Positions 1 through 64,000 of a stretch of 64,000 nt of DNA are shown piece by piece; within the stretch, counting starts at the first letter, position 1; every line of letters starts with the position of its first letter. The position numbers and the translations under genes are program-made. The stretch lies in NCBI RefSeq assembly GCF_029937855.1, contig NZ_JAPYPC010000005.1, positions 54,616 to 118,615 of the forward strand, given 5' to 3'. A model generated the notes under the pieces. That model had not been told where the DNA came from and did not search any database. It saw only the letters and a list, made by a program, of their open reading frames with translations. Source of the DNA: Christiangramia sp. Its GTDB lineage: Bacteria; Bacteroidota; Bacteroidia; Flavobacteriales; Flavobacteriaceae.

Positions 1-539
1 AATTAACCTGTGAAGAAGCAGAAGTGGATGTGCCAAATATTTTTACTGAATTTGGTAGCTTCACTGTTGGAGAAAGCGGAGGAGCGATCTACGAAGTTTT
101 ATATCAGAAACAACAGAACGATCGCGAAAAATGGAATATGATAAATTCCTCTTTTATCACCACGCTGCCAGATACCTGGGCAATTAGCAAAAAATTTGTC
201 ATGCTCGCTGTAAATCGATGGAACGATGAATATGAAAGAGTGCTTCTAGGTGGTTTAACCTGTGATAGTGACGATTATTATAATTCTGAACAACATACCA
301 ATGCGATATACCTTCCAAAATTTAGAAAAGAGAAACCATTATATATAGGCTTCTTTAATACAGGAGCTTACCAGGATACGATTGGTGGATTTGGCGGATT
401 ACAGCATTGTTTAATTCCGCAGCCAAAACATATTTTGATAGACAGGGATAAAAATGATGAATTAACCACCAGATTATTCAGCGAACAGCAAAATTCAGAG
501 GATATGCTGAATATTTTGGGTTACGACAGAAACAATTAA
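1..539 (+). CDS. speA: Arginine decarboxylase, C-terminal part (5' end lies outside the window)
   Basis: Frame is open from position 3. Motifs GGLTCDSDDYY and FNTGAYQDTIGGFGGLQHCLIP match the group IV PLP decarboxylase C-terminal domain. Directly upstream of agmatinase. Confidence 0.9.
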   Translation, partial: LTCEEAEVDVPNIFTEFGSFTVGESGGAIYEVLYQKQQNDREKWNMINSSFITTLPDTWAISKKFVMLAVNRWNDEYERVLLGGLTCDSDDYYNSEQHTNAIYLPKFRKEKPLYIGFFNTGAYQDTIGGFGGLQHCLIPQPKHILIDRDKNDELTTRLFSEQQNSEDMLNILGYDRNN

Positions 540-585
540 TATTTTATAACTTTAAAAATCAACTAACTAATCAATTCAATTAGCC

Positions 586-1461
586 ATGAGCAAAAAGAAT
601 TATGCCGGGATACCCGATAAATACGCTCGTATAGACGAAGCAAAAGTGGTATTGATTCCTGTTCCCTACGATGGTACCAGTACCTGGCAAAAAGGCGCCG
701 ATAAAGGGCCTGATGCATTTTTAAACGCTTCAGAAAATATGGAGCTGTTTGATATCGAAACAAGAACAGAGGTGTATAAAAAAGGTATTTACCTGGCACC
801 TCCCGTTACTGAAGACACTTCTCCTGAAAAAATGGTAGAAGCAGTTTATAAAACGACCAAAAACTATATTAAACAAGACAAGTTTGTAACCTTGTTTGGA
901 GGAGAGCATTCTATTTCTATTGGAAGCATCAGGGCCTTTAATGAATCTTTTGAAGATCTAACAGTGGTGCAAATTGATGCCCATGCCGATCTAAGACCAG
1001 AGTATGAAGGTTCTAAATGTAATCATGCCTGTGCAGTTCATGAAGCCAGTAATACTGCCAACCTTATCCAGGTAGGAATTCGCTCCATGGATATTTCAGA
1101 AATGGATCATATGGATGAAAATCAGGTATATTTTGCTCATGACCTTTATGAAGACTGGCAGGATGATGCCATTGGCCAAATGACGCCAAACGTGTTTATA
1201 ACAATAGACCTGGATGCTTTTGACCCCAGCATCATGCCTTCTACGGGAACCCCGGAACCAGGAGGTTTATTCTGGTACGAAACCCTGGAATTTCTGAAGA
1301 TGATGTTCAAAAAGAAAAATGTTGTAGGCTTCGATATCGTAGAACTTTGCCCAAACGAAAATGAGAAATCTTCAGATTTCCTGGCGGCAAAACTCTATTA
1401 TAAGATGTTGAGCTACAAATTTAAATATCAAAATTACAACGAAGAAGACGAAGATGAGTAA
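586..1461 (+). CDS. speB: Agmatinase (ureohydrolase family)
   Basis: Mn-binding motifs GGEHS, DAHAD and DLDAFDPS; TPEPGG; adjacent to speA. Confidence 0.95.
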   Translation: MSKKNYAGIPDKYARIDEAKVVLIPVPYDGTSTWQKGADKGPDAFLNASENMELFDIETRTEVYKKGIYLAPPVTEDTSPEKMVEAVYKTTKNYIKQDKFVTLFGGEHSISIGSIRAFNESFEDLTVVQIDAHADLRPEYEGSKCNHACAVHEASNTANLIQVGIRSMDISEMDHMDENQVYFAHDLYEDWQDDAIGQMTPNVFITIDLDAFDPSIMPSTGTPEPGGLFWYETLEFLKMMFKKKNVVGFDIVELCPNENEKSSDFLAAKLYYKMLSYKFKYQNYNEEDEDE

Positions 1462-2425
1462 AGGACAGATATCTCAATTCATTGAGAAATATTATTTACA
1501 TTTTAATGCCGCAGCTCTCGTAGATGCAGCTAAAGATTACGAAAAGCAACTGGAAGGCGGTTCAAAAATGCTGGTTTCTTTAGCCGGTGCTATGAGTACT
1601 GCTGAAATAGGGAAGATCTTTGCAGAGATGATACGTCAGGATAAGGTTCATATTGTTTCCTGTACCGGTGCAAACCTGGAAGAAGATGTAATGAACCTTG
1701 TAGCACATTCGCATTATAAAAGGGTTCCAAACTATCGTGACCTTACTCCACAGGAGGAATGGGATCTTTTGGAAAAAGGACTCAATCGTGTAACCGACAC
1801 CTGTATTCCCGAAGAAGAAGCTTTCAGAAGGATACAGGAGCATATTTTCAAGATTTGGAAAGATGCTGAAGAAAAAGGAGAACGTTATTTCCCGCATGAA
1901 TTCCTTCATAAACTGCTTTTAAGCGGAGTGATGGAAGAGCATTATGAAATAGATCTTAAAGATTCATGGATGTATGCCGCTGCAGAAAAGAACCTGCCCA
2001 TGGTAGTTCCGGGTTGGGAAGACTCTACGCTTGGAAATATTTTCGCCTCTTACGTTTTAAAAGGTGAATTAAAAGCCAGCACGATGAAATCTGGTATCGA
2101 ATATATGACCTTCCTTGCCGACTGGTATACAGACAATTCTGAAAACGGGATTGGTTTCTTCCAGATTGGCGGCGGTATTGCAGGTGATTTCCCAATTTGC
2201 GTAGTTCCTATGTTATACCAGGATATGGAAAGAACAGACACTCCTTTCTGGAGCTATTTCTGCCAGATCTCAGATTCTACGACTAGTTACGGTTCATATT
2301 CCGGAGCGGTCCCAAATGAAAAGATAACCTGGGGAAAATTAGATATTAACACTCCAAAACATATCATTGAAAGTGATGCAACCATTGTTGCCCCCCTGGT
2401 TTTTGCGTATTTACTGGATATGTAA
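1454..2425 (+). CDS. Deoxyhypusine synthase-like protein (probable homospermidine/aminobutyl-transfer enzyme)
   Basis: Motifs SLAGAMSTAE, TGANLEED, GGGIAGDF and SYSGAVPNEKITWGK (catalytic Lys position kept). Overlaps the speB stop. Confidence 0.9.
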   Translation: MSKGQISQFIEKYYLHFNAAALVDAAKDYEKQLEGGSKMLVSLAGAMSTAEIGKIFAEMIRQDKVHIVSCTGANLEEDVMNLVAHSHYKRVPNYRDLTPQEEWDLLEKGLNRVTDTCIPEEEAFRRIQEHIFKIWKDAEEKGERYFPHEFLHKLLLSGVMEEHYEIDLKDSWMYAAAEKNLPMVVPGWEDSTLGNIFASYVLKGELKASTMKSGIEYMTFLADWYTDNSENGIGFFQIGGGIAGDFPICVVPMLYQDMERTDTPFWSYFCQISDSTTSYGSYSGAVPNEKITWGKLDINTPKHIIESDATIVAPLVFAYLLDM

Positions 2426-2448
2426 TTAACAAATAATTACCGGAATTT

Positions 2449-2494
2449 AAAGCTGTTCAATGCGTCTTTATGACTAATATTGAACAGCTTTTTT
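2449..2494 (+). terminator. Intrinsic terminator after the speA-speB-DHS-like operon
   Basis: Perfect 13-bp inverted repeat AAAGCTGTTCAAT (2449-2461) / ATTGAACAGCTTT (2479-2491), running into a T tract. Confidence 0.75.
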
Positions 2495-2505
2495 AATTTA
2501 GGTTT

Positions 2506-3153
2506 ATGGAAAACTGGCCAATTTTCGCCATAGGATTTTTAGCTCAATTGTTATTTTCAGCCAGGCTTATTTCGCAATGGTTTCTTTCTGAAAAATCAAA
2601 AAAAGTAGAAACTCCTGTCTTATTTTGGAAACTGAGCCTGCTCGCATCCATTTTACTTTTCACTTATGGATATTTGCGCGAAGACTTCGCCATCATGCTG
2701 GGCCAGTTCCTAATTTATGGGATATACTGGCGCAACCTGCATTTAATGGGAGAATGGCATAAGAGGAATATTTTGTTTAAAGTGCTCGTAATTATTTTTC
2801 CATTTGCCATTACCGCCTACATACTTTTCTTCGGAAGTTTAGAATGGAGCGATCTTTTTACTGCGGAAAATATATCAGGATGGCTCATCGCCCTGGGAAT
2901 AGTAGGTCAGATGGTTTACACTTCACGATTTTTTTACCAGTGGTATCATTCTGAAAAGGAACAGAAATCTTCCCTCCCCATGGGGTTTTGGGAATTAAGT
3001 CTGATGGGTTCCATTCTTCTTTTTACCTACGGAATTTTCAGAGATGACCCGGTTTTGGTAGCGGCCCACTTTTTTGGAGGTATCATTTATATTAGAGACA
3101 TGTATCTTTTAAAGAATTCTGATAAACAGGTTGGCGAGAAGATTCGTCGATAA
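2506..3153 (+). CDS. Lipid-A-disaccharide synthase N-terminal (LAB_N) domain membrane protein, two repeats
   Basis: Two internal repeats, GFLAQLLFSARLISQW..SEK..FWKLSL and GIVGQMVYTSRFFYQW..SEK..FWELSL; hydrophobic throughout. Confidence 0.85.
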   Translation: MENWPIFAIGFLAQLLFSARLISQWFLSEKSKKVETPVLFWKLSLLASILLFTYGYLREDFAIMLGQFLIYGIYWRNLHLMGEWHKRNILFKVLVIIFPFAITAYILFFGSLEWSDLFTAENISGWLIALGIVGQMVYTSRFFYQWYHSEKEQKSSLPMGFWELSLMGSILLFTYGIFRDDPVLVAAHFFGGIIYIRDMYLLKNSDKQVGEKIRR

Positions 3154-3251
3154 AATATTTATTGCAAATTTAATTTTTCGAAAATCAGAGACAGGAGATT
3201 TCAGCAACTAAGAGGTTATGATGAAAAATAATCTTCCTTATAGACATTTAA

Positions 3252-4679
3252 TTATGCGCTGACCGTTTTCTTCCTATCCTCGGTAATTTCATAGAGAAAA
3301 TAACCGATTACCAGTAAATATTCCATAGTGATTAACCAGTAATTTTCCTGATATTCTGTATTAGAATAGGCAAAATAACTAAGCATCACGGTTGCAGACC
3401 AAACTATCATATACTTATAGTGCGTAAAAATGCTTAAAATTAAAGGAATGGCCAGGTACCAGGGATGCACAGTGGTAGATAGCAGAAGATAAATACTCAC
3501 CGCAAAAAGCATATTTTTAATAAGCTGCTGTGTGTTTTGATATTTTCGAAAGAATGTGAAGCCAAAAATGACCAGCACCGTGATCAATGGTAATATTTTG
3601 CCCACAGTTTCAATAATATTATAACCTTTTACCTGAAAGCCAATCCAGCGAATAATATAATATACACTGGCATTGAATTCAAATTTGCCAAACCACAGGC
3701 CTATGCTTGCTAAAAAGTTGGAAACTACTTCAGCAGAATAAAATGGCAGGAATGAGACCAGGACTGTGGCCAGGCATATGAGGTAATAAAGAATCAACTT
3801 CCAAATACCGTCTATTCTTCGACTGCGCTCAGGATGACTGGTATCGGAGTCAAAACCATTTTTTAAGCTTGTCTGGCTGAGCGTAGTCGAAGACTTAAAA
3901 TAATATTTAAAAAGCAAAGGCAGCAACATCAATGGCAGCAATTTGATAGATATTGATAATCCAAGGCTAATTGCACTTACAAACCATTTCGCTTTATGCA
4001 ATAAATAAATGGAAAGTACCAGAAAAAATACCATCACGGCTTCAAAATGCAGGTTTCCGGTCATCTCAATGATAATAAACGGGTTCAGGATATACCAGAA
4101 GATTTGATGTTCGGGAAGTCCGAGAGATTTCAAGAGTTTTCTTCCGAAGAATAGAGTTCCAAAATCGGCAAGAATAATAATTATCCTAAAGATTATTACA
4201 GCGCCCAGTATACTTTTTGCTGAAAGCCAGCCGGCAATGGCAAATATTAACTGATTAAAAGCCGCGTAATTTGAATAATGGCCCGCGCTGAGGCTTCCCA
4301 TGCCATTAAACAATTCCAAAGCCTGAGAAATGTTTAGATTGGGATCTTGGATAAGTTGATCGGGGACAAACTCATAGGGATTTATACCCGAAGTTATAAA
4401 TCTTCCATCCCAAATAAACCTGAAATAATCCTGAGAAAGCATGGGTATAGCCAAAATGAAAACCAATCTGAATGCCAATGCGAGGCCTGCCAGAAACCAA
4501 AAATTATGTTTCTGCATCTGGATGAGTTTAAAACTCAGGTAAAAAACGGCGGCATATATGCCAATAAGTTTAAAGAAATCTGATCTTTCCAGGGCATAGG
4601 CAAAGCTGAAATAAAATGCAATGCAGGAAAGGCTTAAAAGAATAGGAAATTTATAGAGCTTCAGAATTTTAAGACTCAT
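3252..4679 (-). CDS. Polytopic GT-C fold glycosyltransferase (GT87/DUF2029-like, 'mannosyltransferase')
   Basis: Multi-TM protein with LSQDYFRFIWDG in the first loop, plus WYILNPF, GNLHFE and TTVHPWY motifs. Confidence 0.8.
   Translation of the reverse strand: MSLKILKLYKFPILLSLSCIAFYFSFAYALERSDFFKLIGIYAAVFYLSFKLIQMQKHNFWFLAGLALAFRLVFILAIPMLSQDYFRFIWDGRFITSGINPYEFVPDQLIQDPNLNISQALELFNGMGSLSAGHYSNYAAFNQLIFAIAGWLSAKSILGAVIIFRIIIILADFGTLFFGRKLLKSLGLPEHQIFWYILNPFIIIEMTGNLHFEAVMVFFLVLSIYLLHKAKWFVSAISLGLSISIKLLPLMLLPLLFKYYFKSSTTLSQTSLKNGFDSDTSHPERSRRIDGIWKLILYYLICLATVLVSFLPFYSAEVVSNFLASIGLWFGKFEFNASVYYIIRWIGFQVKGYNIIETVGKILPLITVLVIFGFTFFRKYQNTQQLIKNMLFAVSIYLLLSTTVHPWYLAIPLILSIFTHYKYMIVWSATVMLSYFAYSNTEYQENYWLITMEYLLVIGYFLYEITEDRKKTVSA
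3816..3893. repeat. 78-bp REP-like palindromic element inserted in-frame in the GT-C gene
   Basis: Arms TCTTCGACTGCGCTCAG (3816-3832) and CTGAGCGTAGTCGAAGA (3877-3893) form a 17-bp inverted repeat with one mismatch. Length is exactly 26 codons, translating to SSTTLSQTSLKNGFDSDTSHPERSRR. Confidence 0.8.
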
Positions 4680-4707
4680 GGACAGGCTTGGTTTCCTGCT
4701 AAAATAG

Positions 4708-6180
4708 TTAAACTTCTGATCTTATACTTTTGAAGAACACAAAACCAAAACCAGAAAAAAGCATTAAATGGAATATTAAAAGTCCAAAATCGTTCAGCTT
4801 AAATGCACTATAAATCGCAAACCCAAAATAGATAAAGAGAAGACCTTCAATTATCACATTTTTAGAGAAACGGTTTTTTAAATAGCTATTCCCTTTCCAG
4901 GTATCTTTTATGGAGTTAATATTAAATTTGGGAGTCCTGATGAACTCTGAGCGCTTCCCAAAATGACCTTCCAGAACTGCCAGTGTATTATGGACGGAGA
5001 AACCCATCGCAATAGAAAAAAAGGTAATAAACATCCCCACAAACTTAAAAAAGCTCCTTATACTTTTGCCGTGAATCCGGGCATAGGCCGTATAGTAGCA
5101 TGCAAAAAAGATCAGAGTGCTCATGGCAAAACCGGCTATTACATTAAAATACCAGTCAAAAGCTGGGTTGTTATGTTTAATATATAAAACAGGAACGCTA
5201 AGCACAGCAAGTAATAATACTATTAAAAACATACTGGAATTGAGCAGATGAAAAAAACCATGAAATTTGGTACTAAACGAAACCGATCTATCTCTAAGAA
5301 GTTTTCCGTAATTCTTTTTGAAATTCTCTGCCGCTCCTTTATTCCACCTAAACTGCTGACTCCTGGCCGCGCTGATCACCACAGGTAATTCAGCCGGGGT
5401 TTCCACATTTTCTAAATATTTGAACTCCCAGTTTTTCAACTGTGCCCGATAACTAAGGTCCAGGTCTTCTGTCAACGTATCGCCGCTCCAGTTCCCGGCA
5501 TCAAGTATACATTCTTTCCGCCAGATCCCTGCAGTTCCGTTGAAATTAATAAAATTTCGACCGAAATTTCGACCGGTCTGTTCGAGAATAAAGTGAAAAT
5601 CCAGTGCAAAAGCCTGAATCCTGGTAAGCAAAGAATAATCCCTGTTTAAATGTCCCCAACGGGTTTGTACCACCCCAATTTTTTTATTTTTAAAATAGGG
5701 TAGCGTTTCCATCAACCAGTTTCTACCCGGCACAAAATCTGAATCAAAAACTGCGATAAATTCACCTTTTGCAATTTTCAATCCTTCTTTTAAGGCACCG
5801 GCTTTAAATCCGGTTCGCTTTTCCCTTCTTATATGCTGAATATCGAGTCCGGAACCTTGAAGTTCCTTAATAATTTCAGAAGTCTTTTGAATGGAATGAT
5901 CTGTAGAGTCATCCAGTACCTGGATTTCCAATTTATCTTTTGGGTACCTGATCTTTCCTATGTTTTTCAGCAATCTTTCCACTACATAATATTCATTATA
6001 AAGTGGAAGCTGAATAGTCACCGCAGGCAATTCTTCCGTAGAAAAATCAAACTTTTCAGCATCATCTGTGGTTTTGGTAGCTTTTAGGTAATTGATGAGT
6101 AAGTGAAGCTGGGACAGGCTGTAAATAAATATAACAAGTAAGGCAAGGGTGTAAATTATGATTACCGCTAAATCTATCAT
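4708..6180 (-). CDS. Cellulose-synthase-like processive GT2 (CslA/CesA-like)
   Basis: D,D,D,QxxRW signature: VLDDSTD, FKAGAL, VFDSD, TEDLDLS, QQFRWNKG. One N-terminal and several C-terminal TM helices. Confidence 0.9.
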   Translation of the reverse strand: MIDLAVIIIYTLALLVIFIYSLSQLHLLINYLKATKTTDDAEKFDFSTEELPAVTIQLPLYNEYYVVERLLKNIGKIRYPKDKLEIQVLDDSTDHSIQKTSEIIKELQGSGLDIQHIRREKRTGFKAGALKEGLKIAKGEFIAVFDSDFVPGRNWLMETLPYFKNKKIGVVQTRWGHLNRDYSLLTRIQAFALDFHFILEQTGRNFGRNFINFNGTAGIWRKECILDAGNWSGDTLTEDLDLSYRAQLKNWEFKYLENVETPAELPVVISAARSQQFRWNKGAAENFKKNYGKLLRDRSVSFSTKFHGFFHLLNSSMFLIVLLLAVLSVPVLYIKHNNPAFDWYFNVIAGFAMSTLIFFACYYTAYARIHGKSIRSFFKFVGMFITFFSIAMGFSVHNTLAVLEGHFGKRSEFIRTPKFNINSIKDTWKGNSYLKNRFSKNVIIEGLLFIYFGFAIYSAFKLNDFGLLIFHLMLFSGFGFVFFKSIRSEV

Positions 6181-6866
6181 TTAAAACTATATTTAAAAAT
6201 CCAACCAAGAATCTTCACGCCTGCAAAGATAGCACCTTTGATTGTTCCTGAAACTTTTGATACGCCAATCCTGTTTTTATAATGCACAGGAATCTCAACA
6301 TAGCTTAGGTTTTGTCGTAAAGCCTTCAATTGCATTTCAACCGTCCAGCCATAAGTTTTATCTTCCATCTCCAGCTGCAGTAATTTTTTGTATTTAATTG
6401 CTCTAAAAGGGCCGAGATCTGTAAACCTGGAATTAAATAATAACTTCATTAAGCTGGTGGCCAATTTATTCCCGAAGATCTGAGGAAAAGTCATCGAACC
6501 TTTCTCCCTCCATTTTTTTACCCTCGCACCCACTACAAAATCTTTATTTTCTTCTAAAATAGGCTGAATGATTTTATCCAATTCTTCAGGATGATCTGAA
6601 TAATCCCCATCAAGAAATACGATAATATCAGGTTTCTTGTTTTGTTTTGAAATATAGTCCAGACCTTTTAAACAGGCATAACCATAGCCTTTTCGAGATT
6701 CCGAAAGTACCGTGGCACCTGCATTTTCAGCATTGATCTCGGTTTTATCAGTAGAATTATTGCTTACTACGATAACCTCATCCACAAAATCGGGGATTTT
6801 TTTAATTACATGAGTAATTGATTCTGCTTCATTAAAAGCAGGGATAATAACCTTGATAAGAGGCAT
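6177..6866 (-). CDS. GT2 family glycosyltransferase (DPM1/polyprenol-phosphate transferase-like)
   Basis: Motifs VIIPAFNE, GYGYAC, FLDGD and FTDLGPFRAI. Probable start MPLIKV at 6866; the ORF track starts at 6881. Confidence 0.9.
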   Translation of the reverse strand: MPLIKVIIPAFNEAESITHVIKKIPDFVDEVIVVSNNSTDKTEINAENAGATVLSESRKGYGYACLKGLDYISKQNKKPDIIVFLDGDYSDHPEELDKIIQPILEENKDFVVGARVKKWREKGSMTFPQIFGNKLATSLMKLLFNSRFTDLGPFRAIKYKKLLQLEMEDKTYGWTVEMQLKALRQNLSYVEIPVHYKNRIGVSKVSGTIKGAIFAGVKILGWIFKYSFK

Positions 6867-6928
6867 TGGGGAGGTTTGCAAAATTCAGTATTTAATAGGA
6901 AGTGCGAAAATAGGCTATTCCTTCTATC

Positions 6929-8524
6929 TTATTTGGTCTTTTGCTTGATCAAATCCAGCAGGTCCACATTATCACCTAAAACGCCTTCTTCAGAATCTAT
7001 TCTGTTTTTTGGAGATCCATTTTCAAGTTTCAAAACACCTCTTGGACATACCGCAGAACATATTCCACAGCCAACACAACTGGATCTTACGATATTCTGA
7101 CCTTTCTGAGCATATGCCCTCACATCGATTCCCATTTCGCAATATGTAGAACAGTTTCCGCAGGAAATACATTGCCCTCCATTGGTGGTAATTCTAAATT
7201 TTGAAAATAAGCGTTGCTGCATTCCAAGAACGGCAGCCATGGGGCAGCCAAACCTGCACCAAACCCGGTTACCGAAGATTGGATAGAAGCCTGTACCAAT
7301 AACTCCGCTAAATATCGCTCCAATTAAGAAACCATAAGTCGCTCTTAAACTTTCAGCATTAAAAAGGAATAAATTTACTCCGCTAAAATAGTGGAGCCCT
7401 ATTAAGGCAAGGATAATTACCAAATAACCTATGGCTCCATACCTGGCATCTTTTTCTAATTCTTCTCTCTTAAAATACCAAATCCCTGCAAATAAAAGCG
7501 TGAGAAATACACCTACGCCAATTAAAAAACTGTCCCTGGTTAGCCAGTATTTAGAAGGATCGTCTCCCAGGTAAGAATAGACCACAGCCGTGGTCATCAC
7601 CACCACAAATACTAATACACTGTGTACCACCCATCTTTCTACTCTCCATGCAAACTGACTTTTATCTGAAAGATGGCGATAGGGATCTCCAGCCGTTTCC
7701 GCTAATCCACCGCAACCACAAACCCAGCTACAATACCAGCGTTTCCCGTATTTATAAGTTAAAATAGGAGTAATAATAAAAATGGAAGCAATTCCGAAAA
7801 GTAATAAAGCAATACCGATGGTGCCCGCTGAAATAAATTCATCAACGCGATATTGTTCAAAATTATAATAATTAAGCGGCCAAATATTTTTCAGGTCGTA
7901 ATAAGGCAAAGAGAAACCTTCACCGTTGAGCCTGGCCATAAACTCCGGAATTAAGAATGCGAAAGAGGTTTGAAAGAACATTACCGAATATGTCCTTATT
8001 TTCTCATAGCGGTTATGCCGGTATTTCCACAAAAATTTCACACCAAAGGCTGTAATAGCAATAGTATAAAGCGTTCCATACACAAACCACTGGCTTGCCG
8101 GTTCGCCGCTCAAAAGTTTACTTAAAGGATCAAACAAAGCGATTAAGCCTACATTATCCCCCTCTTCCCTTAAACCTAAATATTCAGGAAAAAAATAAAG
8201 GATCACATAAAAGCCGGTAAGGGAAATTCCTGCAAGCCAGGCGAGATAACCTCTATTGCTCATAGACTTAAACCATACCCCGTCATTCTTGATCCCCGGG
8301 TGTGTTCCCGAATAAGCAGCCTGTGCGAACCACACAATTCCCCCTATTATGGAAAGTAAAGCAATACTTAGCCAGAGTGTTTTATTGGGAAAGCTAACAT
8401 TCAAAGAAGCAAGTAAAAGGATAATAAGTCCCGACACTCCTAAGAGGCTTGCAATTTTTTGTTGGGTATTAATAGATTTTGGGGCGTCACCGGTTAGCGA
8501 CATATTATGTTCTATTCTGCTCAT
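6929..8524 (-). CDS. Polytopic membrane protein with 4Fe-4S clusters (NapH/YccM-like ferredoxin-type)
   Basis: Many TM helices; CSWVCGCG and CRFGCP membrane Cys motifs; C-terminal 2x[4Fe-4S] domain CISCGNCSTYCE / CVGCGICSAVCP. Confidence 0.85.
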   Translation of the reverse strand: MSRIEHNMSLTGDAPKSINTQQKIASLLGVSGLIILLLASLNVSFPNKTLWLSIALLSIIGGIVWFAQAAYSGTHPGIKNDGVWFKSMSNRGYLAWLAGISLTGFYVILYFFPEYLGLREEGDNVGLIALFDPLSKLLSGEPASQWFVYGTLYTIAITAFGVKFLWKYRHNRYEKIRTYSVMFFQTSFAFLIPEFMARLNGEGFSLPYYDLKNIWPLNYYNFEQYRVDEFISAGTIGIALLLFGIASIFIITPILTYKYGKRWYCSWVCGCGGLAETAGDPYRHLSDKSQFAWRVERWVVHSVLVFVVVMTTAVVYSYLGDDPSKYWLTRDSFLIGVGVFLTLLFAGIWYFKREELEKDARYGAIGYLVIILALIGLHYFSGVNLFLFNAESLRATYGFLIGAIFSGVIGTGFYPIFGNRVWCRFGCPMAAVLGMQQRLFSKFRITTNGGQCISCGNCSTYCEMGIDVRAYAQKGQNIVRSSCVGCGICSAVCPRGVLKLENGSPKNRIDSEEGVLGDNVDLLDLIKQKTK

Positions 8525-8526
8525 TT

Positions 8527-9813
8527 TTAGGCTTCCTGTAGGTTATTTTTAAAACTTTTGAAGATTTCCTTTTCATGTGTATCATAAAATTCAGGGTCGA
8601 AATTAGCAAGTTTCAGATTAGCAAGCACATGATCTATCTTTCGATTTTCATTCAGCCACAGATCAAAAATTTCCTGCCGCATCCTTATTCCGAAGGTGTT
8701 GATCCCTAAGAATTCATTCGTTTCAGAATTGTAAGAAATCGTAATCGCTTTTAGTCCACTTTCATGTTCCCAGTGAAAATGCTGTTCATTCTCTTTTGGC
8801 TCAGGCCAAACCCAGCCATAGGTTTGGTATTCAATATCAAAAAATTTAGCGGAATTAAACCAGTTCCCGGGTTGATAGGCTGTACGCGCTCCGGTTAATG
8901 TTCCGGCAAGGGTTTCCCCCATTATTCTACCAGTGTACCATACTGCTTCTACCGATTTTCTCTGGCCGATAACATTTCTCTGCTGGGCACAATCCCCTAT
9001 AGCATACACATCTTCAATGCTCGTTTCCAAATATTCATTTACCAGAATCCCTTTATCGGTTTCAAGCTCTGAATCTTTTAGAAAGTCTATGTTTGGTCGT
9101 ACTCCGGCGCAAAGACCTACAAGCTGACACTCAATTTCTTCGCCCTCTTGGGTTAAAACGGCTCTTGCTCTTCCATTATCATCGGCCAGAATTTTATCTA
9201 ACTCTGTATTATGCCTTAGGTCTACGCCATGGGATTTAATATGATTTGAGATCATTTCAGCATCAGGAAGAGGCAATACATTGCTCCAAAATGCTTTTTC
9301 TCGAACCAGGAAAGTAACCTCTATATTTCGTGTTTTAAGCATTTCAGCAAGCTCCACGCCAATTAGTCCGCCACCTATGATCACCGCTTTCCTGGTATAG
9401 GCTGTATTTTCTTCCAGCTCTATAAGGTCCTGTTTGGTCACCAGTCCCTGAACTCCTTTTAGGTCTTCTCCTTCCCAGCCAAACTTATTGTAGATTGAAC
9501 CCGTTGCAATAATAAGTTTATCATACTCGAGTGGCTCTCCCGAGGAAAAAAGAAGTTTCTTTTTCTCAAAATCTATTTGTTCTACCCAGGCTTTTTTTAA
9601 TTCTATCCTGTTCTTTTCCCAAAACCAATCTTCGTAGGGTTTCAAATGGTCCCACTTCATATGCCCCATATAAACATACATAAGGGCAGTACGGGAAAAA
9701 AAATAATCTGATTCACCTGAAATGACAGTAATTTTGTGATCGGAGCGTTTTCGAATATGCCTTGCAGCGGTTATTCCTGAAATTCCGTTCCCAATAATTA
9801 CAATATGCTCCAT
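8527..9813 (-). CDS. NAD(P)/FAD-dependent oxidoreductase (rubredoxin/NirB-reductase-like)
   Basis: IIGNGISG (FAD), IIGGGLIG (NAD) and YAIGDC motifs. Start reassigned to MEHIVIIG at 9813. Confidence 0.85.
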   Translation of the reverse strand: MEHIVIIGNGISGITAARHIRKRSDHKITVISGESDYFFSRTALMYVYMGHMKWDHLKPYEDWFWEKNRIELKKAWVEQIDFEKKKLLFSSGEPLEYDKLIIATGSIYNKFGWEGEDLKGVQGLVTKQDLIELEENTAYTRKAVIIGGGLIGVELAEMLKTRNIEVTFLVREKAFWSNVLPLPDAEMISNHIKSHGVDLRHNTELDKILADDNGRARAVLTQEGEEIECQLVGLCAGVRPNIDFLKDSELETDKGILVNEYLETSIEDVYAIGDCAQQRNVIGQRKSVEAVWYTGRIMGETLAGTLTGARTAYQPGNWFNSAKFFDIEYQTYGWVWPEPKENEQHFHWEHESGLKAITISYNSETNEFLGINTFGIRMRQEIFDLWLNENRKIDHVLANLKLANFDPEFYDTHEKEIFKSFKNNLQEA

Positions 9814-9913
9814 TAATTTTTTATAATTTGCCTGAAGGCCAGATATCACCCAAGTAAAGTACGCTGAAAATAGGGAGAATCCCAAGTACCCAGAGATTTT
9901 TATAAAATTAACA

Positions 9914-10945
9914 ATGTTTTACAAAGCTGAATTTATCTCATTAAAAATTGTAGCCCTTTTAGCTCTCACCCTAATTTGGTCATGTCAGGCTGAAATTCCT
10001 TTCAAAAAAATTAATGGTATAAGCCTGGTTGCTGCCAGAGATAGTCTTTCAGAAAAACAGGCAGAAAGGATCCTGGAAATAAATGCTAACGCTGTCGCTT
10101 TAATGCCCTATGCTTTTATGAGGGATAAAGAAAATCCTGAATTGATCTTCAATATCGAAAGACAGTGGTTTGGAGAACGAGCTGAAGGCATAGAGCAGTC
10201 CATTCTAATGCTAAAGAAAAAAGATTTAAAAATTATGATCAAGCCCCATATCTGGTTAAGAAATGGAGACTTTACGGGAGATTTAAAATTTCCTTCGGAA
10301 GCTGATTGGCAAAAATTTGAAAGATCTTATCGAAATTATATAATGCTCTATGCAAAAATAGCAGAGAAACATCATATTGAGATCTTTTGTATTGGAACCG
10401 AACTTTTCAATTTTGTAAAGGAAAGACCTGAATTTTGGAAGGAGTTAATACGCGATCTTAGAAAGGTTTACGAAGGCAAACTTGTCTATGCTGAAAACTG
10501 GGACAAAGCAGATCAGGTTGATTTATGGCAAGAACTGGATTTTATAGGAATAGACGCATATTTTCCGTTGAGCGAAAAGTTATCTCCAAGCGAGGAGGAG
10601 ATTATTAGCGGATGGAGAAAACATACTGAAATGCTTAAAAATTTGTCTTCAGAATATAAAAAACAGGTGCTTTTTACTGAATATGGTTACAGAAGTATAG
10701 ATTATGCGCTTAAAGAACCCTGGAATTCAGGAAAAAATATTGCTAATATCAATCACAATCTGCAGGCCAGGGCACTAAAGGTTTTATATGAAGAATTCTG
10801 GACAGAAAATTGGTTTTCCGGTGGATATTTATGGAAGTGGCACCAACATGAAGATTCCGGAGGTATAGAAAATGACCGGTTCACTCCGCAAAACAAACCC
10901 GCAGAAAATATCATTAAAGAGTACTATAAGAAATTTAGGAACTAA
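9914..10945 (+). CDS. Glycoside hydrolase family 113-like lipoprotein (TIM barrel)
   Basis: Lipobox IWSC; KPHIW, IGTEL (acid/base Glu), YAENWD, IGIDAYFPL and FTEYG (nucleophile Glu) motifs. Confidence 0.8.
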   Translation: MFYKAEFISLKIVALLALTLIWSCQAEIPFKKINGISLVAARDSLSEKQAERILEINANAVALMPYAFMRDKENPELIFNIERQWFGERAEGIEQSILMLKKKDLKIMIKPHIWLRNGDFTGDLKFPSEADWQKFERSYRNYIMLYAKIAEKHHIEIFCIGTELFNFVKERPEFWKELIRDLRKVYEGKLVYAENWDKADQVDLWQELDFIGIDAYFPLSEKLSPSEEEIISGWRKHTEMLKNLSSEYKKQVLFTEYGYRSIDYALKEPWNSGKNIANINHNLQARALKVLYEEFWTENWFSGGYLWKWHQHEDSGGIENDRFTPQNKPAENIIKEYYKKFRN

Positions 10946-11621
10946 CCCTCTTGTAGTAGTGGCTGTAGAGTTCTTCCGGTGACGCGCCAGTACGTCTTTT
11001 CCAGTATATCTGGATAAACAACCATTGCGTATTCCAAACTCCCAATTTGTCGTAGAGCCTGGCCGAGGTGGTAATCCACTTTTTTATAATAGTAAATTGC
11101 TTTTTCTTGTAGAGCCTTCTTATAATTTCATTGTCTTCATACACCTTATAAGACTCATCAAAACCTCCAATTTCATCGAAAAGTGCCATTTCTACGTAAA
11201 GGGACTGGTCCCCACCTCTACAGGTAATATGGTTCACTTTTGTAAAATGCCCCATCAAATTGAGCCACCAGTGATCCTTATCAAATTTCATTTTAAAGCA
11301 GCCAGCCTTATTTCCCTTCTCCACCTCTGCGATTATCAAGGAATCAAAATTTGAAGGAGGTAAACTATCCACGTGCAGAAAATAAAGAATTTCACCTTTG
11401 GCCAGCCTGGCACCGGTATTCATTTGTACCGCACGGCCTTTCTCCGAAGGAACATAAAATACCATAGGATGATTTTTGGCAATAGTAGCCGTAGCATCGG
11501 TACTACCACCATCCACAACGATTATTTCAGAAATATTACCTGACGATGAAGCTTCCAGGTGCCGCAAAAGCATAGGAAGCTGCTCTTCTTCATTAAAAGC
11601 CGGAACAATAATACTAATCAT
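10935..11621 (-). CDS. TIGR04283-type GT2 glycosyltransferase (rSAM/seleno-domain or arsenosugar-associated)
   Basis: SIIVPAFNEE, VDGGSTD, GRAVQMNTGA, FLHVDS, GGDQSL, YED and TSAR motifs match this family pattern. Confidence 0.8.
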   Translation of the reverse strand: MISIIVPAFNEEEQLPMLLRHLEASSSGNISEIIVVDGGSTDATATIAKNHPMVFYVPSEKGRAVQMNTGARLAKGEILYFLHVDSLPPSNFDSLIIAEVEKGNKAGCFKMKFDKDHWWLNLMGHFTKVNHITCRGGDQSLYVEMALFDEIGGFDESYKVYEDNEIIRRLYKKKQFTIIKKWITTSARLYDKLGVWNTQWLFIQIYWKRRTGASPEELYSHYYKRVSS

Positions 11622-11629
11622 TCCCCAGT

Positions 11630-12433
11630 TTATTTAGCTTCATTTAGATCCCAGTTGTAGTTCTTATACGAAATAGAAGCCCCGGAATTTATTTTGGTAT
11701 TAGAATACTGATTTACATACTCTATCACCGTCCCATTTTCTTTAAAATCTTTTGCATACCAATCGAATACTGAAGATAGTTTCGCTGAATTTTTAGATAT
11801 CTCGTTTTTATCTGAATTAATGAATTCTTTGGTTACTCGTTCTAGTTGTTGGTCAATCTTATTCGCTGTATATGCCTCGGTTATTAATTTTGGACAGGAA
11901 ATCGAAGCACAATTAATAGCAAAATGGATTCGAGGTTCATTCATTTTTCTTAGTATACTGTTTTCTATCCCGCCAAGAGAGATTTCAGTATCCCCAACTT
12001 TCACGAATTCTTTTGTCCACGCACCATTTATATCTTTGATGCTTTTCACCGGATAATTCCTTAAAATAAGGTCTACCGTATATGCATTGTAAAGGTTTAT
12101 ATAATAGGCCAATAATTCATCACGGCCCCACTCCTCTTTTGGCTCCTGGGAAGATAGCATTTTCAGATATTTGTCCAGTTCAGCACGATCTTTTTGAAAT
12201 CCTTTATAATCTACCATTCCATTTTCATTCACATGCTTCTTTAGTAAAGAATTCCAGGTACCATGATCCAGCTTTTGTCCGGAATTTTCTGAAGAATCCT
12301 CAGAAGTTTCAGGGGTAGGCAAACCTTTACTATTTAGGCCGGCACTGGAAATTAAATTACAGGAGGCAAACATACAGGCTCCCGATATTATAATGACAAA
12401 ACTTAAAATTATCTTTTTCATATCTTTTTTCAT
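11630..12433 (-). CDS. DUF547 domain lipoprotein
   Basis: Lipobox FASC; GMVDYKGF, LAYYINLYNAYTV and EPRIHFAINCASISCP motifs. Confidence 0.9.
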   Translation of the reverse strand: MKKDMKKIILSFVIIISGACMFASCNLISSAGLNSKGLPTPETSEDSSENSGQKLDHGTWNSLLKKHVNENGMVDYKGFQKDRAELDKYLKMLSSQEPKEEWGRDELLAYYINLYNAYTVDLILRNYPVKSIKDINGAWTKEFVKVGDTEISLGGIENSILRKMNEPRIHFAINCASISCPKLITEAYTANKIDQQLERVTKEFINSDKNEISKNSAKLSSVFDWYAKDFKENGTVIEYVNQYSNTKINSGASISYKNYNWDLNEAK

Positions 12434-12503
12434 TTTACTTATTATTGCAAATACACTTCAAAGTTTCACGTGTAAAAGTCGCTCTTAATTTCATTTATCT
12501 ACT

Positions 12504-13316
12504 TTATATATTCTGAAGTATTTCTTTAAATAATTTGATCATATTAGGTTCAGCTTTTTCCGCATTGTCCAGAATTTTCTGAATATCTACTTTTTCGAGG
12601 TTTTCCGGATCTCCCTGATCTGTAATTACGGAAATTGCCGAAACTGGGATTCCCAAATGGTTCGCTACTATCACTTCAGGAACTGTACTCATTCCCACAG
12701 CATCTGCACCTATCAGTTTTAAATATTTGTATTCTGCCCTGGTTTCTAATTGAGGGCCAAGTACTGAAGCATACACTCCTTTATGTAACCTGATATTCAG
12801 TTTTTTTGCGGCCTCTTCAAAAAGTTGATTCATAGCGCTATCATAAGGCTCACTCATATCTACAAAACGCTCTCCAAGTTTTTCAACACCGTGAAAGGCC
12901 AACGGAGATCCTCCCTGCAAATTGATATGATCATCTATCAGCATCAGCTCACTTTCTTTAAAGTCAAGGTTTATTGCGCCAGATGCATTGGAAACTAAAA
13001 GTTTATTTATTCCAAGACGTTTCATTACCCTAACTGGAAAAGTAACATCAAATAAGCTGTAGCCTTCATAAAGATGGAACCTTCCCTGCATCACTACTAC
13101 TTTCTTGCCCTGCAAAGTTCCAAAAATGAGTTTCCCTCTATGAAATTCTACGGTAGCTGTTGGAAAGTAAGGGATATGGTTGTAACTGGCTTCCTGCTCT
13201 ACTTCCACATCATCAATGAGCTTTCCCAGGCCCGTTCCCAGAATGATCCCGACCTCAGGTTCTCCAAAACCTTTTGATTTTAAATAGTCTACAGATTCAT
13301 TTATTCTATCAATCAT
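12504..13316 (-). CDS. Purine nucleoside phosphorylase (trimeric NP-I type)
   Basis: IILGTGLG, QGRFHLYEG, GPQLETRAE, GMSTVPE and ITD motifs. Confidence 0.92.
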   Translation of the reverse strand: MIDRINESVDYLKSKGFGEPEVGIILGTGLGKLIDDVEVEQEASYNHIPYFPTATVEFHRGKLIFGTLQGKKVVVMQGRFHLYEGYSLFDVTFPVRVMKRLGINKLLVSNASGAINLDFKESELMLIDDHINLQGGSPLAFHGVEKLGERFVDMSEPYDSAMNQLFEEAAKKLNIRLHKGVYASVLGPQLETRAEYKYLKLIGADAVGMSTVPEVIVANHLGIPVSAISVITDQGDPENLEKVDIQKILDNAEKAEPNMIKLFKEILQNI

Positions 13317-13921
13317 ACACTTATGAATTTTTGGAAAGCGGGATGATCTTTTATATCCTCTAACAGGTCTACATCGTTACGTGTTTCCAGTAATTTTACA
13401 TCTTTATCATCAAGATCCTTTAAAGTATCTTCCAACACACTGGAAGTTCCCCACTCTTTATTTTTAAACACTTCTGAATTTAAGGTTTTCATTCCCAATA
13501 GATAGTATCCGCCGTCAGCAGCAGGACCAATCACAAAATCATGTTGCCCTAATTCCTGAAAAGCATTATCAATATCTTCAGAATTGATATCATACATATC
13601 ACTTCCAACAATAATTATCTTTTCATAATTTTCAGCAAAACCCTCGCTAAAAGCATTGAACATACGCTCGCCGAGGTCTTCCCCAAATTGCTGCTTTTTT
13701 TCATAGACGGTATTATCCCAAATATCATCTCTATTTATATAATCTGAATAATACACCTGCTTTTTTGCCTTTACGGAAGCCGTAAATTTTGCGGAATGAT
13801 CAAGTAAGAATTTATAAATTTTAAGTGCTTTATCATCTCCAAGATCTTTTGCCAATCTGGTTTTTACTTTTCCCGCAACAGGATTTTTTGTAAAAATGAT
13901 GAGTAGGTTTTTATTTATCAC
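13313..13921 (-). CDS. TIGR04282/DUF2064-type CofC-like transferase (arsenosugar-associated)
   Basis: IFTKNPVAGKVKTRLA, GEDLGERM, IVGSD, IGPAADGGYYLLG and NDVD motifs. Confidence 0.85.
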   Translation of the reverse strand: MINKNLLIIFTKNPVAGKVKTRLAKDLGDDKALKIYKFLLDHSAKFTASVKAKKQVYYSDYINRDDIWDNTVYEKKQQFGEDLGERMFNAFSEGFAENYEKIIIVGSDMYDINSEDIDNAFQELGQHDFVIGPAADGGYYLLGMKTLNSEVFKNKEWGTSSVLEDTLKDLDDKDVKLLETRNDVDLLEDIKDHPAFQKFISV

Positions 13922-14434
13922 TTAGTAAATTTTTTTTCCATTTTCGAGCCATTTGCCCCAGCGTTTTGAATACACATGTACCTTTTCCGTTTCTTTGCCG
14001 GTGCTATCAACTACAGGAAAATCTTCATTCTTCCATTCAAAAATACCACCATATAAATTGTGAACATCCTTAAATCCGGCGTTCATTATTCTTTTCGCAA
14101 TATTTTCAGAACGAATACCTATGGAACAATACACTACAATTCTTTTATCCTTCGGAATATTCTGAATTTTGGATTCGTCAAAGTAATTATATCCTACAAA
14201 AATTGCATCCTGAAGATGACTGACTTCAAACTCATCAAGTTCACGGGCATCCAGAATAACTACCTCATCATTTAACTGATGCATTCTCAATTCTTCCACA
14301 GAAATATAGGGGGAATTACCGGTATTATATTTATTTAATAAGGTACTTAACGAATTCTGGGAATTCATTTTATTAAAGCTTATCATCAATACAAATATAA
14401 TCAGGTAGTTTTTCAATTTTGTTTTTTCAGTCAT
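13922..14434 (-). CDS. Exported rhodanese-like domain protein
   Basis: LDARELDEFEVSHL, YCSIGIRS (active-loop Cys) and LYGGIFEW motifs; N-terminal hydrophobic signal. Start uncertain (ATG 14434 or TTG 14470). Confidence 0.85.
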   Translation of the reverse strand: MTEKTKLKNYLIIFVLMISFNKMNSQNSLSTLLNKYNTGNSPYISVEELRMHQLNDEVVILDARELDEFEVSHLQDAIFVGYNYFDESKIQNIPKDKRIVVYCSIGIRSENIAKRIMNAGFKDVHNLYGGIFEWKNEDFPVVDSTGKETEKVHVYSKRWGKWLENGKKIY

Positions 14435-14501
14435 TTCAATAAAGTCCAGGGAAAGAAATCTCTCCAACACTATTATTTACGAGGTTTTTTGGATTATAGT
14501 T

Positions 14502-14684
14502 TTAAAAATTCACTACTCCGGTAATAGAAAGAAGGATAAATAAAAAGACAATTACAATTAATATCACAACCCACAAATTGGACCTGGAGTTTCCTGTACG
14601 GGTTTCGGTAGATTGATTCCTGCTTTGTTCTGATTTTTTATGATCGGTAGGAACCGGGGAAGATCTATCTTTATCTGAATTCAT
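14502..14684 (-). CDS. Small hypothetical single-pass membrane protein (60 aa)
   Basis: ATG at 14684; polar N-terminus followed by a C-terminal hydrophobic helix; co-directional with the operon below it. Confidence 0.5.
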   Translation of the reverse strand: MNSDKDRSSPVPTDHKKSEQSRNQSTETRTGNSRSNLWVVILIVIVFLFILLSITGVVNF

Positions 14685-14960
14685 AATAAATGTTTTGATT
14701 GAAATTACAGCCTTTGCAAATGCTAAAAAAAGTTTTAACAAATAATTTAAAAAAGCCTATTTTTCCAATTCCCTCCTCTAATTCACGGGTTGCGTCCTGG
14801 GAATAACGTTTTTCGCATTAGAATTACCCCAAAGAGTGATAAATCAGGCTATTATTCTTGGTTTTTTCTCACAAATGATAATTTTACGCTCCCAATACTT
14901 TAAAAATATTTGTTAAAAATCCCTTAACTTTAAAAACCTTTTAATTCTACAAAATTTACA

Positions 14961-16010
14961 ATGAGAATTGATGTAAATACATTGCCGGTTAATGAGATTC
15001 TGGAAGACATTGCCAATTCCCTAAATGCCGAGCTAAAAAATAACAGCGGTGAATTATCTATTCAAATACCTTCTGAATTTGGAGAAGGCTATATAAGGGG
15101 GGTGAGTTTTGATTCGGGGATGGGCTTTGTTACGTATAATTGTAAATTCTCTGAAGATGTAGAAATCCATTTTTCGCTCAATACAGTTCACCCACTTAAA
15201 TTTATATTTTGCTCAGAAGGTAAGGTTGGCCATTGTTTTCAGAAGAAAGATAATATCCATATTATTGATACTTACCAGAATATTGTAGTAAGCAGCAATG
15301 GTTATGACGGGCATATACTACATTTTAAAAAAGATGTATCTACCCATGTTTCAAGCCTGGAGATCATACGATCTATTTTTACCCACAGATCCAACTACGA
15401 TTTTAAAGATCTTGATCCTACCTTAAAAGATTTATTTAAGGATGCGGTTTCTGAAAAACAATTCTTTTATCAGGGAAATTATAGTATTAAAGCGGCAGAT
15501 GTCATGGAAGACATTAATACTAAAGATTATACCGGTTTTTTAAGAAATCTCTTCCTGGAGAGTAAGGTATTTGAAATGCTGGTGATACAGATAGCGCAAT
15601 ATGAAGATGATGAGAATGGAGATAATCTTCCGCAGATATTAAGAAAATCTGATATTGAAAAGGTAAATTATGTAGCTAAAAGAATACAGGGAGATCTCAG
15701 CACAAACCTAACCGTTGAAACTCTTGCCAAGGAGGCTGGAACGAATGTTAACAAGCTCCAGGAAGGGTTTAAATATGTTTATAACCTTACGGTAAATAAA
15801 TATATGCAGCATGTAAAATTAGAGGCTGCCAAAGAAATGCTTAGACTTTCTGAGAAAAATATTTCTGAAATAGTAACCTCCATTGGTTTAAATAACCGAA
15901 GCTACTTCTCTAAGATCTTTAAAGAGAAATACGGAGTAAGCCCAAAATACTTTTTGAAAAATGGAAAGAACCTGAAAGACGCAGATGCCGAGGTTCACGA
16001 ATGGGATTAA
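14961..16010 (+). CDS. AraC family transcriptional regulator
   Basis: C-terminal double HTH (LTVETLAKEAGTNVNKLQEGFK...ISEIVTSIGLNNRSYFSKIFKEKYGVSP). Confidence 0.9.
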   Translation: MRIDVNTLPVNEILEDIANSLNAELKNNSGELSIQIPSEFGEGYIRGVSFDSGMGFVTYNCKFSEDVEIHFSLNTVHPLKFIFCSEGKVGHCFQKKDNIHIIDTYQNIVVSSNGYDGHILHFKKDVSTHVSSLEIIRSIFTHRSNYDFKDLDPTLKDLFKDAVSEKQFFYQGNYSIKAADVMEDINTKDYTGFLRNLFLESKVFEMLVIQIAQYEDDENGDNLPQILRKSDIEKVNYVAKRIQGDLSTNLTVETLAKEAGTNVNKLQEGFKYVYNLTVNKYMQHVKLEAAKEMLRLSEKNISEIVTSIGLNNRSYFSKIFKEKYGVSPKYFLKNGKNLKDADAEVHEWD

Positions 16011-17485
16011 TTTCCTGTAATTTCAAATTTATCGGGGATGGCCAGGGGATCAAACTCCCATAATAATGGAAGGCAAAAATATACTACCAGACTTATAATG
16101 GTAATGGAAATTATATTCAGCCAAATTCCCGCTTTTATCATATCAGGAATATGCAAATATCCCGATCCAAATACTACGGCATTGGGAGGTGTTGCTACCG
16201 GAAGCATAAATGCACAGGAGGCCGCTAAAGTTGCTCCAACCATTAAAAAATAAGGATGAAGGTTCAATGCCAGTGCCATACTTGCCAAAATTGGCAATAG
16301 CATTGCTGTAGTTGCAAGGTTAGAAGTTATTTCGGTTAAAAAGTTTACAGCAGCAACAAGTACTACAACTAAAAGTAATAATGGTAGATTTTCTAAATTG
16401 GTTAACTGTTGACCAATCCATACCGCCAGACCTGAATCATCAAAACCTTTAGCTAGCGCCATCCCCCCACCAAATAGAAGGATGATACCCCACGGAATCT
16501 TTACAGCCTCTTCCCAGGTTATCAGCTTTCTCTTATTTCCTGCCGGAACAATAAAAAGAAGCACCGCAGCACTCATCGCAATAATGGTATCGTCTATAAA
16601 GGGTAAAATAGGCTGAAGCAAAAAACTTCTCGTGATCCAACAAAAGGCGGTGATAACAAATAAAATTAGTACTCTTTTTTCTTCTTTACTTATATTCCCC
16701 AGCTCCTTATTTAGTCGCCGAATTTCCTGCTTTCCACCCGGAAACTCTTTTTGAGTAAAATTAAAAGCCCCGGAAGTGAGATATTTCCAGCATATAAACA
16801 ATAAGAGTATTGAAACGGGCAATCCAAGCATAAACCATTGAGAAAAGCTTATTTCAAATCCATACAACTCTTCCACAATACCTGCAAAAACAAGATTTGG
16901 CGGTGTACCAATAAGAGTTGCGATTCCGCCAATAGATGCGCTATAGGCTATAGCCAGCATTAAAGCTTTTCCAAATACTTCATTCTCATTTTGTTTTGTA
17001 TTGGGATTATTTTTAAGCTGACTTATAATGGCCGTCCCTATTGGCAGCATCATTACAGATGTGGCAGTATTGGAAATCCACATAGACAAAAATGCTGTAG
17101 CCAGCATGAATCCGAGGATTATAAATTTGATATTCGTTCCTATTAAAATAATAATGGATAGTGCTATTCTTTTATGCAAACCCCATCTTTCTATAGCTGC
17201 TGCAAGGATGAAACCTCCCAAATAAAGAAATACATATTTATGACCAAATGCCGCCGTAGTAATTCCTATGTCTAATGCTCCAGTTAAAGGAAATAGTATA
17301 ATTGGCAGAAGAGCCGTGACCGAAATAGGAATTGCTTCAGTAACCCACCAAAAAGCCATCCACAAAGTGACGCATAGTACATCAAATGCAGGTTCAGGCA
17401 TAGATTCTGGCCCTCCTAATGATTGTAATATAATAAAGAGCAAAGGCCCTGTGATAACAACCAGGTGCCGGGAGATCTTCTGCAT
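16007..17485 (-). CDS. SLC13/DASS family Na+/anion (di/tricarboxylate or sulfate) symporter
   Basis: WISNTATSVMMLPI, TLIGTPPN, TEITSNLAT and FMLPVATPPNA motifs. Confidence 0.92.
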   Translation of the reverse strand: MQKISRHLVVITGPLLFIILQSLGGPESMPEPAFDVLCVTLWMAFWWVTEAIPISVTALLPIILFPLTGALDIGITTAAFGHKYVFLYLGGFILAAAIERWGLHKRIALSIIILIGTNIKFIILGFMLATAFLSMWISNTATSVMMLPIGTAIISQLKNNPNTKQNENEVFGKALMLAIAYSASIGGIATLIGTPPNLVFAGIVEELYGFEISFSQWFMLGLPVSILLLFICWKYLTSGAFNFTQKEFPGGKQEIRRLNKELGNISKEEKRVLILFVITAFCWITRSFLLQPILPFIDDTIIAMSAAVLLFIVPAGNKRKLITWEEAVKIPWGIILLFGGGMALAKGFDDSGLAVWIGQQLTNLENLPLLLLVVVLVAAVNFLTEITSNLATTAMLLPILASMALALNLHPYFLMVGATLAASCAFMLPVATPPNAVVFGSGYLHIPDMIKAGIWLNIISITIISLVVYFCLPLLWEFDPLAIPDKFEITGN

Positions 17486-17606
17486 ATTGTAAGAATTTAA
17501 AATTGAAGGTAATTAAAATTATTCCTTTTTAAATATCCAGGATTAAGACCTCAGATCTTTTTAAAAAATTAAAATTCCGATATTTAAGTTCTAAAAGCTT
17601 ATAGAA

Positions 17607-18062
17607 ATGGAAGATTTAAGAATTAAAACTGCACTCCAAATTGCAAAACCAGGCAAAATAGTTTTTGAAGCCATTGTAAACCCAGAAAAAATGTCCCATT
17701 ACTTTATTTCTGAAGGTTCTGATAGGATGGAAGAAGGGAAAACAGTGAACTGGAAATTCCCTGAATTTCCAGATATGAATATCGAGGTTAAGGTTTTAGA
17801 AACCAAAAAATCTGAAATGATCTTATTTGAATGGGAAGGTAGCAAGGATAAAATTCTAAAGGTTGAGATAAAACTAGAAGAAAGACCTGGAAACCAAACT
17901 TTGGTTAGAATAACCGAAAGTAAAATGCCGCCCACTGAAGAAGGCATTATTTGGTTAAAACGCAATACCGAAGGTTGGGCAAACTTCCTGGCGTGTTTAA
18001 AAGCTTATCTGGAATATGATATAAATTTAAGAAAAGGTGCATTTGAATTTATGAAAAGCTAA
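17607..18062 (+). CDS. SRPBCC/AHSA1-like domain protein
   Basis: VFEAIVNPEKMSHYF and GWANFLACLKAYLE motifs. Confidence 0.85.
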   Translation: MEDLRIKTALQIAKPGKIVFEAIVNPEKMSHYFISEGSDRMEEGKTVNWKFPEFPDMNIEVKVLETKKSEMILFEWEGSKDKILKVEIKLEERPGNQTLVRITESKMPPTEEGIIWLKRNTEGWANFLACLKAYLEYDINLRKGAFEFMKS

Positions 18063-18156
18063 AAATTTAGTACGGAACATTTTGGCAATTATCCCTATCT
18101 TTAATCATATCCCTCATCGCGTTCAGCCATAGCAATAGCATTAAAGATTATTCAGA

Positions 18157-20313
18157 ATGATCACTCGTAGAAATTTTATTAAGAACACCGGTTTTGTAGC
18201 CGTTAGTTTCAGTTTACTTCCCGATATTATATTTTCATCTACAAATCCATGCGTTGGTGAAGTGGAAATGAAAGATCCGCGAATAAAAGACTGGCTTCAT
18301 GTACTGGAAGATGGTAGGGTGAAAATTTTTACCGGCAAGATGGAACTTGGCCAGGGAATTAGGATCGCCATAGCACAGGTTGCTGCGGAAGAACTCAACA
18401 TGAATATAGATCAGATAGAAGTTCATCTGGCAGAAACTAAAATAACCCCTGATGAAGGTTATACTGCCGGGAGCAGATCTATAGTTCAAAGTGCAATGAC
18501 TGTAAGAAAAGCCGCTGCCGCCGCTGCCAATATTTTACTCCAAACAGCTTCAGAAAAATATGCTATTCAAAAAGATGAATTATCGATAAAAGAAGGAAAA
18601 GTTTATATAAAAGACAGGGACAGAAGTTTTTCTTTTGCGGAAATCCTGGAAGGAAAACAAATTGAAAGTAACATTCCCTCAGAGGTTAAAACAAAAGCAA
18701 AATCTGAATATCAATTTGTAGGCACTCCAGTGCACAGGAAAGACCTAAAAAAAATTATTGCCGGCGCACCAGTATATGTACACGATTTGAAATTTCCCAA
18801 TATGCTGCATGCGCGTGTTGTAAGACCACCAGCTTACAAGGCTGTTCTGCGAGAATTCAATCCTGAAAACGCTGAAAAATTAAAGTCGGTTGTAAAAATT
18901 TTTAAAATGAATGGTTTTATTGGGGTTTTGGCCACTCAGGAATATACCGCGCAACAAGCCAAAGAAATGCTGGAAGCCGACTGCAAATGGAACGTTCCTA
19001 ATAAATTACCCCAACCTGACTCCTGGAAAACCTATGTCAAGTCAATTTCTAAAAAGTCTGAAAATGTAAAAGACTCCGGAAATTTAATGCTGAAAAATTC
19101 TGTAAAGGCATCTTATTCTAAACCTTATCTAATGCATGCTGCGGTAGGCCCCTCCTGTGCGGTAGCATTTTTTGACGGGGAAAAACTAAAAATATGGACC
19201 CACAGCCAGGGTGTATATCCTCTGGAAGGAGCCATTGCAGATTTATTGAACTTAACGGAAGATAATTTGCAGGTAAAAGGAGTCCCAGGCTCTGGATGTT
19301 ATGGACATAACGGTGCCGATGATGTTGCTGCAGAAGCGGCAATTCTTGCATTGGCAGAACAGGGAAAGCATATTCGCCTTCAATGGTCCCGCCACGATGA
19401 ACACGGCTGGGAACCTTATGGCAGCTCTATGCTCATGGAACTTGAAGGCAGCCTGGATGAACAGGGAATGATTAATAGCTGGAAATATGAGTTATGGTCG
19501 GACACGCACAGTACAAGGCCGGGAAGTAAAAAAGCTAATCTTTTACCAACTAATTATTATCAAAAAACAGATCTAAAACAACCAGAAGGATATCTGGGAG
19601 GAGCCTATCGCAACGCCGATCCTTATTATGAAATTAAAAACAAGAAGATTGATGCCAACTTTTTTCAGGGGCCTTTAAGAGTATCAGCTTTACGTAGCCT
19701 TGGCGCTTATGCAAATATCTTCGCGATTGAAAGCTTTATGGATGAACTGGCTGAAAAAGCAGGGATAGATGCTGTGGAGTTTCGGTTAAAACATCTTAAA
19801 GATCCCCGGGCAATTAGCGTCCTTAAAAAATTAAAGCAACTCAGCTCCATTGAAAATCCTGAAAAGAATGAAGGGATAGGATACGCTTTCTCCCGCTATA
19901 AAAATACCGATTCCTATTTTGCAGCAGCGGTAAAAATACACCGGGAAACCAACGGAAAGTTGAAAATTAAGAATATGTGGGGTGTAATAGATTCCGGTGA
20001 AGTAATTAACCCTGACGGCTTAAGGAATCAAACGGAAGGAGGCATGCTCCAATCGGCCAGCTGGACCATGATAGAAGAAGTAAAGTACGATGAGAAACAT
20101 GTTTCCAGTCTGGACTGGATAAGTTATCCCATTTTCAAGATGAGTGATTCCCCACTTGTAAAAGTTGAAATAATAGATCAACCATACGAACCGCCGCTGG
20201 GGGCTGGGGAGGCGGCGCAGGGAGCTACCTCTGCAGCTATCGTCAATGCTATTTATAATCTTACCGGTAAAAGAGTGAGAGATCTCCCGGTGAGTAAAAA
20301 TTTTTCGGTTTAG
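18157..20313 (+). CDS. Xanthine-dehydrogenase-family molybdopterin-binding subunit (IorB/NicB-like) with Tat-like signal
   Basis: N-terminal TRRNFIK; GKMELGQG, GSGCYGHNG, ESFMDELA and GAGEAA..AIVNAIYNLTGKRVRDLP motifs. Confidence 0.88.
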   Translation: MITRRNFIKNTGFVAVSFSLLPDIIFSSTNPCVGEVEMKDPRIKDWLHVLEDGRVKIFTGKMELGQGIRIAIAQVAAEELNMNIDQIEVHLAETKITPDEGYTAGSRSIVQSAMTVRKAAAAAANILLQTASEKYAIQKDELSIKEGKVYIKDRDRSFSFAEILEGKQIESNIPSEVKTKAKSEYQFVGTPVHRKDLKKIIAGAPVYVHDLKFPNMLHARVVRPPAYKAVLREFNPENAEKLKSVVKIFKMNGFIGVLATQEYTAQQAKEMLEADCKWNVPNKLPQPDSWKTYVKSISKKSENVKDSGNLMLKNSVKASYSKPYLMHAAVGPSCAVAFFDGEKLKIWTHSQGVYPLEGAIADLLNLTEDNLQVKGVPGSGCYGHNGADDVAAEAAILALAEQGKHIRLQWSRHDEHGWEPYGSSMLMELEGSLDEQGMINSWKYELWSDTHSTRPGSKKANLLPTNYYQKTDLKQPEGYLGGAYRNADPYYEIKNKKIDANFFQGPLRVSALRSLGAYANIFAIESFMDELAEKAGIDAVEFRLKHLKDPRAISVLKKLKQLSSIENPEKNEGIGYAFSRYKNTDSYFAAAVKIHRETNGKLKIKNMWGVIDSGEVINPDGLRNQTEGGMLQSASWTMIEEVKYDEKHVSSLDWISYPIFKMSDSPLVKVEIIDQPYEPPLGAGEAAQGATSAAIVNAIYNLTGKRVRDLPVSKNFSV

Positions 20314-20330
20314 AATTTTCTTTCCTCAAA

Positions 20331-20960
20331 ATGTCAAAGTCTAACCTTTATATAAAAGAAGCTTGTGTAGAATCTTTGGAGCAGGCAATTTCAGCCGAAA
20401 AAAATGGTGCTGACCGGATTGAATTATGTTCCCATCTGGAACTAGATGGTTTAACACCTTCAGAAGAACTTGTAGGGTTGGTCCAAGAGAAATTAACCAT
20501 TCCTATAAAGGTAATGATCAGACCTCGGGCGGGTGACTTTATTTATTCGGAAGAGGAGATCAGGAAAATGATAAAAAGTATAGAATTTTGTAAATCATTA
20601 GAAATGGAAGGAGTTGTTTTTGGAGCACTTCATGAAGATAAAACCCTGGATTTAAATTTGATATCCAAACTTGCCAAAATCGCTAAACCTCTAAAAGTCA
20701 CCATTCACAAAGCCATTGATGAAACGGAAGATATTCTCAAAGCCGTTAAAGATTTGTCTCATATAGCTGAGATTGATACAATTTTAACTTCCGGTGGGGC
20801 AAACACCGCTGAAGAAGGAGCTTTTCAGATAAAACAAATGATCGGAATTTCACAAAACCGACTGGAAATTATGCCTGCCGGAAAAATTACTCCAGCCAAT
20901 CTTAAAGAATTGCATAAGATTATTGGTGCAAAGGCTTACCATGGCAGACGTATCGTTTAA
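20331..20960 (+). CDS. cutC: CutC family TIM-barrel protein
   Basis: GADRIELC, GLTPS, MIRPRAGDF and ILTSGG motifs. Confidence 0.92.
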   Translation: MSKSNLYIKEACVESLEQAISAEKNGADRIELCSHLELDGLTPSEELVGLVQEKLTIPIKVMIRPRAGDFIYSEEEIRKMIKSIEFCKSLEMEGVVFGALHEDKTLDLNLISKLAKIAKPLKVTIHKAIDETEDILKAVKDLSHIAEIDTILTSGGANTAEEGAFQIKQMIGISQNRLEIMPAGKITPANLKELHKIIGAKAYHGRRIV

Positions 20961-21242
20961 TTATTTAAATTTACTCATGTCCGGTTAAAGAAACTAGACC
21001 GCTTCGCTTTTAGATATAAGAAAATTAGACCTGGACTTAACTAACTGATAAACAAAGTAAATTTAATATTGTGTTTTTCAAAGAATGCCCCAATTCAAAA
21101 ATTTTTAAAAGGAGGGTATAGATAGTAGTAAAAATGCTTTGAACTATTAAAAATACTGGGTTCAGGTTCGTTCTTTAAAATCTTTATCGGACACCACTGA
21201 TTTAAATTTATTTAGGATTTTTCCATTTTAAAAATCAGCCAT

Positions 21243-21279
21243 AAAAAAACCTCACAGGTTTTTAATACCTGTGAGGTTT
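21243..21279 (-). terminator. Intrinsic terminator after groL
   Basis: 13-bp inverted repeat AAACCTCACAGGT / ACCTGTGAGGTTT; the A tract at 21243-21249 is the U tract on the minus strand. Confidence 0.85.
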
Positions 21280-21334
21280 AAATTTCATAACAGCTTTTAA
21301 AAAAAACTGTTTTATTTTCGTTGTGGCCGTGCCA

Positions 21335-22990
<1,656 letters not shown>

Positions 22991-23094
22991 TCAGATCTTT
23001 TCAATAATCTGAAAATTATGGTTAATTAATTTTTTGTTGTTGAAATGATTACCTCTCTCACAAATAAAGTGAGGCAAGCCTATTGAAATAAAAC

Positions 23095-23370
23095 TTATAC
23101 TATTGCAAGTATATCATCTTCCCGCATGATAAGATAATCTGTACCGTCAAGTTTCAACTCGGTACCGGCATATTTTCCATAAAGCACCATATCACCTTCT
23201 TTAACGGTCATTTCGTGATCTTTGGTTCCTTTACCAACAGCCACTACTTTACCTTTTTGAGGTTTCTCTTTAGCAGTTTCAGGAATAATAATACCAGACG
23301 CAGTTTTGTTTTCTGCAGCTACAGGTTCAATTACAACCCTATCTGAAAGCGGTTTAACGTTTAGTCCCAT
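23095..23370 (-). CDS. groES: Co-chaperonin GroES
   Basis: KPLSDRV, SGIIIP and YGKYAGTE motifs; directly upstream of groL. Confidence 0.99.
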
Positions 23371-23463
23371 TTTTTCGAAATTTTATTATAGGTTAATTAA
23401 TTTATTAAATTCGGTTAGGCATATTTCTAAAATTATGCCACTAGCTTATTTCTGCCAATAGCC

Positions 23464-23499
23464 AAAAAAAAATGCCAGCTTGTCATAAGCTGGCATTTT
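23464..23499 (-). terminator. Intrinsic terminator after secG
   Basis: 13-bp inverted repeat AAAATGCCAGCTT / AAGCTGGCATTTT; poly-A at 23464-23472 is the U tract on the minus strand. Confidence 0.8.
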
Positions 23500-23522
23500 C
23501 AAATTATAATATTTTGTGAAAT

Positions 23523-23867
23523 TTACTGAGCACTGTCAGTTTCCACCGGTTGTTGTGCCGGAGTCTGCGTTGCAGGAACTTGCGTGTTCACCGGCTCGTC
23601 ACTTTCGAAAACCCTGGTTCCAGCCTCTGCCGGAGCATCCATAATGGTCACGTTAGAAAGTAGGATTAGCACCAATAAAAGAGTTGCTAAAGTCCAGGTA
23701 CTTTTATCAAGAAAATCTGTTGTTTTCTTTACCCCTCCCATTTGCTGACCTCCGCCACCAAAAGATGAAGAAAGTCCTCCTCCTTTAGGATTCTGTACCA
23801 TTATCACAACTACCAGCAAAAATGCCACGATAATTATTAAAGCTAAAAATATAGTGAATGTGCTCAT
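23523..23867 (-). CDS. secG: Preprotein translocase subunit SecG
   Basis: VQNPKGGGLSSSFGG and FLDKSTW motifs; two TM helices. Confidence 0.95.
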   Translation of the reverse strand: MSTFTIFLALIIIVAFLLVVVIMVQNPKGGGLSSSFGGGGQQMGGVKKTTDFLDKSTWTLATLLLVLILLSNVTIMDAPAEAGTRVFESDEPVNTQVPATQTPAQQPVETDSAQ

Positions 23868-23869
23868 TC

Positions 23870-24745
23870 TTATTCGTTATTAGTATCTTGTAATTTCTCT
23901 ATTGCCCTAATTTGGTCTGCAAAGAAACCACTTTTTTCGGGATTTTTCAAAATTAATATTTTGTAAGCCTGGATGGCTTTTTTGTAATTTTTCTGCTCTA
24001 AATAAACCTTTGCCAAAGTCTCTGTCATCAACGATTCCGGTGCGGCAATATTCTCTTCAGCCAGGTTTGCTTTGTTAGCAGTTTTCCCGGGTTTTATCTT
24101 CGGATTTTTAGAAATAAACTCCTCAATAAGCTCAAATTTCCTCAAGCGGCCTTCATCAGTTTCGCCTTCTTCTTTTTCTTCCTCTCTATCTACTGGTTGT
24201 GCCTTTGTAAGTTTTAACCATTCTGAAAAAGAATGCGATTCTTTTCCGTCAAATTCCAGCGGCTTTCCAATTCCAAGCTGTTCTTCTGAAGATTTCTCTG
24301 CTTTCTCTGGTCTTTCCTCCTCTTCAGATCTTAAAGGCCTTTCAAATAGTGCAGGATCCATCACACGTTCAGATTCAGACTGCTTCATCTTGATCGCTTC
24401 ATTAATATCAAGACTACGCCTTCCATGAACTTCTTCAGCTTCGTAAACGGTAATTTGTTTCAGTCTTTCTTCCTGCTCTCGTATTTGCTTTGCAATCTCA
24501 TTTTGATTGAATTCCGGCGACGTGATAAAATCAAAAAGAATACTCCTATCAGCCGTATACGCAGCGGTTTTCCTAAGCGCCGAATTGTAGCTGAATTCCT
24601 GATGTTCCTTCAATCCTTTTAAACGGATAGCCCTCGCTGCCTGAAAATAGGGAGCCTTTTCGAGAATCTTTTCGATATCACGGGTTTGCTCCGGGGTGAT
24701 TTCCGAAGGATTTTCAAGAAGATATGTAAACTCCTTCACTTTCAT
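23870..24745 (-). CDS. Conserved hypothetical protein with C-terminal TPR-like helix pair
   Basis: PYFQAAR and TETLAKVYLEQKNYKKAIQAYKILILKNPEKSGFFA motifs. Start MKVKEF at 24745 overlaps the lptE stop (TAATG). Confidence 0.8.
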   Translation of the reverse strand: MKVKEFTYLLENPSEITPEQTRDIEKILEKAPYFQAARAIRLKGLKEHQEFSYNSALRKTAAYTADRSILFDFITSPEFNQNEIAKQIREQEERLKQITVYEAEEVHGRRSLDINEAIKMKQSESERVMDPALFERPLRSEEEERPEKAEKSSEEQLGIGKPLEFDGKESHSFSEWLKLTKAQPVDREEEKEEGETDEGRLRKFELIEEFISKNPKIKPGKTANKANLAEENIAAPESLMTETLAKVYLEQKNYKKAIQAYKILILKNPEKSGFFADQIRAIEKLQDTNNE

Positions 24746-25248
24746 TACCAATCGGTTAATGCCGCATTAAAAATATCCTGGGTCAACCTTGTATATATTT
24801 CATCCAGTGCAGTTTCCAGGGCTGCACCTACTAATTGGGTTTGCGCGGGATAGTCATAAAAGAAAGAAAAACGGTTCTCAAAATCCTTTTCCGGTTCCAA
24901 GGTATTGTAATACCTCACGTTTACCGAAATTGTTAACCTGTTTTGAGCAGCTGTATTCTGTGCGGTAGCCGACATTGGCGAAATATAATATTCAACAATT
25001 TCACCCTCAAATATTAGATCTCCATTATTATTTACCAGGCTTAAACTGGTTTGATTCTGAATAAGGTCCTGAAGTGAAATCGTGAAAGCCCTGTCTATTC
25101 CAGGCTCTACAAGATCTGCATTATTCTGAAAAAAGTTTACCTGAAAGGTTTCAGCATTCCCTGTATCGGCTCCGGTAAAAGAGTAAATTCCGCAAGATTG
25201 CAATGTGAGCAATAAAACGGAGCAAAATATTAAGATTAGTTTTTTCAT
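24745..25248 (-). CDS. lptE: LptE-family lipoprotein
   Basis: Lipobox LQSC then GIYSFTGA; AAQNRLTISVNV; typical Bacteroidota context upstream of secG. Confidence 0.8.
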   Translation of the reverse strand: MKKLILIFCSVLLLTLQSCGIYSFTGADTGNAETFQVNFFQNNADLVEPGIDRAFTISLQDLIQNQTSLSLVNNNGDLIFEGEIVEYYISPMSATAQNTAAQNRLTISVNVRYYNTLEPEKDFENRFSFFYDYPAQTQLVGAALETALDEIYTRLTQDIFNAALTDW

Positions 25249-25253
25249 GTGTT

Positions 25254-25340
25254 TTTTAGCTGTAAGCCTTAAGCAGTAAGCCCTAAGCTATATGAGAACC
25301 AAAATACTAAATTCCGGTGCAAAAGCTTTTAGCTTTAAGC
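25254..25340. repeat. Degenerate heptamer arrays (NNNAAGC)
   Basis: TTTTAGC TGTAAGC CTTAAGC AGTAAGC CCTAAGC (25254-25288) and AAAAGC TTTTAGC TTTAAGC (25321-25340). Confidence 0.6.
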
Positions 25341-25353
25341 CGATAACTTTTTT

Positions 25354-26619
25354 CTACAAATTATATTGCTTTATCTTGCGGTAAAGTGTTCTTTCGCTAA
25401 TTCCCAGTTCTTCCGCCGCCGCTTTTCTTTTTCCGCTATGTCGTTCGAGGGATTTTTTAATTAGCTCTAATTCTTTATCCTGCAAAGACAGAGTTTCTTC
25501 CTCTTCAATTTCTTCAGCAAAATAATATTTATCTTTTTCTTCCTGCCTGGAACCGGCCGAATTTTGTTGCGGAATTTGAAGCACGTTCAATTCATCTTCA
25601 TCAATATCAGCTTCATCTATATCATCACCACTATTCCCATAAATCTTCTGGATCAAACCTTCATTCTCATCCTGCACCTGCTTGCTATCGCCTTCCTGCA
25701 TTAATTTTAAGGTTAATTTTTTAAGATCATTTAGATCATTTTTCATATCGAAAAGCACCTTGTATAGGATCTCCCTTTCATTACTAAAATCTCCTTCTTT
25801 TTTCTTATCTGAAATGATTGCAGGAAGATTACTTCCCACATTTGGAAGATAATGTCTCAAATCTTCCGCAGTGATCACCCTGTTTTGTTCTAAAACGGAA
25901 ATTTGTTCTGCTATATTTCTTAGCTGACGGATATTTCCTCCCCAACGATACTTTTGAAGTAAAGCCACGGCCTCATCTTCAAGTTTTATCGTAGGCATTT
26001 TATACTTTAGTCCAAAATCTGAAGCGAATTTCCTGAATAATAAATGTATATCGTCCTTTCTTTCACGTAAAGGAGGAAGGTTGATCTCCACCGTGCTTAA
26101 ACGGTAATAAAGATCTTCCCGAAATTTCTCTTTTTGGATGGATTCGAACATATTGATATTCGTTGCCGCGACGATGCGAACATTGGTTTTCTGAACCTTT
26201 GAAGAACCTACCTTAATAAACTCTCCATTTTCAAGTACCCGAAGCAGTCTAACCTGAGTGGGCAATGGTAATTCTCCTACCTCATCTAAAAAGATGGTCC
26301 CGCCGTCTGCCACTTCAAAATAACCATTCCTGGTTTGGGTAGCCCCGGTAAAAGCCCCTTTTTCATGACCAAACAATTCACTGTCTATAGTCCCTTCTGG
26401 AATTGCCCCGCAGTTAACGGCGATATATTTCCCGTGTTTTCTATGGGACAGGGCGTGAATAATCTTCGGAATACTTTCTTTTCCTACCCCACTTTCACCT
26501 GTAACCAGGACAGAAATATCTGTTGGCGCAACCTGAATTGCTTTTTCTACCGCCCGGTTAAGTTTGGGATCGTCCCCAATGATTCCAAAGCGTTGTTTTA
26601 TTGCCTGAACTGATTCCAT
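25354..26619 (-). CDS. Sigma-54-interacting AAA+ activator (no N-terminal sensor domain), C-terminal Fis-type HTH
   Basis: Walker A GESGVGKE, GAFTGA, FLDEVGE and WGGNIRQL motifs; HTH AAEELGISERTLYRK. Confidence 0.92.
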   Translation of the reverse strand: MESVQAIKQRFGIIGDDPKLNRAVEKAIQVAPTDISVLVTGESGVGKESIPKIIHALSHRKHGKYIAVNCGAIPEGTIDSELFGHEKGAFTGATQTRNGYFEVADGGTIFLDEVGELPLPTQVRLLRVLENGEFIKVGSSKVQKTNVRIVAATNINMFESIQKEKFREDLYYRLSTVEINLPPLRERKDDIHLLFRKFASDFGLKYKMPTIKLEDEAVALLQKYRWGGNIRQLRNIAEQISVLEQNRVITAEDLRHYLPNVGSNLPAIISDKKKEGDFSNEREILYKVLFDMKNDLNDLKKLTLKLMQEGDSKQVQDENEGLIQKIYGNSGDDIDEADIDEDELNVLQIPQQNSAGSRQEEKDKYYFAEEIEEEETLSLQDKELELIKKSLERHSGKRKAAAEELGISERTLYRKIKQYNL

Positions 26620-26623
26620 TTAT

Positions 26624-26657
26624 AAGTATTCAGTATTTAGTTAACAGTAGCAGTTTC
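26624..26657. repeat. Degenerate heptamer array (NAGTNNN)
   Basis: AAGTATT CAGTATT TAGTTAA CAGTAG CAGTTTC. Confidence 0.45.
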
Positions 26658-26691
26658 AAAACGTGTAAACTATTGTACTGTAGTTAATAAT

Positions 26692-28137
26692 TTAGTTATT
26701 ATCACTATAACCCACAGGTTCACCTATAAGCGTGGCACTGGTGCAATCAGTAATTTTTACATTTACAAAATCACCAATCATATAATTCTCTTTCGGAAAT
26801 ACGGTTACGGTATTTCGCTCATTTCGGCCACTCCAGTGAGCATCAGATTTCTTTGATTCTTTTTCAATCAAAACTTCCACTACAGTGCCTATGGCCTGTT
26901 TAGTGTTATACCTGCTATGTTTTTGCTGAAGGTCCACGATCTCCTGTAATCTTCTTTTCTTGACTTCCTCCGGGACATCGTCTTCCAGTTTACGTTCCGC
27001 AGTAGTTCCAGGCCTTTCAGAATAGGTAAACATATAACCAAAATCATATTTCACATATTCCATTAAGGAAAGTGTATCCTGGTGATCTTCTTCAGTCTCA
27101 GTAGGAAAACCGGCTATTAGATCGTGAGAGATCCCACAATTAGGGATTCTCTCTTTAATATTATCTATTAGCCTAAAATATTCTTCACGAGTATGCAGGC
27201 GGTTCATTTTCTTTAAAATACGGTCACTTCCACTCTGTACAGGTAAATGTATATAATTGCAAATATTGCGATATGCTGCCATTGCTTCTATAACATCCAG
27301 GGTCATATCCTGGGGATTGGAAGTAGAAAAACGTATCCTCATTTTAGGCTGAGCTTCTGCAACCAGTCTTAAAAGTGCCGCAAAGTTAGTGGCTGTCGCT
27401 TTTTGTATCTCGGTCGCGTTCTTAAAATCTTTTTTTAATCCACCACCATACCAGAGATAACTATCTACATTCTGACCTAAAAGTGTAATTTCTTTATATC
27501 CTTTTGCTGCGAGATCATTTACTTCTTCCACTATACTTTGCGGATCCCGACTTCTTTCTCTTCCGCGGGTAAAAGGAACCACGCAAAACGTACACATATT
27601 ATCGCACCCACGAGTAATGGAAACAAATGCGGAAACCCCATTTGATTGAAGTCTTACCGGGGAAATGTCTCCGTAAGTTTCTTCCTTGCTCAAAATTACA
27701 TTTATCGCGTCGCGCCCTTCTTCAACTTCATTTATCAAATTTGGAAGATCTTTATAAGCGTCTGGACCCACCACAAGATCGACGATTTTTTCCTCTTCCA
27801 GGAATTTACTCTTTAAACGTTCTGCCATACAACCAAGAACACCCACCTTCATGCCGGGGTTTATTCTTTTTACCGCATTGTATTTTTCCAACCGCTTGCG
27901 TACCGTTTGCTCTGCTTTTTCTCGAATGGAACAGGTATTAACCAAAACCAGGTCTGCTTCTTCCAAGTTTTGAGTGGTATTAAAACCCTCTTTTGAGAGA
28001 ATAGAAGCAACAATTTCGCTATCGCTAAAGTTCATTGCGCAGCCATAACTCTCAATAAATAATTTGCGGTCATTATTGGCCTTAGGCTCTAGTACCAAAG
28101 AGTTTCCCTGCTTATTTTCGTCTATAGTCTTCTCCAT
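26692..28137 (-). CDS. miaB: tRNA-2-methylthio-N6-dimethylallyladenosine synthase MiaB
   Basis: [12 protein letters not shown] and NTCSIRE (UPF0004 domain); radical [11 protein letters not shown]; C-terminal TRAM domain. Confidence 0.97.
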
Positions 28138-28170
28138 AATTCTTCAATCCTCTGTCGGTTTTTAGAGTGG

Positions 28171-28201
28171 CAAAGATAGAACTAAAGTCAGTTCTGACAA
28201 A
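28171..28201 (-). promoter_or_regulatory. Bacteroidota housekeeping promoter for miaB
   Basis: Minus strand TTTG-N19-TATCTTTG matches the established -33/-7 consensus (TTTG / TAnnTTTG). Confidence 0.75.
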
Positions 28202-28280
28202 GTGACAGAAAAAAATTTATAAATATATACGCAACCTTTTTCTTCTATCTGCATCTACAGGATAACTAACCGATTTAAAA

Positions 28281-29507
28281 ATGAAAAGATTACTGCTTTT
28301 TCCGTTTCTCTTAGTTTTCTTTAGTTTCATTTCCTGTGACGAAGAGAAGGATTCTAATCTTTCCAGTGTCGCAGTTCCGGTAACACAATCCATCGCAGAT
28401 TTTAGAGCTTCGGTAAAAGTTCAGGAGCCAAAGTCAATTAAAGAATCAGGTAAAATATATGCCTGGAAAGATTTTATTTTCATCAATGATAAAAACGAAG
28501 GTGTTCATATTATAGACAACACCGATCCTTTTAATCCTCAAAATATCAGGTTTCTGAAAATTCCAAGAAATATGGACATCGCCATAAAGAACGATAAACT
28601 ATATACCGATAATGGAATGGACCTCGTGGTTTTTGATATTAGCAACATCGATAAAATTGCTGAAATTGGAAGGGTTCAGGATATATTTCCCAATTATTAT
28701 ACTACCGCACCTGCCGGTGTTAATTATGTAGACTTTGACAATTTTGATCCATCACAGGAAGTGATTGTAGGATATGTGATCGAAACACGAAAAATAGAAT
28801 ATGCCGAAACACGCGGAGAGCCTTTTTTTGAATCGGCTGCCGATGGCGGGGGAAATTCAGGTACCGGTGGAAGCATGGCCAGATTTAGTTTAAATGGCGA
28901 TTATCTTTATGTCGCCGATGAGACTTCACTATCAGCATTTGATATTTCAATTCCCGAAAACCCAAACCGTATAAGCAATGAATACGTGGGCTGGGAGGTA
29001 GAAACTATTTTTAATTATGAAGATCACCTATACCTGGGCAGCAGCACCGGAATGTATATTTATGATATTGAAAACCCAGGAAGTCCACAAAAAGTTTCTT
29101 TTTTAGAACATGTTCGTGGATGCGATCCTGTAGTGGTCAAAGATAATTATGCCTATGTCACTATACGTGGCGGCAATGCCTGCGGCCAAAATATAAATCA
29201 ACTTGATGTTGTAGATGTTTCAGACAAAGCTAATCCTATGGTTGTAAATTCCTATGAAATGACCAATCCTTATGGTCTGGGAGTTAAAGACAACTGGCTT
29301 TTTGTATGTGATGGAAATGCTGGCCTAAAAATATTTGACATAGAAGACACCCCTAACCTTAAGTTTATCGATCAATTCAATAACATTAACACCTATGATG
29401 TCATCCCTCTTGAAGATAGGTTACTTATGGTTGGGGATAATATACTGCACCAGTATTCTTATAAGGGTAATGAGATTAATTTGATTAGCTCTTTTGCTTT
29501 AAATTAA
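28281..29507 (+). CDS. LVIVD-repeat beta-propeller lipoprotein
   Basis: Lipobox FISC; GTGGSMARF; repeated YLY/LDVVDVSD-type units; GCDPVVV. Confidence 0.85.
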   Translation: MKRLLLFPFLLVFFSFISCDEEKDSNLSSVAVPVTQSIADFRASVKVQEPKSIKESGKIYAWKDFIFINDKNEGVHIIDNTDPFNPQNIRFLKIPRNMDIAIKNDKLYTDNGMDLVVFDISNIDKIAEIGRVQDIFPNYYTTAPAGVNYVDFDNFDPSQEVIVGYVIETRKIEYAETRGEPFFESAADGGGNSGTGGSMARFSLNGDYLYVADETSLSAFDISIPENPNRISNEYVGWEVETIFNYEDHLYLGSSTGMYIYDIENPGSPQKVSFLEHVRGCDPVVVKDNYAYVTIRGGNACGQNINQLDVVDVSDKANPMVVNSYEMTNPYGLGVKDNWLFVCDGNAGLKIFDIEDTPNLKFIDQFNNINTYDVIPLEDRLLMVGDNILHQYSYKGNEINLISSFALN

Positions 29508-29532
29508 TTCCCTTTTTTTTGTTTGGTTTTTT

Positions 29533-29562
29533 AAAAATCCCCGTGTAGGGCGGGGGTTTTTT
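29533..29562. terminator. Probable bidirectional terminator between the LVIVD gene and the DUF2805 gene
   Basis: ATCCCCG / CGGGGGT stem flanked by A and T tracts, between convergent genes. Confidence 0.7.
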
Positions 29563-29564
29563 AT

Positions 29565-29861
29565 TTAGTACTTTTTCTTAGAAATCCTGTTTCCGCTAAT
29601 TTGTCTTTGAGCATCACTTTTAAATCGCTTTACGTGTTCATCTCTTAGCTTTTCATGTTTGGTTTTTCTACCCTGAACACGAGCACGCCATTTTCTCCAG
29701 TTACGCGGATGCATCTGCTCTTTCATAAACCTGATGACCTGCTTCTCAGTTAAACCAAACTGATATTCTATAGCTTCAAAAGTGGTTCTATCTTCCCAGG
29801 CCATGGAGATAATTCGATCTATCTGGCGCTCATCAAACTGGAAATCTTTAGCAATACTCAT
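29565..29861 (-). CDS. TIGR03643/DUF2805 family protein
   Basis: IDRIISMAWEDRTTFEAI and WRARVQGRKTKH motifs. Start reassigned to MSIAKD (29861) because a TAACTTTG -7 element lies at 29882-29889. Confidence 0.85.
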   Translation of the reverse strand: MSIAKDFQFDERQIDRIISMAWEDRTTFEAIEYQFGLTEKQVIRFMKEQMHPRNWRKWRARVQGRKTKHEKLRDEHVKRFKSDAQRQISGNRISKKKY

Positions 29862-29909
29862 TTTGTTTAATTTTATCTGCACAAAGTTAAACATTCCGTA
29901 TAAAGCCAG

Positions 29910-29945
29910 AAAAAAAACCCTTTCCGACTTGGAAAGGGCTTTTTT
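29910..29945 (-). terminator. Intrinsic terminator after rplU-rpmA
   Basis: CCCTTTCC-GACTT-GGAAAGGG perfect stem with A8 and T tracts. Confidence 0.85.
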
Positions 29946-29962
29946 AAAATATATTTGTTCAA

Positions 29963-30223
29963 TTAAGCTTCGAAAGGCTCAATAGAAACATAAGATTTAT
30001 CATCTTTCTTTTTTGTAAACTTTACAAGACCATCAACCTTGGCATGTAATGTATGATCTTTTCCTGCATAAACATTGTCACCTGGACGATGTGCAGTACC
30101 TCTTTGTCTTACGATAATATTCCCCGCAACAGCAGCCTGTCCTCCAAATATCTTCACACCTAAGCGTTTAGATTCTGACTCTCTACCGTTCTTGGAACTA
30201 CCAACTCCTTTTTTATGTGCCAT
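29963..30223 (-). CDS. rpmA: 50S ribosomal protein L27
   Basis: [24 protein letters not shown]. Confidence 0.99.
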
Positions 30224-30248
30224 TTTATTTCGTTTTTAGTAGTTAAAC

Positions 30249-30770
30249 TTAGCTTAATGCAGCAATTAGTTCTGCTTTTTTCATTGAAGAATATCCTTCA
30301 ACTCCTTTTTCTTTAGCCATCTCTCTAAGTTCTACAACTGTGTTCTGGCTAAGGTCTTCTGATTTTTTATCAGTTTTGGTTTCGTTTTTCGGGGCTTCTT
30401 TTTTTACTTCTTCTTTTTTAGGCTCAGCCTTTTTAGTTGAAGTAGCTTTTTTACCACCTTTAAGATCTATTCCTTCAATAAGAATCTCGGTTAAAGCCTG
30501 ACGGTGACCGTTCTTAACTCGGTAGCCCTTACGTCTCTTCTTCTTGAAAACAATAACTTTATCACCTTTAAGATGACGATTGATTTTAGCTCCTACAAGA
30601 GCTCCATCTATAGCCGGGGCGCCAAGGGTTATATCATCACCATCTGCAGTAAGTAATACTTTATCGAAAGAAACACTGTCTCCTTCTTCTCCTGCTAAAC
30701 GATTAACGTAAACCTTCTGGTCTTTTGCAACTTTAAATTGCTGCCCTGCTATCTCTACAATTGCGTACAT
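30249..30770 (-). CDS. rplU: 50S ribosomal protein L21 with Lys/Glu linker and C-terminal Rho_N-like domain
   Basis: MYAIVEIAGQQFKV and FKKKRRKGY..KNGHRQ motifs; C-terminal TVVELREMAKEKGVEGYSSMKKAELIAAL. Confidence 0.97.
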   Translation of the reverse strand: MYAIVEIAGQQFKVAKDQKVYVNRLAGEEGDSVSFDKVLLTADGDDITLGAPAIDGALVGAKINRHLKGDKVIVFKKKRRKGYRVKNGHRQALTEILIEGIDLKGGKKATSTKKAEPKKEEVKKEAPKNETKTDKKSEDLSQNTVVELREMAKEKGVEGYSSMKKAELIAALS

Positions 30771-30831
30771 AGCGTATAATTAATTATTTAAATACTTAAA
30801 ATATTAACTCACGTTTTCACGCAAGCGGGTG

Positions 30832-30862
30832 CAAATATAATCCTAATTAATTAATTGACAAA
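30832..30862 (-). promoter_or_regulatory. Bacteroidota housekeeping promoter for rplU-rpmA
   Basis: Minus strand TTTG-N19-TATATTTG. Confidence 0.8.
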
Positions 30863-30887
30863 GGTTTTTTATCTTTTCAAGACCCGC

Positions 30888-31352
30888 CTAAAGTGTATGT
30901 TTTTTAGCCTCTTTGGTATTCCAGGAATCTTTAAATAGTTGCATATAAGCAAGAGCCAGGACAATACTGGTAGAAGCCCCCATTAAAGCTATAGTAAACA
31001 ACACTATTCCAATATTCGTATTATAAAAAGTAGCCCACATGTTTATAAGCTGATCCAAAAAATCCGGATTGAACTCAGTAGCATAAAGGCCAAAGAATAT
31101 AACGAAGATCACAGTGGCATTAATTCCCGTTAGGAAGATCAATGAAAATCCTTTCTGATATTTAAATTTATTCCCTTTATCCTTTCTATATGCTTTTAAA
31201 GCCAACCATAGACCCGCAGCCATAATAAATCCATTTAAAATACTGTATACGGGATTTACATGTAGCCCAAAGATTGATAATATTAAAAAATAAGCTGCCA
31301 GGCATGCTGCTATGATCACACCATATAAAATAGGAATTTTAAGATTTGTCAT
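30888..31352 (-). CDS. DUF4199 family membrane protein
   Basis: Four TM helices; FKYQKGF and YATEFNPDF motifs. Confidence 0.75.
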   Translation of the reverse strand: MTNLKIPILYGVIIAACLAAYFLILSIFGLHVNPVYSILNGFIMAAGLWLALKAYRKDKGNKFKYQKGFSLIFLTGINATVIFVIFFGLYATEFNPDFLDQLINMWATFYNTNIGIVLFTIALMGASTSIVLALAYMQLFKDSWNTKEAKKHTL

Positions 31353-31520
31353 GGATCGATAATTTTTTAGGTTTAAATTTCTAAAAAATGTAGCGTTTTT
31401 TGCCTTAATAGCATGTTAATTTTAACACATTGCGCATGGAACTAATTAAAGTCACAAATTATTGTAACTTTTTATCCTTAACTGTTACCAACTAAATACA
31501 ATTAAAAAAACTAATTGAAA

Positions 31521-32846
31521 ATGATTAACAAACTAAAACTTGTGGCCTGCTTTTTCTTTATAGGAATAGTAGGTTTCGCTCAGGAAGTTGAATTTACTGA
31601 GTATGATTTAGACAACGGGTTGCATGTTATCTTACATCAGGATAATTCAGCACCGGTGGTCACCACTTCGGTTATGTACCACGTAGGTGGAAAAGACAGA
31701 GAAGATGGCAGAACTGGAATGGCTCACTTCTTCGAACATCTTCTTTTTGAAGGAACCGAAAATATTCCTAACGGAAAATGGTTTGAAATCGTAAGTTCAC
31801 ATGGTGGAAGTAATAATGCTAACACAAGCCAGGATAGAACTTACTATTATGAGGTTTTCCCTTCAAACAACCTGGAATTAGGCCTGTGGATGGAATCTGA
31901 GAGGATGATGCATCCAATTATCGGGCAAAAAGGAGTAGACACTCAAAATGAAGTGGTAAAAGAAGAAAGAAGACTGCGTTACGACAACTCTCCTTATGGA
32001 AACCTTCTGCAAGCGATGCAGGAGAACATGTTTGAAAAGCATCCATACAAAAATCCTAATGTAGGTTACATGGAAGATCTTGATGCTGCAACTTTAGACG
32101 AATTCAAAGCCTATTTTGACAAGTACTATGTTCCAAACAACGCTGTCCTAGTAGTTGCCGGCGATATTGAAATAGATGAAACCAAGAAAATGATCAAAGA
32201 TTATTTCGGCCCTATTGAAAGAGGTGAAGAGATCACGAGAGATTTTCCAAAGGAAGATCCAATCACAGAGCAAATCAATGCCAAAGCATATGATTCTAAC
32301 ATCCAGATCCCTGCTTCAGTAATTGGATACAGAACTCCTGCTTTTACTGAAAAGGATTCTTATGTTCTAAATATGATCTCAGATTATCTTAGTGACGGGA
32401 ACAGCTCAAAACTTTATAAGAAACTGGTAGATGAGCAGAAGCAAGCCTTACAGATTGGTGCTTTTAATCTTGAACAGGAGGATTACGGTATGTACCTTAT
32501 CTTTTCTATTCCTTTAGGAGATACTTCTCTGGAAACACTGAATACCGAAATTGAAGAGGAAATTGCGAAGCTTAGAAATGAAATGATTTCAGAAAAGGAC
32601 TTTCAGAAACTTCAGAATAAAGCTGAAAACAATTTCGTAAACTCAAACTCAAGTGTTGCCGGGATTGCCAATTCACTAGCTAGAAATTATATGCTTTACG
32701 GAGATACAGATCTTATCAACGACCAGATTGAAATTTATCGCAATATCACTCGTGAAGATATACAGAGAGTGGCTAAAGAATATCTGAAGCCAAACCAGAG
32801 AGTAGTTCTAGAATATTTACCTGCTAGCGAACAGGCAGAAGAATAA
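31521..32846 (+). CDS. M16 (pitrilysin-family) zinc peptidase, catalytic subunit, exported
   Basis: Inverted zinc motif HFFEH plus downstream ESER; signal peptide; ATG at 31521. Confidence 0.93.
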   Translation: MINKLKLVACFFFIGIVGFAQEVEFTEYDLDNGLHVILHQDNSAPVVTTSVMYHVGGKDREDGRTGMAHFFEHLLFEGTENIPNGKWFEIVSSHGGSNNANTSQDRTYYYEVFPSNNLELGLWMESERMMHPIIGQKGVDTQNEVVKEERRLRYDNSPYGNLLQAMQENMFEKHPYKNPNVGYMEDLDAATLDEFKAYFDKYYVPNNAVLVVAGDIEIDETKKMIKDYFGPIERGEEITRDFPKEDPITEQINAKAYDSNIQIPASVIGYRTPAFTEKDSYVLNMISDYLSDGNSSKLYKKLVDEQKQALQIGAFNLEQEDYGMYLIFSIPLGDTSLETLNTEIEEEIAKLRNEMISEKDFQKLQNKAENNFVNSNSSVAGIANSLARNYMLYGDTDLINDQIEIYRNITREDIQRVAKEYLKPNQRVVLEYLPASEQAEE

Positions 32847-32865
32847 ATCAAAAAAATTGAATAAA

Positions 32866-34932
32866 ATGAGAAATAATATATTAACTCTGGCAGCATTTTT
32901 ACTATTGTCTGCAGGAGTTTCAGCTCAAATAGATCGTAGTACGATGCCCGAACCGGGACCTGCTCCGAAAGTAAATGTAGACGAACCTGAAACTTTTGAC
33001 CTTGATAACGGACTGCAGGTAATGATCGTTGAAAACAATAAATTACCAAGAGTAGCCATCTCTTTAAGATTTGACAATCCTCCACATACAGAAGGCGCAA
33101 AAGCTGGTGTTTCCGGATTAACCGGAGATCTTTTGGGAACAGGAACGACCACTATGTCTAAGGATGAATTCAACGAAAAAGTTGATTTCCTTGGAGCAAG
33201 ACTAAATTTCTACGCTAGTGGAGCAAACGCCAATACATTATCAAAATACTTTCCTGAAGTGTTGAAATTAATGGCAGATGGGATCGTAAATCCAAAGTTC
33301 ACTCAGGAAGAATTTGATAAGTCTAAAGCCAGAACGATTGATGGTTTAAAGAGCAGTGAAAAAGATGTTTCTTACAACGCGAGAAGAGTACGCTCTGCAT
33401 TAGCTTACGGAAAAGATCACCCTTATGGTGAATTCTCTACTGAAGAAACAGTAAATGCTATTACCCTTGCAGATGTAAAGTCTTATTACAGCAAATGGTT
33501 TTCACCTAAAAGTGCTTATCTGGTAATTGTTGGTGATGTAGATGAAGATGAAGTAAAAGATCTTGTGAAAAAGAACTTTTCAAACTGGAAAGGAAATGCT
33601 GTACCTGAAGCAAACTTACCCGCTGTATCTAATGTAGAAAAAACTGAAATTGACTTTGTAAACATGCCTAACGCTGTTCAAAGTGAGATCGCTTTAGTAA
33701 ACACTATAGACCTAAAGAAAAAGGATGATGATTACTTCCCTGTTCTTGTAGCAAACAAGATCTTAGGTGGTGGTGGAGAAGCAAGACTTTTTCTAAATCT
33801 TCGTGAAGATAAAGGTTACACTTACGGCGCCTATTCTTCAGCTGGAAACGATAAATACGCCTCTACATTCGTAGCAAGTGCAAGTGTAAGAAATGAAGTA
33901 ACCGATAGTTCTGTGGTAGCATTTCTTGATGAAGTTTATAAAATCAGAAATGAAAAAGTAACCGATAGCGAATTGGCTAATGCCAAAGCTAAGCTTACAG
34001 GAGATTTCGTACTTTCTCTAGAACAGCCTTCTACCATTGCTAATTTCGCCATGGAAATAGAAACTGAAGATCTTGACGATGATTTCTATGAAGAATATCT
34101 TGAAAAGATAGATGAAGTTACCAAAGAAGATGTGCAAAGGGTTGCCAAAAAGTATTTCATGGCAGATAATTCCAGGATCGTAATTGCTGGTAAAGGTTCA
34201 GATGTTTTGGAGAACCTTGAAAAGATGACCTATAACGGAAAAACCATTCCTATCAATTACTACAATAGATTCGGTGAAAAGACAGAAAAGCCGGAAGCTA
34301 AGAAAGTAGACGCTTCTGTAACTGCTGAAAAAGTTTTTGCTGATTATATTAAAGCTATCGGCGGAAAAGATGCGGTAAACGATGTAGAATCTGTAGTAAT
34401 GAAAGCTGATGCTGAAATTCAGGGTATGCAATTGCAACTTGAAATGAAAAGAACCACAAATGGTAAAATGAACCAGTCTATTTCTATGGGTGGAAATGTT
34501 ATGAACAAGCAGGTTTTTAACGGTGAAGCTGGATTTGTCATGGCTCAGGGACAAAAGATGCCTTACAATGAAGAGCAGATTGCGGCCGCTAAAGCAGACG
34601 CTAATCCTTTTCCTGAATTAACTGTTGGTGAGGCCAAAGTTACCGGGATGGAAAAAGTAGATGGTAAAGATACTTATGTGGTAGAAATGGATGGAAATAA
34701 TAAGAATTTCTATTCTGTAGATACCGGCCTAAAAGTACAGTCGGTAAAAACAGTAAGCCAGGCAGGTCAAACTATGACAATCCCAACTGGCTATAGTGAT
34801 TATCAGGAAGTAGAAGGAGTGAAATTCCCTTTTGTAATCTTTCAAAGCATGGGACCTCAGTCATATGAGTTTAAAGTTTCTGAAATCCTTATTAATGAAG
34901 GTGTTTCTGAAGAAGACTTTAAAGTGGAGTAA
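32866..34932 (+). CDS. M16 peptidase-like partner subunit (no HXXEH) with extra C-terminal domain, exported
   Basis: No HXXEH; keeps the RLFLNLREDKGYTYG (R/Y) motif; about 200-aa C-terminal extension; signal peptide. Confidence 0.88.
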   Translation: MRNNILTLAAFLLLSAGVSAQIDRSTMPEPGPAPKVNVDEPETFDLDNGLQVMIVENNKLPRVAISLRFDNPPHTEGAKAGVSGLTGDLLGTGTTTMSKDEFNEKVDFLGARLNFYASGANANTLSKYFPEVLKLMADGIVNPKFTQEEFDKSKARTIDGLKSSEKDVSYNARRVRSALAYGKDHPYGEFSTEETVNAITLADVKSYYSKWFSPKSAYLVIVGDVDEDEVKDLVKKNFSNWKGNAVPEANLPAVSNVEKTEIDFVNMPNAVQSEIALVNTIDLKKKDDDYFPVLVANKILGGGGEARLFLNLREDKGYTYGAYSSAGNDKYASTFVASASVRNEVTDSSVVAFLDEVYKIRNEKVTDSELANAKAKLTGDFVLSLEQPSTIANFAMEIETEDLDDDFYEEYLEKIDEVTKEDVQRVAKKYFMADNSRIVIAGKGSDVLENLEKMTYNGKTIPINYYNRFGEKTEKPEAKKVDASVTAEKVFADYIKAIGGKDAVNDVESVVMKADAEIQGMQLQLEMKRTTNGKMNQSISMGGNVMNKQVFNGEAGFVMAQGQKMPYNEEQIAAAKADANPFPELTVGEAKVTGMEKVDGKDTYVVEMDGNNKNFYSVDTGLKVQSVKTVSQAGQTMTIPTGYSDYQEVEGVKFPFVIFQSMGPQSYEFKVSEILINEGVSEEDFKVE

Positions 34933-34957
34933 ATCCCAAAATTGTTAGATAATGAAG

Positions 34958-34984
34958 AAGCCTCCGATTTCGGGGGCTTTTTTT
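34958..34984. terminator. Terminator between the M16 pair and the DMT gene
   Basis: AAGCCTCCG-ATTT-CGGGGGCTT followed by a T tract. Confidence 0.8.
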
Positions 34985-35882
34985 ATACCGCCTGCTTACG
35001 ATGCCTCGAAATTATATTTCTTGATTTATTCACTATAAATACACCTACTAAAATTACGAAGGCAGAAACAAGTTGCCAGAAACTAAAGATCTCTCCATCT
35101 AAAATACCCCAGGCTAATGCTACCACAGGAATAGTATAAGTTACAGAGGTGGTAAAAACCGGATCTGTTATTTGCACCAGTTTATTGAAAATGATCATGG
35201 CCACACCCGTACCTATAATCCCAAGCACTGCTACAAATAATATTGATAATTTAATCTCACCCGTATATCCTGGAACGTTAAAGAATCCGGTAAAGTATAA
35301 AAGAATGAGTGCTGGTATTAGCAAGACCGTAAAATTTCCCGCGGCTATCCCTAGAGGAGAGATATCACTCATTCTGGTTTTAAGTATATTTACATTCATG
35401 GCGTAACAACCTGCCGCAATAATTACCAGTAACGAATAAAGGTAATTCTGATCTGGATTGATTGAAGCTCCGCTAAAAATAAGCCCGGCGGTACCCAACA
35501 GACCTATAACCACACCTAAAATCTTATTCTGTGTAAATGCTGCTTTAAAGAATAAAACTCCAAAAATTAGGGTTAACAACGGTGTAGTGGCATTAAGAAT
35601 TGAAGCGATTGCACTGTCTATTTCTGTTTCAGCAAAAGCAAAAAGATATACGGGAAAGAAAGACCCCAGGAAACCTGAAATAACGATCCACTTCCATTGT
35701 CTTTTTGTTAATCGGCTGATACTTTTAAATCCTACCAAAATTAAAAAAAGGGCTGCAAAGATAATCCTAAAAGAACCTACCTGAAGGGCCGTAAGACCAA
35801 TTAATGCTTTCTTAATAAGAATAAAAGAACTTCCCCAAACAATAGAAAGTATAATGAGATAGATCCATTTAAGATTTTTCAA
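34983..35882 (-). CDS. DMT/EamA family transporter
   Basis: Ten TM helices in two repeats; WGSSFILIK motif. Confidence 0.9.
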   Translation of the reverse strand: MKNLKWIYLIILSIVWGSSFILIKKALIGLTALQVGSFRIIFAALFLILVGFKSISRLTKRQWKWIVISGFLGSFFPVYLFAFAETEIDSAIASILNATTPLLTLIFGVLFFKAAFTQNKILGVVIGLLGTAGLIFSGASINPDQNYLYSLLVIIAAGCYAMNVNILKTRMSDISPLGIAAGNFTVLLIPALILLYFTGFFNVPGYTGEIKLSILFVAVLGIIGTGVAMIIFNKLVQITDPVFTTSVTYTIPVVALAWGILDGEIFSFWQLVSAFVILVGVFIVNKSRNIISRHRKQAV

Positions 35883-35931
35883 AACCTAATTTTTAGACCG
35901 CGAAGATATATTTTAGGATCGGTTTCAGAAT

Positions 35932-35966
35932 AAAAAAATCCATTCCAATTTAATGGAATGGATTTT
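35932..35966 (-). terminator. Intrinsic terminator after susD
   Basis: 13-bp inverted repeat AAAATCCATTCCA / TGGAATGGATTTT with an A tract. Confidence 0.8.
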
Positions 35967-35988
35967 ATCTTTTAAACAAAAGTTTATT

Positions 35989-37308
35989 TTATTGATTTTC
36001 AGTTAAAGGAATGGGAAATTGATCAAACACATCATCACCGGGTCTATCGATTGGCAATTCATCTAAAATACCAAAACGTCTTGCATCAATCCAACGATGG
36101 CCTTCTCCGTATAATTCATACCTTCTTTGCATTAAAAGCTCATCAATCAAATCTGACTCGCTTGTATCTCCAGAATAATCGTCAAGTGAAGCGCTATTTC
36201 TAATAACATTCAAAGCGTTAACCGCTTCATCATCGCTACCTGCAAAAATATTAGCTTCAGCATACAACAAAACCAATTCTGCGTTTCTAATAATAGGAAT
36301 CGCATCGGTTCTGGTTTGATATAAAAAGAAATCGTAATTACCTGTTAAGCCGTCAAAGGTAATTGACTCGTCTCTTAAACTGGTTTTCTCCTCAATTCTT
36401 GTATCGCCTGCTTCTGCATCATCAATAAAATCTGGCTGGACAATTCGTGCTCCAGCAGAGGAAGCATTTTGAGGAAAGAATAAAGGATTTGGAATATCGG
36501 TTTGATCTTCAGAAAATACATAATAAATTCCTTCATCTAAATCACCGTTCAAATCCAGGAAAGAATCTTCCAAAAAGTTTAATACTGCCGAATAATCCCC
36601 CTGGTAGGCTGCTACCCTAGCCGAAATTGCGTTATTAACCTCTAAAAAAGCAGATGGTGTATTGAATGACTGAAAACCTGCGGTCATAGAAAAAGGAAAG
36701 GAATCCCCACCTGCTGCCAGATCTGCGGCTCCTTCTTCCAGTAAACTTCTTATCCCCTGAAGGGCTTCCGTTTTAGACACAAAAGCTCCTAAATTTGCAG
36801 GATCTTCAACATTTAGCCGAATTCCATTTTCATTGGTTAAATTAAGGTTCAGAAGCAATTCGTAAGCTTTCAAAGTTTTTAGGAAACCTCTGGTACTGCT
36901 AAGTTCACCATCACTGAAATCTGCGGTAGTATTATTTAAACCTTCAAGAATAATATTAATATTCTTTACAGATCTATACCGCGCCGCCCAGGGAGTGGTT
37001 ATATAAAAGGTGTTGTTATCCAGGATAGCATTATCCCTTCCTAATAAATCAGCTGTTAATCGAGGATCAGAACTTGAAAATCGATAGTATTCACGACCTA
37101 TCACTCCAACATCATCGTAATAGGTGCCGAGACCTACACGCATACTATAAAATACACCTCCAATAAGGTCCTGTAAATCTCCTCTGGATAGATCTGCTAC
37201 CAGGGAAGATACTTCCGGGCCGTTTAAATCGGAAAATTCTTCAACATCACAAGATGTGGCGAATGTTCCAAAGGCCAATAAGATTAAAAATCTATTTATA
37301 ATTTTCAT
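35989..37308 (-). CDS. RagB/SusD family outer-membrane lipoprotein
   Basis: Lipobox ATSC; RNAELVLLYAEA and RRYELYGEGHRWIDARR motifs; directly downstream of the SusC gene. Confidence 0.92.
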   Translation of the reverse strand: MKIINRFLILLAFGTFATSCDVEEFSDLNGPEVSSLVADLSRGDLQDLIGGVFYSMRVGLGTYYDDVGVIGREYYRFSSSDPRLTADLLGRDNAILDNNTFYITTPWAARYRSVKNINIILEGLNNTTADFSDGELSSTRGFLKTLKAYELLLNLNLTNENGIRLNVEDPANLGAFVSKTEALQGIRSLLEEGAADLAAGGDSFPFSMTAGFQSFNTPSAFLEVNNAISARVAAYQGDYSAVLNFLEDSFLDLNGDLDEGIYYVFSEDQTDIPNPLFFPQNASSAGARIVQPDFIDDAEAGDTRIEEKTSLRDESITFDGLTGNYDFFLYQTRTDAIPIIRNAELVLLYAEANIFAGSDDEAVNALNVIRNSASLDDYSGDTSESDLIDELLMQRRYELYGEGHRWIDARRFGILDELPIDRPGDDVFDQFPIPLTENQ

Positions 37309-37318
37309 ACTCTTTTTT

Positions 37319-40312
37319 TTAAAAATTAAAGGCTACATTAAACATATAACGTTTGGAAGACGGGAAAGGTGTTACCTCTACAGCATTAAATAAACTGTTT
37401 CCTCCAAAATTTGACACTTCAGGATCATAACTATTATAGTCGAATATATTTATCAGGTTGGTTCCTGAAAATCCAACTTTAATACTATCAAAAGTGCCGT
37501 TTAAAATATTATCTGTAAAACTGGTTGGGACGTTATAATACAACCCAACTTCTCTCAATCTCAAATAACCGGCATCTTCTACGAACACAGCTGCTGAAGA
37601 TCCTAACTGACTAACCCTGTACGGTCCATTCCCCAGAACACCTTCCGGATCCAGGTCTATCTCGTCATAATCGTGACTAGTTGCACTAAGGTCTGTTAAC
37701 AAAGCTGTAAGGTTGATATTATCCCCTCCTTTTTTCCATTGCCATAAGAAATTAAAATCGAAGTTCTTAAACTGAATTTGATTATTGAAAGCCATCTGAA
37801 AATCCGGTTCTGAATCACCAAATTTCTGCAAACCATTAGCTCCGCCATCCGGGCCAATTCCAACAATTTGCGTCGCGCTTTGACCTTCTTCAATTCTAAA
37901 AGTACCCAAAGTTGCACCAAAAGCTCCCACATTAAAAGCAGGTACATCTAAACGGGTAACTTCTGAACTGTTCTTGAAAAAGTTCACACCAAAATTCCAG
38001 TTAAAGTCTTCGCTTCTCGCAATAATAGTATTTAAACTAATCTCAACACCTTTATTCTGTAATTCACCCGCATTCACAAATTGAGTGGTAAATCCAGAAG
38101 ATGGTTCTGTAGAAGCCTGAAGAATAAGATCATCAATCGTTTTTACATAGTATGTAAAAGACCCATTAATTCTGTCTCTAAAGAGACTAAAGTCAAAACC
38201 AGTTTCAAATTCTTTCTGTCTTTCAGATTGAAGATTAGGATTTCCTCGTACACCCCGTAAGCTAATACCCTTAAGGCCCACCCCATTTGCACCTACATTG
38301 GTAAAACTATTGTAGGAAGTAAATAAGGCTCCAATAGGAGGGAAATTACCTGCCTCACCGTATGCTGCCCTAAGCTTGAATTGACCGAGCGGAGATGATT
38401 CATTCCAAAAGTCAAATTCATTTAAACTAACTGCAAGAGAAGCTTTTGGGTAGTAAAATAACTCATTTGCATCTCCATTATTAGAGGATTTATCTCCTCT
38501 TACACCAATAGTAGCAATAATTTTGTCCTGATAATTTACTTCTTCCTGGACAAAGAATCCTGCATCCTGTTGTTTTAACCTGTTTTGATCTACCCCTGTA
38601 TTTGTGGCCTGATCTACATTAGATTCTGAAGCAACTAGATCTGTAGCTGTTATTAAATAGCTGTTCCTGTCAAAATACTCTCTGGTAAGACCAGCCTGTG
38701 TACGAAAGTTTATATCACTATCAGTGAAATAATTATGTACTAAGAAAGCAGAAAGGTTATAGTTTCGATTTAAAGTAGATCCCTGCACCGACACTCCATT
38801 TTGACCTCCATTTTCTGGCTTCTGGAACTGCAGATCTTTAGGAAAAAAAGCAAAAGTATTAAAGTTATAGAAATCAACCCCACCCCGTAAAATAAGCTCA
38901 AGATTAGATTTATCTGCTTTATATAGATCTATGTTTGCAGTTCCTCCCATTATAAGCCGGTTGGTTTTTTCATTATTCACCACCAGCTCCCTGGTTTGTA
39001 AAATATTAGAAGCACCTAAACGGTTATCTGGAAAATTACCGTTCTCATCAGGAAAAAGCTGAAGCCATGGAACCGTACTGGTAAGTGCGACACCTAAAGT
39101 GGTTCCTGTATTATCATTATTGAAATAACCTCTATCTGAAGAGGAATGAATATAATTACTACTTAGAGCTAATTTTATAAAATCATTTGCTCGATGGTCC
39201 AGGTTCAATCGCAGCGATATTTTTTCATATCCTGTATTTTGAACAATCCCTTCTTCCGAAGTATGTGTAGCTCCAGCAAAAAATTTAGTTTTTTCACCAC
39301 CTCCACTTGAACTAAAATTTGTAATAGAAATTAAACCGTTTTCACCAAAAAGTTCTTCTTCATAATCAATTAGTCTTCCCGCATCACGAGCAGCAATAAA
39401 ATCATCAACCTCTTCTTCCCCAAAAGATTCCCTTACCCGCTCTTCAGTATAATTTCTGGTTCCCAATAAATTAATAACCTGCGTCCATCCTATCGATTGA
39501 GAAAATTTATAGGTTGTTTCGCCGGCTTTTCCTCGTTTGGTAGTAATAATTACTACCCCGGCAGCGGCACGACTTCCATAAATAGCTGCGGCAGAGGCAC
39601 CTTTAAGAATTTCGATATTGGCAATATCTTCCGGGTTTAAATCTGCAATCCTGTTAGAGGGATTATCCTGGTTGGATGCACTACCTCCTGCTGCCGCTGC
39701 GGAAACAGCATTTAGACCTGCTGGAATAGAGGAATTATCAATATAAATTCCATCTACAATATATAATGGCTGTGTATTCCCCTGCAAAGAAGTAGCACCT
39801 CTCAGTTTCACAGATATCCCTCCCCCGGGAGCACCGGAATTGGCATTTACAATTGCTCCAGGAAATTTTCCGTATAAGGCATTATCTAAAGTTGGAGGAG
39901 GTGTAGTACCCACCAGGTCTTCTGCAGTTACAGAAGCTACAGCGTTAGCAGAATTGGCTCGTTTAACAGAGGTAGCTAAACCGGTGATCACCACTTCATC
40001 TAATGAAGCAGCAGATTCTACAAATCTTACTGTAAGTGGTGAATTCTCTGTAACCCGAATTTCCTGAGTTTCAAAACCCAAATAAGAAAAAACCAGGGTT
40101 ACTGGGAGTGAATTTACCGTAATACTAAAACTACCATCAAAATCACTGGTAGTACCATTAGTTGTTCCTTTCTCAACTACATTTACGAATGGCACGACCT
40201 CACCGGTCGCTTCATTAATCGTTTTTCCTTCCAGAACTTCCTGTGAGAGAAGTAAAGAAGGACAGAGTAGAAAGAAAATTACTTTGAAATAACTCAAAGA
40301 AAATTGCCTCAT
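37319..40312 (-). CDS. SusC/RagA family TonB-dependent transporter
   Basis: N-terminal CarbopepD_reg-like domain (GTTSDFDGSF); plug signature IEILKGASAAAIYGSRAAAGVVIITTKRG; C-terminal aromatic residue. Confidence 0.95.
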   Translation of the reverse strand: MRQFSLSYFKVIFFLLCPSLLLSQEVLEGKTINEATGEVVPFVNVVEKGTTNGTTSDFDGSFSITVNSLPVTLVFSYLGFETQEIRVTENSPLTVRFVESAASLDEVVITGLATSVKRANSANAVASVTAEDLVGTTPPPTLDNALYGKFPGAIVNANSGAPGGGISVKLRGATSLQGNTQPLYIVDGIYIDNSSIPAGLNAVSAAAAGGSASNQDNPSNRIADLNPEDIANIEILKGASAAAIYGSRAAAGVVIITTKRGKAGETTYKFSQSIGWTQVINLLGTRNYTEERVRESFGEEEVDDFIAARDAGRLIDYEEELFGENGLISITNFSSSGGGEKTKFFAGATHTSEEGIVQNTGYEKISLRLNLDHRANDFIKLALSSNYIHSSSDRGYFNNDNTGTTLGVALTSTVPWLQLFPDENGNFPDNRLGASNILQTRELVVNNEKTNRLIMGGTANIDLYKADKSNLELILRGGVDFYNFNTFAFFPKDLQFQKPENGGQNGVSVQGSTLNRNYNLSAFLVHNYFTDSDINFRTQAGLTREYFDRNSYLITATDLVASESNVDQATNTGVDQNRLKQQDAGFFVQEEVNYQDKIIATIGVRGDKSSNNGDANELFYYPKASLAVSLNEFDFWNESSPLGQFKLRAAYGEAGNFPPIGALFTSYNSFTNVGANGVGLKGISLRGVRGNPNLQSERQKEFETGFDFSLFRDRINGSFTYYVKTIDDLILQASTEPSSGFTTQFVNAGELQNKGVEISLNTIIARSEDFNWNFGVNFFKNSSEVTRLDVPAFNVGAFGATLGTFRIEEGQSATQIVGIGPDGGANGLQKFGDSEPDFQMAFNNQIQFKNFDFNFLWQWKKGGDNINLTALLTDLSATSHDYDEIDLDPEGVLGNGPYRVSQLGSSAAVFVEDAGYLRLREVGLYYNVPTSFTDNILNGTFDSIKVGFSGTNLINIFDYNSYDPEVSNFGGNSLFNAVEVTPFPSSKRYMFNVAFNF

Positions 40313-40402
40313 AATTGTTATATTTTTAGTTATATTAACAATAATAAGGAATTTTATTAAAGATTTGATAAGAAAAAAAAGGGATTAGTATATTTTATTT
40401 AA

Positions 40403-40972
40403 CTATTTTACCCATTGCAGACTTTCCATTAAATGCTTTATATCATTTTTAAGATATTCAGCTGCAGGAACAATAGAATCGAAATTTGGCAGACTATTAA
40501 AATAGACCGATCCGGTAAGAAAATGATCTGTACTATCAGTTAGGTAAAATTGAGCCTGGGAAGCTGCGTCTCCGTCTACCTCATAGAATATGCCATACGT
40601 ATCATTAAAACTATTGGTATATACATCTCCCTGAATGGCATCAGCCTTTATGGTATGCTGTAGCGGTAATTTTTGAGCATCGGTTAAAAGGGAATCGAGA
40701 TTATCTCTTATTGGCTGGTAAGTAATAAATATGGCAGCATTCATAGCTTTATAATCAAGATTTATCCAGCAGGGGATTCGGTTTCTGGAAGGAGAAATTT
40801 CAGCTAAGGAGTTTATCTCAAAAGAATAAGGGCAGCCAATATCTACTCTCTGATATTCAGCTTCCGGATATTCGAGAGCCAGAAAGGCTTTAGGCTTAGG
40901 TTGGGAATTATCATCTTTGCAGGAAATGCATAAGAAAAGAACCCCAATAACTGCCAAAATCAGTTTTTTCAT
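40403..40972 (-). CDS. gldD: Gliding motility lipoprotein GldD
   Basis: Lipobox CISC; QPKPKAFLALEYP, HTIKAD and ASQAQFYLTDS motifs; follows gldE. Confidence 0.92.
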   Translation of the reverse strand: MKKLILAVIGVLFLCISCKDDNSQPKPKAFLALEYPEAEYQRVDIGCPYSFEINSLAEISPSRNRIPCWINLDYKAMNAAIFITYQPIRDNLDSLLTDAQKLPLQHTIKADAIQGDVYTNSFNDTYGIFYEVDGDAASQAQFYLTDSTDHFLTGSVYFNSLPNFDSIVPAAEYLKNDIKHLMESLQWVK

Positions 40973-42291
40973 ACAGGCGCAATACTCAGTTTTATTTGTT
41001 TGATACGCTTATCATCTATTACTTCAATCTTAAAAGAATAATTTAGAAAGACAATCTCATCATTCTTTTTTGGAAAGCCTCCTGAAATTTCCAAAAGAAA
41101 CCCAGCTAAAGTATCAGCTTCTCCTTTTTGATCCTCAAAAACACTTGGATCTTCAATCCTGGCAATCTTATAAAAATCTTTTAAAGGTGTTTTACCTTCA
41201 AAAATAAAATTGTTTTCATCCAGTTTTGAATAAATAAGATCTTCATCATCAAACTCATCGCTAATATCCCCTACAATTTCTTCTATGATATCTTCCAGGG
41301 AAATAAGTCCGCTGGTACCTCCATATTCATCTACAACAATGGCCAGATGGTTTTTCTTATTCTTGAAATCATTTAGGAGATCATCCAGTTTTTTATTTTC
41401 AGGTACAAAATAAGGTTCCCGAAGCAAGCTCGTCCACTCAAAATTCTTTTTATTGAGATATGGTAACAGATCTTTTATATACAGAATGCCTGTAACATTA
41501 TCTACATTCTCTTTATAAACCGGAATCCGGGAATACCCATTTTCAATTATTTCAGGAATAATATCTTCATAATTGCTCTCCTCATTCAGGGCGAAAATGT
41601 CCATTCGTGGTCTCATTACCTGTTTGGTATCTGTATTTCCGAAGCTCACAATTCCCTGAAGTATTTTTTGTTCTTCCCGGGTTGTATCTTCTTCACTGGT
41701 TAATTCCAGCGCCTGGGAAAGATGGTCTATACTTATAAAAGACCGTTGTTTCCCAAACTTCTCATGAAAATAAAGTGTAATTGCCCTCATAGGAGTACTC
41801 AAAGGAGAGAAAAAACTATCCAGAAAATTAATAGGATAGGCCATAAAATTCGAAAATTGAACCTTATTTCTGCTGGCATATACTTTTGGCAATATTTCTC
41901 CGAATAAGAGAATTAAAAAAGTTACCAGGCCTACTTCAAAGAAGAAACGCAGATCTACCCCGTAAATTTCGGTATTGATCCCTGCAAATAAATCATCTGC
42001 CAGACTATCAAATAATAAAACGATGGCAATGTTGATAAAATTATTGGCCACCAGGATAGTAGCCAGTAGTTTTTTGGGCTTTTCGAGAAGGTTGATAACG
42101 ATATTTTGAGTTTTGGACCTCTTCCCGTCTTCAGTAATGAAATTAGCCGGAGTTAGAGAAAAGAATGCTACTTCTGCACCAGAAATTAGGGCAGAACATA
42201 ACAATAGCACGAATAAAAATATCAAGCTGAAAAGATGGGTAATTCCCATTGTGGCCCAAAACAAAAGCAAACTGGGAGGTTCCGAATCCAA
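40969..42291 (-). CDS. gldE: Gliding motility-associated CBS/CorC-family protein GldE
   Basis: MDSEPPS start; DUF21 TM region (SALISGAEVAFFSL); CBS pair (YSRIPVY, IVVDEYGG); CorC domain. Confidence 0.9.
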   Translation of the reverse strand: MDSEPPSLLLFWATMGITHLFSLIFLFVLLLCSALISGAEVAFFSLTPANFITEDGKRSKTQNIVINLLEKPKKLLATILVANNFINIAIVLLFDSLADDLFAGINTEIYGVDLRFFFEVGLVTFLILLFGEILPKVYASRNKVQFSNFMAYPINFLDSFFSPLSTPMRAITLYFHEKFGKQRSFISIDHLSQALELTSEEDTTREEQKILQGIVSFGNTDTKQVMRPRMDIFALNEESNYEDIIPEIIENGYSRIPVYKENVDNVTGILYIKDLLPYLNKKNFEWTSLLREPYFVPENKKLDDLLNDFKNKKNHLAIVVDEYGGTSGLISLEDIIEEIVGDISDEFDDEDLIYSKLDENNFIFEGKTPLKDFYKIARIEDPSVFEDQKGEADTLAGFLLEISGGFPKKNDEIVFLNYSFKIEVIDDKRIKQIKLSIAPV

Positions 42292-42312
42292 AGGCTAAAA
42301 TTTTAATTAAAC

Positions 42313-42783
42313 TTAGAATGGCAAATCATCTTCCTCTTCTTCCTGAGGATAAGACTCATTCTTATTTGCAAAGTTATCGTTTTTAGGCTTAGCAGATGCA
42401 CTCTGTGAATTCTGAGAATTACCTGAAGGCTCAGCTCCAGATTCGTTCTTAGGAGTTAAGAAGGTGAATTCGGTACAATGAATTTCTGTAGAATACCGCT
42501 CATTGCCTGTATCATCCTGCCATTTACGGGTTTTAATACGTCCTTCAATATAAACTTTATCTCCTTTTTTGAGGTATTTCTCACAAACTTCGGCAGCCTT
42601 GTTTCTAACCACTACATTATGCCACTCCGTATTAATTACTTTTTCACCGGTAGTTCGGTTTGTATAACTTTCATTTGTAGCCAGGGGAAACCTTCCCAGA
42701 GAATTTCCGCCTTCAAAATAATGCATCTTCACGTCATCTCCTGTATGTCCTATCAACATTACTTTGTTCAATGTACCCGTCAT
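42313..42783 (-). CDS. ssb: Single-stranded DNA-binding protein
   Basis: LNKVMLIG and TEWHNVV motifs; acidic tail ending DDLPF. Confidence 0.98.
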   Translation of the reverse strand: MTGTLNKVMLIGHTGDDVKMHYFEGGNSLGRFPLATNESYTNRTTGEKVINTEWHNVVVRNKAAEVCEKYLKKGDKVYIEGRIKTRKWQDDTGNERYSTEIHCTEFTFLTPKNESGAEPSGNSQNSQSASAKPKNDNFANKNESYPQEEEEDDLPF

Positions 42784-42892
42784 TACTTATCTATTTAGAT
42801 ACCGAAAATCGGTTATTTGATTAAAATTTATTCTAAAATACTAAAAATTTCTGCCTCTATCTGCAAAAACATTCAAAGATATAAACAAGGAT

Positions 42893-43945
42893 TTATTTAT
42901 AGGCATCCGGAAGGTATTCATTCAGAAAATTTTCGATTAAGACCGGAACAGGATAATTTATCACTTCCTGAAGATGTAGTGTATTTTCATATTCAGAATT
43001 TGAATTTATCAGCCAAAAGCGCGTAAATAAATGTTGATGCGAAAGTTTATGAACCACCGGGACTTCATTAAAAAGCTCGATTTCCAGATGGGTTTCTATA
43101 ATGGAATTTTTAAAATCATCCAGTTCTAACAATTCAATCTTATCAACCAGTTTATTGGATTCCACCAAAGGAAATTGATATAAGCCATTCCATATCCCCT
43201 TACCAGATCGTTTCTCAAGGATGGTTTTATCAGTTTCAAAATTAAATACCAGGTAATTAAAATACCTGTTTTTAATCTTCGCCTTCTTAATTTTTACGGG
43301 CAACTCTTTGATCCTGTCATTTTTCAAAGCAAGGCACTTATCATTAAAAGGACAAATTTCACATTTAGGATTTTGCGGTTTACAATGTAAAGCCCCAAAT
43401 TCCATAATGGTCTGATTATAAGTCGCGGGATCTTTTTTATCTAATAATTCCTGAGCAAGCTCTTTAAATTCTTTAACTCCCGAAGTACTGTTAATTGGAG
43501 TATCTATTCCAAATATCCTGGACAACACCCTATATACATTTCCATCTACCACGGCAACAGGCTCATTATAACATATAGAGGCAATTGCACTGGCGGTATA
43601 ATCTCCAACACCTTTTAACTTTAGAAGTCCTTTATAGGTGTCAGGAAATTTGCCCTTACATTCAAAGGCAACATATTTAGCTGTTTCGTGGAGGTTTCTG
43701 GCTCGGGAATAATAACCCAGTCCCTGCCAAAGTTTAAGCACTTCATCTAACGGTGCTTTGGCGAGTTCAAAAACGCTGGGATAGGCTTCGATAAACTTAT
43801 TATAATAAGGCAAACCCTGTTCTATTCGCGTTTGCTGAAGCATAATTTCGCTAAGCCAGATGTGGTACGTTTCGTGAGTCTTTCTCCAGGGTAGATCGCG
43901 TTTATTTTGCAAGTACCAATGTCTCAGTCTATTGGATAAAACCAT
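42893..43945 (-). CDS. mutY: A/G-specific adenine glycosylase MutY
   Basis: WLSEIMLQQT, WQGLGYYSRARN and HhH-GPD motifs; Fe-S motif CKPQNPKCEICP..C. Confidence 0.97.
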   Translation of the reverse strand: MVLSNRLRHWYLQNKRDLPWRKTHETYHIWLSEIMLQQTRIEQGLPYYNKFIEAYPSVFELAKAPLDEVLKLWQGLGYYSRARNLHETAKYVAFECKGKFPDTYKGLLKLKGVGDYTASAIASICYNEPVAVVDGNVYRVLSRIFGIDTPINSTSGVKEFKELAQELLDKKDPATYNQTIMEFGALHCKPQNPKCEICPFNDKCLALKNDRIKELPVKIKKAKIKNRYFNYLVFNFETDKTILEKRSGKGIWNGLYQFPLVESNKLVDKIELLELDDFKNSIIETHLEIELFNEVPVVHKLSHQHLFTRFWLINSNSEYENTLHLQEVINYPVPVLIENFLNEYLPDAYK

Positions 43946-44004
43946 ATTGAATTAGGAATCTCTGCAATAATAGGAGTTTATTCCGTTATTATTAGTGTAT
44001 TAGG

Positions 44005-44037
44005 TTTGAAATATTGCAGATTTAATTCTTATATTTG
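44005..44037 (+). promoter_or_regulatory. Bacteroidota housekeeping promoter for hup
   Basis: TTTG-N21-TATATTTG. Confidence 0.7.
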
Positions 44038-44085
44038 CCCCCTTGAAAAATTGAAACCCCAATTATAAATTAAAATAGCACGAAA

Positions 44086-44376
44086 ATGACGAAAGCAGAT
44101 ATCGTAGCAAACATTTCAGAAAAACTTGGAATGGAAAAAGGAGATGTTCAGGCTACCATAGAATCTTTTATGGATGAAGTAAAAACTTCTCTTGAGAGTG
44201 GAGATAATGTTTACCTTCGTGGCTTCGGAAGCTTTGTTGTAAAGACAAGGGCTGAGAAGACCGGTAGAAACATTTCTAAGAACACTACTATTAAAATTCC
44301 AGCACACAACATTCCGGCATTTAAGCCTGCTAAGATTTTCGTAGAAGGAGTAAAATCTAATGTTGAGGTAAAATAA
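44086..44376 (+). CDS. hup: HU family DNA-binding protein
   Basis: MTKADIV, VYLRGFGSF, GRNISK and PAFKP motifs. Confidence 0.95.
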   Translation: MTKADIVANISEKLGMEKGDVQATIESFMDEVKTSLESGDNVYLRGFGSFVVKTRAEKTGRNISKNTTIKIPAHNIPAFKPAKIFVEGVKSNVEVK

Positions 44377-44442
44377 TTGGACTCTCCCGCCTTTGCGGGA
44401 GGCTTCAAATGAAATAATTATTAATTTAAATGACATTGCACT

Positions 44443-44532
44443 ATGCCAAGTGGTAAAAAAAGAAAAAGACATAAGGTGGCTACGCACAAGCGTAAGAAAA
44501 GAAGAAGAGCTAATCGCCACAAGAAGAAGTAG
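44443..44532 (+). CDS. 29-aa highly basic protein, bS22/mS38 (AURKAIP1/COX24)-like small ribosomal protein; not in the ORF track
   Basis: ATG at 44443 to TAG at 44530-44532 translates MPSGKKRKRHKVATHKRKKRRRANRHKKK. It is followed immediately by a terminator hairpin. Confidence 0.8.
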   Translation: MPSGKKRKRHKVATHKRKKRRRANRHKKK

Positions 44533-44551
44533 TGTGACAACTACTTTTTTT
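44527..44551 (+). terminator. Intrinsic terminator after the 29-aa ORF
   Basis: AAGTAGT-GTGACA-ACTACTT followed by TTTTT. Confidence 0.65.
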
Positions 44552-44691
44552 ATTTAATCGTTCTTTGAAATCGAAACCCGCGACAACAATTTGTCGATTA
44601 AGGTTTCTTCAGGATTCAAAACCTGTGAAAAAATAATGTTTAATCCATCTATGTTTGTTTTGCAACAGATATGGATATAAAATCTGGAAGT

Positions 44692-46230
44692 GTGGACAAA
44701 GAATTAATTATCCGGTCCGAACCTTCTGCTGTAGATTTTGCCTTATTAAAAGATGGAAAACTTATTGAACTTAACAAAGAGGAAGACAGTACCAAATTTA
44801 ATGTTGGTGATATTTATATCGCTAAAATTAGAAAAGCTGTTCCTGGGTTAAATGCCGCATTTGTAAATGTAGGCTATGAGAAAGATGGTTTTTTACACTA
44901 TCATGATCTGGGACCACAGGTATCTTCTTTATTAAAGTTCATAAAACGTGTAAGCACAGGTAAATTAAAAGATTATTCTTTAAAGAATTTTTCTTTTGAA
45001 AAGGATATAGACAAAAACGGCTCTATTGCCGATGTCTTAAAATCAAATCAGTCGCTACTGGTTCAAATCGTAAAAGAACCTATCTCTACAAAAGGCCCAA
45101 GAATAAGCTCAGAGCTTTCCTTACCTGGCCGTTATATTGTATTAGTCCCTTTTTCAAACCGAATTTCAGTTTCTCAGAAAATTGAAAGCAAAGATGAAAA
45201 GGAACGATTAAAGAGACTGGTGAAAAGCATTAAACCCAAAGGTTTTGGGGTTATTGTACGAACCGTAGCCGAAGGCAAAAAAGTAGCAGAACTGGACAGA
45301 GACCTCCAAAATTTAGTAGGTCGCTGGACAGCCATGTGTAAAAAACTGTATAAGCCGCATCATCCATCAAAAGTATTAGGAGAATTGAACAGGGCTTCTT
45401 CCCTGTTAAGAGACATTTTTAATGACTCTTTTACTTCTATAGTAGTAGATGATGAAACGCTTTATACTCAAATTAAAGATTATGTGAGCGAAATTGCTCC
45501 AGAAAAAGAATCAATCGTAAAATTGCATCAATCCAACCAACCCATTTTCGAGAAGAATGGTATCGAAAGACAAATTAAAACTTCCTTTGGGCGCACCGTT
45601 TCCATGAGTAAAGGCGCCTACCTGGTTATAGAACACACCGAAGCCATGCACGTAATAGACGTGAATAGTGGAAACCGTTCCAATAAATCCAAAAACCAGG
45701 AAGATACCGCACTAGAGGTGAATATGATTAGTGCTACCGAAATAGCCCGCCAGTTACGACTTCGTGATATGGGAGGTATTATCGTGGTAGACTTCATAGA
45801 TATGAATAGAGCTGAAAACAGAAAAAAGCTTTACGATCACCTTAGAAACGAAATGAGCGACGACAGGGCAAAGCATAAAATTTTGCCGCCGAGTAAGTTT
45901 GGATTAATTCAAATTACGAGACAGCGCGTAAGGCCAGAAATGAACATCAAGACCCGTGAGGATAACCCGAACGGTAATGGTGAAATTGAAGCACCAATTA
46001 GTTTGGTGAACAAGATCAAAGTGGACCTTGAAAAACTGATCAAAAAAGAACATAAAAAGATCACGCTTAGCGCACATCCATTTATTGCAGCCTTTTTAAC
46101 GAAAGGCTTTCCATCTCCCCGATCTAAGTGGTTTGTAGACCACAAACGTTGGGTGAAAATTTTACCTCGCGATGCTTACACGTATTTAGAGTACCACTTT
46201 CACGATAAAGACGGGAAAGTGATCAAATAA
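44692..46230 (+). CDS. Ribonuclease E/G family protein
   Basis: S1 domain (GDIYIAK..AAFVNVG); DVNSG and GGIIVVDFIDM catalytic motifs. Probable GTG start at 44692; the ORF track starts at 44671. Confidence 0.95.
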   Translation: MDKELIIRSEPSAVDFALLKDGKLIELNKEEDSTKFNVGDIYIAKIRKAVPGLNAAFVNVGYEKDGFLHYHDLGPQVSSLLKFIKRVSTGKLKDYSLKNFSFEKDIDKNGSIADVLKSNQSLLVQIVKEPISTKGPRISSELSLPGRYIVLVPFSNRISVSQKIESKDEKERLKRLVKSIKPKGFGVIVRTVAEGKKVAELDRDLQNLVGRWTAMCKKLYKPHHPSKVLGELNRASSLLRDIFNDSFTSIVVDDETLYTQIKDYVSEIAPEKESIVKLHQSNQPIFEKNGIERQIKTSFGRTVSMSKGAYLVIEHTEAMHVIDVNSGNRSNKSKNQEDTALEVNMISATEIARQLRLRDMGGIIVVDFIDMNRAENRKKLYDHLRNEMSDDRAKHKILPPSKFGLIQITRQRVRPEMNIKTREDNPNGNGEIEAPISLVNKIKVDLEKLIKKEHKKITLSAHPFIAAFLTKGFPSPRSKWFVDHKRWVKILPRDAYTYLEYHFHDKDGKVIK

Positions 46231-46232
46231 AT

Positions 46233-46271
46233 AAAAACGCCTTCCAAGTAATTGGAAGGCGTTTTTTTTTT
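46233..46271 (+). terminator. Intrinsic terminator after RNase E/G
   Basis: 15-bp inverted repeat AAAAACGCCTTCCAA / TTGGAAGGCGTTTTT plus a long T tract. Confidence 0.9.
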
Positions 46272-46438
46272 GCCCTAATTTCAACTAAACATTCTAACTC
46301 CTTTAAATTTAAAATCGACTCAAAGGAGCGGGTTAGTGCTATTTAATACTTAGCCAACAAAGCTTTAGTACAGCTTTAACTAGAATAGTGCTATTTCAAG
46401 GTTAGCTTTATACTTTATTAACCAATAAATATAAAATC

Positions 46439-46921
46439 ATGAAAGACTTGAAAGACCTGTTCGAACATCAATTAAAAGACCTTTTTAGTGCTGAAAGTCA
46501 GTTGATCAAAGCTTTACCAAAAATGGTGGAGAATGCTAATGACGAGAAACTAAAAGAAGCTTTTGAAAGCCACCTGGAAGAGACCAGGGAGCATAAGAGC
46601 AGATTAGAGGTTATATGTAAAGAACTTAACATTAGCCCGAAAGGAGAAACTTGTAAAGCAATGAAAGGTCTTATTGAAGAAGCTGAAGAATTTTTACAGG
46701 AAGACGCTTCAGAAGATGTTCGCGATGCCGGCCTTATTGCAGATGCACAGCGTGTGGAACACTATGAAATTTCCGGTTACGGTACGCTGGTACGCTATGC
46801 AAAAGAACTGGGGCATGAAGATATCGCCAAAAAATTACAGGAAACCCTGGATGAAGAGTATGATGCCGATGAAAAACTGAACAAACTGGCAGAATCAAGG
46901 CTGAACCAGGAAGCTAAGTAG
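46439..46921 (+). CDS. Ferritin-like YciE/YciF (DUF892) protein
   Basis: LKDLFSAESQL, HLEET, CKAMKGLI and AQRVEHYEISGYG motifs. Confidence 0.92.
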   Translation: MKDLKDLFEHQLKDLFSAESQLIKALPKMVENANDEKLKEAFESHLEETREHKSRLEVICKELNISPKGETCKAMKGLIEEAEEFLQEDASEDVRDAGLIADAQRVEHYEISGYGTLVRYAKELGHEDIAKKLQETLDEEYDADEKLNKLAESRLNQEAK

Positions 46922-46941
46922 GATTTCTTTGAAAACTATCA

Positions 46942-47065
46942 GGCTGGCTAAAAAGTCACAGATATTGTCATGAGAAACGAAGCAATCTTTAAATAATTGA
47001 ACATCAAAATAGCGATTACTTCACTTCCTTCGTAATGACATTTTAATGTGACTTTTTAGTCAGTC
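46942..47065. repeat. Nested palindromic REP/MITE-like element
   Basis: Outer 19-bp arms GGCTGGCTAAAAAGTCACA / TGTGACTTTTTAGTCAGTC (2 mismatches, both G-U compatible). Inner arms TGTCAT..GAAGCAATC / GATTACTTC..ATGACA. Confidence 0.75.
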
Positions 47066-47135
47066 TTTTTATTCTCACCAAAATAGGTTTCGTTTATTCT
47101 ATTTCTAATAGGCCTTAAAATTCTATATTTGGTCA

Positions 47136-47336
47136 ATGAGAAAATTGCCAGTTTTAGTAAGCATTCTAACGCTTATCTTCGGATTTACATTTTATGGAGA
47201 GATCGTAAGCATAAAAATTCATGAGACTTTTTATATTATTTCTGCTGAAGCTTTATGCTTCTTAATCTGGCTCTGCTTCACGATTATTTTCTGGTTTATT
47301 AAACTAAAAAAAGTCCTGTCTAAAAATGAAGCATGA
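47136..47336 (+). CDS. Small hypothetical membrane protein (66 aa)
   Basis: Two hydrophobic segments; overlaps the recX start by 11 nt. No recognised family. Confidence 0.4.
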   Translation: MRKLPVLVSILTLIFGFTFYGEIVSIKIHETFYIISAEALCFLIWLCFTIIFWFIKLKKVLSKNEA

Positions 47337-47802
47337 TCAAAAATCTTATACTGTCGAAGAGGCTTTACAAAAGCTGATGCAATTTTGTGCCTACCAGGAC
47401 AGATCTCAAAAAGAAGTGGAAGACAAGTTGGATGCGATGCGCATGATCCCACAGGCAAAGGAAAAAATTATTAGTTGCCTTATGCAGGAGAACTTTCTGA
47501 ATGAAGAACGCTTTGCCAGATCGTTTGTGCGGGGGAAATTCAGGATAAAAAAATGGGGCAGGATAAAAATAAAACAGGAACTTAAGAAAAAAGAAATATC
47601 CACACCTATAATTAAGTTGGGACTTGCAGAAATAAAAGAAACAGATTACAGAAAAACGCTTTATGATCTGGCAGAAAAGAAAGAGGAAAAGATAAATGAG
47701 TCCAATTCATTTAAAAAGAAAACAAAACTTGCAGATCATTTACTGCGGAAAGGCTATGAAGCTAATCTCGTATTTGAATGTGTAAACGAGATTATTGACT
47801 AA
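47326..47802 (+). CDS. recX: Regulatory protein RecX
   Basis: FCAYQDRS, FLNEERFA, KWGRIKI and LLRKGYE motifs. Confidence 0.93.
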   Translation: MKHDQKSYTVEEALQKLMQFCAYQDRSQKEVEDKLDAMRMIPQAKEKIISCLMQENFLNEERFARSFVRGKFRIKKWGRIKIKQELKKKEISTPIIKLGLAEIKETDYRKTLYDLAEKKEEKINESNSFKKKTKLADHLLRKGYEANLVFECVNEIID

Positions 47803-48673
47803 TAGCATTCTTTTTATGAGTGCGTTTTATGGCCTGCTCATTCTTATAATCTATCCATTTTTGTCCTCTTAGCTTACGCATATAATTATCAAAATGTCTC
47901 ATAAAAACAAGGTTATAAACTGCTTTTGAAAAATTTGTCAGCGTTCTGGGAGTGGCCCTTAAGCTCATGGAAAATCCTGCAGTGAGATACGTCATGTGGT
48001 GCCAGTAACCTTCAGGCATATACAGGGTTTCACCATGGTTTAATTCTGTAATATATCCCTTCGCTTTTTTTAGCACAGGAAATTTGTTGAAATTCGGGTT
48101 GTTGAAATCAATATCTTCCCGGGCAATGAGTGCATGAGGAACTTTATATAAATATTTACTTTCTGAAGGAGGAAATAAGATACATTGCTTTTTTCCGTGG
48201 AAATGAAAATGAAGGATATTCGCATAATCGATGTCGTAATGCATAAAAACCTTGGAATTTTCACCTCCAAAGAACAACATAGGCAATTGTTTTAAAAACC
48301 GAAGGCCCACATCGGGGAACTTAAAATCTTTCTGAAGACTTGGCACTTCCTTCATTAAATGATAAAGGAAAATTCGATAGCTGGTAGGCCCTGACTTTAG
48401 CAGTGCGATATATTCGCTCATCTTCATATTTGCATGCGGCTCGTTGAACTTGTATTTTGAAGAAATTGGACGATCGTCATATAGTGGTACTGTTTTTTCA
48501 CCGGCTACTTCCTCGATATAATCAAGACTCCATTTATTATAAGCCGGCCAGTCATCTATAAGCCTTTCTATAACCACAGGCTTTTGTGGACGCACATACT
48601 TCTCCAAAAAATCTGCTTTTGAAATTCGCTTTACTCGTGGTATTTGTTCAAGTTTCATATTATCGTTCTTCAT
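47792..48673 (-). CDS. JmjC/cupin_8 Fe(II)/2-oxoglutarate dioxygenase-like protein (copy 2)
   Basis: HYD...WH facial triad (MHYDID; EGYWHHM); GKKQCILFPP; ATGA overlap with the upstream paralog. Confidence 0.88.
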   Translation of the reverse strand: MKNDNMKLEQIPRVKRISKADFLEKYVRPQKPVVIERLIDDWPAYNKWSLDYIEEVAGEKTVPLYDDRPISSKYKFNEPHANMKMSEYIALLKSGPTSYRIFLYHLMKEVPSLQKDFKFPDVGLRFLKQLPMLFFGGENSKVFMHYDIDYANILHFHFHGKKQCILFPPSESKYLYKVPHALIAREDIDFNNPNFNKFPVLKKAKGYITELNHGETLYMPEGYWHHMTYLTAGFSMSLRATPRTLTNFSKAVYNLVFMRHFDNYMRKLRGQKWIDYKNEQAIKRTHKKNAISQ

Positions 48674-49542
48674 TCTTCAATACCTGCCTTTCTATGGGTT
48701 CTTTTTATTGCTAGGTTGTTTTTATAATCTATCCACTTTTGACCTTTTAACTTACGCATAAAATTATCATAATTTCGGGTAAAAAGCAGCTTATTCATAA
48801 CTTCTACTATTTTTCGGGGAGATTTGGGCAACGAACGCAACGTTAAAGATAAACAGGCGGTTTCATATTTTATAAAATGCCACCACTCACTGGGGATATA
48901 CAAAGCCTCACCATGCCCCAGTACAGTTTCATAGCCTTTCGCTATTGCCAGCGCGGGATATTTTTCAAAATCCGGCTTATCCATATTTATAATTTCCATA
49001 CTTACTATGGAATATGGTACTTTATATAGAAAATCTGTTTGATCTGGAGGATACAGAATAATTCTTTTCTTCCCTACAAAATTAAAATGGAAATTATTGG
49101 CCAGATCCATATCGTAATGCATCACTACTTTTGAACCTTCACCGCCCACAAACAGTACCGGTAGCTTTTTAAAAAATTTGATTCCTAAATCTGGGTACTG
49201 AAAATCCTTTATTAATTCTGGACAATTCTGAAGTAGGTTGAAAAAGAACATTCTCAGGTCTGTAGGACCTTTTTTCAGGATCTCGATATAATCCTTAAAC
49301 GGTAGCTTCATCGCCGGGCCATGTGAATTTTGCCTTCCTTTGGCCGGTTTCCCATCATACAGAGGAACCACCACATCTCCTGCTTTTTCCCTAAAATACT
49401 CAAAATCCCACTTTTTATAGGCAGGCCAGTTTTCAGCAAGGTTCTCAATTACTACCGGTTTCTTCGGAACAAAATATTCCCTTAAAAAATCTTCTTTAGA
49501 AAGATTCTTTCTTCTGGGAATATTTTGAAGATCTAGTTCCAA
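48670..49542 (-). CDS. JmjC/cupin_8 Fe(II)/2-oxoglutarate dioxygenase-like protein (copy 1)
   Basis: HYD...WH facial triad (MHYDMD; SEWWHF); GKKRIILYPP; TTG start 15 nt after the bioB stop. Confidence 0.88.
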   Translation of the reverse strand: MELDLQNIPRRKNLSKEDFLREYFVPKKPVVIENLAENWPAYKKWDFEYFREKAGDVVVPLYDGKPAKGRQNSHGPAMKLPFKDYIEILKKGPTDLRMFFFNLLQNCPELIKDFQYPDLGIKFFKKLPVLFVGGEGSKVVMHYDMDLANNFHFNFVGKKRIILYPPDQTDFLYKVPYSIVSMEIINMDKPDFEKYPALAIAKGYETVLGHGEALYIPSEWWHFIKYETACLSLTLRSLPKSPRKIVEVMNKLLFTRNYDNFMRKLKGQKWIDYKNNLAIKRTHRKAGIEE

Positions 49543-49557
49543 AATTGATAAATTAAG

Positions 49558-50649
49558 CTAGGCTTTTGCTTTGGTCTTTTGCTGAGCATCCAGATTTCTC
49601 TCAATTTTATGACCTGGTCGTGACCATTTAGGTTTCTCTCCCTTGCTTTGATATTGTGAATTTTCAGCATCAATACTTTCTGGCTGAGATTTTTTCTCAA
49701 AAGCTTTCTGTGGATTTAATCCCAGCATTTTAAACATTTCCATATCCTCATTTACATCGGGATTTGGAGTTGTCAAAAGTTTATCTCCTGCAAAAATAGA
49801 ATTAGCCCCGGCAAAGAAACACATTGCCTGGCCTTCCCTGCTCATTTGGGTTCTTCCTGCAGAAAGTCTAACCTGCGTTTCCGGCATTACGATTCTTGTA
49901 GTGGCTACCATACGTATCATCTCCCAGATTGGTACCGGCGCCTGCTCCTCCAGCGGAGTTCCCTCTACCGGCACCAAAGCATTGATCGGCACAGATTCCG
50001 GCTGCGGATTCAAAGTAGAAAGCGCCACCAGCATTCCTGCACGGTCGGCTTCACTTTCTCCCATTCCTATAATTCCCCCACTACAAACAGTCACATTTGT
50101 TTTTCTCACATTCCCTATAGTATCCAGTCTATCCTGATAACCACGAGTTGAAATTACTTCTTTATAATATTCTTCTGAAGAATCCAGGTTATGGTTATAA
50201 GCATACAGTCCTGCTTCCGCCAAACGTTCAGCCTGATTTTCAGTAAGCATTCCCAGCGTGCAACAAACTTCCATATCCAACTTATTGATGGTTCTTACCA
50301 TTTCCAGCACATTATCAAATTCTTCACCATCTTTTACATTTCTCCAGGCAGCACCCATACAAACCCGGGAACTTCCAGAAGCCTTTGCGCGCAAAGCCTG
50401 TGCTTTAACTTGATTTACGCTCATAAGATCGTTCCCTTCAAGATCTGTATGATAACGAGCTGCTTGTGGGCAATAGCCACAATCTTCCGGGCAACCTCCC
50501 GTTTTTATGGAAAGCAAAGTGGATACCTGAACGGTATTTGGGTCGTGATGTTCGCGGTGAATGGTAGCTGCTTCATAAAGCAATTCCATAAAAGGCTTAT
50601 TATATATTTCTAGGATTTCTTCTTTTGTCCAGTCGTGTTTTGTTGCCAT
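49558..50649 (-). CDS. bioB: Biotin synthase
   Basis: SIKTGGCPEDCGYCPQ radical SAM motif; YNHNLD, CSGGIIGMGE, ESVPIN and RLSAGR motifs. Probable start MATKHDW. Confidence 0.98.
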   Translation of the reverse strand: MATKHDWTKEEILEIYNKPFMELLYEAATIHREHHDPNTVQVSTLLSIKTGGCPEDCGYCPQAARYHTDLEGNDLMSVNQVKAQALRAKASGSSRVCMGAAWRNVKDGEEFDNVLEMVRTINKLDMEVCCTLGMLTENQAERLAEAGLYAYNHNLDSSEEYYKEVISTRGYQDRLDTIGNVRKTNVTVCSGGIIGMGESEADRAGMLVALSTLNPQPESVPINALVPVEGTPLEEQAPVPIWEMIRMVATTRIVMPETQVRLSAGRTQMSREGQAMCFFAGANSIFAGDKLLTTPNPDVNEDMEMFKMLGLNPQKAFEKKSQPESIDAENSQYQSKGEKPKWSRPGHKIERNLDAQQKTKAKA

Positions 50650-50666
50650 GTAATTCAATTTGTATT

Positions 50667-50674
50667 CAAAAATA
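50667..50674 (-). promoter_or_regulatory. -7 promoter element upstream of bioB
   Basis: TATTTTTG on the minus strand matches TAnnTTTG; no clear -33 element. Confidence 0.5.
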
Positions 50675-50738
50675 ACGAAAACTAAGTTTTATAAGGGATA
50701 GCTTCTAAAAGATTTATAAACGGGAAAGCTAACAATTT

Positions 50739-51893
50739 CTATTTTCTTCCTACGAGAATTGAAACGGCATTTCCCCCAAATCCTACAGAATTTACCAAAA
50801 TATTTTGCAGTTTATCGGGTTCATGTTTAAATTCTGAAAAAGGAACCGGTAAAAACTGCTGCTTTTGAAGCATTAAAATGGCCATTTCAAGGCTCAGTAT
50901 TCCGGAAGCTGCAAAGCTATGTCCTGTTTTCCATTTATTGCTGGTAATTGCCGGGAATTTATCCTGAAAAACAGCTTTTACCGCATTTACTTCCGCCAGA
51001 TCGCCACCAATAGTTCCAGGCGCATGCATCACAATGGCATCTACTTCTTTTTTATTCATATTCCCCATCGCCATTTTCATGGAATCCTGAAGGCATTTCC
51101 CATTCCTGGAAAGGGACGCCCCATGTTTCAATTTTTCATTGGCATAGCCAATTCCCTTAATGATTGCTAATGGATTCGAATGGTCTTTGGAAGTTAACCC
51201 CACCATTCCAGCTCCTTCGCTTAAGATCATAGAGTTTTTAGATTTTTCCATATCCAGGGAACGGCAGGGAAAATCGATATTTTCAGATGCATAGATTTTC
51301 ATCGCATTCATCTGGGCAAGAGTAAATCCTGTAAGAGGAGCTTCACTTCCTCCCGCCATAAAACTTTTTGCCATCCCGCTTTTAATCCAGGCAATAGCAT
51401 TGAGAATGGCATGCATTCCTGTGGAACAGGTGACGCTATGGGAGAATTCAGGACCATTTAGCTGAAGGTCCTGCGCTACCCAGGAAGATATATTTCCTAA
51501 AGTTGTGGAAGGAGAACTATAGGTAGAAGACTTTCCGGTTTCTAGGAATTCTTCATGATATTTTTCAAATAAACCTGTCGCACCCCTGCTGCTGCCTATA
51601 TTTATTCCGGTATCGTGTCCGTTAATTGCAGTAGTATCGCAAGCTTTTCTAGCTGCAAGAATTGCATATAAAACGGAATTATCCAGATAGCGATATTTAG
51701 TGTTTTTTTCCTTTAAGCTGGAAACATCCTTCTTAATTTCTTCAGATAAATTCCCTACCCAGGAAATCTGAGCTCCAACCTTCTTAAGCTCAAACAAATG
51801 ATCGTCGGAAATATAATTTTTCCAGATCTCTTCTGAATTTTTTCCTAATGGGGAAATTGTGCCTATAGAAGTTATAGAAACCGTATTTTTCAA
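50739..51893 (-). CDS. Stand-alone FabF-like beta-ketoacyl synthase
   Basis: Catalytic Cys (SVTCSTG), His (VMHAPGT) and His (KWKTGHS); C-terminal NSVGFGGN; GGSEAP. Confidence 0.88.
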   Translation of the reverse strand: MKNTVSITSIGTISPLGKNSEEIWKNYISDDHLFELKKVGAQISWVGNLSEEIKKDVSSLKEKNTKYRYLDNSVLYAILAARKACDTTAINGHDTGINIGSSRGATGLFEKYHEEFLETGKSSTYSSPSTTLGNISSWVAQDLQLNGPEFSHSVTCSTGMHAILNAIAWIKSGMAKSFMAGGSEAPLTGFTLAQMNAMKIYASENIDFPCRSLDMEKSKNSMILSEGAGMVGLTSKDHSNPLAIIKGIGYANEKLKHGASLSRNGKCLQDSMKMAMGNMNKKEVDAIVMHAPGTIGGDLAEVNAVKAVFQDKFPAITSNKWKTGHSFAASGILSLEMAILMLQKQQFLPVPFSEFKHEPDKLQNILVNSVGFGGNAVSILVGRK

Positions 51894-51907
51894 AAGCTGA
51901 TTTTTGG

Positions 51908-51915
51908 CAAAAATA
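51908..51915 (-). promoter_or_regulatory. -7 promoter element upstream of the ketosynthase gene
   Basis: TATTTTTG on the minus strand, 15 nt upstream of the TTG start. Confidence 0.5.
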
Positions 51916-51948
51916 AGGCTGAATTACCGACTGGCTAAATTTCAGAAC

Positions 51949-52548
51949 CTAAATTCTGCTTTTTTCAGGTTTTAAATAAAGGTTTTTAGTAGATAACATC
52001 TTTTTATCTCCGGAAGCTACGCTACTAATTTCAGCTTTTACCTTTTCTGAAAGTAGTTCAAACAAAGGCTGGTCAAGATTTTCTATTAACGGAAATAGCG
52101 GTTCCAGAGAGCTATCCCATTCCTTGTAAAGGTCCAGGGTATCGTCTGGTTTTACCACTTTTCGGTCCACTCCTTCATCTTCAGGAACAAAAGATTCAGA
52201 TAGATTTAAATAACCATAATCATCGGTAAGTTCTTCCCCAATAGGAATATCCCTTACAGCAACTTCAAAATTATAGCTTGTAGAAAGACAATTAGATCTG
52301 AAACTATGATTGATATATTTAGCGATATCCCAACATAGAATATGTTCACCTTTATTATTTCGAAAACTGTATTTCTCCAATAATTCTTTGGCGAGAGGCT
52401 TGAAATTTGCTGGCTCCTGCGGTGAAAAAACCTGATCTAACTCATCCTGCACCCAGGTAATAGTCCCTTTTGGGATTAATTTCGTGGCCACGACCCCGAA
52501 ACCCTTTTCATCACTTATCCATTTTAATTTCGTATCAGGATGCATCAT
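51949..52548 (-). CDS. SET domain-containing protein (putative lysine methyltransferase)
   Basis: KGFGVVA..IPKG, YINHS..NC and GEELTDDY SET motifs. Confidence 0.88.
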   Translation of the reverse strand: MMHPDTKLKWISDEKGFGVVATKLIPKGTITWVQDELDQVFSPQEPANFKPLAKELLEKYSFRNNKGEHILCWDIAKYINHSFRSNCLSTSYNFEVAVRDIPIGEELTDDYGYLNLSESFVPEDEGVDRKVVKPDDTLDLYKEWDSSLEPLFPLIENLDQPLFELLSEKVKAEISSVASGDKKMLSTKNLYLKPEKSRI

Positions 52549-52626
52549 AATTTTTCAGATTTATCTATCTAAATTAGATAAAAATTGAATCCGAAAAATT
52601 AAAATTGTTAGCTGAGACGAATTTTT

Positions 52627-53916
52627 TTAAAAAACCTCAAGCACCTCTTCCATAACCGAATAGAGTTTCTGAAGCTCTTTTTCTGAAATCACATAGGGCG
52701 GGACGATATAAATAGTATTACCTAACGGGCGCAGAAATACGCCATTATCCATAAAAAACCTAAAAAGTTTATTCCGAAGGTTTCCGTAACGTTCCATTTT
52801 CACATTCAATTCAAAAGCTAAAATCACCCCCTTACTCCTCGCGTTTTTAACTTTTGGATGGCTTTCCAGCTTATTGGCAAATTCCAAATTAGCCTCTGTA
52901 ATATTTTTAATATTGCTCTGTATTTTTTCTGAAACAAGTAATTCTACTCCTGCCAGGGCTGCAGCACAGGCCAAAGGATTAGCTGTATAGGTGTGACCGT
53001 GAAATAAACCTTTGGCAATATCATCTGAGTAAAAAGCATCATACACTTTTTGTGAGCACGAAGTTAAGCCCATAGGAAGCAATCCCGCTGTAAGCGCTTT
53101 AGACATACACACCACGTCTGGCTTTTCATCTATATAATCTGAAGCAAAATAGCTGCCTGTCTTCCCGAAACCGGTCATTACTTCATCTGCGACCAGAATA
53201 ATCTCGTTTTTACGGCAAATCTTAAGGATTTCATTTAAACCCTGAGCATCATGGAATTTCATGGCAGCTGCACCCTGAATGAGGGGTTCGTATATAAAAC
53301 CGGCAATAGTCTGTTTTTTAATAAGCTCCTTCAAAAATGAAAGCACCTCCTGGTTATTTTCACCCGTAGGCACCGGAATTCTTTCCACCCGGATAAAATG
53401 ATCCTGAAAAGCGCCATTATAAACAGATAAACCTGAAACCGACATAGCCCCGAAAGTATCGCCATGAAAACCTTCTTCAAAAGCCAACATGACCTTACGA
53501 TCATTCCCCAGGTTATGATGGTATTGCAGCGCCATTTTTATTCCTATCTCTGTAGCTGTGGAACCATTATCGTTGAAAAACAATTTTTGCTGCCCTTGAG
53601 GCAATATTTTAATTAGGGCTTCAGAGAGTTTAACAGCCGGTTCGTGCGTAAATCCGCTAAAAACCACCTGATCCAGCTGTTGCATTTGCGCAGCAACTTT
53701 TTTAGTGAGGTAATCATTACAATGCCCGTAGACAGAGGTATACCAGGAAGAAATTCCATCGATATACTCATTCCCTTTATCATCTGTAAGGATACATCCC
53801 TTTGCTTTTTTAATAGCCAGCATTTCCGGACTTGTTTTATGCTGGGTAAGCGGATGCCACAGGTGTTTTTTATCCCTCTCTCCTAAGCTTTTCTCTTTCA
53901 ATTCTACATCTCGCAT
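52627..53916 (-). CDS. bioA: Adenosylmethionine-8-amino-7-oxononanoate aminotransferase
   Basis: HLWHPLTQH, DGISSW, FHGDTFG, DEVMTGFG, SKALTAG and HGHTYTANP motifs. Confidence 0.97.
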   Translation of the reverse strand: MRDVELKEKSLGERDKKHLWHPLTQHKTSPEMLAIKKAKGCILTDDKGNEYIDGISSWYTSVYGHCNDYLTKKVAAQMQQLDQVVFSGFTHEPAVKLSEALIKILPQGQQKLFFNDNGSTATEIGIKMALQYHHNLGNDRKVMLAFEEGFHGDTFGAMSVSGLSVYNGAFQDHFIRVERIPVPTGENNQEVLSFLKELIKKQTIAGFIYEPLIQGAAAMKFHDAQGLNEILKICRKNEIILVADEVMTGFGKTGSYFASDYIDEKPDVVCMSKALTAGLLPMGLTSCSQKVYDAFYSDDIAKGLFHGHTYTANPLACAAALAGVELLVSEKIQSNIKNITEANLEFANKLESHPKVKNARSKGVILAFELNVKMERYGNLRNKLFRFFMDNGVFLRPLGNTIYIVPPYVISEKELQKLYSVMEEVLEVF

Positions 53917-54527
53917 AATCTCTTTCTAAATTTTTCAGCGTATTCACTTATCACCATCTCATCAAAATATGGTTCTTCTTCAATACGGCCAATAACCTTT
54001 ATTTCCCCATGAATTTTGATAGCCTCTTCGGTTGTTGGATGTTCAGCACCACTAAAAATAACTCCTATTTTTTCAAACCCTCTATTCTTAAGATTTTCAA
54101 TACTTAATAGAGTATGGTTTATACTTCCTAAATAATGCCTGGAAACAAGGATTACCACATCCTCTTTAGAAATTAAATCGGCAATCTTTTCTTTCTCATT
54201 TAACGGAACGAGTAATCCCCCGGCACCTTCTATTACAAGTTCTCTATCGGTCTCTGGCCGTTTAATTTCTTTTAAATCGATCCTAATTCCATCAATTTCA
54301 GCGGCAGCATGTGGACTCATCGGAGTATGAAGTGCATAAGCATTTTTATGAAAGACGCTTTGATCATTTTTCACCAGCTTCTGAATTTTATGCGTATCAG
54401 AATGATGTAGATCGCCCGCCTGTATCGGCTTCCAGTAATCGGCTTGCATAGCTTCTGTAACAATTGCTGAAACGATTGTTTTTCCTACTTCGGTTCCTAT
54501 TCCGGTAATAAAAAATGTCTTTGGCAT
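53904..54527 (-). CDS. bioD: Dethiobiotin synthase
   Basis: TGIGTEVGKT, WKPIQAG, IEGAGGLLVP and LGSINHT motifs. Confidence 0.97.
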   Translation of the reverse strand: MPKTFFITGIGTEVGKTIVSAIVTEAMQADYWKPIQAGDLHHSDTHKIQKLVKNDQSVFHKNAYALHTPMSPHAAAEIDGIRIDLKEIKRPETDRELVIEGAGGLLVPLNEKEKIADLISKEDVVILVSRHYLGSINHTLLSIENLKNRGFEKIGVIFSGAEHPTTEEAIKIHGEIKVIGRIEEEPYFDEMVISEYAEKFRKRLCEM

Positions 54528-55684
54528 TACTTATTATTTGCCACAAAATTACTCAGGACTTTTAAGACCTCCGAGATTTCCTCGAAAGAATTATAGCTAT
54601 GAATACAAAATCTTAGTCTTTCACTTCCCGGGGGAACGGTAGGAGAAAGAATAGGCTTAACATTAAAGCCTTTATTCTGAAGTTCTTCGGCTGCCAGTTT
54701 TACTTTCGTGTTTCCTGAAATTATACAGGCCTGAATGGCAGAATCGCTTTCTAAAAAAATATCTTTAAGAGCATTTTTATGTTTTTCAGCTTTAAAATGC
54801 ACAATATTCTCCCGAAGCTTGTGTAAAGCTTCCCGATCTGTTTCCAAATAATTATACGCGGCACTAATGGTCGCAATAGAATGTGGTGAAAGCGCCGTGG
54901 TATAAATTAAACTTCTGGAAAAATTGACCAGATAATCTTTTAGCCCCTTGCTACCAAGAATTACTGCTCCATGACCGCCCATTGCTTTTCCGAAAGTGTG
55001 GATTCTGGCAAAAATCCTGTCCTGGATATTTAATTCCTGTGCCAGTCCCTCTCCTTTTTCGCCAATCACTCCCGTGGCATGGGCTTCGTCTAAAATTAAT
55101 TTTGCAGTATAATTCTCAGCAATTTTAATTATTGTTTCAAGATCGGGCGAATCGCCATCCATGGAAAAAACAGATTCGGTGACGATATAAATTTCAGAGG
55201 TTTCACTCCTGGGTGTAAAACGATTTAATTTTCGTTTCAGGTCTTCAAGATCGTTGTGCCGAAATTTATAATTCTTTGCCAGGCTCATCTTCAAACCGTC
55301 CCTTATGGAAGCATGAGAATATTCGTCGTAGAGAATGATATCATTCTTTTGTGCAACTGCTGAAAAAAATCCAATATTAGCATCGTAACCCGAATTAAAT
55401 ACTAGGACAGCTTCAGAATCATGAAAATCGGCAAGCTGATGCTCTAAAATATTAAATAAGGGATGATTTCCGGATAACAACCTGGAGCCGGTAGATCCAT
55501 TTAAAACTTCATATTTTTCCAGTATCTTTCCTGTATTTTTTAATATTATTTTAGAACGTGAAAAACCCAGGTAATCATTAGAAAAAAAATCTACGCCATC
55601 AGAAAATGATAATAATTCTCTAAAAGAATTTTCTTCTTTTCTCCTTTGGAGTCTTTTCTCTAATTTTAAAGGCAGCTTTTTCAT
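54527..55684 (-). CDS. bioF: 8-amino-7-oxononanoate synthase
   Basis: FFSNDYLG, GSTGSRLLSGN, SHASI, SVFSMDGD, DEAHA and TFGKA motifs; first gene of the bioFDA run. Confidence 0.93.
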   Translation of the reverse strand: MKKLPLKLEKRLQRRKEENSFRELLSFSDGVDFFSNDYLGFSRSKIILKNTGKILEKYEVLNGSTGSRLLSGNHPLFNILEHQLADFHDSEAVLVFNSGYDANIGFFSAVAQKNDIILYDEYSHASIRDGLKMSLAKNYKFRHNDLEDLKRKLNRFTPRSETSEIYIVTESVFSMDGDSPDLETIIKIAENYTAKLILDEAHATGVIGEKGEGLAQELNIQDRIFARIHTFGKAMGGHGAVILGSKGLKDYLVNFSRSLIYTTALSPHSIATISAAYNYLETDREALHKLRENIVHFKAEKHKNALKDIFLESDSAIQACIISGNTKVKLAAEELQNKGFNVKPILSPTVPPGSERLRFCIHSYNSFEEISEVLKVLSNFVANNK

Positions 55685-55718
55685 TTCGCTAAAATATAAA
55701 ACAGGAATCTTTTAAATT

Positions 55719-56153
55719 ATGGATATCATAGATTTTGCCCTCAAATCTGGAGTGGCCGTAATCGCCGGACTTTTTATTGGACTGGAAAGGGAATTCCGCG
55801 GAAAACATGCCGGACTAAAAACCCATGCACTGGTAGCTCTAGGTGCCAGTATTTTTATTATGATGTCCCTTGAATTTAAAGGATTAGATTACGCCGATAT
55901 CACCAGGGTGCTTAGTCAGGTTATTATTGGAATAGGTTTTATTGGTGCCGGCACCATCATGAAAAAAGGAAATGACATAGAAGGCCTGACCACCGCGGCA
56001 ACTATTTGGTGCAGTGCTGCTATTGGATGTCTTTCCGGGTTTGGTTATTTTAAGGAGCTTGTAATTGCGACCATACTCATTGTATTCGTTAATTTCTTTT
56101 TCAGCATTATAGAAAAGAAACTAATAGAAAGGAATAAGAAAAAAAGTGACTGA
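55719..56153 (+). CDS. MgtC/SapB family membrane protein
   Basis: IGLERE..AGLKTH, GIGFIGAG and GLTTAATIW motifs. Confidence 0.92.
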   Translation: MDIIDFALKSGVAVIAGLFIGLEREFRGKHAGLKTHALVALGASIFIMMSLEFKGLDYADITRVLSQVIIGIGFIGAGTIMKKGNDIEGLTTAATIWCSAAIGCLSGFGYFKELVIATILIVFVNFFFSIIEKKLIERNKKKSD

Positions 56154-56168
56154 GAAAGGCAGGTATCT

Positions 56169-56573
56169 TTACTTATCTTTCATTTTGCTATGGTCCACAT
56201 TATCTTCAGGAGTATCATCTACCACACTTTTTAAAACATGAGTGTTTTTTTGATATTTACCTCTTAATTCATCCACCACAGATTTATCCCATAACTTTAC
56301 ACCAATAAAATAAGAAGCCCTGCCAATAAGGTGCGCGCTTACAGGAGCGGTAAGAAATAAGAATAAGATGATTACAAATGCCTGTGAAGTTACATCTGCA
56401 TTACTAAAATAAACGGTGGTAGAAAGTAAAACCAATCCTACTCCAAGCGTGGCAGCTTTAGTAGTTACAGAAATTCTTAAATATGTATCTGGCATTCTTA
56501 CGATCCCTATTGCTGCTAAAAGCACAAACATGGCTCCAAGTGTCGCAATTGCCGCTATTATTATGTCTATCAT
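56169..56573 (-). CDS. mrpG: Mrp/Mnh Na+/H+ antiporter subunit G
   Basis: RMPDTYLR..KAATLG and LTAPVSAH motifs. Confidence 0.93.
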   Translation of the reverse strand: MIDIIIAAIATLGAMFVLLAAIGIVRMPDTYLRISVTTKAATLGVGLVLLSTTVYFSNADVTSQAFVIILFLFLTAPVSAHLIGRASYFIGVKLWDKSVVDELRGKYQKNTHVLKSVVDDTPEDNVDHSKMKDK

Positions 56574-56842
56574 TTCCTTTTTCTTTTTTCCAGATAATAA
56601 GATAAGGCTACGGTACTCAAAAAAGCAATAAGTGCCAGAATAAGTGCCGTATCCATCAAAGTAGACTGATTGTATATAATACTGTACACTGCAATAATTC
56701 CTATACCTGTCGTGATTAAAAGATCTAATGAAACAATCTTATCTGCTATGCTTGGACCTTTGATAAATCGCCAGAGAATTAGCACGGCCGAAACGACCAA
56801 AATTGGTAAAATTATATAATGTAAATATTCAAATAAACTCAT
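56570..56842 (-). CDS. mrpF: Mrp/Mnh Na+/H+ antiporter subunit F
   Basis: GPSIADKIVSLD motif; three TM helices. Confidence 0.93.
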   Translation of the reverse strand: MSLFEYLHYIILPILVVSAVLILWRFIKGPSIADKIVSLDLLITTGIGIIAVYSIIYNQSTLMDTALILALIAFLSTVALSYYLEKRKRK

Positions 56843-57318
56843 GACAATACTTCCAGTATTCTGCGTTCAAAACCATTCTTAATTCCCCTGACAAACTTTT
56901 CCCTGTCTTTTATATACATCGCATGCACAAAAAGCACTTTTTTATCATTGGAAACATCCAGGCTTAATGTCCCCGGTGTGAGAGATATCATATTAGCTAG
57001 CATGGTAATCCCAATATCTGACTTTATATCTAATGGAACCATAATTATTCCCGGGGTCATTTTAAATTTAGGAGTGATCACCTCGTAAGCTACTTCAATA
57101 TTCGCTTTTATAAGTTCATAAAGGAAATAAACTAATAATATAATAACCTTAGGGACTATTAAAAAATATTTACTCCTTTTTCGTCCTATCGTAATCAACC
57201 AAAGAATATGAAAATTCAGAAAGAAGCCAAAAAGATAATTCTCAAATGAAAAATCTCCTGTCAGGGCAACCCAGACAAAGGTCAGTAATATGTTCGACAG
57301 AAATTTATTCTTCATCAT
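56839..57318 (-). CDS. mrpE: Mrp/Mnh Na+/H+ antiporter subunit E
   Basis: ANMISLTPGTL and LFVHAM motifs. Confidence 0.93.
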   Translation of the reverse strand: MMKNKFLSNILLTFVWVALTGDFSFENYLFGFFLNFHILWLITIGRKRSKYFLIVPKVIILLVYFLYELIKANIEVAYEVITPKFKMTPGIIMVPLDIKSDIGITMLANMISLTPGTLSLDVSNDKKVLFVHAMYIKDREKFVRGIKNGFERRILEVLS

Positions 57319-57321
57319 TCC

Positions 57322-58836
57322 TTAATTCTTCGATTTTAAAACCGCATCTATATAACCCTGACTATTCACAAGTTCATCTGCAATCCTTGCGGAAAGCTCC
57401 TGAACATGTTCAGCTCCAAAACCTATATACAAAGATACGATACTCAAAAAAGCCACAGGAATTATAAACTGAAGTCTTTTAGTATTTGTCATTTTTGAAA
57501 AATATCCAAAATTACTCCTCAAGGGAAGCTCTTTACCCTCTTTCCAGAATACTTCAGCCCATAATTTTGCAATGATCACCAGTGTGATAAAACTGGCGAA
57601 GATAATGGCACCCACGGTAATATAAGAACCATTTGTAAAGCCTGCTTTTATCAGATTTATCTTGGGCCAGAATCCTGAGAGTGGTGGTATCCCCACTAAT
57701 GAAAACAATGGGATAAAAAGCAATAGGCTAATTTTCGGCCAGTTTGCATAGATACCTCCAAGGTCACGCATAGAGTTTGTTCCATTTAAACGATAAACCA
57801 CTCCGCTCACCATAAAAAGGTTAGTTTTTACAATGATATCATGGATAAGATAAAATATTGCTCCTGCAATCGCAATTTCAGTAAACATTCCTAACCCGGC
57901 GATCATATACCCAATATGGCAAATAATAAGATAGGAGAACACCTTTCTCATATTGTTTTGGATCAAAGCACCTATCCCCCCACTAACCAGGGTAAGAATG
58001 GCAATGATCATAATGATATTGTTCAGAAAAGGATCATCTACAAAAATGAGCGTAAATACACGGATCAAAGCATACACCCCGACTTTGGTCAACAATCCTC
58101 CGAAGATCGCGGAAACTGCGAATGGAGGGGTATGATAGGATGCTGGCAACCAGAAATATAATGGAAATACCCCTGCTTTAATTCCGAAGCCAATCAGGAA
58201 TAACAGTGCAGTGATTTGTACCAGCCCCCTATTCTCGACTTCAGCTACCTGCCCCGCAAGATCGGCCATATTTAAGCTTCCGGTGATCCCGTAAAGTACA
58301 GCGATTGCGGTGAGAAAGATCATGGAAGCAAGGATGTTCAGTGTAAAATATTTTACTGCTCCTTCCAGCTGGGCCTTTTCACCACCAATAGTGATCAACA
58401 CAAAGGAGCTTATAATAATGATCTCAAACCATACATACAGGTTAAATATATCTCCTGTTAAAAATGCACCATTAAGCCCAAGCAATAAAAAGTGGAATAT
58501 AGGAAAATACCCAAACCGCAAACGGTCTTTCAATACGGAGGCCCCGGAAAAAATAGAAACTGCCAAACCTGAAATTGCAGTTAATAATACCAGTGTGGCT
58601 GAAAGCATATCTGCCACGAAAGTAATACCAAAGGGAGCTTCCCAATTTCCTGCCTGGATGGTTTGTGTCCCATTGCTCCAGATATAGCTAAAGAGCCATA
58701 TTGCCAGACCCAAACTGAGAATACTTCCGAAGACGCTAAACACCTTCTGAAATTTTATTTTGGACCAGCCGAACATCAGAATGATACTGATGGCCATCTG
58801 AAGAAAAAGAGGATATAAAACTATTTGTTCTGTCAT
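57322..58836 (-). CDS. mrpD: Mrp/Mnh Na+/H+ antiporter subunit D
   Basis: [26 protein letters not shown] and [11 protein letters not shown] motifs. Confidence 0.95.
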
Positions 58837-59186
58837 GAATCTTCGTCGGTTGCGTTCATTTCATCCAGATCATCAGTTCTAACAACCGTGTGAGCCCTTT
58901 TCACTAACACGATTGCAAAAGACTGAAGTCCGAAACTTATAACGATTGCTGTAAGTATTAAAGCCTGGGGAACGGGATCTGCAAAGGCTTCTGTAAAAAC
59001 CTTGGCATCACCTGGAATAATTGGCGGAGATCCTTTAGTAATCCTTCCCAGAAGAAAGATTAAAAGGTTGGCGCCATTTCCAAGCAGGATAATCCCTATG
59101 ATCAATTTTACCATACTTCGGCGAAGCATCATATAAATGCCTGTACCATATAAAATTCCTACCATTAATGCTAAAAGGATCTCCAT
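58833..59186 (-). CDS. mrpC: Mrp/Mnh Na+/H+ antiporter subunit C
   Basis: [14 protein letters not shown] motif. Confidence 0.95.
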
Positions 59187-59187
59187 A

Positions 59188-59604
59188 TTAGGCCGATTCT
59201 GAAATTGTAAAAATTATGGTCAAAGTCACTCCGTTTACCACCAGGTAAACCCCTATATCAAAAAATAAAGCTGAACCCACACTTCCTAAAATTGCAATTT
59301 CATCGTGGGACCATAAGCCCGTCATAAAGGGAAGGTCAAATAATGCCACTGGCGCGAGCCCTGCTAAAAATGCTATTGCCAGGCCTACCGGAAGCAAAAA
59401 TCCCGGGTGCATGATAAGCAACTCCCTGGTTTTTGAAAGCCCATTAGCGAAAGAATGTAAAATAAAAGCAATAGACGCAATTAAACCTCCTACAAAACCA
59501 CCTCCAGGAAGGTAATGCCCACGAAGCAAGATAAAAATAGAAAACACCAACAATACCGGTAAAAGGTAGTTAGAAGCTGTTTTTAGAATTATAGTAGTTC
59601 GCAT
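59188..59604 (-). CDS. mrpB: Mrp/Mnh Na+/H+ antiporter subunit B
   Basis: [13 protein letters not shown] and FFDIGVYL motifs. Confidence 0.95.
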
Positions 59605-59607
59605 CCT

Positions 59608-61962
59608 TTAATTTTCTTTTTTCCCGGTTCTTTCATTCAGTCTCGTATCTGCATATCTTCTTCTGTCCTTCATTTTCAATCTTAGCTTCATCAAACCAAA
59701 AACACCAACTGCTGCAATAGATAATACTGAAATCTCTATCAACGTATCTGCACCTCTAAAATCAACTAAAATCACATTTACCACATTCTTACCGTGAGCC
59801 TCAATATAAGAGTTTGCCGCATAAAACTCTCCGACTTCTTTACTCACGGGTTCAGAAAGCACTTCTAAAGCAAGGGTGGTAATAATCAATCCGAAGATAG
59901 TAGATAAGATCCCATCCCTAAGTCTGGTTTTATAATCTGATAGTTTTAAATACTTCGGAAGCTTATAAAGCACAAGAACAAACAATATTACGGTAAGTGT
60001 ATCGATTGAAAACTGGGTCATTGCAAGATCGGGCGCACTATAAAAAACAAATATCAAACAAATGGAAAGTCCAACTACACCCATTGCCGCAACGGCTGCC
60101 AGCCTGGATTGAGTGAAAACGGTATAAAAGATCCCGGCAATTAGGATCAAAGTGGTGGTAATTTCGTAAACCGTGATTTTTGAAAGGGAATTATAATTTA
60201 TAGCAAATCGGGTGTTTCCTATCATAATGTAGCCTACCAGCACTACTAAAAAGAGAATGATAATAGAAATATAATTCCTTAAATATCCATTCTGAAAGAA
60301 GTTCGTCCAGAAATTGGATACTGAAATAAACAGGCCATTAAATTTCTCCAACAAAGTTTTGGGAGCAATAAAATCGAACCTTGCAATAGCATTTTCTAAT
60401 TTCTTTGAAGGTTTTAAAATAAAATAAAGCGCTGTGCCGACTCCAATTGTGATTAAACTTAGTATAAAAACCAAATTCAATCCGTGCCATAAGGCCAGGT
60501 GAATTTCTGAAGCATCTGCTCCCAAAGATTCCACCACAGGTTTTATTAAGGCTGATTCAATTATAAATGGCGCCACACCAAATACTACTCCCAGTAGGGC
60601 CAGCAAGAGCGGGGGAACCCACATAACAAGTCCTGGACTTTTAACATTAGAATGTTCTTCTGGAAGTTTTCCCGTAAAGGGTTTTATTCCGGCAACAAAA
60701 CCGGCATACAACAACAGGATTTTTGTAAGTACAATCGCAATTAATACTAAAATCACCAGAGTTTCAGAGTTGTTAGATGCTTCGTAAGTCAGTTCCTTTC
60801 CAACGAAACCAATCGTGGGAGGAATACCCGCACTGGAAATAGCCGCCAGAATCCCAGCAATACCAACGGGTAGCATGACTTTATTTAATCCCGAGAGCCT
60901 TGTGACGTCACGGGTATGTGTTTGATGATCTATAATTCCCGTTACCAGGAATAAGGTGGCTTTATAAAGTGCATGTACAATGATAAATACCGCGGCTGCC
61001 AAAAATGCCTCCTGTGTTCCCAACCCGGTTAAGAAAACTAATATCCCTAAAGCTGAAATTGTGGAATATGCCAGGATACCTTTAAGATCTGTTCTAAAAA
61101 TAGTATGAACCGCTGAATATAGCATAGTTATTCCGCCAACAAGAACTAAAGTGGTATTCCAAATATCTTCTCCCCCCAGCACCGGCGTAAAGCGCATCAA
61201 CAGATAAATCCCAGCTTTTACCATAGTTGCTGAATGCAGATAGGTAGAAACAGGTGTGGGCGCTTTCATTGCTCCTGGCAACCAGAAATGAAAAGGAAAT
61301 TGTGCAGATTTAGTAAAAGCGGCTCCAAAAATGAATAGTACTGCTAAAAAGTACAACTCATTTCCGCGGATCGCTTCACTCATGGTAAGCATTTCAGAAA
61401 TACTATAAGTTCCGGAGATATTATTTAAAAGAAGCGCACCCGCCAACAGGAACAACCCACCTATTCCAGTAATCCCCAAAGCTGTCAATGCCGATTTACG
61501 GGAAGCAGGATTGGTATTATTAAAACCAATTAGAAAGAAAGAACTAATACTTGTTAATTCCCAGAACACGAACAACGTGATCATATTATCAGAAAGTACC
61601 AGCCCAAGCATGGCACCCATAAAAGAAGCCAGATACCCATAAAATCTATCCAGATATTCGTGTCCTTTCAGATAAGAAGAAGTATAAGCAAAAACTAAAA
61701 ACCCAATTCCGGTGATCATTAAAGAGAATAGCAAGGCGAGGCCATCCATTTTAAAATCCAGATCCACTCCAAACGAAGGAATCCATTCATATGATCTCAT
61801 CATCACTTCTCCATTTGATACCGGAGAAATGAACTGGGCAAAATAAAAAAACAGCCCTAACGGAATTAAAGATGCAAGTATGGAAAGCTTACCTTTAAAA
61901 AATCTTCCCGCGAAAACGAGAAAAATAGAGAATAAAAAACCTGTAAGAATTGCGGTAAGCAT
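59608..61962 (-). CDS. mrpA: Mrp/Mnh Na+/H+ antiporter subunit A
   Basis: FWELTSISSF, KSAQFPFHFWLP, PTPVSTYLHSATMV and NVVNVILVDFRGADT motifs. Start moved to MLTAIL (61962) because a -7 element overlaps the longer ORF start. Confidence 0.96.
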   Translation of the reverse strand: MLTAILTGFLFSIFLVFAGRFFKGKLSILASLIPLGLFFYFAQFISPVSNGEVMMRSYEWIPSFGVDLDFKMDGLALLFSLMITGIGFLVFAYTSSYLKGHEYLDRFYGYLASFMGAMLGLVLSDNMITLFVFWELTSISSFFLIGFNNTNPASRKSALTALGITGIGGLFLLAGALLLNNISGTYSISEMLTMSEAIRGNELYFLAVLFIFGAAFTKSAQFPFHFWLPGAMKAPTPVSTYLHSATMVKAGIYLLMRFTPVLGGEDIWNTTLVLVGGITMLYSAVHTIFRTDLKGILAYSTISALGILVFLTGLGTQEAFLAAAVFIIVHALYKATLFLVTGIIDHQTHTRDVTRLSGLNKVMLPVGIAGILAAISSAGIPPTIGFVGKELTYEASNNSETLVILVLIAIVLTKILLLYAGFVAGIKPFTGKLPEEHSNVKSPGLVMWVPPLLLALLGVVFGVAPFIIESALIKPVVESLGADASEIHLALWHGLNLVFILSLITIGVGTALYFILKPSKKLENAIARFDFIAPKTLLEKFNGLFISVSNFWTNFFQNGYLRNYISIIILFLVVLVGYIMIGNTRFAINYNSLSKITVYEITTTLILIAGIFYTVFTQSRLAAVAAMGVVGLSICLIFVFYSAPDLAMTQFSIDTLTVILFVLVLYKLPKYLKLSDYKTRLRDGILSTIFGLIITTLALEVLSEPVSKEVGEFYAANSYIEAHGKNVVNVILVDFRGADTLIEISVLSIAAVGVFGLMKLRLKMKDRRRYADTRLNERTGKKEN

Positions 61963-61983
61963 ACTTAGTAAATCTGTTTGTCG

Positions 61984-61991
61984 CAAATATA
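61984..61991 (-). promoter_or_regulatory. -7 promoter element of the mrp operon
   Basis: TATATTTG on the minus strand, 21 nt upstream of ATG 61962. Confidence 0.6.
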
Positions 61992-62166
61992 ATAGTTATT
62001 ATTGGAAGAAATACTTCTAAGCAAAGAGTTAATACCCAATGTTCATTGCTATTCATGCTTTTTTAAATTTTCCCGGAAAGACAGAAATTATTTTCTGTAG
62101 AATTCTTAATTCCATGAAAAAAACGTAAAGAATAAGTTCCTGATAGTGTTCTCCATAACAATAAAA

Positions 62167-62214
62167 TTATCGTTTTTCAATAATTATTTTATATTTGTTA
62201 TCGAAAAACAATAA
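62167..62214 (+). promoter_or_regulatory. Promoter (-7 TATATTTG at 62190-62197) flanked by two palindromic operator boxes
   Basis: TTATCG-TTTTT-CAATAA (62167-62183) and TTATCG-AAAAA-CAATAA (62198-62214), upstream of the DUF2975-Xre pair. Confidence 0.7.
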
Positions 62215-62218
62215 TTAT

Positions 62219-62731
62219 ATGAAATCAAATTCTCTCCACATATTAAAAGGTTTGTTGTATGTTTCCTTCATAATATCTCTATTAACAGCTTTAGGTTCTT
62301 TAGGCATTGCAGCTTATATCGCTTTCATTGGCGACATGAATTTTGATGAAAGTAATTTTAGTTTTTTATTTCCAATTCAGACTAACAAAGCGGCCATATC
62401 ACTATTCCTACTGGGTTTCGCATTGTATTCAGCAATAGGCTTAATTGTGTATTTGATGCTTAAAATAATACGGAGTTTTGAGAAAGGGAATTTGTTCACG
62501 AATTATCAAATAGCAGGTTTTAACCTCATTGGTCAATTGATTATCTGGCTAACTATTTTGCAAAGTGCAGCTGAGTTCATTTTGAGTTTGGTATTTAAAT
62601 CTAGAATTGAATTTAAGCTGGAAGTGTCGGGTTTCTGGCTTCTTATAGCCTTGGGAGCGTTTTTTATCGTCCTATCCAAAGTTTTTCTACAGGCAAAAAA
62701 ATTAAAAGAAGAAAACGAACTAGCCATATAG
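62219..62731 (+). CDS. DUF2975 family membrane protein
   Basis: Four TM helices; GNLFT and AKKLKEENELAI motifs. Start moved to MKSNSL (62219). Confidence 0.88.
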   Translation: MKSNSLHILKGLLYVSFIISLLTALGSLGIAAYIAFIGDMNFDESNFSFLFPIQTNKAAISLFLLGFALYSAIGLIVYLMLKIIRSFEKGNLFTNYQIAGFNLIGQLIIWLTILQSAAEFILSLVFKSRIEFKLEVSGFWLLIALGAFFIVLSKVFLQAKKLKEENELAI

Positions 62732-62734
62732 TAT

Positions 62735-62941
62735 ATGTCCATCATTATAAATCTTGACAAAATCCTGGAGAAAAGAGGAATGAAAAGCAATGAGCTGGCA
62801 GAAATTATTGGGATCACCACCGCGAATCTTTCCATTCTAAAAACCGGAAAAGCAAAGGCGGTTCGTTTTTCAACCCTCGAAGCGATCTGCAAAGAATTGG
62901 ATTGCCAGCCTGGTGATATTTTAGAATATCAGGCTTCTTAG
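62735..62941 (+). CDS. Xre/Cro-family HTH regulator (YozG-like)
   Basis: ELAEIIGITTANLSILKTGKAKAVRFSTLEAIC..LDCQPGDIL. Confidence 0.93.
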   Translation: MSIIINLDKILEKRGMKSNELAEIIGITTANLSILKTGKAKAVRFSTLEAICKELDCQPGDILEYQAS

Positions 62942-63000
62942 CTTTCAGACTTTATCAATTCCATAATTTTTCTAATTTAGAGCAAACCTTAAAAAACACT

Positions 63001-64000
63001 ATGCGAACGATTCTTTTAGCTTTCCTTTTTCTTAGCTTAATAGGAAATGCCCAAACCAACACCTACGATATTTCTTTTGAAAATGCGGTACAGCATGAGG
63101 CTAAAATCAATATTTCCTTTCCGGAAGTCAAAACTGCGGAACTCAATATACGAATGAGTCGAACTTCTCCCGGACGCTATGCGCTGCACGAATTTATTAA
63201 AAACGTCTACGGATTCAAAGCTACCAACAGCAAAGGAAAAGATCTAAAAGTTGAAAGAAAAGATCCATATTCCTGGAAAGTAAGCGGTCACGACGGAACA
63301 GTTAATATTGAATATATTCTTTTCGCCAATCGTGGAGATGGCACCTATTCCCAAATAGATGAGACCCATGCCCACCTGAACATTCCCGCTACTTTTATGT
63401 ATGCGGAAGAGTTTAAACATAGACCTATAGAAGTAAATTTTGATGTTAGGGAAGATCTCAACTGGAAAGTGGCGACTCAGCTAAAAAAAGAGTCGGGAAC
63501 TACTTATTCTGCACCAGACCTTTATTATTTTATGGATAGTCCTACAGAAATTAGCGATTTCAGCAGGAAGTCTTTTGATGTTAACGGACAGGGAATTCAA
63601 TTTGTTCTGCATCATAAAGGAACTGAAGAAGAATTTTCAGAATATTTTGATCAGGTAAAAAGGATCGTAAAACAGGAGAAAGCAGTGTATGGTGAATTAC
63701 CTGAATTTGATTATAACAAATACAATTTTCTAGCCTGCTATATGCCAAATGTTTCCGGAGACGGGATGGAACACCGCAACAGCACTATTTTAACCGATAA
63801 AGAAAGTCTTGCTGAAGGCGGAATGAAAGGAAATATTGGCACCGTTGCCCACGAGTTTTTCCATGCCTGGAATGTGGAGCGCGTACGACCTGCTGAATAC
63901 TTGCCTTAGATCTTTCTTTAAGACAAAATGATCTGAATCTCGATGATTTTATGAAGTTGATGTGGGAAAAATATGGTAAAACTGAAGTGGCCTATAAAAT
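63001..64000 (+). pseudogene. M61 glycyl-aminopeptidase-family gene with apparent internal deletion and frameshift
   Basis: Signal peptide, GMEH and HEFFH motifs, then a stop at 63907-63909. A second frame opens at 63900 as LALDLSLRQNDLNLDDFMKLMWEKYGKTEVAYK, which resembles a much later part of M61 proteins. Confidence 0.7.

What the first reader, a model, noticed from the sequence alone, without database searches (positions are those of the whole stretch)
2506..14684. 12-kb candidate system: arsenosugar-type transferases coupled to redox and glycan-assembly modules
Seen: about 12 contiguous, poorly characterised genes with tight or overlapping spacing. In order: rhodanese, TIGR04282-type transferase, PNP, DUF547, TIGR04283-type GT2, GH113, flavin reductase, membrane Fe-S protein, DPM-like GT2, CesA-like GT2, GT-C and LAB_N. 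Inference: together they could activate an unusual sugar, pass it through a lipid carrier and display or trim it at the cell envelope, since the rhodanese, DUF547 and GH113 proteins all carry export signals. I know of no described pathway that contains all these parts.
Basis: partly seen in the sequence, partly recalled or inferred. Interest (0 to 1): 0.72.

Follow-up and report, generated by a model that had tools for sequence, protein, structure and literature searches.

The report
Envelope sugar-decoration cluster lacking arsenic genes
A marine flavobacterium carries a gene set, also found in distant bacteria, that probably turns a by-product of S-adenosylmethionine into an unusual sugar, loads it on a lipid carrier and attaches it to the cell envelope; this copy has lost the two arsenic-specific genes its relatives keep.

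Summary
The 12 genes are present with the stated domains. They form four transcription units, not one operon. The organism is a Christiangramia-like flavobacterium.

Across 50 Flavobacteriaceae species the "arsenosugar-type" block stays next to GH113 and to the flavoprotein, membrane Fe-S, Dol-P-sugar-synthase-like GT2, CesA-like GT2 and GT-C genes, while the flanks change. In marine Gammaproteobacteria the homologues form one co-directional operon. There the flavoprotein and Fe-S protein are fused. Some of these operons also carry ArsM-like, radical-SAM, ArsC and MTAP genes.

Three corrections:
- LAB_N is linked only within the genus.
- GH113 is Flavobacteriaceae-specific.
- This window lacks ArsS and ArsM, which most relatives have. 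Three independent metagenomes confirm the ArsM-less junction.

The closest described system is the mycobacterial methylthioxylose (MTX) capping pathway. The cluster's phosphorylase has Asp and Ile where human PNP has Asn243 and His257, which suggests a 5'-modified adenosine substrate.

Best model: adenosine derivative → pentose-1-phosphate → NDP-sugar → polyprenyl-phosphate-sugar → GT-C transfer in the periplasm. The chemistry is inferred. I found no paper describing this system. Interest is about 0.74.

The parts
14502..14684 (-). Small ORF of 60 aa with a C-terminal transmembrane helix, at the head of the cluster. Function unknown. Its membership is tentative.
   Evidence: One search lists the ORF. 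One search finds it 62-86% conserved in 10 Christiangramia loci, upstream of ArsS. It was not found outside the genus.
14435..14501 (.). Junction where relatives carry the ArsS radical-SAM gene (about 1.06 kb plus spacers). The gene is absent here.
   Evidence: no tblastn hit to ArsS anywhere in the 64-kb window; the relatives' gene scores 442 bits against TIGR04167 (cut-off 300); collinearity breaks at window ~14495 and ~14335, against L018 4592 and 6177.
13922..14434 (-). Exported rhodanese-domain protein of the subfamily curated as 'rhodanese near glycosyltransferases'. Cys115 is invariant.
   Evidence: NF045521, 209 bits against a cut-off of 145. N-terminal hydrophobic signal. C115 is invariant in 67 sequences; it is a separate gene from TIGR04282 in nearly all loci, with a TAA stop followed by an in-frame GTG.
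13313..13921 (-). TIGR04282/DUF2064 protein with a CofC/MobA-like nucleotidyltransferase fold. Proposed to convert a sugar-1-phosphate to an NDP-sugar.
   Evidence: 212 bits against a cut-off of 134; matches PDB 3cgx, 'putative nucleotide-diphospho-sugar transferase', at E 1e-26; homologous to the DUF2064 of the actinobacterial MTAP-epimerase-GT2-DUF2064 clusters; fusions with TIGR04283 exist.
12504..13316 (-). Trimeric-family purine nucleoside phosphorylase. Its phosphate site is intact. It has Asp233 and Ile245 where human PNP has Asn243 and His257. Proposed to phosphorolyse a 5'-modified adenosine.
   Evidence: PRK08202, 335.6 bits; alignments; the Asp is present in 69 of 69 cluster PNPs and Ile/Val in 69 of 69. 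MTAP occupies the equivalent place in the Acinetobacter, Rhodococcus, Aliikangiella and Thalassotalea clusters.
12434..12503 (.). A 70-bp junction where relatives carry the arsenosugar-type ArsM gene (969 bp). The gene is absent here.
   Evidence: the relatives' gene scores 574.6 bits against NF038099 (cut-off 400); collinearity breaks here; the same junction, skipping 983 bases, appears in contigs from three independent runs; those contigs are collinear with the window.
11630..12433 (-). DUF547 lipoprotein with an invariant PRIHFAINCAS-SCP motif (Cys175 and Cys180). Possibly a periplasmic thiol or metalloid-handling protein.
   Evidence: PF04784, E 1.3e-27; lipoprotein-type N-terminus; invariant residues. 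DUF547 lies in-cluster in Acinetobacter, Roseomonas, an Eisenbacteria-labelled MAG and Thalassotalea.
10935..11621 (-). TIGR04283-family soluble GT2. Its acceptor is unknown. It is the usual partner of DUF2064 in ArsS-type clusters.
   Evidence: 234.6 bits against a cut-off of 182; homologues lie next to DUF2064 or ArsS in Acinetobacter, Thiodictyon, Pseudoalteromonas and Alteromonas.
9914..10945 (+). GH113 lipoprotein, from a family of beta-mannanase-type hydrolases. Its 3' end overlaps the TIGR04283 gene by 11 bp. Possibly trims the glycan. Specific to Flavobacteriaceae.
   Evidence: PF22612, E 3.7e-44; lipoprotein signal; present in 44 of 50 loci; absent from the proteobacterial operons.
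8527..9813 (-). FAD/NAD(P)H oxidoreductase of the ferredoxin/rubredoxin-reductase type, without the CoA-disulfide-reductase cysteine. Proposed electron donor to the Fe-S protein encoded next to it.
   Evidence: family and structure matches; sequence; start-codon reasoning; it is fused to the Fe-S protein in Gammaproteobacteria.
6929..8524 (-). Polytopic membrane protein of the NapH/CcoG type, with CxxxCP motifs and a 2x[4Fe-4S] domain. Its redox role in the pathway is unknown.
   Evidence: NapH/MauN family, E 3.5e-15; about 8 hydrophobic segments and the Cys motifs; 41% identity to the C-terminal part of the 784-aa fusion protein.
6177..6881 (-). GT2 of the dolichyl/polyprenyl-phosphate-sugar synthase type. 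Proposed to make the lipid-linked sugar donor. It is a homologue of the GT2 in actinobacterial MTX-type clusters.
   Evidence: AglJ 119 bits, Dol-P-hexose transferase 58 bits, PpgS 55 bits; full-length match to the P. furiosus Dol-P-Man synthase 5mlz; 31% identity over 214 aa, E 1e-28, to the Rhodococcus and M. abscessus plasmid GT2 next to DUF2064; 38-43% identity to the proteobacterial operon GT2.
4708..6180 (-). Membrane-embedded processive-type GT2 (CesA/PgaC-like) with DxD, TED and QQFRW motifs. Proposed to make the acceptor glycan or glycolipid.
   Evidence: family matches. BcsA, E 6e-20; motifs and about 6 transmembrane segments; 36-41% identity to the operon partner in Gammaproteobacteria.
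3252..4679 (-). GT-C glycosyltransferase, GT87/MptA-B-like. Proposed to transfer the sugar from the polyprenyl-phosphate donor to an envelope acceptor on the periplasmic side.
   Evidence: MptA E 5.6e-12, MptB E 3.4e-9; homologues carry PF26314 and PF09594. AF2 model with pLDDT 82.6 and pTM 0.86; best folds are GPI-mannosyltransferase I with Dol-P-Man, PimE, ALG6, ALG3 and ArnT.
2506..3153 (+). Protein with two LAB_N repeats and weak SemiSWEET-like similarity. It could be a flippase or transporter, but its membership is doubtful.
   Evidence: family matches; adjacent only in some Christiangramia, missing in L009-L011 and in other genera. It is co-directional with the agmatinase and deoxyhypusine-synthase-like genes.

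Best explanation
The region is one functional system in several transcription units. It is a polyprenyl-phosphate-dependent pathway that decorates an envelope glycoconjugate with an unusual pentose derived from a 5'-modified adenosine, a by-product or derivative of S-adenosylmethionine.

All steps below are inferred from homology and gene context.
1. The cluster's phosphorylase cleaves a 5'-substituted 5'-deoxyadenosine to adenine plus the pentose-1-phosphate.
2. The DUF2064/TIGR04282 nucleotidyltransferase-fold protein activates it to an NDP-sugar.
3. The Dol-P-Man-synthase-like GT2 transfers it to polyprenyl phosphate.
4. After flipping, the GT87-like GT-C enzyme transfers it in the periplasm to a glycan or glycolipid made by the CesA-like GT2.
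5. The GH113 lipoprotein trims that polymer in Flavobacteriaceae.

The NAD(P)H flavoprotein and the NapH-like Fe-S membrane protein form one electron-transfer unit, fused in other phyla. They carry out a still unknown membrane redox step on the lipid-linked intermediate or on its heteroatom. The exported rhodanese and DUF547 proteins handle the sulfur or arsenic chemistry outside the cytoplasm. TIGR04283 is a second outlet for the NDP-sugar.

In most relatives ArsM and ArsS supply 5'-deoxy-5'-dimethylarsinoyl-adenosine, so the sugar there is an arsenosugar. This organism has lost both genes. Its version would have to use methylthioadenosine or 5'-deoxyadenosine instead, or else be idle.
For: **Shown by tool results**
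- Gene content and family memberships.
- Conserved linkage across at least 15 Flavobacteriaceae genera while the flanks change.
- Formosa-type loci where the GT2, CesA-like and GT-C genes abut the first block directly, without the redox genes or GH113.
- A single co-directional operon in Pseudoalteromonas: hyp - CesA-like - GT87 - flavoprotein/FeS fusion - GT2 - DUF2064 - TIGR04283-like.
- All six further contexts that were looked up keep the fusion, the Dol-P-type GT2 and GT87 next to each other. DUF2064 follows wherever the contig continues (six of six contexts when Pseudoalteromonas is counted). The CesA-like gene is absent from the Eisenbacteria-labelled contig.
- Aliikangiella adds an ArsM-like gene, a radical-SAM gene, ArsC and MTAP in the same operon. 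Thalassotalea adds DUF547, a methyltransferase, a radical-SAM gene and a PNP-family gene.
- The window has only one DUF2064, and it lies in the 'arsenosugar' block. In Proteobacteria DUF2064 sits beside the Dol-P-type GT2. The two halves therefore share a component.
- Actinobacterial plasmid clusters read MTAP - epimerase - GT2 - DUF2064 - GtrA. Their GT2 is a full-length homologue of the window's Dol-P-type GT2 (E 1e-28) and not of TIGR04283.
- Papers state that mycobacterial MTX starts from methylthioadenosine, uses a decaprenyl-phosphate donor made by the GT2 MtxS and is transferred by a GT-C enzyme (PMC11127046, PMC12088412, PMC8780516).
- The PNP has an intact phosphate site, with Asp at the Asn243 position and Ile/Val at the His257 position in 69 of 69 cluster copies.
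- The GT-C fold is confirmed.
- The window's proteins are no more diverged than those of ArsS-positive relatives are from each other.
Against: - There is no biochemical or transcript evidence, and no RNA runs were found.
- The halves are separate transcription units in the window.
- Algibacter-type loci have the first block alone within 10 kb.
- No flippase is conserved.
- The GT-C shows no sequence similarity to the membrane proteins of the actinobacterial DUF2064 clusters.
- The SDR epimerase of those clusters is absent.
- The PNP belongs to the inosine/guanosine PNP family by NCBIfam, not to MTAP.
- The role of the flavoprotein/Fe-S unit is unexplained.
- DUF2064 has never been assayed, as far as the searchable literature shows.
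- Proteobacterial operons without any phosphorylase show that the sugar need not come from a dedicated nucleoside.
- That M. tuberculosis Rv0540 is a DUF2064 protein, and Rv0539 a close relative of the plasmid GT2, is my recollection and was not tested.
Confidence: 0.55

Rival explanations
1. Two or three unrelated neighbours. The first block is a decaying relic of an arsenosugar operon that lost ArsS and ArsM. The second is an independent exopolysaccharide or glycolipid operon with its own redox partner. They are adjacent only through shared ancestry within one bacterial family.
For: - They are separate transcription units on alternating strands.
- Algibacter-type loci carry the first block alone.
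- Acinetobacter and Thiodictyon ArsS clusters lack the GT87, CesA-like and Dol-P-type GT2 genes.
- The loss of ArsS and ArsM could be recent. A 99%-identical strain shares the ArsM-less junction.
Against: - DUF2064, sometimes with TIGR04283, DUF547, PNP/MTAP, ArsM-like and radical-SAM genes, lies inside the same co-directional operon as the GT87, fusion, GT2 and CesA-like genes in distant phyla.
- The linkage outlives the flanks across genera.
- There are no frameshifts or stop codons, and no excess divergence in the window's first-block proteins.
- Catalytic residues are intact.
Confidence: 0.13
2. The cluster still makes arsenosugar conjugates in this organism. ArsS and ArsM would be encoded elsewhere in the genome, or the cell would import pre-formed dimethylarsenic or arsenical nucleosides. 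The function would be arsenic detoxification or phosphate-sparing envelope chemistry.
For: - 42 of 50 related loci have ArsM and 28 of 50 have ArsS in the cluster.
- Phosphate or arsenate transporters and ArsC are embedded in several versions.
- NCBI names the families 'arsenosugar biosynthesis'.
- ArsS chemistry is established (PMC13598754).
- Only 64 kb of a 155-kb contig, and of a genome of several Mb, was visible.
Against: - There is no ArsS or ArsM hit in the window.
- In run X3 the organism's contigs have a word depth of 16.8, yet no contig at all matches ArsM at 80% or more. The only ArsS-like contig has a different depth, 7.66.
- Several other lineages also lack both genes near the cluster.
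- Proteobacterial operons without any arsenic gene exist.
Confidence: 0.15
3. The system handles sulfur or selenium rather than a SAM-derived pentose. Rhodanese, DUF547 (CxxxxC) and the flavoprotein/Fe-S unit would form a persulfide or selenide relay, and the glycosyltransferases would build a thio- or seleno-sugar conjugate.
For: - The rhodanese has an invariant catalytic Cys.
- It has weak similarity to selenoprotein-type rhodaneses, and the flavoprotein to a SelD-linked flavoprotein family.
- TIGR04282 and TIGR04283 were originally defined by linkage to a radical-SAM protein that often contains selenocysteine. JGI names a member 'rSAM/selenodomain-associated transferase 1'.
Against: - Rhodanese is absent from all proteobacterial versions that were examined.
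- No SelD or other selenium-utilisation gene was seen in the first 35 kb of the window that were annotated.
- The phosphorylase with a 5'-pocket change, and the MTAP genes in other versions, point to a nucleoside-derived sugar.
Confidence: 0.07

Closest known systems
Methylthioxylose (MTX) capping pathway of Mycobacterium tuberculosis lipoarabinomannan (MtxS Rv0539, MtxT Rv0541c; Angala et al. 2017, as cited in PMC11127046, PMC12088412 and PMC8780516)
   Same: - It starts from a 5'-modified adenosine.
- A small GT2 makes a polyprenyl-phosphate-linked 5-substituted pentofuranose.
- A GT-C enzyme transfers it outside the cytoplasm.
- Actinobacterial plasmid clusters of this type (MTAP - epimerase - GT2 - DUF2064 - GtrA) share homologous DUF2064 (E about 1e-14), GT2 (31% identity, E 1e-28) and phosphorylase-superfamily proteins with the window.
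   Different: - There is no SDR epimerase and no GtrA.
- The GT-C is GT87-like and shows no similarity to the actinobacterial membrane partners.
- The phosphorylase is PNP-type, not MTAP.
- Extra components are present: the flavoprotein/Fe-S unit, the CesA-like synthase, TIGR04283, rhodanese, DUF547 and GH113.
- The acceptor cannot be lipoarabinomannan.
- The M. tuberculosis proteins themselves could not be compared here.
Arsenosugar biosynthesis, first steps (ArsM plus the radical-SAM ArsS of Synechocystis), and the NCBIfam-curated 'arsenosugar' neighbourhood (TIGR04167, NF038099, TIGR04282, TIGR04283, TIGR04169, NF045521)
   Same: TIGR04282, TIGR04283 and the NF045521 rhodanese all score above their curated cut-offs. 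Orthologous clusters in sister species contain bona fide ArsS and ArsM.
   Different: - This copy lacks ArsS and ArsM.
- The steps after ArsS are not described in any paper I could find.
- The link to the GT87, Dol-P-type GT2, CesA-like and flavoprotein/Fe-S genes is not part of the curated neighbourhood names.
Three-component polyprenyl-phosphate glycosylation systems: GtrA/GtrB/Gtr*, ArnC/ArnT, and the GT136 pentofuranose systems (PMC11127046)
   Same: A GT2 lipid-donor synthase and a GT-C transferase are encoded together. The modification takes place after polymerisation, outside the cytoplasm.
   Different: - The donor sugar is not from PRPP or a common UDP-sugar. It seems to need a DUF2064 activation step.
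- No conserved flippase gene is present.
- An obligatory flavoprotein/Fe-S membrane protein sits between the GT-C and GT2 genes.
Synthase-dependent exopolysaccharide operons (BcsA/BcsZ, PgaC)
   Same: A membrane-embedded processive GT2 with a QxxRW motif, and a secreted glycoside hydrolase next to it, with GH113 here in the place of the GH8 enzyme BcsZ.
   Different: No PilZ or c-di-GMP module, no BcsB- or PgaB-like partner, and no outer-membrane porin in the window. Relatives do have an LpxR-family or other beta-barrel protein.

Membership tests
NCBIfam-defined arsenosugar biosynthesis gene neighbourhood | TIGR04282-family protein scoring above the curated cut-off | tested here: met
   212.1 bits against a cut-off of 134.
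NCBIfam-defined arsenosugar biosynthesis gene neighbourhood | TIGR04283-family GT2 scoring above the curated cut-off | tested here: met
   234.6 bits against a cut-off of 182.
NCBIfam-defined arsenosugar biosynthesis gene neighbourhood | Radical-SAM ArsS (TIGR04167), which forms the As-C5' bond | tested here: not met
   no tblastn hit in the 64-kb window at E <= 1e-3; the relatives' gene scores 442 bits, and a gene-sized gap lies at 14435-14501. The rest of the genome was not visible.
NCBIfam-defined arsenosugar biosynthesis gene neighbourhood | Arsenosugar-type arsenite methyltransferase ArsM (NF038099) | tested here: not met
   the gene is absent from the window; the junction between PNP and DUF547 is confirmed in three independent runs, and run X3 has zero depth over ArsM.
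NCBIfam-defined arsenosugar biosynthesis gene neighbourhood | Production of dimethylarsinoyl-ribosides | not testable with these tools
   This needs arsenic speciation by HPLC-ICP-MS.
MTX-type pathway (5-substituted pentofuranose via a polyprenyl-phosphate donor) | A phosphorylase acting on a 5'-modified adenosine | tested here: inconclusive
   PNP family, with the MTAP model at only 104 bits against a cut-off of 275. Asp233 and Ile245 replace Asn243 and His257 of human PNP in 69 of 69 cluster copies. Reading these as specificity determinants rests on published PNP mutagenesis as I recall it.
MTX-type pathway (5-substituted pentofuranose via a polyprenyl-phosphate donor) | A GT2 that makes the polyprenyl-phosphate-linked sugar (MtxS-like) | tested here: inconclusive
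   the window GT2 at 6177-6881 is a full-length homologue (E 1e-28) of the GT2 beside DUF2064 and MTAP on Rhodococcus and M. abscessus plasmids; full-length match to a Dol-P-Man synthase. M. tuberculosis Rv0539 itself was not available, and activity was not tested.
MTX-type pathway (5-substituted pentofuranose via a polyprenyl-phosphate donor) | A GT-C transferase orthologous to MtxT | tested here: not met
   the GT-C fold is confirmed; hhalign finds no similarity to the 450-aa membrane proteins of the actinobacterial clusters. The enzyme is GT87-like instead.
MTX-type pathway (5-substituted pentofuranose via a polyprenyl-phosphate donor) | A nucleotide-sugar epimerase of the SDR type | tested here: not met
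   no such gene lies in or next to the cluster.
Three-component polyprenyl-phosphate periplasmic glycosylation (Gtr/Arn type) | A GT2 donor synthase and a GT-C transferase encoded together | tested here: met
   for the two enzymes; the pair is kept adjacent, with the fusion gene between them, in seven proteobacterial or MAG contexts.
Three-component polyprenyl-phosphate periplasmic glycosylation (Gtr/Arn type) | A dedicated flippase (GtrA, SMR or MATE) | tested here: inconclusive
   only a LAB_N/SemiSWEET-like protein is present; it is not conserved outside the genus.
Synthase-dependent exopolysaccharide system (Bcs/Pga type) | A processive membrane GT2 with D, DxD, TED and QxxRW motifs | tested here: met
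Synthase-dependent exopolysaccharide system (Bcs/Pga type) | A c-di-GMP receptor (PilZ) and periplasmic or outer-membrane export partners | tested here: not met
   no PilZ or partner domains in the Pfam scan; no porin gene in the window cluster.

The most novel reading that the evidence does not exclude
Marine heterotrophic bacteria (Flavobacteriaceae, Alteromonadales and others) share an undescribed pathway. It generalises mycobacterial MTX capping. SAM-derived 5-deoxy-5-X-pentofuranoses (X = dimethylarsinoyl, methylthio or H) are activated by DUF2064, loaded on polyprenyl phosphate and attached by a GT87-type GT-C enzyme to a surface glycan or lipid A/LPS. The pathway needs a dedicated NAD(P)H-flavin-FeS membrane reductase. 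This would supply the missing steps of arsenosugar biosynthesis after ArsS. It would also mean that bacterial cell surfaces are a source of marine arsenosugars. Arsenic-gene-less variants such as this window would display the sulfur or deoxy analogue.
Probability: 0.3. Interest if true: 0.9.

Novelty: new variant of a known kind. Interest (0 to 1): 0.74.

Why it matters
- **Arsenosugar biosynthesis.** The steps after the ArsS reaction are unknown in the literature I could search. This gene set offers concrete, testable candidates: phosphorylase, DUF2064, GT2, GT-C. It also predicts that the product is a lipid-carrier-delivered envelope conjugate rather than a free metabolite.
- **MTX-type modification beyond mycobacteria.** A 2024 paper (PMC11127046) states it is unclear whether MTX-type modification exists outside lipoarabinomannan. 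These clusters suggest that related chemistry is widespread in Gram-negative marine bacteria.
- **Context for unknown families.** The finding gives a functional context to several large families of unknown function. DUF2064 alone has about 15,000 representative clusters. The others are DUF547, the flavoprotein/NapH-like fusion, and a GT87 branch outside the Actinobacteria.
- **A natural experiment.** The window has all genes intact except the two arsenic-specific ones. It can therefore help separate the arsenic-dependent functions of the system from the arsenic-independent ones.
- **Annotation.** The product name 'arsenosugar biosynthesis glycosyltransferase' is probably too specific for many genomes.

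Tried and rejected
- **Single 12-gene operon.** Rejected on strand layout.
- **Promoters and terminators.** The sigma-70 promoter and terminator scans gave no more sites than shuffled sequence, and Bacteroidota promoters are not covered. My TAnnTTTG scan found nothing usable.
- **Rhodanese-TIGR04282 as a broken fusion or pseudogene.** Rejected. A stop codon separates them in nearly all loci, and the L001 fusion is the exception.
- **Missing ArsS and ArsM as a misassembly.** For ArsM this is rejected: contigs from three independent runs show the same ArsM-less junction. Contigs from the same runs are also collinear with the window across the ArsS site.
- **Testing whether arsS or arsM lie elsewhere in the genome.** Only metagenomes hold this organism. 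Depth arguments suggest absence but do not prove it.
- **LAB_N as a conserved flippase.** Not conserved beyond some Christiangramia.
- **Decay of the first block after gene loss.** No excess divergence was found. The test is weak if the loss was recent.
- **Orthology of the GT-C with the actinobacterial cluster membrane proteins.** No similarity. Only a weak PMT_2 hit for the M. abscessus protein.
- **Reaching mycobacterial DUF2064 through the representative library.** The best 150 hits were all too close to the query. Cluster names gave only MAG and Pontibacter labels.
- **Primary papers.** The MTX paper (PMC5357196), a review (PMC5831173) and Xue 2019 (PMC6467767) are not held. My recollection that Rv0540 is a DUF2064 protein therefore stays untested.
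- **Single-sequence AlphaFold model of DUF547.** Unusable, with pLDDT 41.7. DUF547 has no PDB relative by sequence.
- **RNA evidence for co-transcription.** No RNA runs were found.
- **The Caballeronia plasmid hit to the CesA-like GT2.** It lies in an unrelated EPS locus.
- **The Chondrinema and Nonomuraea hits.** Uninformative.

Full report
**1. What is there**

Pfam and NCBIfam scans reproduce every domain call. Three proteins pass NCBI's curated cut-offs:
- TIGR04282, 212 bits against 134.
- TIGR04283, 234.6 bits against 182.
- A rhodanese subfamily that NCBI built specifically for this neighbourhood, NF045521 'rhoda_near_glyco', 209 bits against 145.

The 475-aa membrane protein has no Pfam hit of its own. 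It matches MptA and MptB weakly (E 5.6e-12 and 3.4e-9). Its homologues carry the GT87 and MptA_B domains and are named mannosyltransferase. An AlphaFold model built on 38 sequences (pLDDT 82.6, pTM 0.86) matches only GT-C enzymes that use dolichyl- or polyprenyl-phosphate sugars. These are GPI-mannosyltransferase I with Dol-P-Man (TM 0.56-0.63), PimE, ALG6, ALG3 and ArnT.

The 'flavin reductase' is a ferredoxin/rubredoxin-reductase-type flavoprotein without the CoA-disulfide-reductase cysteine. The 'membrane Fe-S protein' is of the NapH/CcoG type, with CxxxCP motifs and a dicluster domain. The 234-aa GT2 matches archaeal AglJ and Dol-P-hexose transferases. It also matches the P. furiosus Dol-P-Man synthase over its full length. 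The 490-aa GT2 has the DxD, TED and QQFRW motifs of processive synthases. Rhodanese, DUF547 and GH113 have signal- or lipoprotein-type N-termini by inspection.

**2. Layout**

The genes are not one operon. There are four units.
- Rhodanese, TIGR04282, PNP, DUF547 and TIGR04283 run on the minus strand.
- GH113 lies on the plus strand. It converges on TIGR04283 with an 11-bp overlap. It diverges from the next unit across about 100 bp, once the flavoprotein start is moved to the ATG used by relatives.
- Flavoprotein, Fe-S protein, GT2, CesA-like GT2 and GT-C run on the minus strand, with gaps from -4 to 47 bp.
- LAB_N is on the plus strand behind the agmatinase and deoxyhypusine-synthase-like genes.

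**3. Source organism and within-family conservation**

A scan of one genome per species returned 80 loci, all from Flavobacteriaceae. The closest are Christiangramia (formerly Gramella) species, at 66-83% identity for the TIGR04283 protein.

A tblastn synteny table, summarised, covers 50 species-loci with at least 9 kb on both sides.
- The five first-block genes are present in 48-50 loci.
- GH113 is present in 44, the flavoprotein in 42, the Fe-S protein in 38, the Dol-P-type GT2 in 36 and the CesA-like GT2 in 31. These are lower bounds, because insertions push genes beyond the 10-kb flank.
- The outer flanking genes are kept in only 5-15 loci.
- Formosa-type loci join the GT2, CesA-like and GT-C genes directly to the first block.
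- Algibacter-type loci have the first block alone.
- LAB_N follows the GT-C gene only in some Christiangramia.

**4. The missing arsenic genes**

Nearly all relatives carry two further genes. One is a 351-aa protein just upstream of the rhodanese. It is ArsS (TIGR04167, 442 bits against a cut-off of 300). The other is a 322-aa protein between PNP and DUF547. It is the arsenosugar-type ArsM (NF038099, 575 bits against 400).

Every Christiangramia locus that covers those positions has them. The window has neither, anywhere in its 64 kb. The absences are gene-sized and clean.

Contigs from three independent metagenome runs are collinear with the window and show the same ArsM-less junction. One run holds a 99%-identical strain on a 19-kb contig. 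This is therefore not an assembly error.

In that run the organism's contigs have a word depth of 16.8. No contig matches ArsM at 80% or more. The only ArsS-like contig has a different depth. This suggests, but does not prove, that the genes are absent from the whole genome.

The remaining genes look functional.
- There are no frameshifts.
- The window's proteins are no more diverged from ArsS-positive relatives than those relatives are from each other, with ratios of 0.85-1.08.
- Catalytic or invariant residues are intact.
- The in-frame TAA between rhodanese and TIGR04282 is the normal state; the L001 fusion is the exception.

Among the 50 loci with at least 9 kb on both sides, seven from other genera also lack both genes within 10 kb.

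**5. Cross-phylum evidence for one system**

A tblastn search of annotated plasmids and chromids with the Fe-S protein hit a Pseudoalteromonas chromid. There the annotation shows one co-directional operon:

hypothetical - glycosyltransferase - GT87 - 'NAD(P)-binding' 784 aa - GT2 - DUF2064 - glycosyltransferase

BLASTP shows these are homologues of six window proteins.
- CesA-like GT2: 37% identity over 449 aa, E 1e-100.
- GT-C: E 4e-12.
- Dol-P-type GT2: 40% identity, E 2e-54.
- TIGR04282: E 2e-10.
- TIGR04283: E 2e-12.
- The 784-aa protein is a fusion. Its N-terminal part is flavoprotein-like (E 5e-10). Its C-terminal part matches the NapH-like Fe-S protein (41% identity, E 1e-26).

That fusion has 4,634 relatives at E <= 1e-10, mostly in marine Gammaproteobacteria. 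I looked up six further contexts, chosen only by similarity to the fusion protein. Homology was checked.
- **Alteromonas and a BD1-7 clade bacterium:** hyp - CesA-like - GT87 - fusion - GT2 - DUF2064.
- **Aliikangiella:** the same, followed in the same direction by an ArsM-like methyltransferase, a radical-SAM protein, a thioredoxin-type ArsC and an MTAP.
- **Thalassotalea:** hyp - CesA-like - GT87 - fusion - GT2 - DUF547 - DUF2064 - methyltransferase - radical SAM - PNP-family.
- **An Eisenbacteria-labelled MAG:** fusion - GT2 - GT87 - DUF2064 - TIGR04169 'arsenosugar-associated peroxidase-like' - DUF547, with a TIGR04283 nearby.
- **A Lentisphaeria-labelled contig:** the contig ends after the fusion.

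Counting the Pseudoalteromonas operon, DUF2064 is present in six of the six contexts where the contig continues past the GT2.

There are also ArsS-type clusters without the glycan module.
- Acinetobacter plasmid: ArsS - VTT/FAD-oxidoreductase - DUF547 - TIGR04283 - TIGR04282 - ArsM-like - Pit - MTAP - desaturase.
- Thiodictyon plasmid: GT2 - desaturase - ArsS - TIGR04282.

So two modules exist. The Flavobacteriaceae locus is both modules side by side, sharing a single DUF2064. That sharing is the strongest argument that the two halves of the window cluster depend on each other.

**6. The closest described pathway**

Papers in the library state three things about the methylthioxylose cap of M. 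tuberculosis lipoarabinomannan. It starts from 5'-methylthioadenosine. It uses a decaprenyl-phosphate-linked donor made by the GT2 MtxS (Rv0539). It is transferred by the GT-C enzyme MtxT (Rv0541c). One paper adds that it is unclear whether this exists outside LAM (PMC11127046, PMC12088412, PMC8780516).

A Rhodococcus plasmid carries MTAP - epimerase - GT2 - DUF2064 - GtrA. An M. abscessus plasmid carries GT2 - TIGR04282. Their GT2 gives the same NCBIfam hit pattern as the window's Dol-P-type GT2. It is a full-length homologue of that GT2 (31% identity, E 1e-28), but it matches TIGR04283 only over its first 100 residues.

The parallel therefore runs as follows: phosphorylase, DUF2064, Dol-P-type GT2, GT-C. 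It is only partial.
- No epimerase is present.
- The GT-C families are unrelated.
- The acceptor must differ.

That M. tuberculosis Rv0540 is itself a DUF2064 protein is my recollection. It could not be checked, because the primary paper is not held.

**7. The phosphorylase**

The cluster's PNP keeps the phosphate- and ribose-binding residues of human PNP. It has Asp233 at the position of Asn243 and Ile245 at the position of His257. All 69 cluster-embedded copies have the Asp and an Ile or Val.

From published work on human PNP, as I recall it, Asn243Asp shifts specificity towards adenosine, and His257 contacts the 5'-hydroxyl. I infer that the substrate is an adenine nucleoside with a non-hydroxyl 5' group. 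Its alignment coordinates agree with the PDB hits. MTAP genes take this enzyme's place in other phyla.

**8. Mechanism proposed**

All steps are inferred.
1. A 5'-substituted 5'-deoxyadenosine is phosphorolysed.
2. DUF2064 converts the pentose-1-phosphate to an NDP-sugar.
3. The Dol-P-type GT2 charges polyprenyl phosphate.
4. The GT87-like GT-C transfers the sugar on the periplasmic side to a product of the CesA-like GT2.
5. GH113 trims that polymer.

The flavoprotein/Fe-S unit performs an unknown redox step. The options I considered are modification of the lipid-linked sugar, reduction of an arsenic or sulfur oxide, and reduction of the carrier lipid. Rhodanese and DUF547, which has an invariant CxxxxC-P motif, act outside the cytoplasm. 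TIGR04283 offers a second acceptor route.

With ArsM and ArsS the sugar would be the dimethylarsinoyl riboside. ArsS chemistry is established (PMC13598754). Without them, as here, the substrate would be methylthioadenosine or 5'-deoxyadenosine.

An LpxR-family outer-membrane gene ends the cluster in some Flavobacteriaceae. This hints that lipid A or LPS might be the target.

**9. Novelty and verdict**

NCBI already names three of the proteins. ArsS, ArsM and the MTX pathway are published. I found no paper that links DUF2064/TIGR04282-83 to a GT87, a Dol-P-type GT2, a CesA-like GT2 and a flavoprotein/Fe-S protein.

I rate it a new variant of a known kind: polyprenyl-phosphate-dependent extracytoplasmic glycosylation of the MTX type.
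- Confidence that the genes form one envelope-glycoconjugate system is about 0.7.
- Confidence in the full mechanism as stated is about 0.55.
- Confidence that the sugar derives from a 5'-modified adenosine is about 0.5.
- Confidence in the identity of the sugar in this organism is 0.3 at most.

Noticed in passing
window 14502-14684 (-): A 60-aa ORF with a C-terminal transmembrane helix. It is 62-86% conserved in 10 Christiangramia loci, where it lies upstream of ArsS. No family assignment.
   Followed up: partly
L027:19572-20510 and L064 (Flavobacteriaceae loci): In L027 the gene after the CesA-like GT2 is an LpxR-family outer-membrane protein (PF09982, E 5e-39). L064 has an 80%-identical gene at the matching position. 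The proteobacterial operons begin with a signal-peptide protein of about 286 aa that has a weak beta-barrel hit. This may point to lipid A or LPS as the acceptor.
   Followed up: partly
L067:3711-7048; L083:9750-10862; L085:12845-15083; L091:14876-15298: Phosphate or arsenate uptake genes (Pst-like ABC, Pit, Phn ABC) and a thioredoxin-type ArsC are embedded in different versions of the cluster. This fits an arsenate-fed pathway in those organisms.
   Followed up: partly
L027:6919-7806, L083:11827-12486, L084:7022-7927: A fatty-acid-hydroxylase/sterol-desaturase-family gene with OlsE-like similarity recurs in the clusters of Flavobacteriaceae (26 of 50 loci), Acinetobacter and Thiodictyon. It is absent from the window. 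It suggests a lipid-linked product in those versions.
   Followed up: partly
L001:6422-7399: In Christiangramia sediminicola the rhodanese and TIGR04282 genes read as one ORF, with CAA where all other loci have a stop codon. This is either a real fusion of an exported domain with a cytoplasmic one, or a sequencing error.
   Followed up: partly
window 8527-9885 (-): The longest ORF of the flavoprotein starts at TTG 9885. Relatives start at the ATG at 9813 (MEHIVIIGNG). Using that start leaves a 100-bp divergent intergenic region shared with GH113.
   Followed up: yes
window 586-2425 (+): Agmatinase and a deoxyhypusine/homospermidine-synthase-like gene (polyamine metabolism) flank the cluster. 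They stay next to it in Christiangramia and in one other genus (L043). The Pseudoalteromonas locus has 'fused MFS/spermidine synthase' genes nearby. A link to methylthioadenosine supply is speculative.
   Followed up: no
window 14961-17485: An AraC-family regulator diverges from the cluster head and is conserved within the genus. It is followed by a Na+/sulfate (DASS-family) symporter. The regulator might control the cluster.
   Followed up: no
window 18157-35000: The following genes look like housekeeping: a MoCo-binding oxidoreductase, CutC, GroEL, a sigma-54 activator, a MiaB-like radical-SAM protein, an LVIVD-repeat protein and two M16 peptidases. None appears related to the cluster.
   Followed up: partly
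window 2993-4485 (GT-C gene) against run X3: The 40 best-supported of the 144 differences between the window and the 99%-identical strain in run X3 that were printed all fall in or next to the GT-C gene and the end of LAB_N. The GT-C protein is only 97% identical between the two strains (P0121). GT-C, rhodanese and GH113 are the fastest-evolving proteins of the cluster.
   Followed up: no

Follow-up and report, generated by a model that had tools for sequence, protein, structure and literature searches.

A FabF-like ketosynthase of flavobacterial biotin clusters as a candidate supplier of the pimeloyl thioester

BioZ is a ketosynthase that condenses a C5 primer bearing an omega-carboxylate with malonyl-ACP to form 3-oxopimeloyl-ACP, which is subsequently finished by FAS II, the fatty acid synthesis of type II (PMC7645780, PMC8024396, PMC12625853), and two serines of the enzyme hold the omega-carboxylate of its glutaryl substrate (PMC12625853). 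Oxidative routes to the pimeloyl moiety are represented by the P450 BioI and the diiron enzyme BioE (PMC12704756), the latter having been reported in some Flavobacteriaceae (PMC12915131). Members of related Flavobacteriales have been reported without bioC, bioH, bioI, and bioW (PMC6168606; PMC12704756). The literature searched describes neither the ketosynthase (KS) considered here nor a link between the JmjC/Cupin_8 family and biotin. The genes of this biotin locus, from a marine Christiangramia (Gramella) species, probably provide the pimeloyl thioester in a way that has yet to be described.

In the window, that is, the whole stretch of 64,000 nucleotides that was analysed, eight co-directional open reading frames (ORFs) run along the minus strand from 55684 to 47792 in the order bioF-bioD-bioA-SET-KS-bioB-JmjC-JmjC (Table 1), confirming the arrangement described in an earlier note on this DNA. 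Three neighbouring pairs overlap (bioF/bioD, bioD/bioA, and the two JmjC genes) and the other gaps measure 78, 55, 80, and 15 nt, the last lying between bioB and the first JmjC gene, which is read in the same direction; because of this spacing, the eight genes fit one or a few operons. The separate -7 elements that the note had assigned to KS and bioB were also found, as candidate boxes upstream of both starts. Three of the biotin proteins exceed the cut-offs of their family models (BioD, TIGR00347, 120.8 versus 83.3 bits; BioA, TIGR00508, 538.6 versus 405 bits; BioB, TIGR00433, 407.4 versus 225 bits), while the best NCBIfam match of BioF, TIGR00858, reaches 341.8 bits, under its cut-off of 426. 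BioB additionally carries a conserved C-terminal tail (..GEKPKWSRPGHKIERN..) that is absent from E. coli BioB. Chance falls far short of accounting for the arrangement. The identical gene order is found again in Christiangramia forsetii KT0803 and at hundreds of loci in Flavobacteriaceae.

Table 1. Genes and candidate promoter elements of the Christiangramia biotin locus (positions in the window)
Feature	Coordinates	Strand	Basis
bioF, 8-amino-7-oxononanoate synthase, 385 aa, opening the cluster	54527..55684	-	PF00155 (Aminotran_1_2); TIGR00858
bioD, dethiobiotin synthase, 207 aa, start overlapping the bioF stop	53904..54527	-	PF13500; TIGR00347
bioA, adenosylmethionine-8-amino-7-oxononanoate transaminase, 429 aa	52627..53916	-	TIGR00508
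SET-domain protein, 199 aa, between bioA and KS	51949..52548	-	PF00856
Candidate Bacteroidetes-type -7 box TATTTTTG, 22 nt 5' of the KS start	51908..51915	-	sequence match only
KS, biotin-cluster ketosynthase, 384 aa	50739..51893	-	PF00109 + PF02801, structure, synteny
Candidate second -7-like box TATTTTTG, 16 nt 5' of bioB	50667..50674	-	sequence match only
bioB, biotin synthase, 366 aa	49558..50658	-	TIGR00433
JmjC/Cupin_8 Fe(II)/2-oxoglutarate oxygenase, paralogue 1, 290 aa	48670..49542	-	PF13621
JmjC/Cupin_8 oxygenase, paralogue 2, 293 aa	47792..48673	-	PF13621

The same note was right that the window has no bioC, bioH/bioG, bioW, or bioI: when 20 ORFs of medium size elsewhere in the window, and the flanks, were scanned with Pfam, class-I methyltransferases, alpha/beta hydrolases, P450s, FabH-like proteins, and ferritin-like diiron proteins were all absent. 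Matches to E. coli BioC (EcBioC) were absent from the window and from the KS- and BioB-anchored loci (~2.9 Mb), and 5.1 Mb of neighbourhoods contained only two class-I methyltransferase motifs, neither of them adjoining bio genes. The bio clusters contain no BioH-like esterase, the only hydrolases inserted there being proteins with signal peptides. BioE was sought as an ORF of ~200-230 aa adjoining bioF and carrying two E-x(~28)-E-x-x-H motifs, a length estimated from the positions of the ligands up to H173 and of residue L205; neither the window nor the 2.9 Mb of loci contains such a ferritin-like diiron ORF, and the four regular-expression matches obtained lie inside KS itself.

KS is the robust part of the observation: no other additional gene remains beside the bio genes across Flavobacteriales and more distant Bacteroidota. 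Two samples were compared, one of 75 genome loci found with KS and one of 80 loci anchored on BioB, in which KS was sought within 10 kb. The synteny check across Flavobacteriaceae that had been proposed for this locus gave a conserved linkage, with KS located in a bio cluster at 71 of the 75 KS-anchored loci and at 71 of the 80 BioB-anchored loci. Around the 75 KS genes, bioA and bioB are present in 71 loci, bioD in 70, and bioF in 67, in the order bioF-(c8)-bioD-bioA-KS-bioB. Distant Bacteroidota relatives (37-45% identity) adjoin bio genes in other orders, including bioB-F-D-A-KS (L160), KS-bioF with overlapping stop and start (L161), the compact bioF-D-A-KS-B (L162, L246, and L247), and KS-bioB alone (L075, L071, and L029), and the five-gene operons among them contain no further candidate pimelate gene. 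The linkage thereby survives at least four gene orders, down to ~37% identity, with instances in which stop and start codons of KS overlap with those of bioF or of bioA/bioB. Two distant Arg-bearing relatives (L163 and L164) have no bio linkage, and KS is absent within 9 kb of some Flavobacteriales bio operons (L248, L263, L294, L296, and L298). Bio clusters frequently take up unrelated genes, for instance those for NfeD/flotillin, a GT39-like protein, and a Coa1-like protein, so that adjacency by itself is weak evidence.

KS contains the ketoacyl-synt N- and C-terminal domains, PF00109 (71.9 bits) and PF02801 (67.8 bits). Its score of 109.2 bits against the FabB model NF005935 does not reach the cut-off of 630, and a housekeeping FabF is ruled out because the score against the fabF model TIGR03150, 146.6 bits, falls far under the cut-off of 493.75. 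The AlphaFold (AF2) model (pLDDT 88.6) has as its top structural matches the FabF proteins of E. coli and P. aeruginosa (24-25% identity), giving it the thiolase-type fold of FabF, and the KAS I/II Cys-His-His triad (C163, H303, and H340), K335, and the GFGG loop with the gating F400 are invariant in 75/75 KS sequences aligned to E. coli FabF. In this alignment of ~25% identity, the hydrophobic acyl pocket of FabF with its Ile108/Phe202 back gate (Gly in FabB) is not retained: Ile108 is replaced by Arg in 75/75 sequences and F202 by Met, and Thr replaces L111, I138, and G198, Ser replaces V134, and Ser, Ala, or Thr replaces F133, positions which we take to be those of the FabF acyl pocket. Of the 150 top-ranking representatives at 50% identity, nearly all show a [ST][SA]R motif at the position-108 site, four being fragments or unaligned; in another KS, that of locus L117, the same pocket positions are occupied by Thr and hydrophobic residues. 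The predicted acyl pocket has been remodelled about an invariant arginine and is unlike that of a long-chain elongating enzyme. The basic surface is partly conserved at the positions compared, presumably the ACP-docking positions of FabF.

The best reading is that KS would be a functional counterpart of BioZ from the KAS I/II class, elongating an omega-carboxylated primer such as glutaryl with malonyl-ACP towards pimeloyl-ACP; we infer its substrate and product, as we do the roles of the JmjC and SET proteins below. That KS is a condensing enzyme of the FabF/FabB class dedicated to the biotin pathway and supplying the pimeloyl thioester for BioF has, in our judgement, an even chance of being correct. 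A short acyl primer whose omega-carboxylate is free, most likely the C5 glutaryl group as its ACP or CoA thioester, would be loaded onto the active-site Cys, and its omega-carboxylate would be gripped by the invariant Arg at the back-gate position of FabF Ile108 together with nearby Ser/Thr residues. Two points speak against this reading: KAS I/II enzymes normally accept acyl-ACP rather than acyl-CoA primers, and the cluster has no gene that would provide a glutaryl thioester. Condensation with malonyl-ACP would then yield 3-oxopimeloyl-ACP, which the housekeeping FabG, FabZ, and FabI would convert to pimeloyl-ACP, and the closed, charged back gate would halt further elongation. KS may handle the round from malonyl to glutaryl alike; on chemical grounds, this malonyl-primed first round is expected to produce 3-oxoglutaryl-ACP, a free beta-keto acid, and hence unstable. 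The idea of a new precursor route put forward in the earlier note is supported for KS, through its linkage to bio genes in several orders and its arginine pocket, but, in the form given there, finds no support for the two JmjC oxygenases and the SET protein that it had also enlisted.

The SET protein scores 42.9 bits against PF00856 (cut-off 22.4), and its motifs YINHSFRSNC (NHS..N) and GEELTDDYGY (ELxxDY) align to KMT2D, placing it in the SET family. Its gene is confined to one clade, which also has the second JmjC, and is absent from most KS-containing clusters; among 79 orthologue loci, 68 place it between bioA and KS and 11 have it standing alone outside any bio cluster. A role in biotin synthesis is doubtful, and the protein may be a clade-specific passenger or modulator.

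It is unlikely that the cluster contributes no new route at all, with BioC and an esterase, or BioE, encoded elsewhere in the genome and KS, JmjC, and SET kept beside the bio genes by a biotin-dependent fatty-acid or lipid function or by regulation or maintenance of BioB. The caveat of the earlier note on bioC/H elsewhere in the genome stands, and it extends to BioE. Consistent with such an arrangement are the pimelate-gene search, which covered the window and neighbourhoods of 2.9-5.1 Mb, the SET genes away from bio genes, and the frequency of unrelated insertions, but the association of KS with bio genes through so many orders, with overlapping codons, argues against it. BioE homologues have been reported in some Flavobacteriaceae; yet bioE of Weeksellaceae adjoins bioF, and the 2.9 Mb of neighbourhoods contain no diiron ORF. 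Nor is the KS pocket of the long-chain elongating type.

The two JmjC proteins match PF13621 with 127.3 and 120.1 bits (cut-off 27.4) and share 49% identity. Paralogue 1 is limited to the Christiangramia/Gillisia/Salegentibacter/Zunongwangia group, whereas most Flavobacteriaceae have only one JmjC behind bioB, to which paralogue 2 is orthologous; orthologues of paralogue 2 (62-86% identity) stand directly after bioB at 60/75 KS-anchored and 62/80 BioB-anchored loci. At least 98% of the 229 sequences compared retain H145, D147, H225, K162, and N152, which align with H321, D323, H400, K336, and N327 of JMJD5. The closest solved relatives are JMJD5, FIH, JMJD7, and TYW5, with the HxD..H motif and Lys aligned, and on this alignment the proteins are members of the JMJD5/FIH protein-hydroxylase branch. 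JmjC is missing from the compact bioFDA-KS-bioB operons L076, L160, L162, L246, and L247 and follows bioB even where the latter stands alone (L115, L116, L122, and L150). Because their distribution follows that of bioB and not that of KS, many operons with KS having no JmjC, these active-looking Fe/2-oxoglutarate (2OG) enzymes tied to bioB would have an accessory role.

A methyl-ester route, in which an unlinked BioC-like enzyme methylates malonyl-ACP, KS elongates the ester, and JmjC replaces the BioH-type esterase by O-demethylation, through hydroxylation of the methyl group with release of formaldehyde, appears quite improbable. Demethylation by hydroxylation is known in the JmjC family (PMC4543633), but JMJD5, FIH, JMJD7, and TYW5 act as hydroxylases of side chains in proteins or tRNA, not as O-demethylases. 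The missing BioH-like esterase, the intact catalytic residues of a JmjC conserved after bioB in ~80% of Flavobacteriaceae loci, and the second JmjC of the SET-carrying clade would suit this scheme; the lack of an EcBioC match in ~2.9 Mb and of a methyltransferase motif adjoining bio genes in 5.1 Mb, together with the many KS operons devoid of JmjC, would not, and the invariant Arg with its Ser/Thr neighbours is more suited to a carboxylate than to a methyl ester. Least probable of all is that JmjC itself makes the pimeloyl chain from acyl-ACP, by C7-C8 cleavage resembling that of BioI or BioE or by stepwise omega-oxidation of heptanoyl-ACP, with KS only feeding the chain, since, for all the precedent of BioI and BioE (PMC12704756) and the intact Fe and 2OG ligands of an enzyme encoded 15 nt from bioB, JmjC is lost from KS-keeping operons, stays with isolated bioB, and belongs to a protein-hydroxylase branch, so that acyl-chain cleavage as the core of the route, which the earlier note had entertained, is unlikely, and the polar, Arg-containing KS pocket would be unfit for a plain alkyl chain.

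With KS as the preferred candidate for pimeloyl supply, the locus can be set beside the described systems. Both JmjC proteins share with JMJD5, FIH, JMJD7, and TYW5 the Cupin_8 domain, an HxD..H triad for iron, and a Lys and an Asn that bind 2OG; unlike these, they are bacterial, of ~290 aa, and fixed downstream of biotin synthase. BioE, a ferritin-like diiron oxygenase of Weeksellaceae, and the P450 BioI fill the same gap, that of pimeloyl supply without BioC/BioH, in Flavobacteriales or Bacillus, and both are encoded beside bioF; however, they have unrelated folds and cleave long acyl chains oxidatively at C7-C8, whereas KS would act by condensation. FabF and FabB resemble KS in fold (TM 0.89-0.91 for the model), the two Pfam domains, the catalytic tetrad, and the gating loop, but at 24-26% identity they differ in the pocket, where KS has Arg for I108, Met for F202, and Thr or Ser for L111, V134, I138, and G198, and the KS gene lies in or near bio genes (71/75 loci) rather than in a fab cluster. 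The alpha-proteobacterial KAS III enzyme BioZ, encoded in a bioBFDAZ operon, is like KS a ketosynthase paralogue in a biotin operon without bioC, bioH, bioW, or bioI. The two share the condensation chemistry, as proposed for KS, and polar residues that hold, or in KS are predicted to hold, an omega-carboxylate. The best sequence and fold matches of KS are FabF/FabB and not FabH, in contrast to BioZ, which is FabH-type with Cys-His-Asn as its triad and uses glutaryl-CoA (or glutaryl-ACP), where KS has Cys-His-His, Lys335, and the GFGG gate. Carboxylate recognition would likewise differ, relying on the back-gate arginine proposed for KS and on two serines and a lid loop in BioZ.

The biotin cluster of Christiangramia sp. 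consists of eight co-directional open reading frames, all recovered by ORF calling in the window and lying in the order that the earlier note had described (bioF-bioD-bioA-SET-KS-bioB-JmjC-JmjC). The bioF, bioD, bioA and bioB genes were identified by Pfam and NCBIfam, with bioA, bioD and bioB exceeding the NCBIfam equivalog cut-offs; the same libraries classify the remaining four products as a SET-domain protein, a two-domain FabF-like ketosynthase (KS) and two Cupin_8/JmjC proteins. Genes overlap at bioF/bioD, bioD/bioA and JmjC/JmjC, and the remaining gaps measure 15-80 nt. The separate Bacteroidetes-type -7 boxes (TATTTTTG) previously ascribed to KS and bioB are also present as sequence matches, 22 nt and 16 nt upstream of the respective starts. 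This motif alone is informative among the promoter and terminator motifs scanned, a sigma-70 promoter/terminator scan giving 22 matches versus 24.7 in shuffled sequence, which is no excess. The top KS homologues belong to Christiangramia (formerly Gramella), and C. forsetii KT0803 carries an identical arrangement with the same flanks (Mrp antiporter, MgtC, RecX, DUF892 and RNase G). The arrangement is real and strongly non-random. Window sequence is matched in hydrothermal-vent and marine metagenome DNA runs, no RNA runs containing it were found, and PADLOC assigned none of KS, SET and JmjC to a defence system.

Features of the window and of comparison loci (L-numbers, genome loci fetched as neighbourhoods)
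Feature	Location	Strand	Remarks
Biotin cluster	window 55684-47792	-	eight genes
SET-domain protein	window	-	199 aa; Pfam/NCBIfam
KS, two-domain ketosynthase	window 50739-51893	-	384 aa; Pfam/NCBIfam
Two Cupin_8/JmjC proteins	window	-	290 and 293 aa; 49% mutual identity; Pfam/NCBIfam
BioB C-terminal tail	window 49558-49700	-	3' end of bioB; also in L248, L296, L298, L312, L315
DUF892 ferritin-like gene	window 46439-46921	+	160 aa
Arginase-family gene overlapping deoxyhypusine-synthase-like gene	window 586-2425	+	possible polyamine/homospermidine pair; unrelated to biotin cluster
Protein between bioF and bioD	L037:5471-5857		~127 aa
NfeD-like protein and flotillin	L006:9288-11300		between KS and bioB
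Alpha/beta hydrolase	L054:9167-10138		323 aa; between KS and bioB
KS relatives unlinked to bio genes	L163:1852-3015; L164:250-1449		Arg retained (GSARS, GSARC)
SET orthologues away from bio clusters	L237, L238, L244 (~6001-6600)		Aequorivita-type; 53-58% identity
CoA-transferase-like gene	L296:9271-10329	-	family III (CaiB-like), judged from N-terminal sequence

Supply of the pimeloyl moiety is the variable and still incomplete part of biotin synthesis. Established routes comprise BioC/BioH, BioI/BioW, BioZ and, since December 2025, BioE/BioL of Weeksellaceae, with BioE homologues also reported in some Flavobacteriaceae (PMC12704756, PMC12915131). Riemerella has been reported to lack bioC, bioH, bioI and bioW (PMC6168606), and in Elizabethkingia bioE adjoins bioF (PMC12704756). 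The rest of the window holds no methyltransferase, alpha/beta hydrolase, P450, FabH-like or diiron gene fit for BioC, BioH/G, BioI, BioZ or BioE, which bears out the earlier statement that known pimelate genes are missing from it. Across 2.9 Mb of KS-type neighbourhoods, EcBioC found no match and a search by ligand-motif regular expression alone yielded no BioE-type diiron ORF; in 5.1 Mb of fetched neighbourhoods, no BioC-like methyltransferase adjoins bio genes. Two BioE leads were rejected: the regular-expression match in the Chryseobacterium locus L321 is an MsrA-like protein, and the DUF892 ferritin-like gene, two genes from the cluster here as in C. forsetii, is too short and lacks the double E-x28-E-x-x-H motif. 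A full-text literature search of incomplete coverage returned no description of a FabF-like KS, JmjC or SET protein in biotin synthesis.

Genome contigs were sampled with four anchors, namely KS (75 loci), BioB (the best 80), SET (79) and distant BioB (80). KS-anchored loci contain bioA and bioB in 71/75 cases, bioD in 70/75 and bioF in 67/75, arranged as bioF-(c8)-bioD-bioA-KS-bioB, where c8 is an extra gene between bioF and bioD; a single JmjC gene lies directly 3' of bioB in 60/75, and SET occurs in just 2/75. Around the best 80 BioB-anchored loci, KS is found within 10 kb in 71 and JmjC in 62. Among the nine KS-less loci, four extend little or not at all upstream: three are short contigs, and in L116 bioB stands at the contig start. 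The distant-BioB sample revealed compact bioF-D-A-KS-B clusters in Cryomorphaceae and Owenweeksia, the usual gene order including JmjC in Tenacibaculum, solitary bioB in Weeksellaceae (Riemerella, Bergeyella), and a few bio operons devoid of KS (L248, L263, L296, L298). More distant KS relatives (37-45% identity), reached via a 50%-identity library, are bio-linked in altered orders: bioB-F-D-A-KS in L160, bioFDA-KS-x-bioB in L076, KS-bioF with overlapping stop and start in L161, bioF-D-A-KS-B with overlaps in L162, and KS-bioB only in L075, L071 and L029. Because linkage is kept across such differing orders, KS is the sole extra gene that tracks the biotin pathway through rearrangements. Two distant relatives, in L163 and L164, are unlinked to bio genes; each adjoins a small 4Fe-4S ferredoxin gene, and they may represent a neighbouring subfamily with another function.

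JmjC tracks bioB specifically, forming bioB-JmjC pairs without other bio genes in L115, L116, L122 and L150 and being absent from many KS operons. Of the synteny with bioFDAB raised for both genes, the KS part thus holds in the two samples and in rearranged orders, and JmjC, which follows bioB, is probably outside the core. SET is a clade-specific insertion: it lies between bioA and KS in 68/79 SET-anchored loci, all from the Christiangramia/Gillisia/Salegentibacter/Salinimicrobium/Autumnicola group, and the other 11 orthologues (53-58% identity) are solitary and outside bio clusters. In the Aequorivita-type loci, SET follows carotenoid genes resembling MerR, CrtI and CrtB and the gene of a membrane protein putatively similar to lycopene cyclase.

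KS shares some 25% identity with FabF and falls well short of the FabF and FabB equivalog cut-offs; its AlphaFold model (pLDDT 88.6, pTM 0.92) superposes on FabF with a TM score of 0.89-0.91. In 75 family members aligned to E. coli FabF, Cys163, His303, His340, Lys335 and the GFGG loop with Phe400 (FabF numbering) are invariant, from which KS should be a competent decarboxylative condensing enzyme using malonyl-ACP. The pocket is substituted throughout the same alignment: Ile108 is replaced by Arg, Leu111 by Thr, Val134 by Ser, Ile138 by Thr and Gly198 by Thr, each in 75/75, Phe133 by Ser, Ala or Thr, and Phe202 by Met, positions other than 108 and 202 being ones that we take to line the acyl pocket. 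A review of elongating ketosynthases describes I108 and F202 as the back gate, at approximately C7-C8 of the bound chain. A guanidinium at this gate ringed by hydroxyls would be expected to suit a C5-C7 dicarboxylic acyl chain by holding its distal carboxylate. The motif [ST][SA]R occupies the Arg site in nearly all of the best 150 of 418 representatives of the family (E <= 1e-30), exceptions being fragments or unaligned, and a second ketosynthase met by chance in L117 has Thr, Val, Met and Phe at the same pocket positions. Basic residues are partly retained at what we presume to be the ACP-docking positions of FabF. On both pocket and curated scores, KS falls outside FabF and FabB.

In the proposed route, a glutaryl thioester would be loaded on the active-site cysteine with Arg pairing the omega-carboxylate, and condensation with malonyl-ACP would give 3-oxopimeloyl-ACP. 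Its conversion to pimeloyl-ACP would fall to FabG, FabZ and FabI, the enzymes that finish pimeloyl-ACP in the BioZ route (PMC7645780, PMC8024396). BioF would then consume the product, and the closed, charged gate would block a further elongation round. Lysine catabolism, the source in alpha-proteobacteria, could provide the C5 primer; alternatively, KS itself could make it in a first round primed by malonyl, presumably by way of a free beta-keto acid, which is labile. As the basis of such a BioZ-like, KAS I/II-based new route to pimeloyl-ACP, KS is a good candidate, and we give this specific model an even chance; some role in pimeloyl supply, of whatever kind, is somewhat more probable than that. 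The earlier idea that the cluster encodes a new precursor route is retained for KS, with its conserved bio linkage and Arg pocket, and not for the JmjC and SET genes, which probably lie outside the core route.

The JmjC proteins have JMJD5, FIH, TYW5 and JMJD7 as their closest solved relatives and keep the HxD..H triad, the 2OG-binding Lys162 and Asn152 in at least 98% of 229 distinct orthologues; activity as 2OG oxygenases is very probable. Since KS-type operons can do without them and they accompany bioB, we regard them as accessory. BioB is an oxygen-sensitive, self-sacrificing radical-SAM enzyme. In nearly all sampled Flavobacteriales its C terminus is a conserved tail (..GE[KN]P[KR]W[ST]RPxHxI[ED][RK]N..), in which W, R, P, I and N do not vary across 248 sequences and which is rich in residue types hydroxylated by the JmjC family; the tail is missing from E. 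coli BioB and from L075 and L160. The tail occurs in every locus with an adjacent JmjC gene. Since it is also found in Weeksellaceae and in many loci without JmjC, including places with neither KS nor JmjC nearby, a link to JmjC is only suggestive, and its near universality in Flavobacteriales makes the association non-specific and weakens the tail as a JmjC target. SET has canonical NHS..N and EELTxDY motifs. Its occurrence in one clade together with the second JmjC paralogue might be read as a writer/eraser pairing but is confounded by phylogeny. It seems improbable, if conceivable, that JmjC, here together with SET, forms a protein-modification system on BioB beside a KS making pimeloyl-ACP with an unprotected omega-carboxylate. 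The targets of such a system would be Arg, His, Asn or Lys of the tail GEKPKWSRPGHKIERN, modified by hydroxylation or by methylation and demethylation, and BioB activity or stability would thereby be tied to O2, Fe and 2-oxoglutarate. A BioC-like role for SET was rejected because it is missing from most KS clusters and 11/79 orthologues lie outside bio clusters.

Several other genes are inserted in flavobacterial bio clusters. The ~127-aa protein between bioF and bioD, present in 55/75 KS-anchored loci and absent from the window, carries two CxxC pairs and a weak DUF2007 match (23.6 bits, under the cut-off), and is another conserved, unexplained member. A co-directional NfeD-like membrane protein and flotillin pair (32 loci), an opposite-strand Coa1-like gene between bioA and KS (37 loci), an opposite-strand GT39-like membrane protein gene between bioD and bioA (32 loci) and a hydrolase with a signal peptide (L054 and five similar loci, Aquimarina and relatives) were rejected as pathway members, being on the opposite strand, membrane-bound or secreted, or sporadic. 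The hydrolase matches BioH weakly (E = 0.001); being probably secreted, it is an improbable pimeloyl-ACP methyl esterase. The CoA-transferase-like gene of L296, 1.5 kb downstream of a KS-less bioB-F-D-A operon, is reminiscent of how the BioZ route obtains glutaryl-CoA, perhaps by coincidence.

Among marine heterotrophs, Flavobacteriaceae rank with the most abundant, and the family includes the fish pathogens Tenacibaculum and Flavobacterium. If KS makes pimeloyl-ACP, it would constitute a fifth solution to pimeloyl supply and the second independent recruitment of a ketosynthase-class enzyme for it, would correct vitamin B7 auxotrophy calls drawn from the BioC/BioH module in marine metagenomics, and would serve both as a simple one-gene tool for making pimelate or biotin and as a selective target. 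An Arg "ruler" in the FabF pocket would furthermore be a clear natural example of elongating ketosynthases retuned for dicarboxylates. The proposed coupling of JmjC and SET to BioB would resemble the action of FIH and PHDs, which couple HIF to O2, Fe and 2-oxoglutarate. KS, as proposed, would function like BioZ while standing outside the BioZ family in its Cys-His-His triad and FabF fold; in BioZ two serines hold the glutaryl carboxylate (PMC12625853), whereas in KS this role would fall to Arg and hydroxyl side chains.

Follow-up and report, generated by a model that had tools for sequence, protein, structure and literature searches.

The window, the whole 64-kb stretch of Christiangramia (Flavobacteriaceae) DNA that we analysed, carries on its minus strand the gene row bioF-bioD-bioA-SET-KAS-bioB, followed by two Cupin_8 genes (Table 1). 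The subject of this work is the ketosynthase (KAS) gene of that row, referred to here as the bio-type KAS. The original prediction was exact as to its coordinates, its strand and the 384-residue length of its product. It had also placed the gene between bioA and bioB; all three do lie in the same row, but a SET-domain ORF separates the ketosynthase from bioA. Assignment of bioA, bioD and bioB rests on profile scores above the respective model cutoffs. The bioF product scores under its cutoff, shares 33% identity with E. coli BioF, and is syntenic in 76 of the 84 loci of our first locus set, which comprised the 80 closest loci and four distant MAG loci.

Table 1. Features of the biotin gene row and of the ketosynthase gene, with positions counted from the first nucleotide of the window.
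Feature	Position	Strand	Remarks
Palindrome TTATCG-N5-CAATAA	62167-62214		6.5 kb off; directly upstream of a DUF2975 and XRE-HTH gene pair
Promoter element TATATTTT	55691..55698	-	7/8 match to the Bacteroidetes -7 box TAnnTTTG; ends 6 nt ahead of the bioF ATG
bioF	54527..55684	-	TIGR00858, 341.8 bits, under the cutoff of 426.45; class I/II aminotransferase fold
bioD (dethiobiotin synthase)	53904..54527	-	TIGR00347, 120.8 bits, above cutoff
bioA (KAPA aminotransferase)	52627..53916	-	TIGR00508, 538.6 bits, above cutoff
SET-domain methyltransferase-like ORF	51949..52548	-	199 aa; Pfam SET, 42.9 bits
bio-type KAS (KAS I/II fold)	50739..51893	-	384 aa; TTG start, TAG stop; Pfam ketoacyl-synt N and C
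Ser101-Ser102-Arg103 codons (GSSRGAT loop)	51585..51593	-	Arg103 at the position of FabF Ile108; codons verified
Active-site Cys156 codon	51426..51428	-	FabF Cys163; alignment, codon verified
Gln194-Met195 codons	51309..51314	-	in place of FabF Gly201-Phe202; Phe202 is the other half of the back gate
Stretch with His290, Lys320 and His325 codons	50919..51026	-	FabF H303, K335 and H340; alignment, codons verified
bioB (biotin synthase)	49558..50658	-	TIGR00433, 407.4 bits, above cutoff
Two tandem Cupin_8/JmjC-like genes	48670-49542 and 47792-48673	-	first begins 15 bp past bioB
DUF892 ferritin-like ORF	46439-46921		not BioE-like by family

The SET gene is limited to approximately 22 loci, found only in the Christiangramia/Salegentibacter/Gillisia clade, and the ORF between bioA and the ketosynthase gene is either a clade-specific passenger or an accessory. 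No terminator-like sites were seen between the genes of the row, including the junction of bioB with the Cupin_8 genes. The Cupin_8 pair is probably co-transcribed with bioB, and its function probably lies outside biotin synthesis. In Flavobacterium, cupB accompanies recX, not bioB. Sequencing runs carrying the window sequence were DNA or metagenome only, and no RNA support for co-transcription was found in them. A -7 box candidate immediately precedes bioF, and in 51 of 66 related loci the motif TAnnTTTG ends 2-7 nt ahead of the start of bioF, versus 2 of 66 control stretches. A paired palindrome, TTATCG-N5-CAATAA, occurs upstream of bioF in many loci and was first taken for a bio operator; this reading was dropped, as the palindrome belongs to a divergent DUF2975 and XRE-HTH gene pair, which is also where it sits in the window. 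When E. coli FabH, FabD, FabG, AcpP and BioC were used as tblastn queries, no match was returned at E <= 1 across the whole 64-kb window, so the earlier statement that no ACP or fab genes lie near the ketosynthase holds.

The ketosynthase shares approximately 26% identity with E. coli FabF in alignment. Against the fabF model TIGR03150 it scores 146.6 bits, compared with a cutoff of 493.75, which bears out the predicted divergence from housekeeping FabF. None of the NCBIfam KAS models reaches its own cutoff, and DarB/FabH-type models gave marginal matches only. Many full-length homologues exist at 36-96% identity, and we therefore consider the gene to be real and under selection; the nearest named homologues, among the matches listed, are from Christiangramia (formerly Gramella). 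Alignment with E. coli FabF places Cys156, His290 and His325 opposite C163, H303 and H340, leaving the Cys-His-His triad intact as had been proposed. The catalytic set further contains Lys320, Asp298 and Glu301, together with the gate residue Phe372 (F400 in FabF) of the GFGG loop. Cys156, His290, Lys320, His325 and Phe372 are invariant in 142 representatives. The motifs around the triad differ from those of FabF in the way originally described, reading VMHAPGT where FabF has NAHGTST and NKWKTGHS where it has TKSMTGHL.

An AF2 model built from 121 sequences had a mean pLDDT of 96.7, and its best Foldseek matches were FabF crystal structures, with TM scores of 0.89-0.91. This model superseded a first AlphaFold model, made from a 13-sequence alignment, in which confidence was low exactly in the pocket loops. 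The protein fails the FabF equivalog cutoff although it has the fold, the Cys-His-His and Lys residues and the GFGG Phe of that enzyme. Nor is it a BioZ by fold, being a KAS I/II protein with a Cys-His-His triad rather than a KAS III protein with Cys-His-Asn.

To define the extent of the family, 1.84 billion cluster representatives were searched exhaustively at E <= 1e-30, yielding 418 clusters at 50% identity, and relatives of the ketosynthase were found in at least 593 species, with one genome scanned per species. Flavobacterium dankookense carries both types of enzyme. Its true FabF scores 595.9 bits (above the cutoff of 494), is encoded beside rnc, and lies 2 kb from the gene for the bio-type KAS. 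The true FabF keeps the motifs GAGIGG, PFFIP, GGF, HGTST and PPTIN, whereas the bio-type KAS has GSSRGAT, SPTTTLGN, AQM and H(C/A)PGT along with a loop deletion. The bio-type KAS is an extra paralogue and not the housekeeping FabF. Judged by its sequence, it is a distinct family within the FabF-type condensing enzymes.

Members of this family are encoded among biotin genes. At 141 of 157 family loci a bio gene lies within 4 kb on the same strand. Of the first set of 84 loci, 80 have bioA upstream and in the same orientation as the ketosynthase gene, and 76 have the whole trio bioF, bioD and bioA upstream; 62 carry bioB on the ketosynthase strand, and two have no bio gene. The gap between bioA and the ketosynthase gene is often 11-200 bp, and in one locus the two overlap. 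Because anchoring on the ketosynthase risks ascertainment bias, a further scan was anchored on BioA of Hymenobacteraceae; this gave 32 clustered bio operons, from Hymenobacter, Pontibacter, Adhaeribacter and MAGs, and in 27 of them the ketosynthase gene follows bioA. Loci of Hymenobacteraceae, Saprospiraceae, Salibacteraceae, Bdellovibrionota MAGs and one 'Deltaproteobacteria' MAG were brought in by a third scan. The independent gene orders seen were bioB-F-D-A-KAS, bioF-D-A-KAS-bioB, SET-KAS-bioB, KAS-bioB-F-D, bioF-D-KAS (in Bdellovibrionota MAGs) and bioF-KAS. Linkage to bio genes is seen in two phyla, in no fewer than six gene orders, and in members with as little as 32-36% identity to the ketosynthase of the window.

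The remaining 16 of the 157 loci, from Pedobacter, Solitalea, Capnocytophaga felis, three Pontibacter, two Flavobacterium and some MAGs, are unlinked. In the bioA-anchored scan, Mucilaginibacter, Pedobacter and Spirosoma had a solitary bioA, with their bio genes dispersed, and in Pontibacter beigongshangensis bioBFDA lies on one contig and the ketosynthase gene on another. The unlinked loci are thus largely explained by dispersal of the bio genes in Sphingobacteriaceae and, in P. beigongshangensis, by the splitting of the genes over contigs.

We also looked for partner genes. Clustering of the other ORFs in the bio loci revealed no recurrent ACP, acyltransferase, CoA ligase, esterase or conserved methyltransferase; within bio loci of 15-20 kb neither a fab gene nor BioC is conserved alongside the ketosynthase, and no source gene for glutaryl-ACP or glutaryl-CoA is encoded near it. 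One small ORF does recur, a DUF2007/zinc-ribbon protein encoded between bioF and bioD in approximately 49 loci and absent from the window. The SET gene recurs as well, as do obvious passengers that encode flotillin/NfeD, a glycosyltransferase and Mrp antiporter subunits. In Hymenobacter, a gene for a class I methyltransferase, lying between bioF and bioD at three loci (two species), was at one point taken for BioC; this reading was dropped, as the gene is confined to these loci and the BioC models, with cutoffs of 185 and 342, give its product only 56-64 bits. Two operons without the ketosynthase contained Pfam-less ORFs that were considered as BioE candidates, but these were membrane or beta-barrel-like proteins without ExxH motifs, and none of the ORFs seen in the loci examined resembled BioE.

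In FabF, the back gate formed by Ile108 and Phe202 lies at approximately C7-C8 of the bound acyl chain, and the I108F substitution restricts chain length (PMC9006962). The corresponding region of the bio-type KAS was compared across 142 full-length representatives with identities as low as 36%, using the numbering of E. coli FabF. Arg103 occupies the Ile108 position in 142/142 of these sequences, and its column is also invariant in a second alignment of 121 sequences, in line with the original suggestion of a basic residue in the acyl channel. The residues around it are mostly polar: Ser102 replaces Gly107 (130/142), Ser127 replaces Val134 (141/142), Thr131 replaces Ile138 (138/142), Thr155 replaces Ala162 (140/142) and Gln194 replaces Gly201 (141/142), while Met195 stands at the position of Phe202 (119/142). 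In addition, Pro292-Gly293 is found in place of Thr305-Ser306 (139/142 and 142/142), and the 12-14 residue FabF loop 'PPTINLDNPDEG' (the 'PPTIN...' loop) is missing. In the model, Arg103 sits in the loop joining beta-strand 95-100 to helix 106-119, the structural element on which FabF bears Ile108. The arginine is retained in the Bdellovibrionota and Hymenobacter members; in distant bio-linked members both GS[SA]RG and the triad are conserved, and unrelated ketosynthases of Bacteroidales and Xenorhabdus from the same scan are without GS[SA]RG.

With Ile108 replaced by Arg and surrounded by Ser, Thr and Gln, the hydrophobic back gate would become a cationic, hydrogen-bonding site. Given that the gate lies at C7-C8, an arginine there should reach the omega-carboxylate of a C5 chain on Cys156. 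This suggests that the side chain of Arg103, longer than that of the Ile it replaces, would meet the omega-carboxylate of a glutaryl group in the pocket.

The closest functional parallel is BioZ, a FabH-type enzyme that condenses glutaryl-CoA or glutaryl-ACP with malonyl-ACP to give a product finished by FAS II (PMC7645780, PMC8024396), and in which Ser84 and Ser287 hydrogen-bond the C5 carboxylate of the glutaryl group (PMC12625853). Like the gene described here, bioZ is a single ketosynthase gene in a bioBFDA-type operon without bioC or bioH there. The chemistry proposed for the bio-type KAS, from a glutaryl thioester and malonyl-ACP to 3-oxopimeloyl-ACP with polar residues holding the omega-carboxylate, is also alike. 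In contrast, BioZ has the FabH (KAS III) fold, a Cys-His-Asn triad and a CoA primer tunnel, where the bio-type KAS has the FabF/FabB fold, Cys-His-His with Lys, and the GFGG gate; and while two serines bind the carboxylate in BioZ, the candidate residue here is an invariant arginine at the FabF back gate. There is no homology between these two enzymes at the family level, and the bio-type KAS would be a functional analogue of BioZ derived from another ketosynthase class. With FabF itself it shares the fold, the dimeric thiolase-type architecture, the Cys-His-His-Lys set and the GFGG Phe gate. It differs in that its gene resides in bio operons rather than beside acpP/rnc, in the exchange of Ile108 for Arg, of Phe202 mostly for Met and of Val134/Ile138/Ala162 for Ser/Thr/Thr, and in deletion of the 'PPTIN...' loop.

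In Desulfovibrio, genetic evidence shows that biotin synthesis depends on a FabF-like gene, in a scheme that employs dedicated ACP, FabG-like and FabZ-like genes and in which methyl esters are thought to be avoided (PMC10102598). By description, that cluster (DVU2558-2565, with DVU2563 as the FabF-like gene) resembles ours in having a KAS I/II-type gene among bio genes in organisms without bioC and bioH, but it also contains a dedicated ACP, a FabG-like gene and two FabZ-like genes and needs a nitroreductase-like gene, none of which is conserved with the bio-type KAS. BioE, reported in December 2025 as a fourth route, occurs in Weeksellaceae and some other Bacteroidota, including some Flavobacteriaceae (PMC12704756, PMC12915131). 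It too is a pimelate-supplying gene in bio operons of Bacteroidota without the classical genes (PMC12704756, PMC12915131), but encodes a ferritin-like diiron oxygenase that cleaves long-chain acyl thioesters oxidatively and is unrelated to the ketosynthase. In the literature searched, which included the BioZ, Desulfovibrio and BioE papers, we found no account of a KAS II-type gene belonging to flavobacterial bio operons.

These data allow us to propose a function for the bio-type KAS. That the family acts at the pimelate stage of biotin synthesis is very probable. It is likely, though with less assurance, that the enzyme is a FabF-fold analogue of BioZ which joins a primer with a free omega-carboxylate, most likely glutaryl, to malonyl-ACP and so forms 3-oxopimeloyl-ACP. 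The original prediction had proposed just such an analogue with an altered acyl pocket, and our computational tests of bio linkage, paralogy and the pocket Arg103 agree with it. For glutaryl as the primer, we consider the case to be evenly balanced.

In this mechanism, a short acyl thioester bearing a free omega-carboxylate, most likely the C5 compound glutaryl-ACP or glutaryl-CoA, would first donate its acyl group to Cys156. The carboxylate would be gripped by Arg103, aided by Ser101, Ser102, Ser127, Thr131, Thr155 and Gln194; the arginine and this polar set would stand in place of the hydrophobic back gate and lining of FabF (Ile108, Phe202, Val134', Ile138' and Ala162). His290, His325, Lys320 and the Phe372 gate would then serve the decarboxylation of malonyl-ACP that yields 3-oxopimeloyl-ACP, which housekeeping FabG, FabZ and FabI would convert to pimeloyl-ACP for consumption by BioF of the same operon. 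The pimeloyl group, a C7 dicarboxylate, would in this way be made without methyl-ester protection. We infer which primer is used, whether ACP or CoA carries it, how Arg103 is placed, and that housekeeping reductive enzymes take part. It counts against the proposal that FabF-type enzymes usually take acyl-ACP primers and that neither glutaryl-ACP nor glutaryl-CoA has a source gene nearby. The change of Thr305/Ser306 to Pro-Gly and the loop deletion speak against the proposed function, as they may bear on the use of malonyl-ACP.

The lack of any conserved gene for supplying or loading glutaryl also fits an iterative scheme, in which the ketosynthase is primed by malonyl-ACP, keeps the carboxylate, and runs two rounds from C3 through C5 to C7, with FabG, FabZ and FabI acting in between. 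Priming by malonyl would remove the need for a glutaryl supply, and a polar, Arg-lined pocket could take carboxylates of several chain lengths. Such a scheme would be a one-gene version of that of Desulfovibrio. However, the dedicated ACP and the FabG-like and FabZ-like genes of Desulfovibrio have no counterpart among the conserved ORFs of the bio loci or in the window, and an arginine at the back gate (approximately C7-C8 in FabF) should be a better fit for C5 than for C3 chains. Chemistry also weighs against it: 3-oxoglutaryl-ACP, which the first cycle would form, is a beta-keto acid and so tends to decarboxylate, as does a malonyl-enzyme, to acetyl. We therefore regard the iterative scheme as unlikely, although it is the least unlikely of the alternatives to glutaryl priming.

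Ordinary ketosynthases are able to elongate the methyl ester of glutaryl-ACP (PMC9006962), which raises the possibility that the bio-type KAS assists a BioC/BioH-type pathway encoded elsewhere by elongating the methyl esters of malonyl-ACP and glutaryl-ACP. The class I methyltransferase of the three Hymenobacter loci could be read in this light, but it is confined to two species and falls under both BioC cutoffs, and no conserved BioC-like or esterase gene was present in the approximately 237 loci examined. A neutral methyl ester would, moreover, leave the invariant arginine and its polar pocket unexplained. In E. coli, elongation of the methyl esters is done by FabH, FabB and FabF, and organisms known to use BioC require no special ketosynthase. 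Together these points make a helper role improbable. Less probable still is that the enzyme has no part in biotin synthesis and is a FabF paralogue that serves a different lipid or short-chain product, a decarboxylase or a CoA-ACP acyl transferase. The 16 loci without bio linkage and the unrelated passengers of these operons (SET, DUF2007, flotillin and glycosyltransferase) could be taken in its favour, but the unlinked cases fall in taxa with dispersed bio genes. Linkage is kept at 32-36% identity, in two phyla, in at least six gene orders and in minimal bioF-KAS units, and every residue of decarboxylative condensation is invariant, which leaves a role outside biotin synthesis very doubtful.

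No part of biotin biosynthesis is more variable, or less complete, than the origin of its pimelate moiety. The papers of December 2025 counted four routes and named none for most Flavobacteriaceae. We incline, by a small degree, to the view that the bio-type KAS, by accepting acyl chains with a free omega-carboxylate in its Arg-lined pocket, provides a route to pimeloyl-ACP and replaces BioC/BioH, BioI/W, BioZ and BioE in doing so. With similarly guarded confidence, we suggest that this route serves most Flavobacteriaceae and Hymenobacteraceae, other Bacteroidota and some Bdellovibrionota. It would, on balance, be a fifth route if BioE is counted as the fourth, and would take its strongest form were the enzyme to act iteratively from malonyl-ACP without a dedicated partner. 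A ketosynthase route of this kind to the pimeloyl precursor has probably not been described before.

If the proposed function is correct, it would close a gap in the pathway for much of the Bacteroidota of marine, soil and host-associated habitats, comprising at least 593 species, and calls of B7 auxotrophy or prototrophy that are made from bioC and bioH in metagenomes would need correction in these taxa. It would also mean that a fatty-acid ketosynthase has been retooled for a dicarboxylate primer a second, independent time, a case of convergent evolution. The replacement of Ile by Arg at the FabF back gate would then be a simple specificity switch, of possible use for the production of C7 or other dicarboxylic acids.

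The start codon of bioF, the first gene of the biotin operon, is closely preceded by the Bacteroidetes -7 box TAnnTTTG, which ends 2-7 nt (mode 4) 5' of the codon in 51/66 loci and was found in 2/66 control stretches. A box so close to the start points to an mRNA of the bio operon with little or no leader. A counterpart is present at this position in the window, where a divergent MgtC-family gene begins just 34 bp away.

We also evaluated a paired palindrome as a candidate biotin operator. The pair recurs in 17 related loci (for example, L019 4320-4367), and in other genera it sits between bioF and a divergent gene for a DUF2975 membrane protein. This candidate was rejected, as the window copy lies directly upstream of the DUF2975-HTH pair. 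There, a run of membrane-protein ORFs lies between this gene pair and the bio operon and resembles, by eye, an operon for a multi-subunit cation/proton antiporter of the Mrp/Mnh type; in other genera the gene pair and the bio operon are adjacent. The palindromes are probably the autoregulatory operator of the HTH protein rather than one for biotin genes.

Features in the window and, where a locus number is given, in other genomes
Feature	Position	Strand	Remark
Two tandem Cupin_8/JmjC-like paralogues	47792-49542	-	after bioB
SET-domain methyltransferase-like gene	51949-52548	-	between bioA and KAS; intact, NHS and ELTDDY motifs
Stretch with TATATTTT	55685-55698	-	window counterpart at TAnnTTTG position upstream of bioF
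Membrane-protein ORFs	56169-61986	-	
TTATCG-N5-CAATAA, two copies	62167-62214	+	31 bp apart
DUF2975 membrane protein	62219-62731		downstream of palindrome pair
Small XRE/HTH_26 regulator	62735-62941		after DUF2975 gene
DUF6122 gene region	L086 11298-11669; L093 9176-9547		next to unlinked KAS
DUF2007/zinc-ribbon gene	L021 4157-4537		example; about 49 other loci; absent from window

The Cupin_8/JmjC-like pair is probably co-transcribed with the bio operon, since it starts 15 bp after bioB and its members overlap by 4 bp. One copy, cupB, adjoins recX in many genera, including where bioB is located elsewhere. The SET gene product weakly matches the KMT2D SET domain and, among the loci examined, the gene is restricted to the Christiangramia/Salegentibacter/Gillisia/Salinimicrobium clade; in a Gillisia metagenome-assembled genome (L017) it comes first in a separate SET-KAS-bioB unit. 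One SET-type and two JmjC-type genes within a single operon are a curious combination.

Elsewhere, the complete genome of Hymenobacter sp. 102 (NZ_CP188172.1) carries twice (L140, L141) a bioB-bioF-MTase-bioD-bioA-KAS operon, which includes a class I methyltransferase (MTase) gene and that of the FabF-like ketosynthase (KAS). In one copy the tblastn hits for bioF and bioA are split, so both genes may be frameshifted. In Sphingobacteriaceae, the genes after the unlinked KAS encode a small membrane protein of the DUF6122 family and then a P-type ATPase for heavy metals; in L093 the KAS gene and its DUF6122 neighbour overlap by 13 nt.

Bio operons of Flavobacteriaceae frequently encode, between bioF and bioD, a small protein combining DUF2007 ('putative signal transducing protein') with a C-terminal Cys-rich zinc ribbon; this protein may have a regulatory or accessory role connected with biotin.
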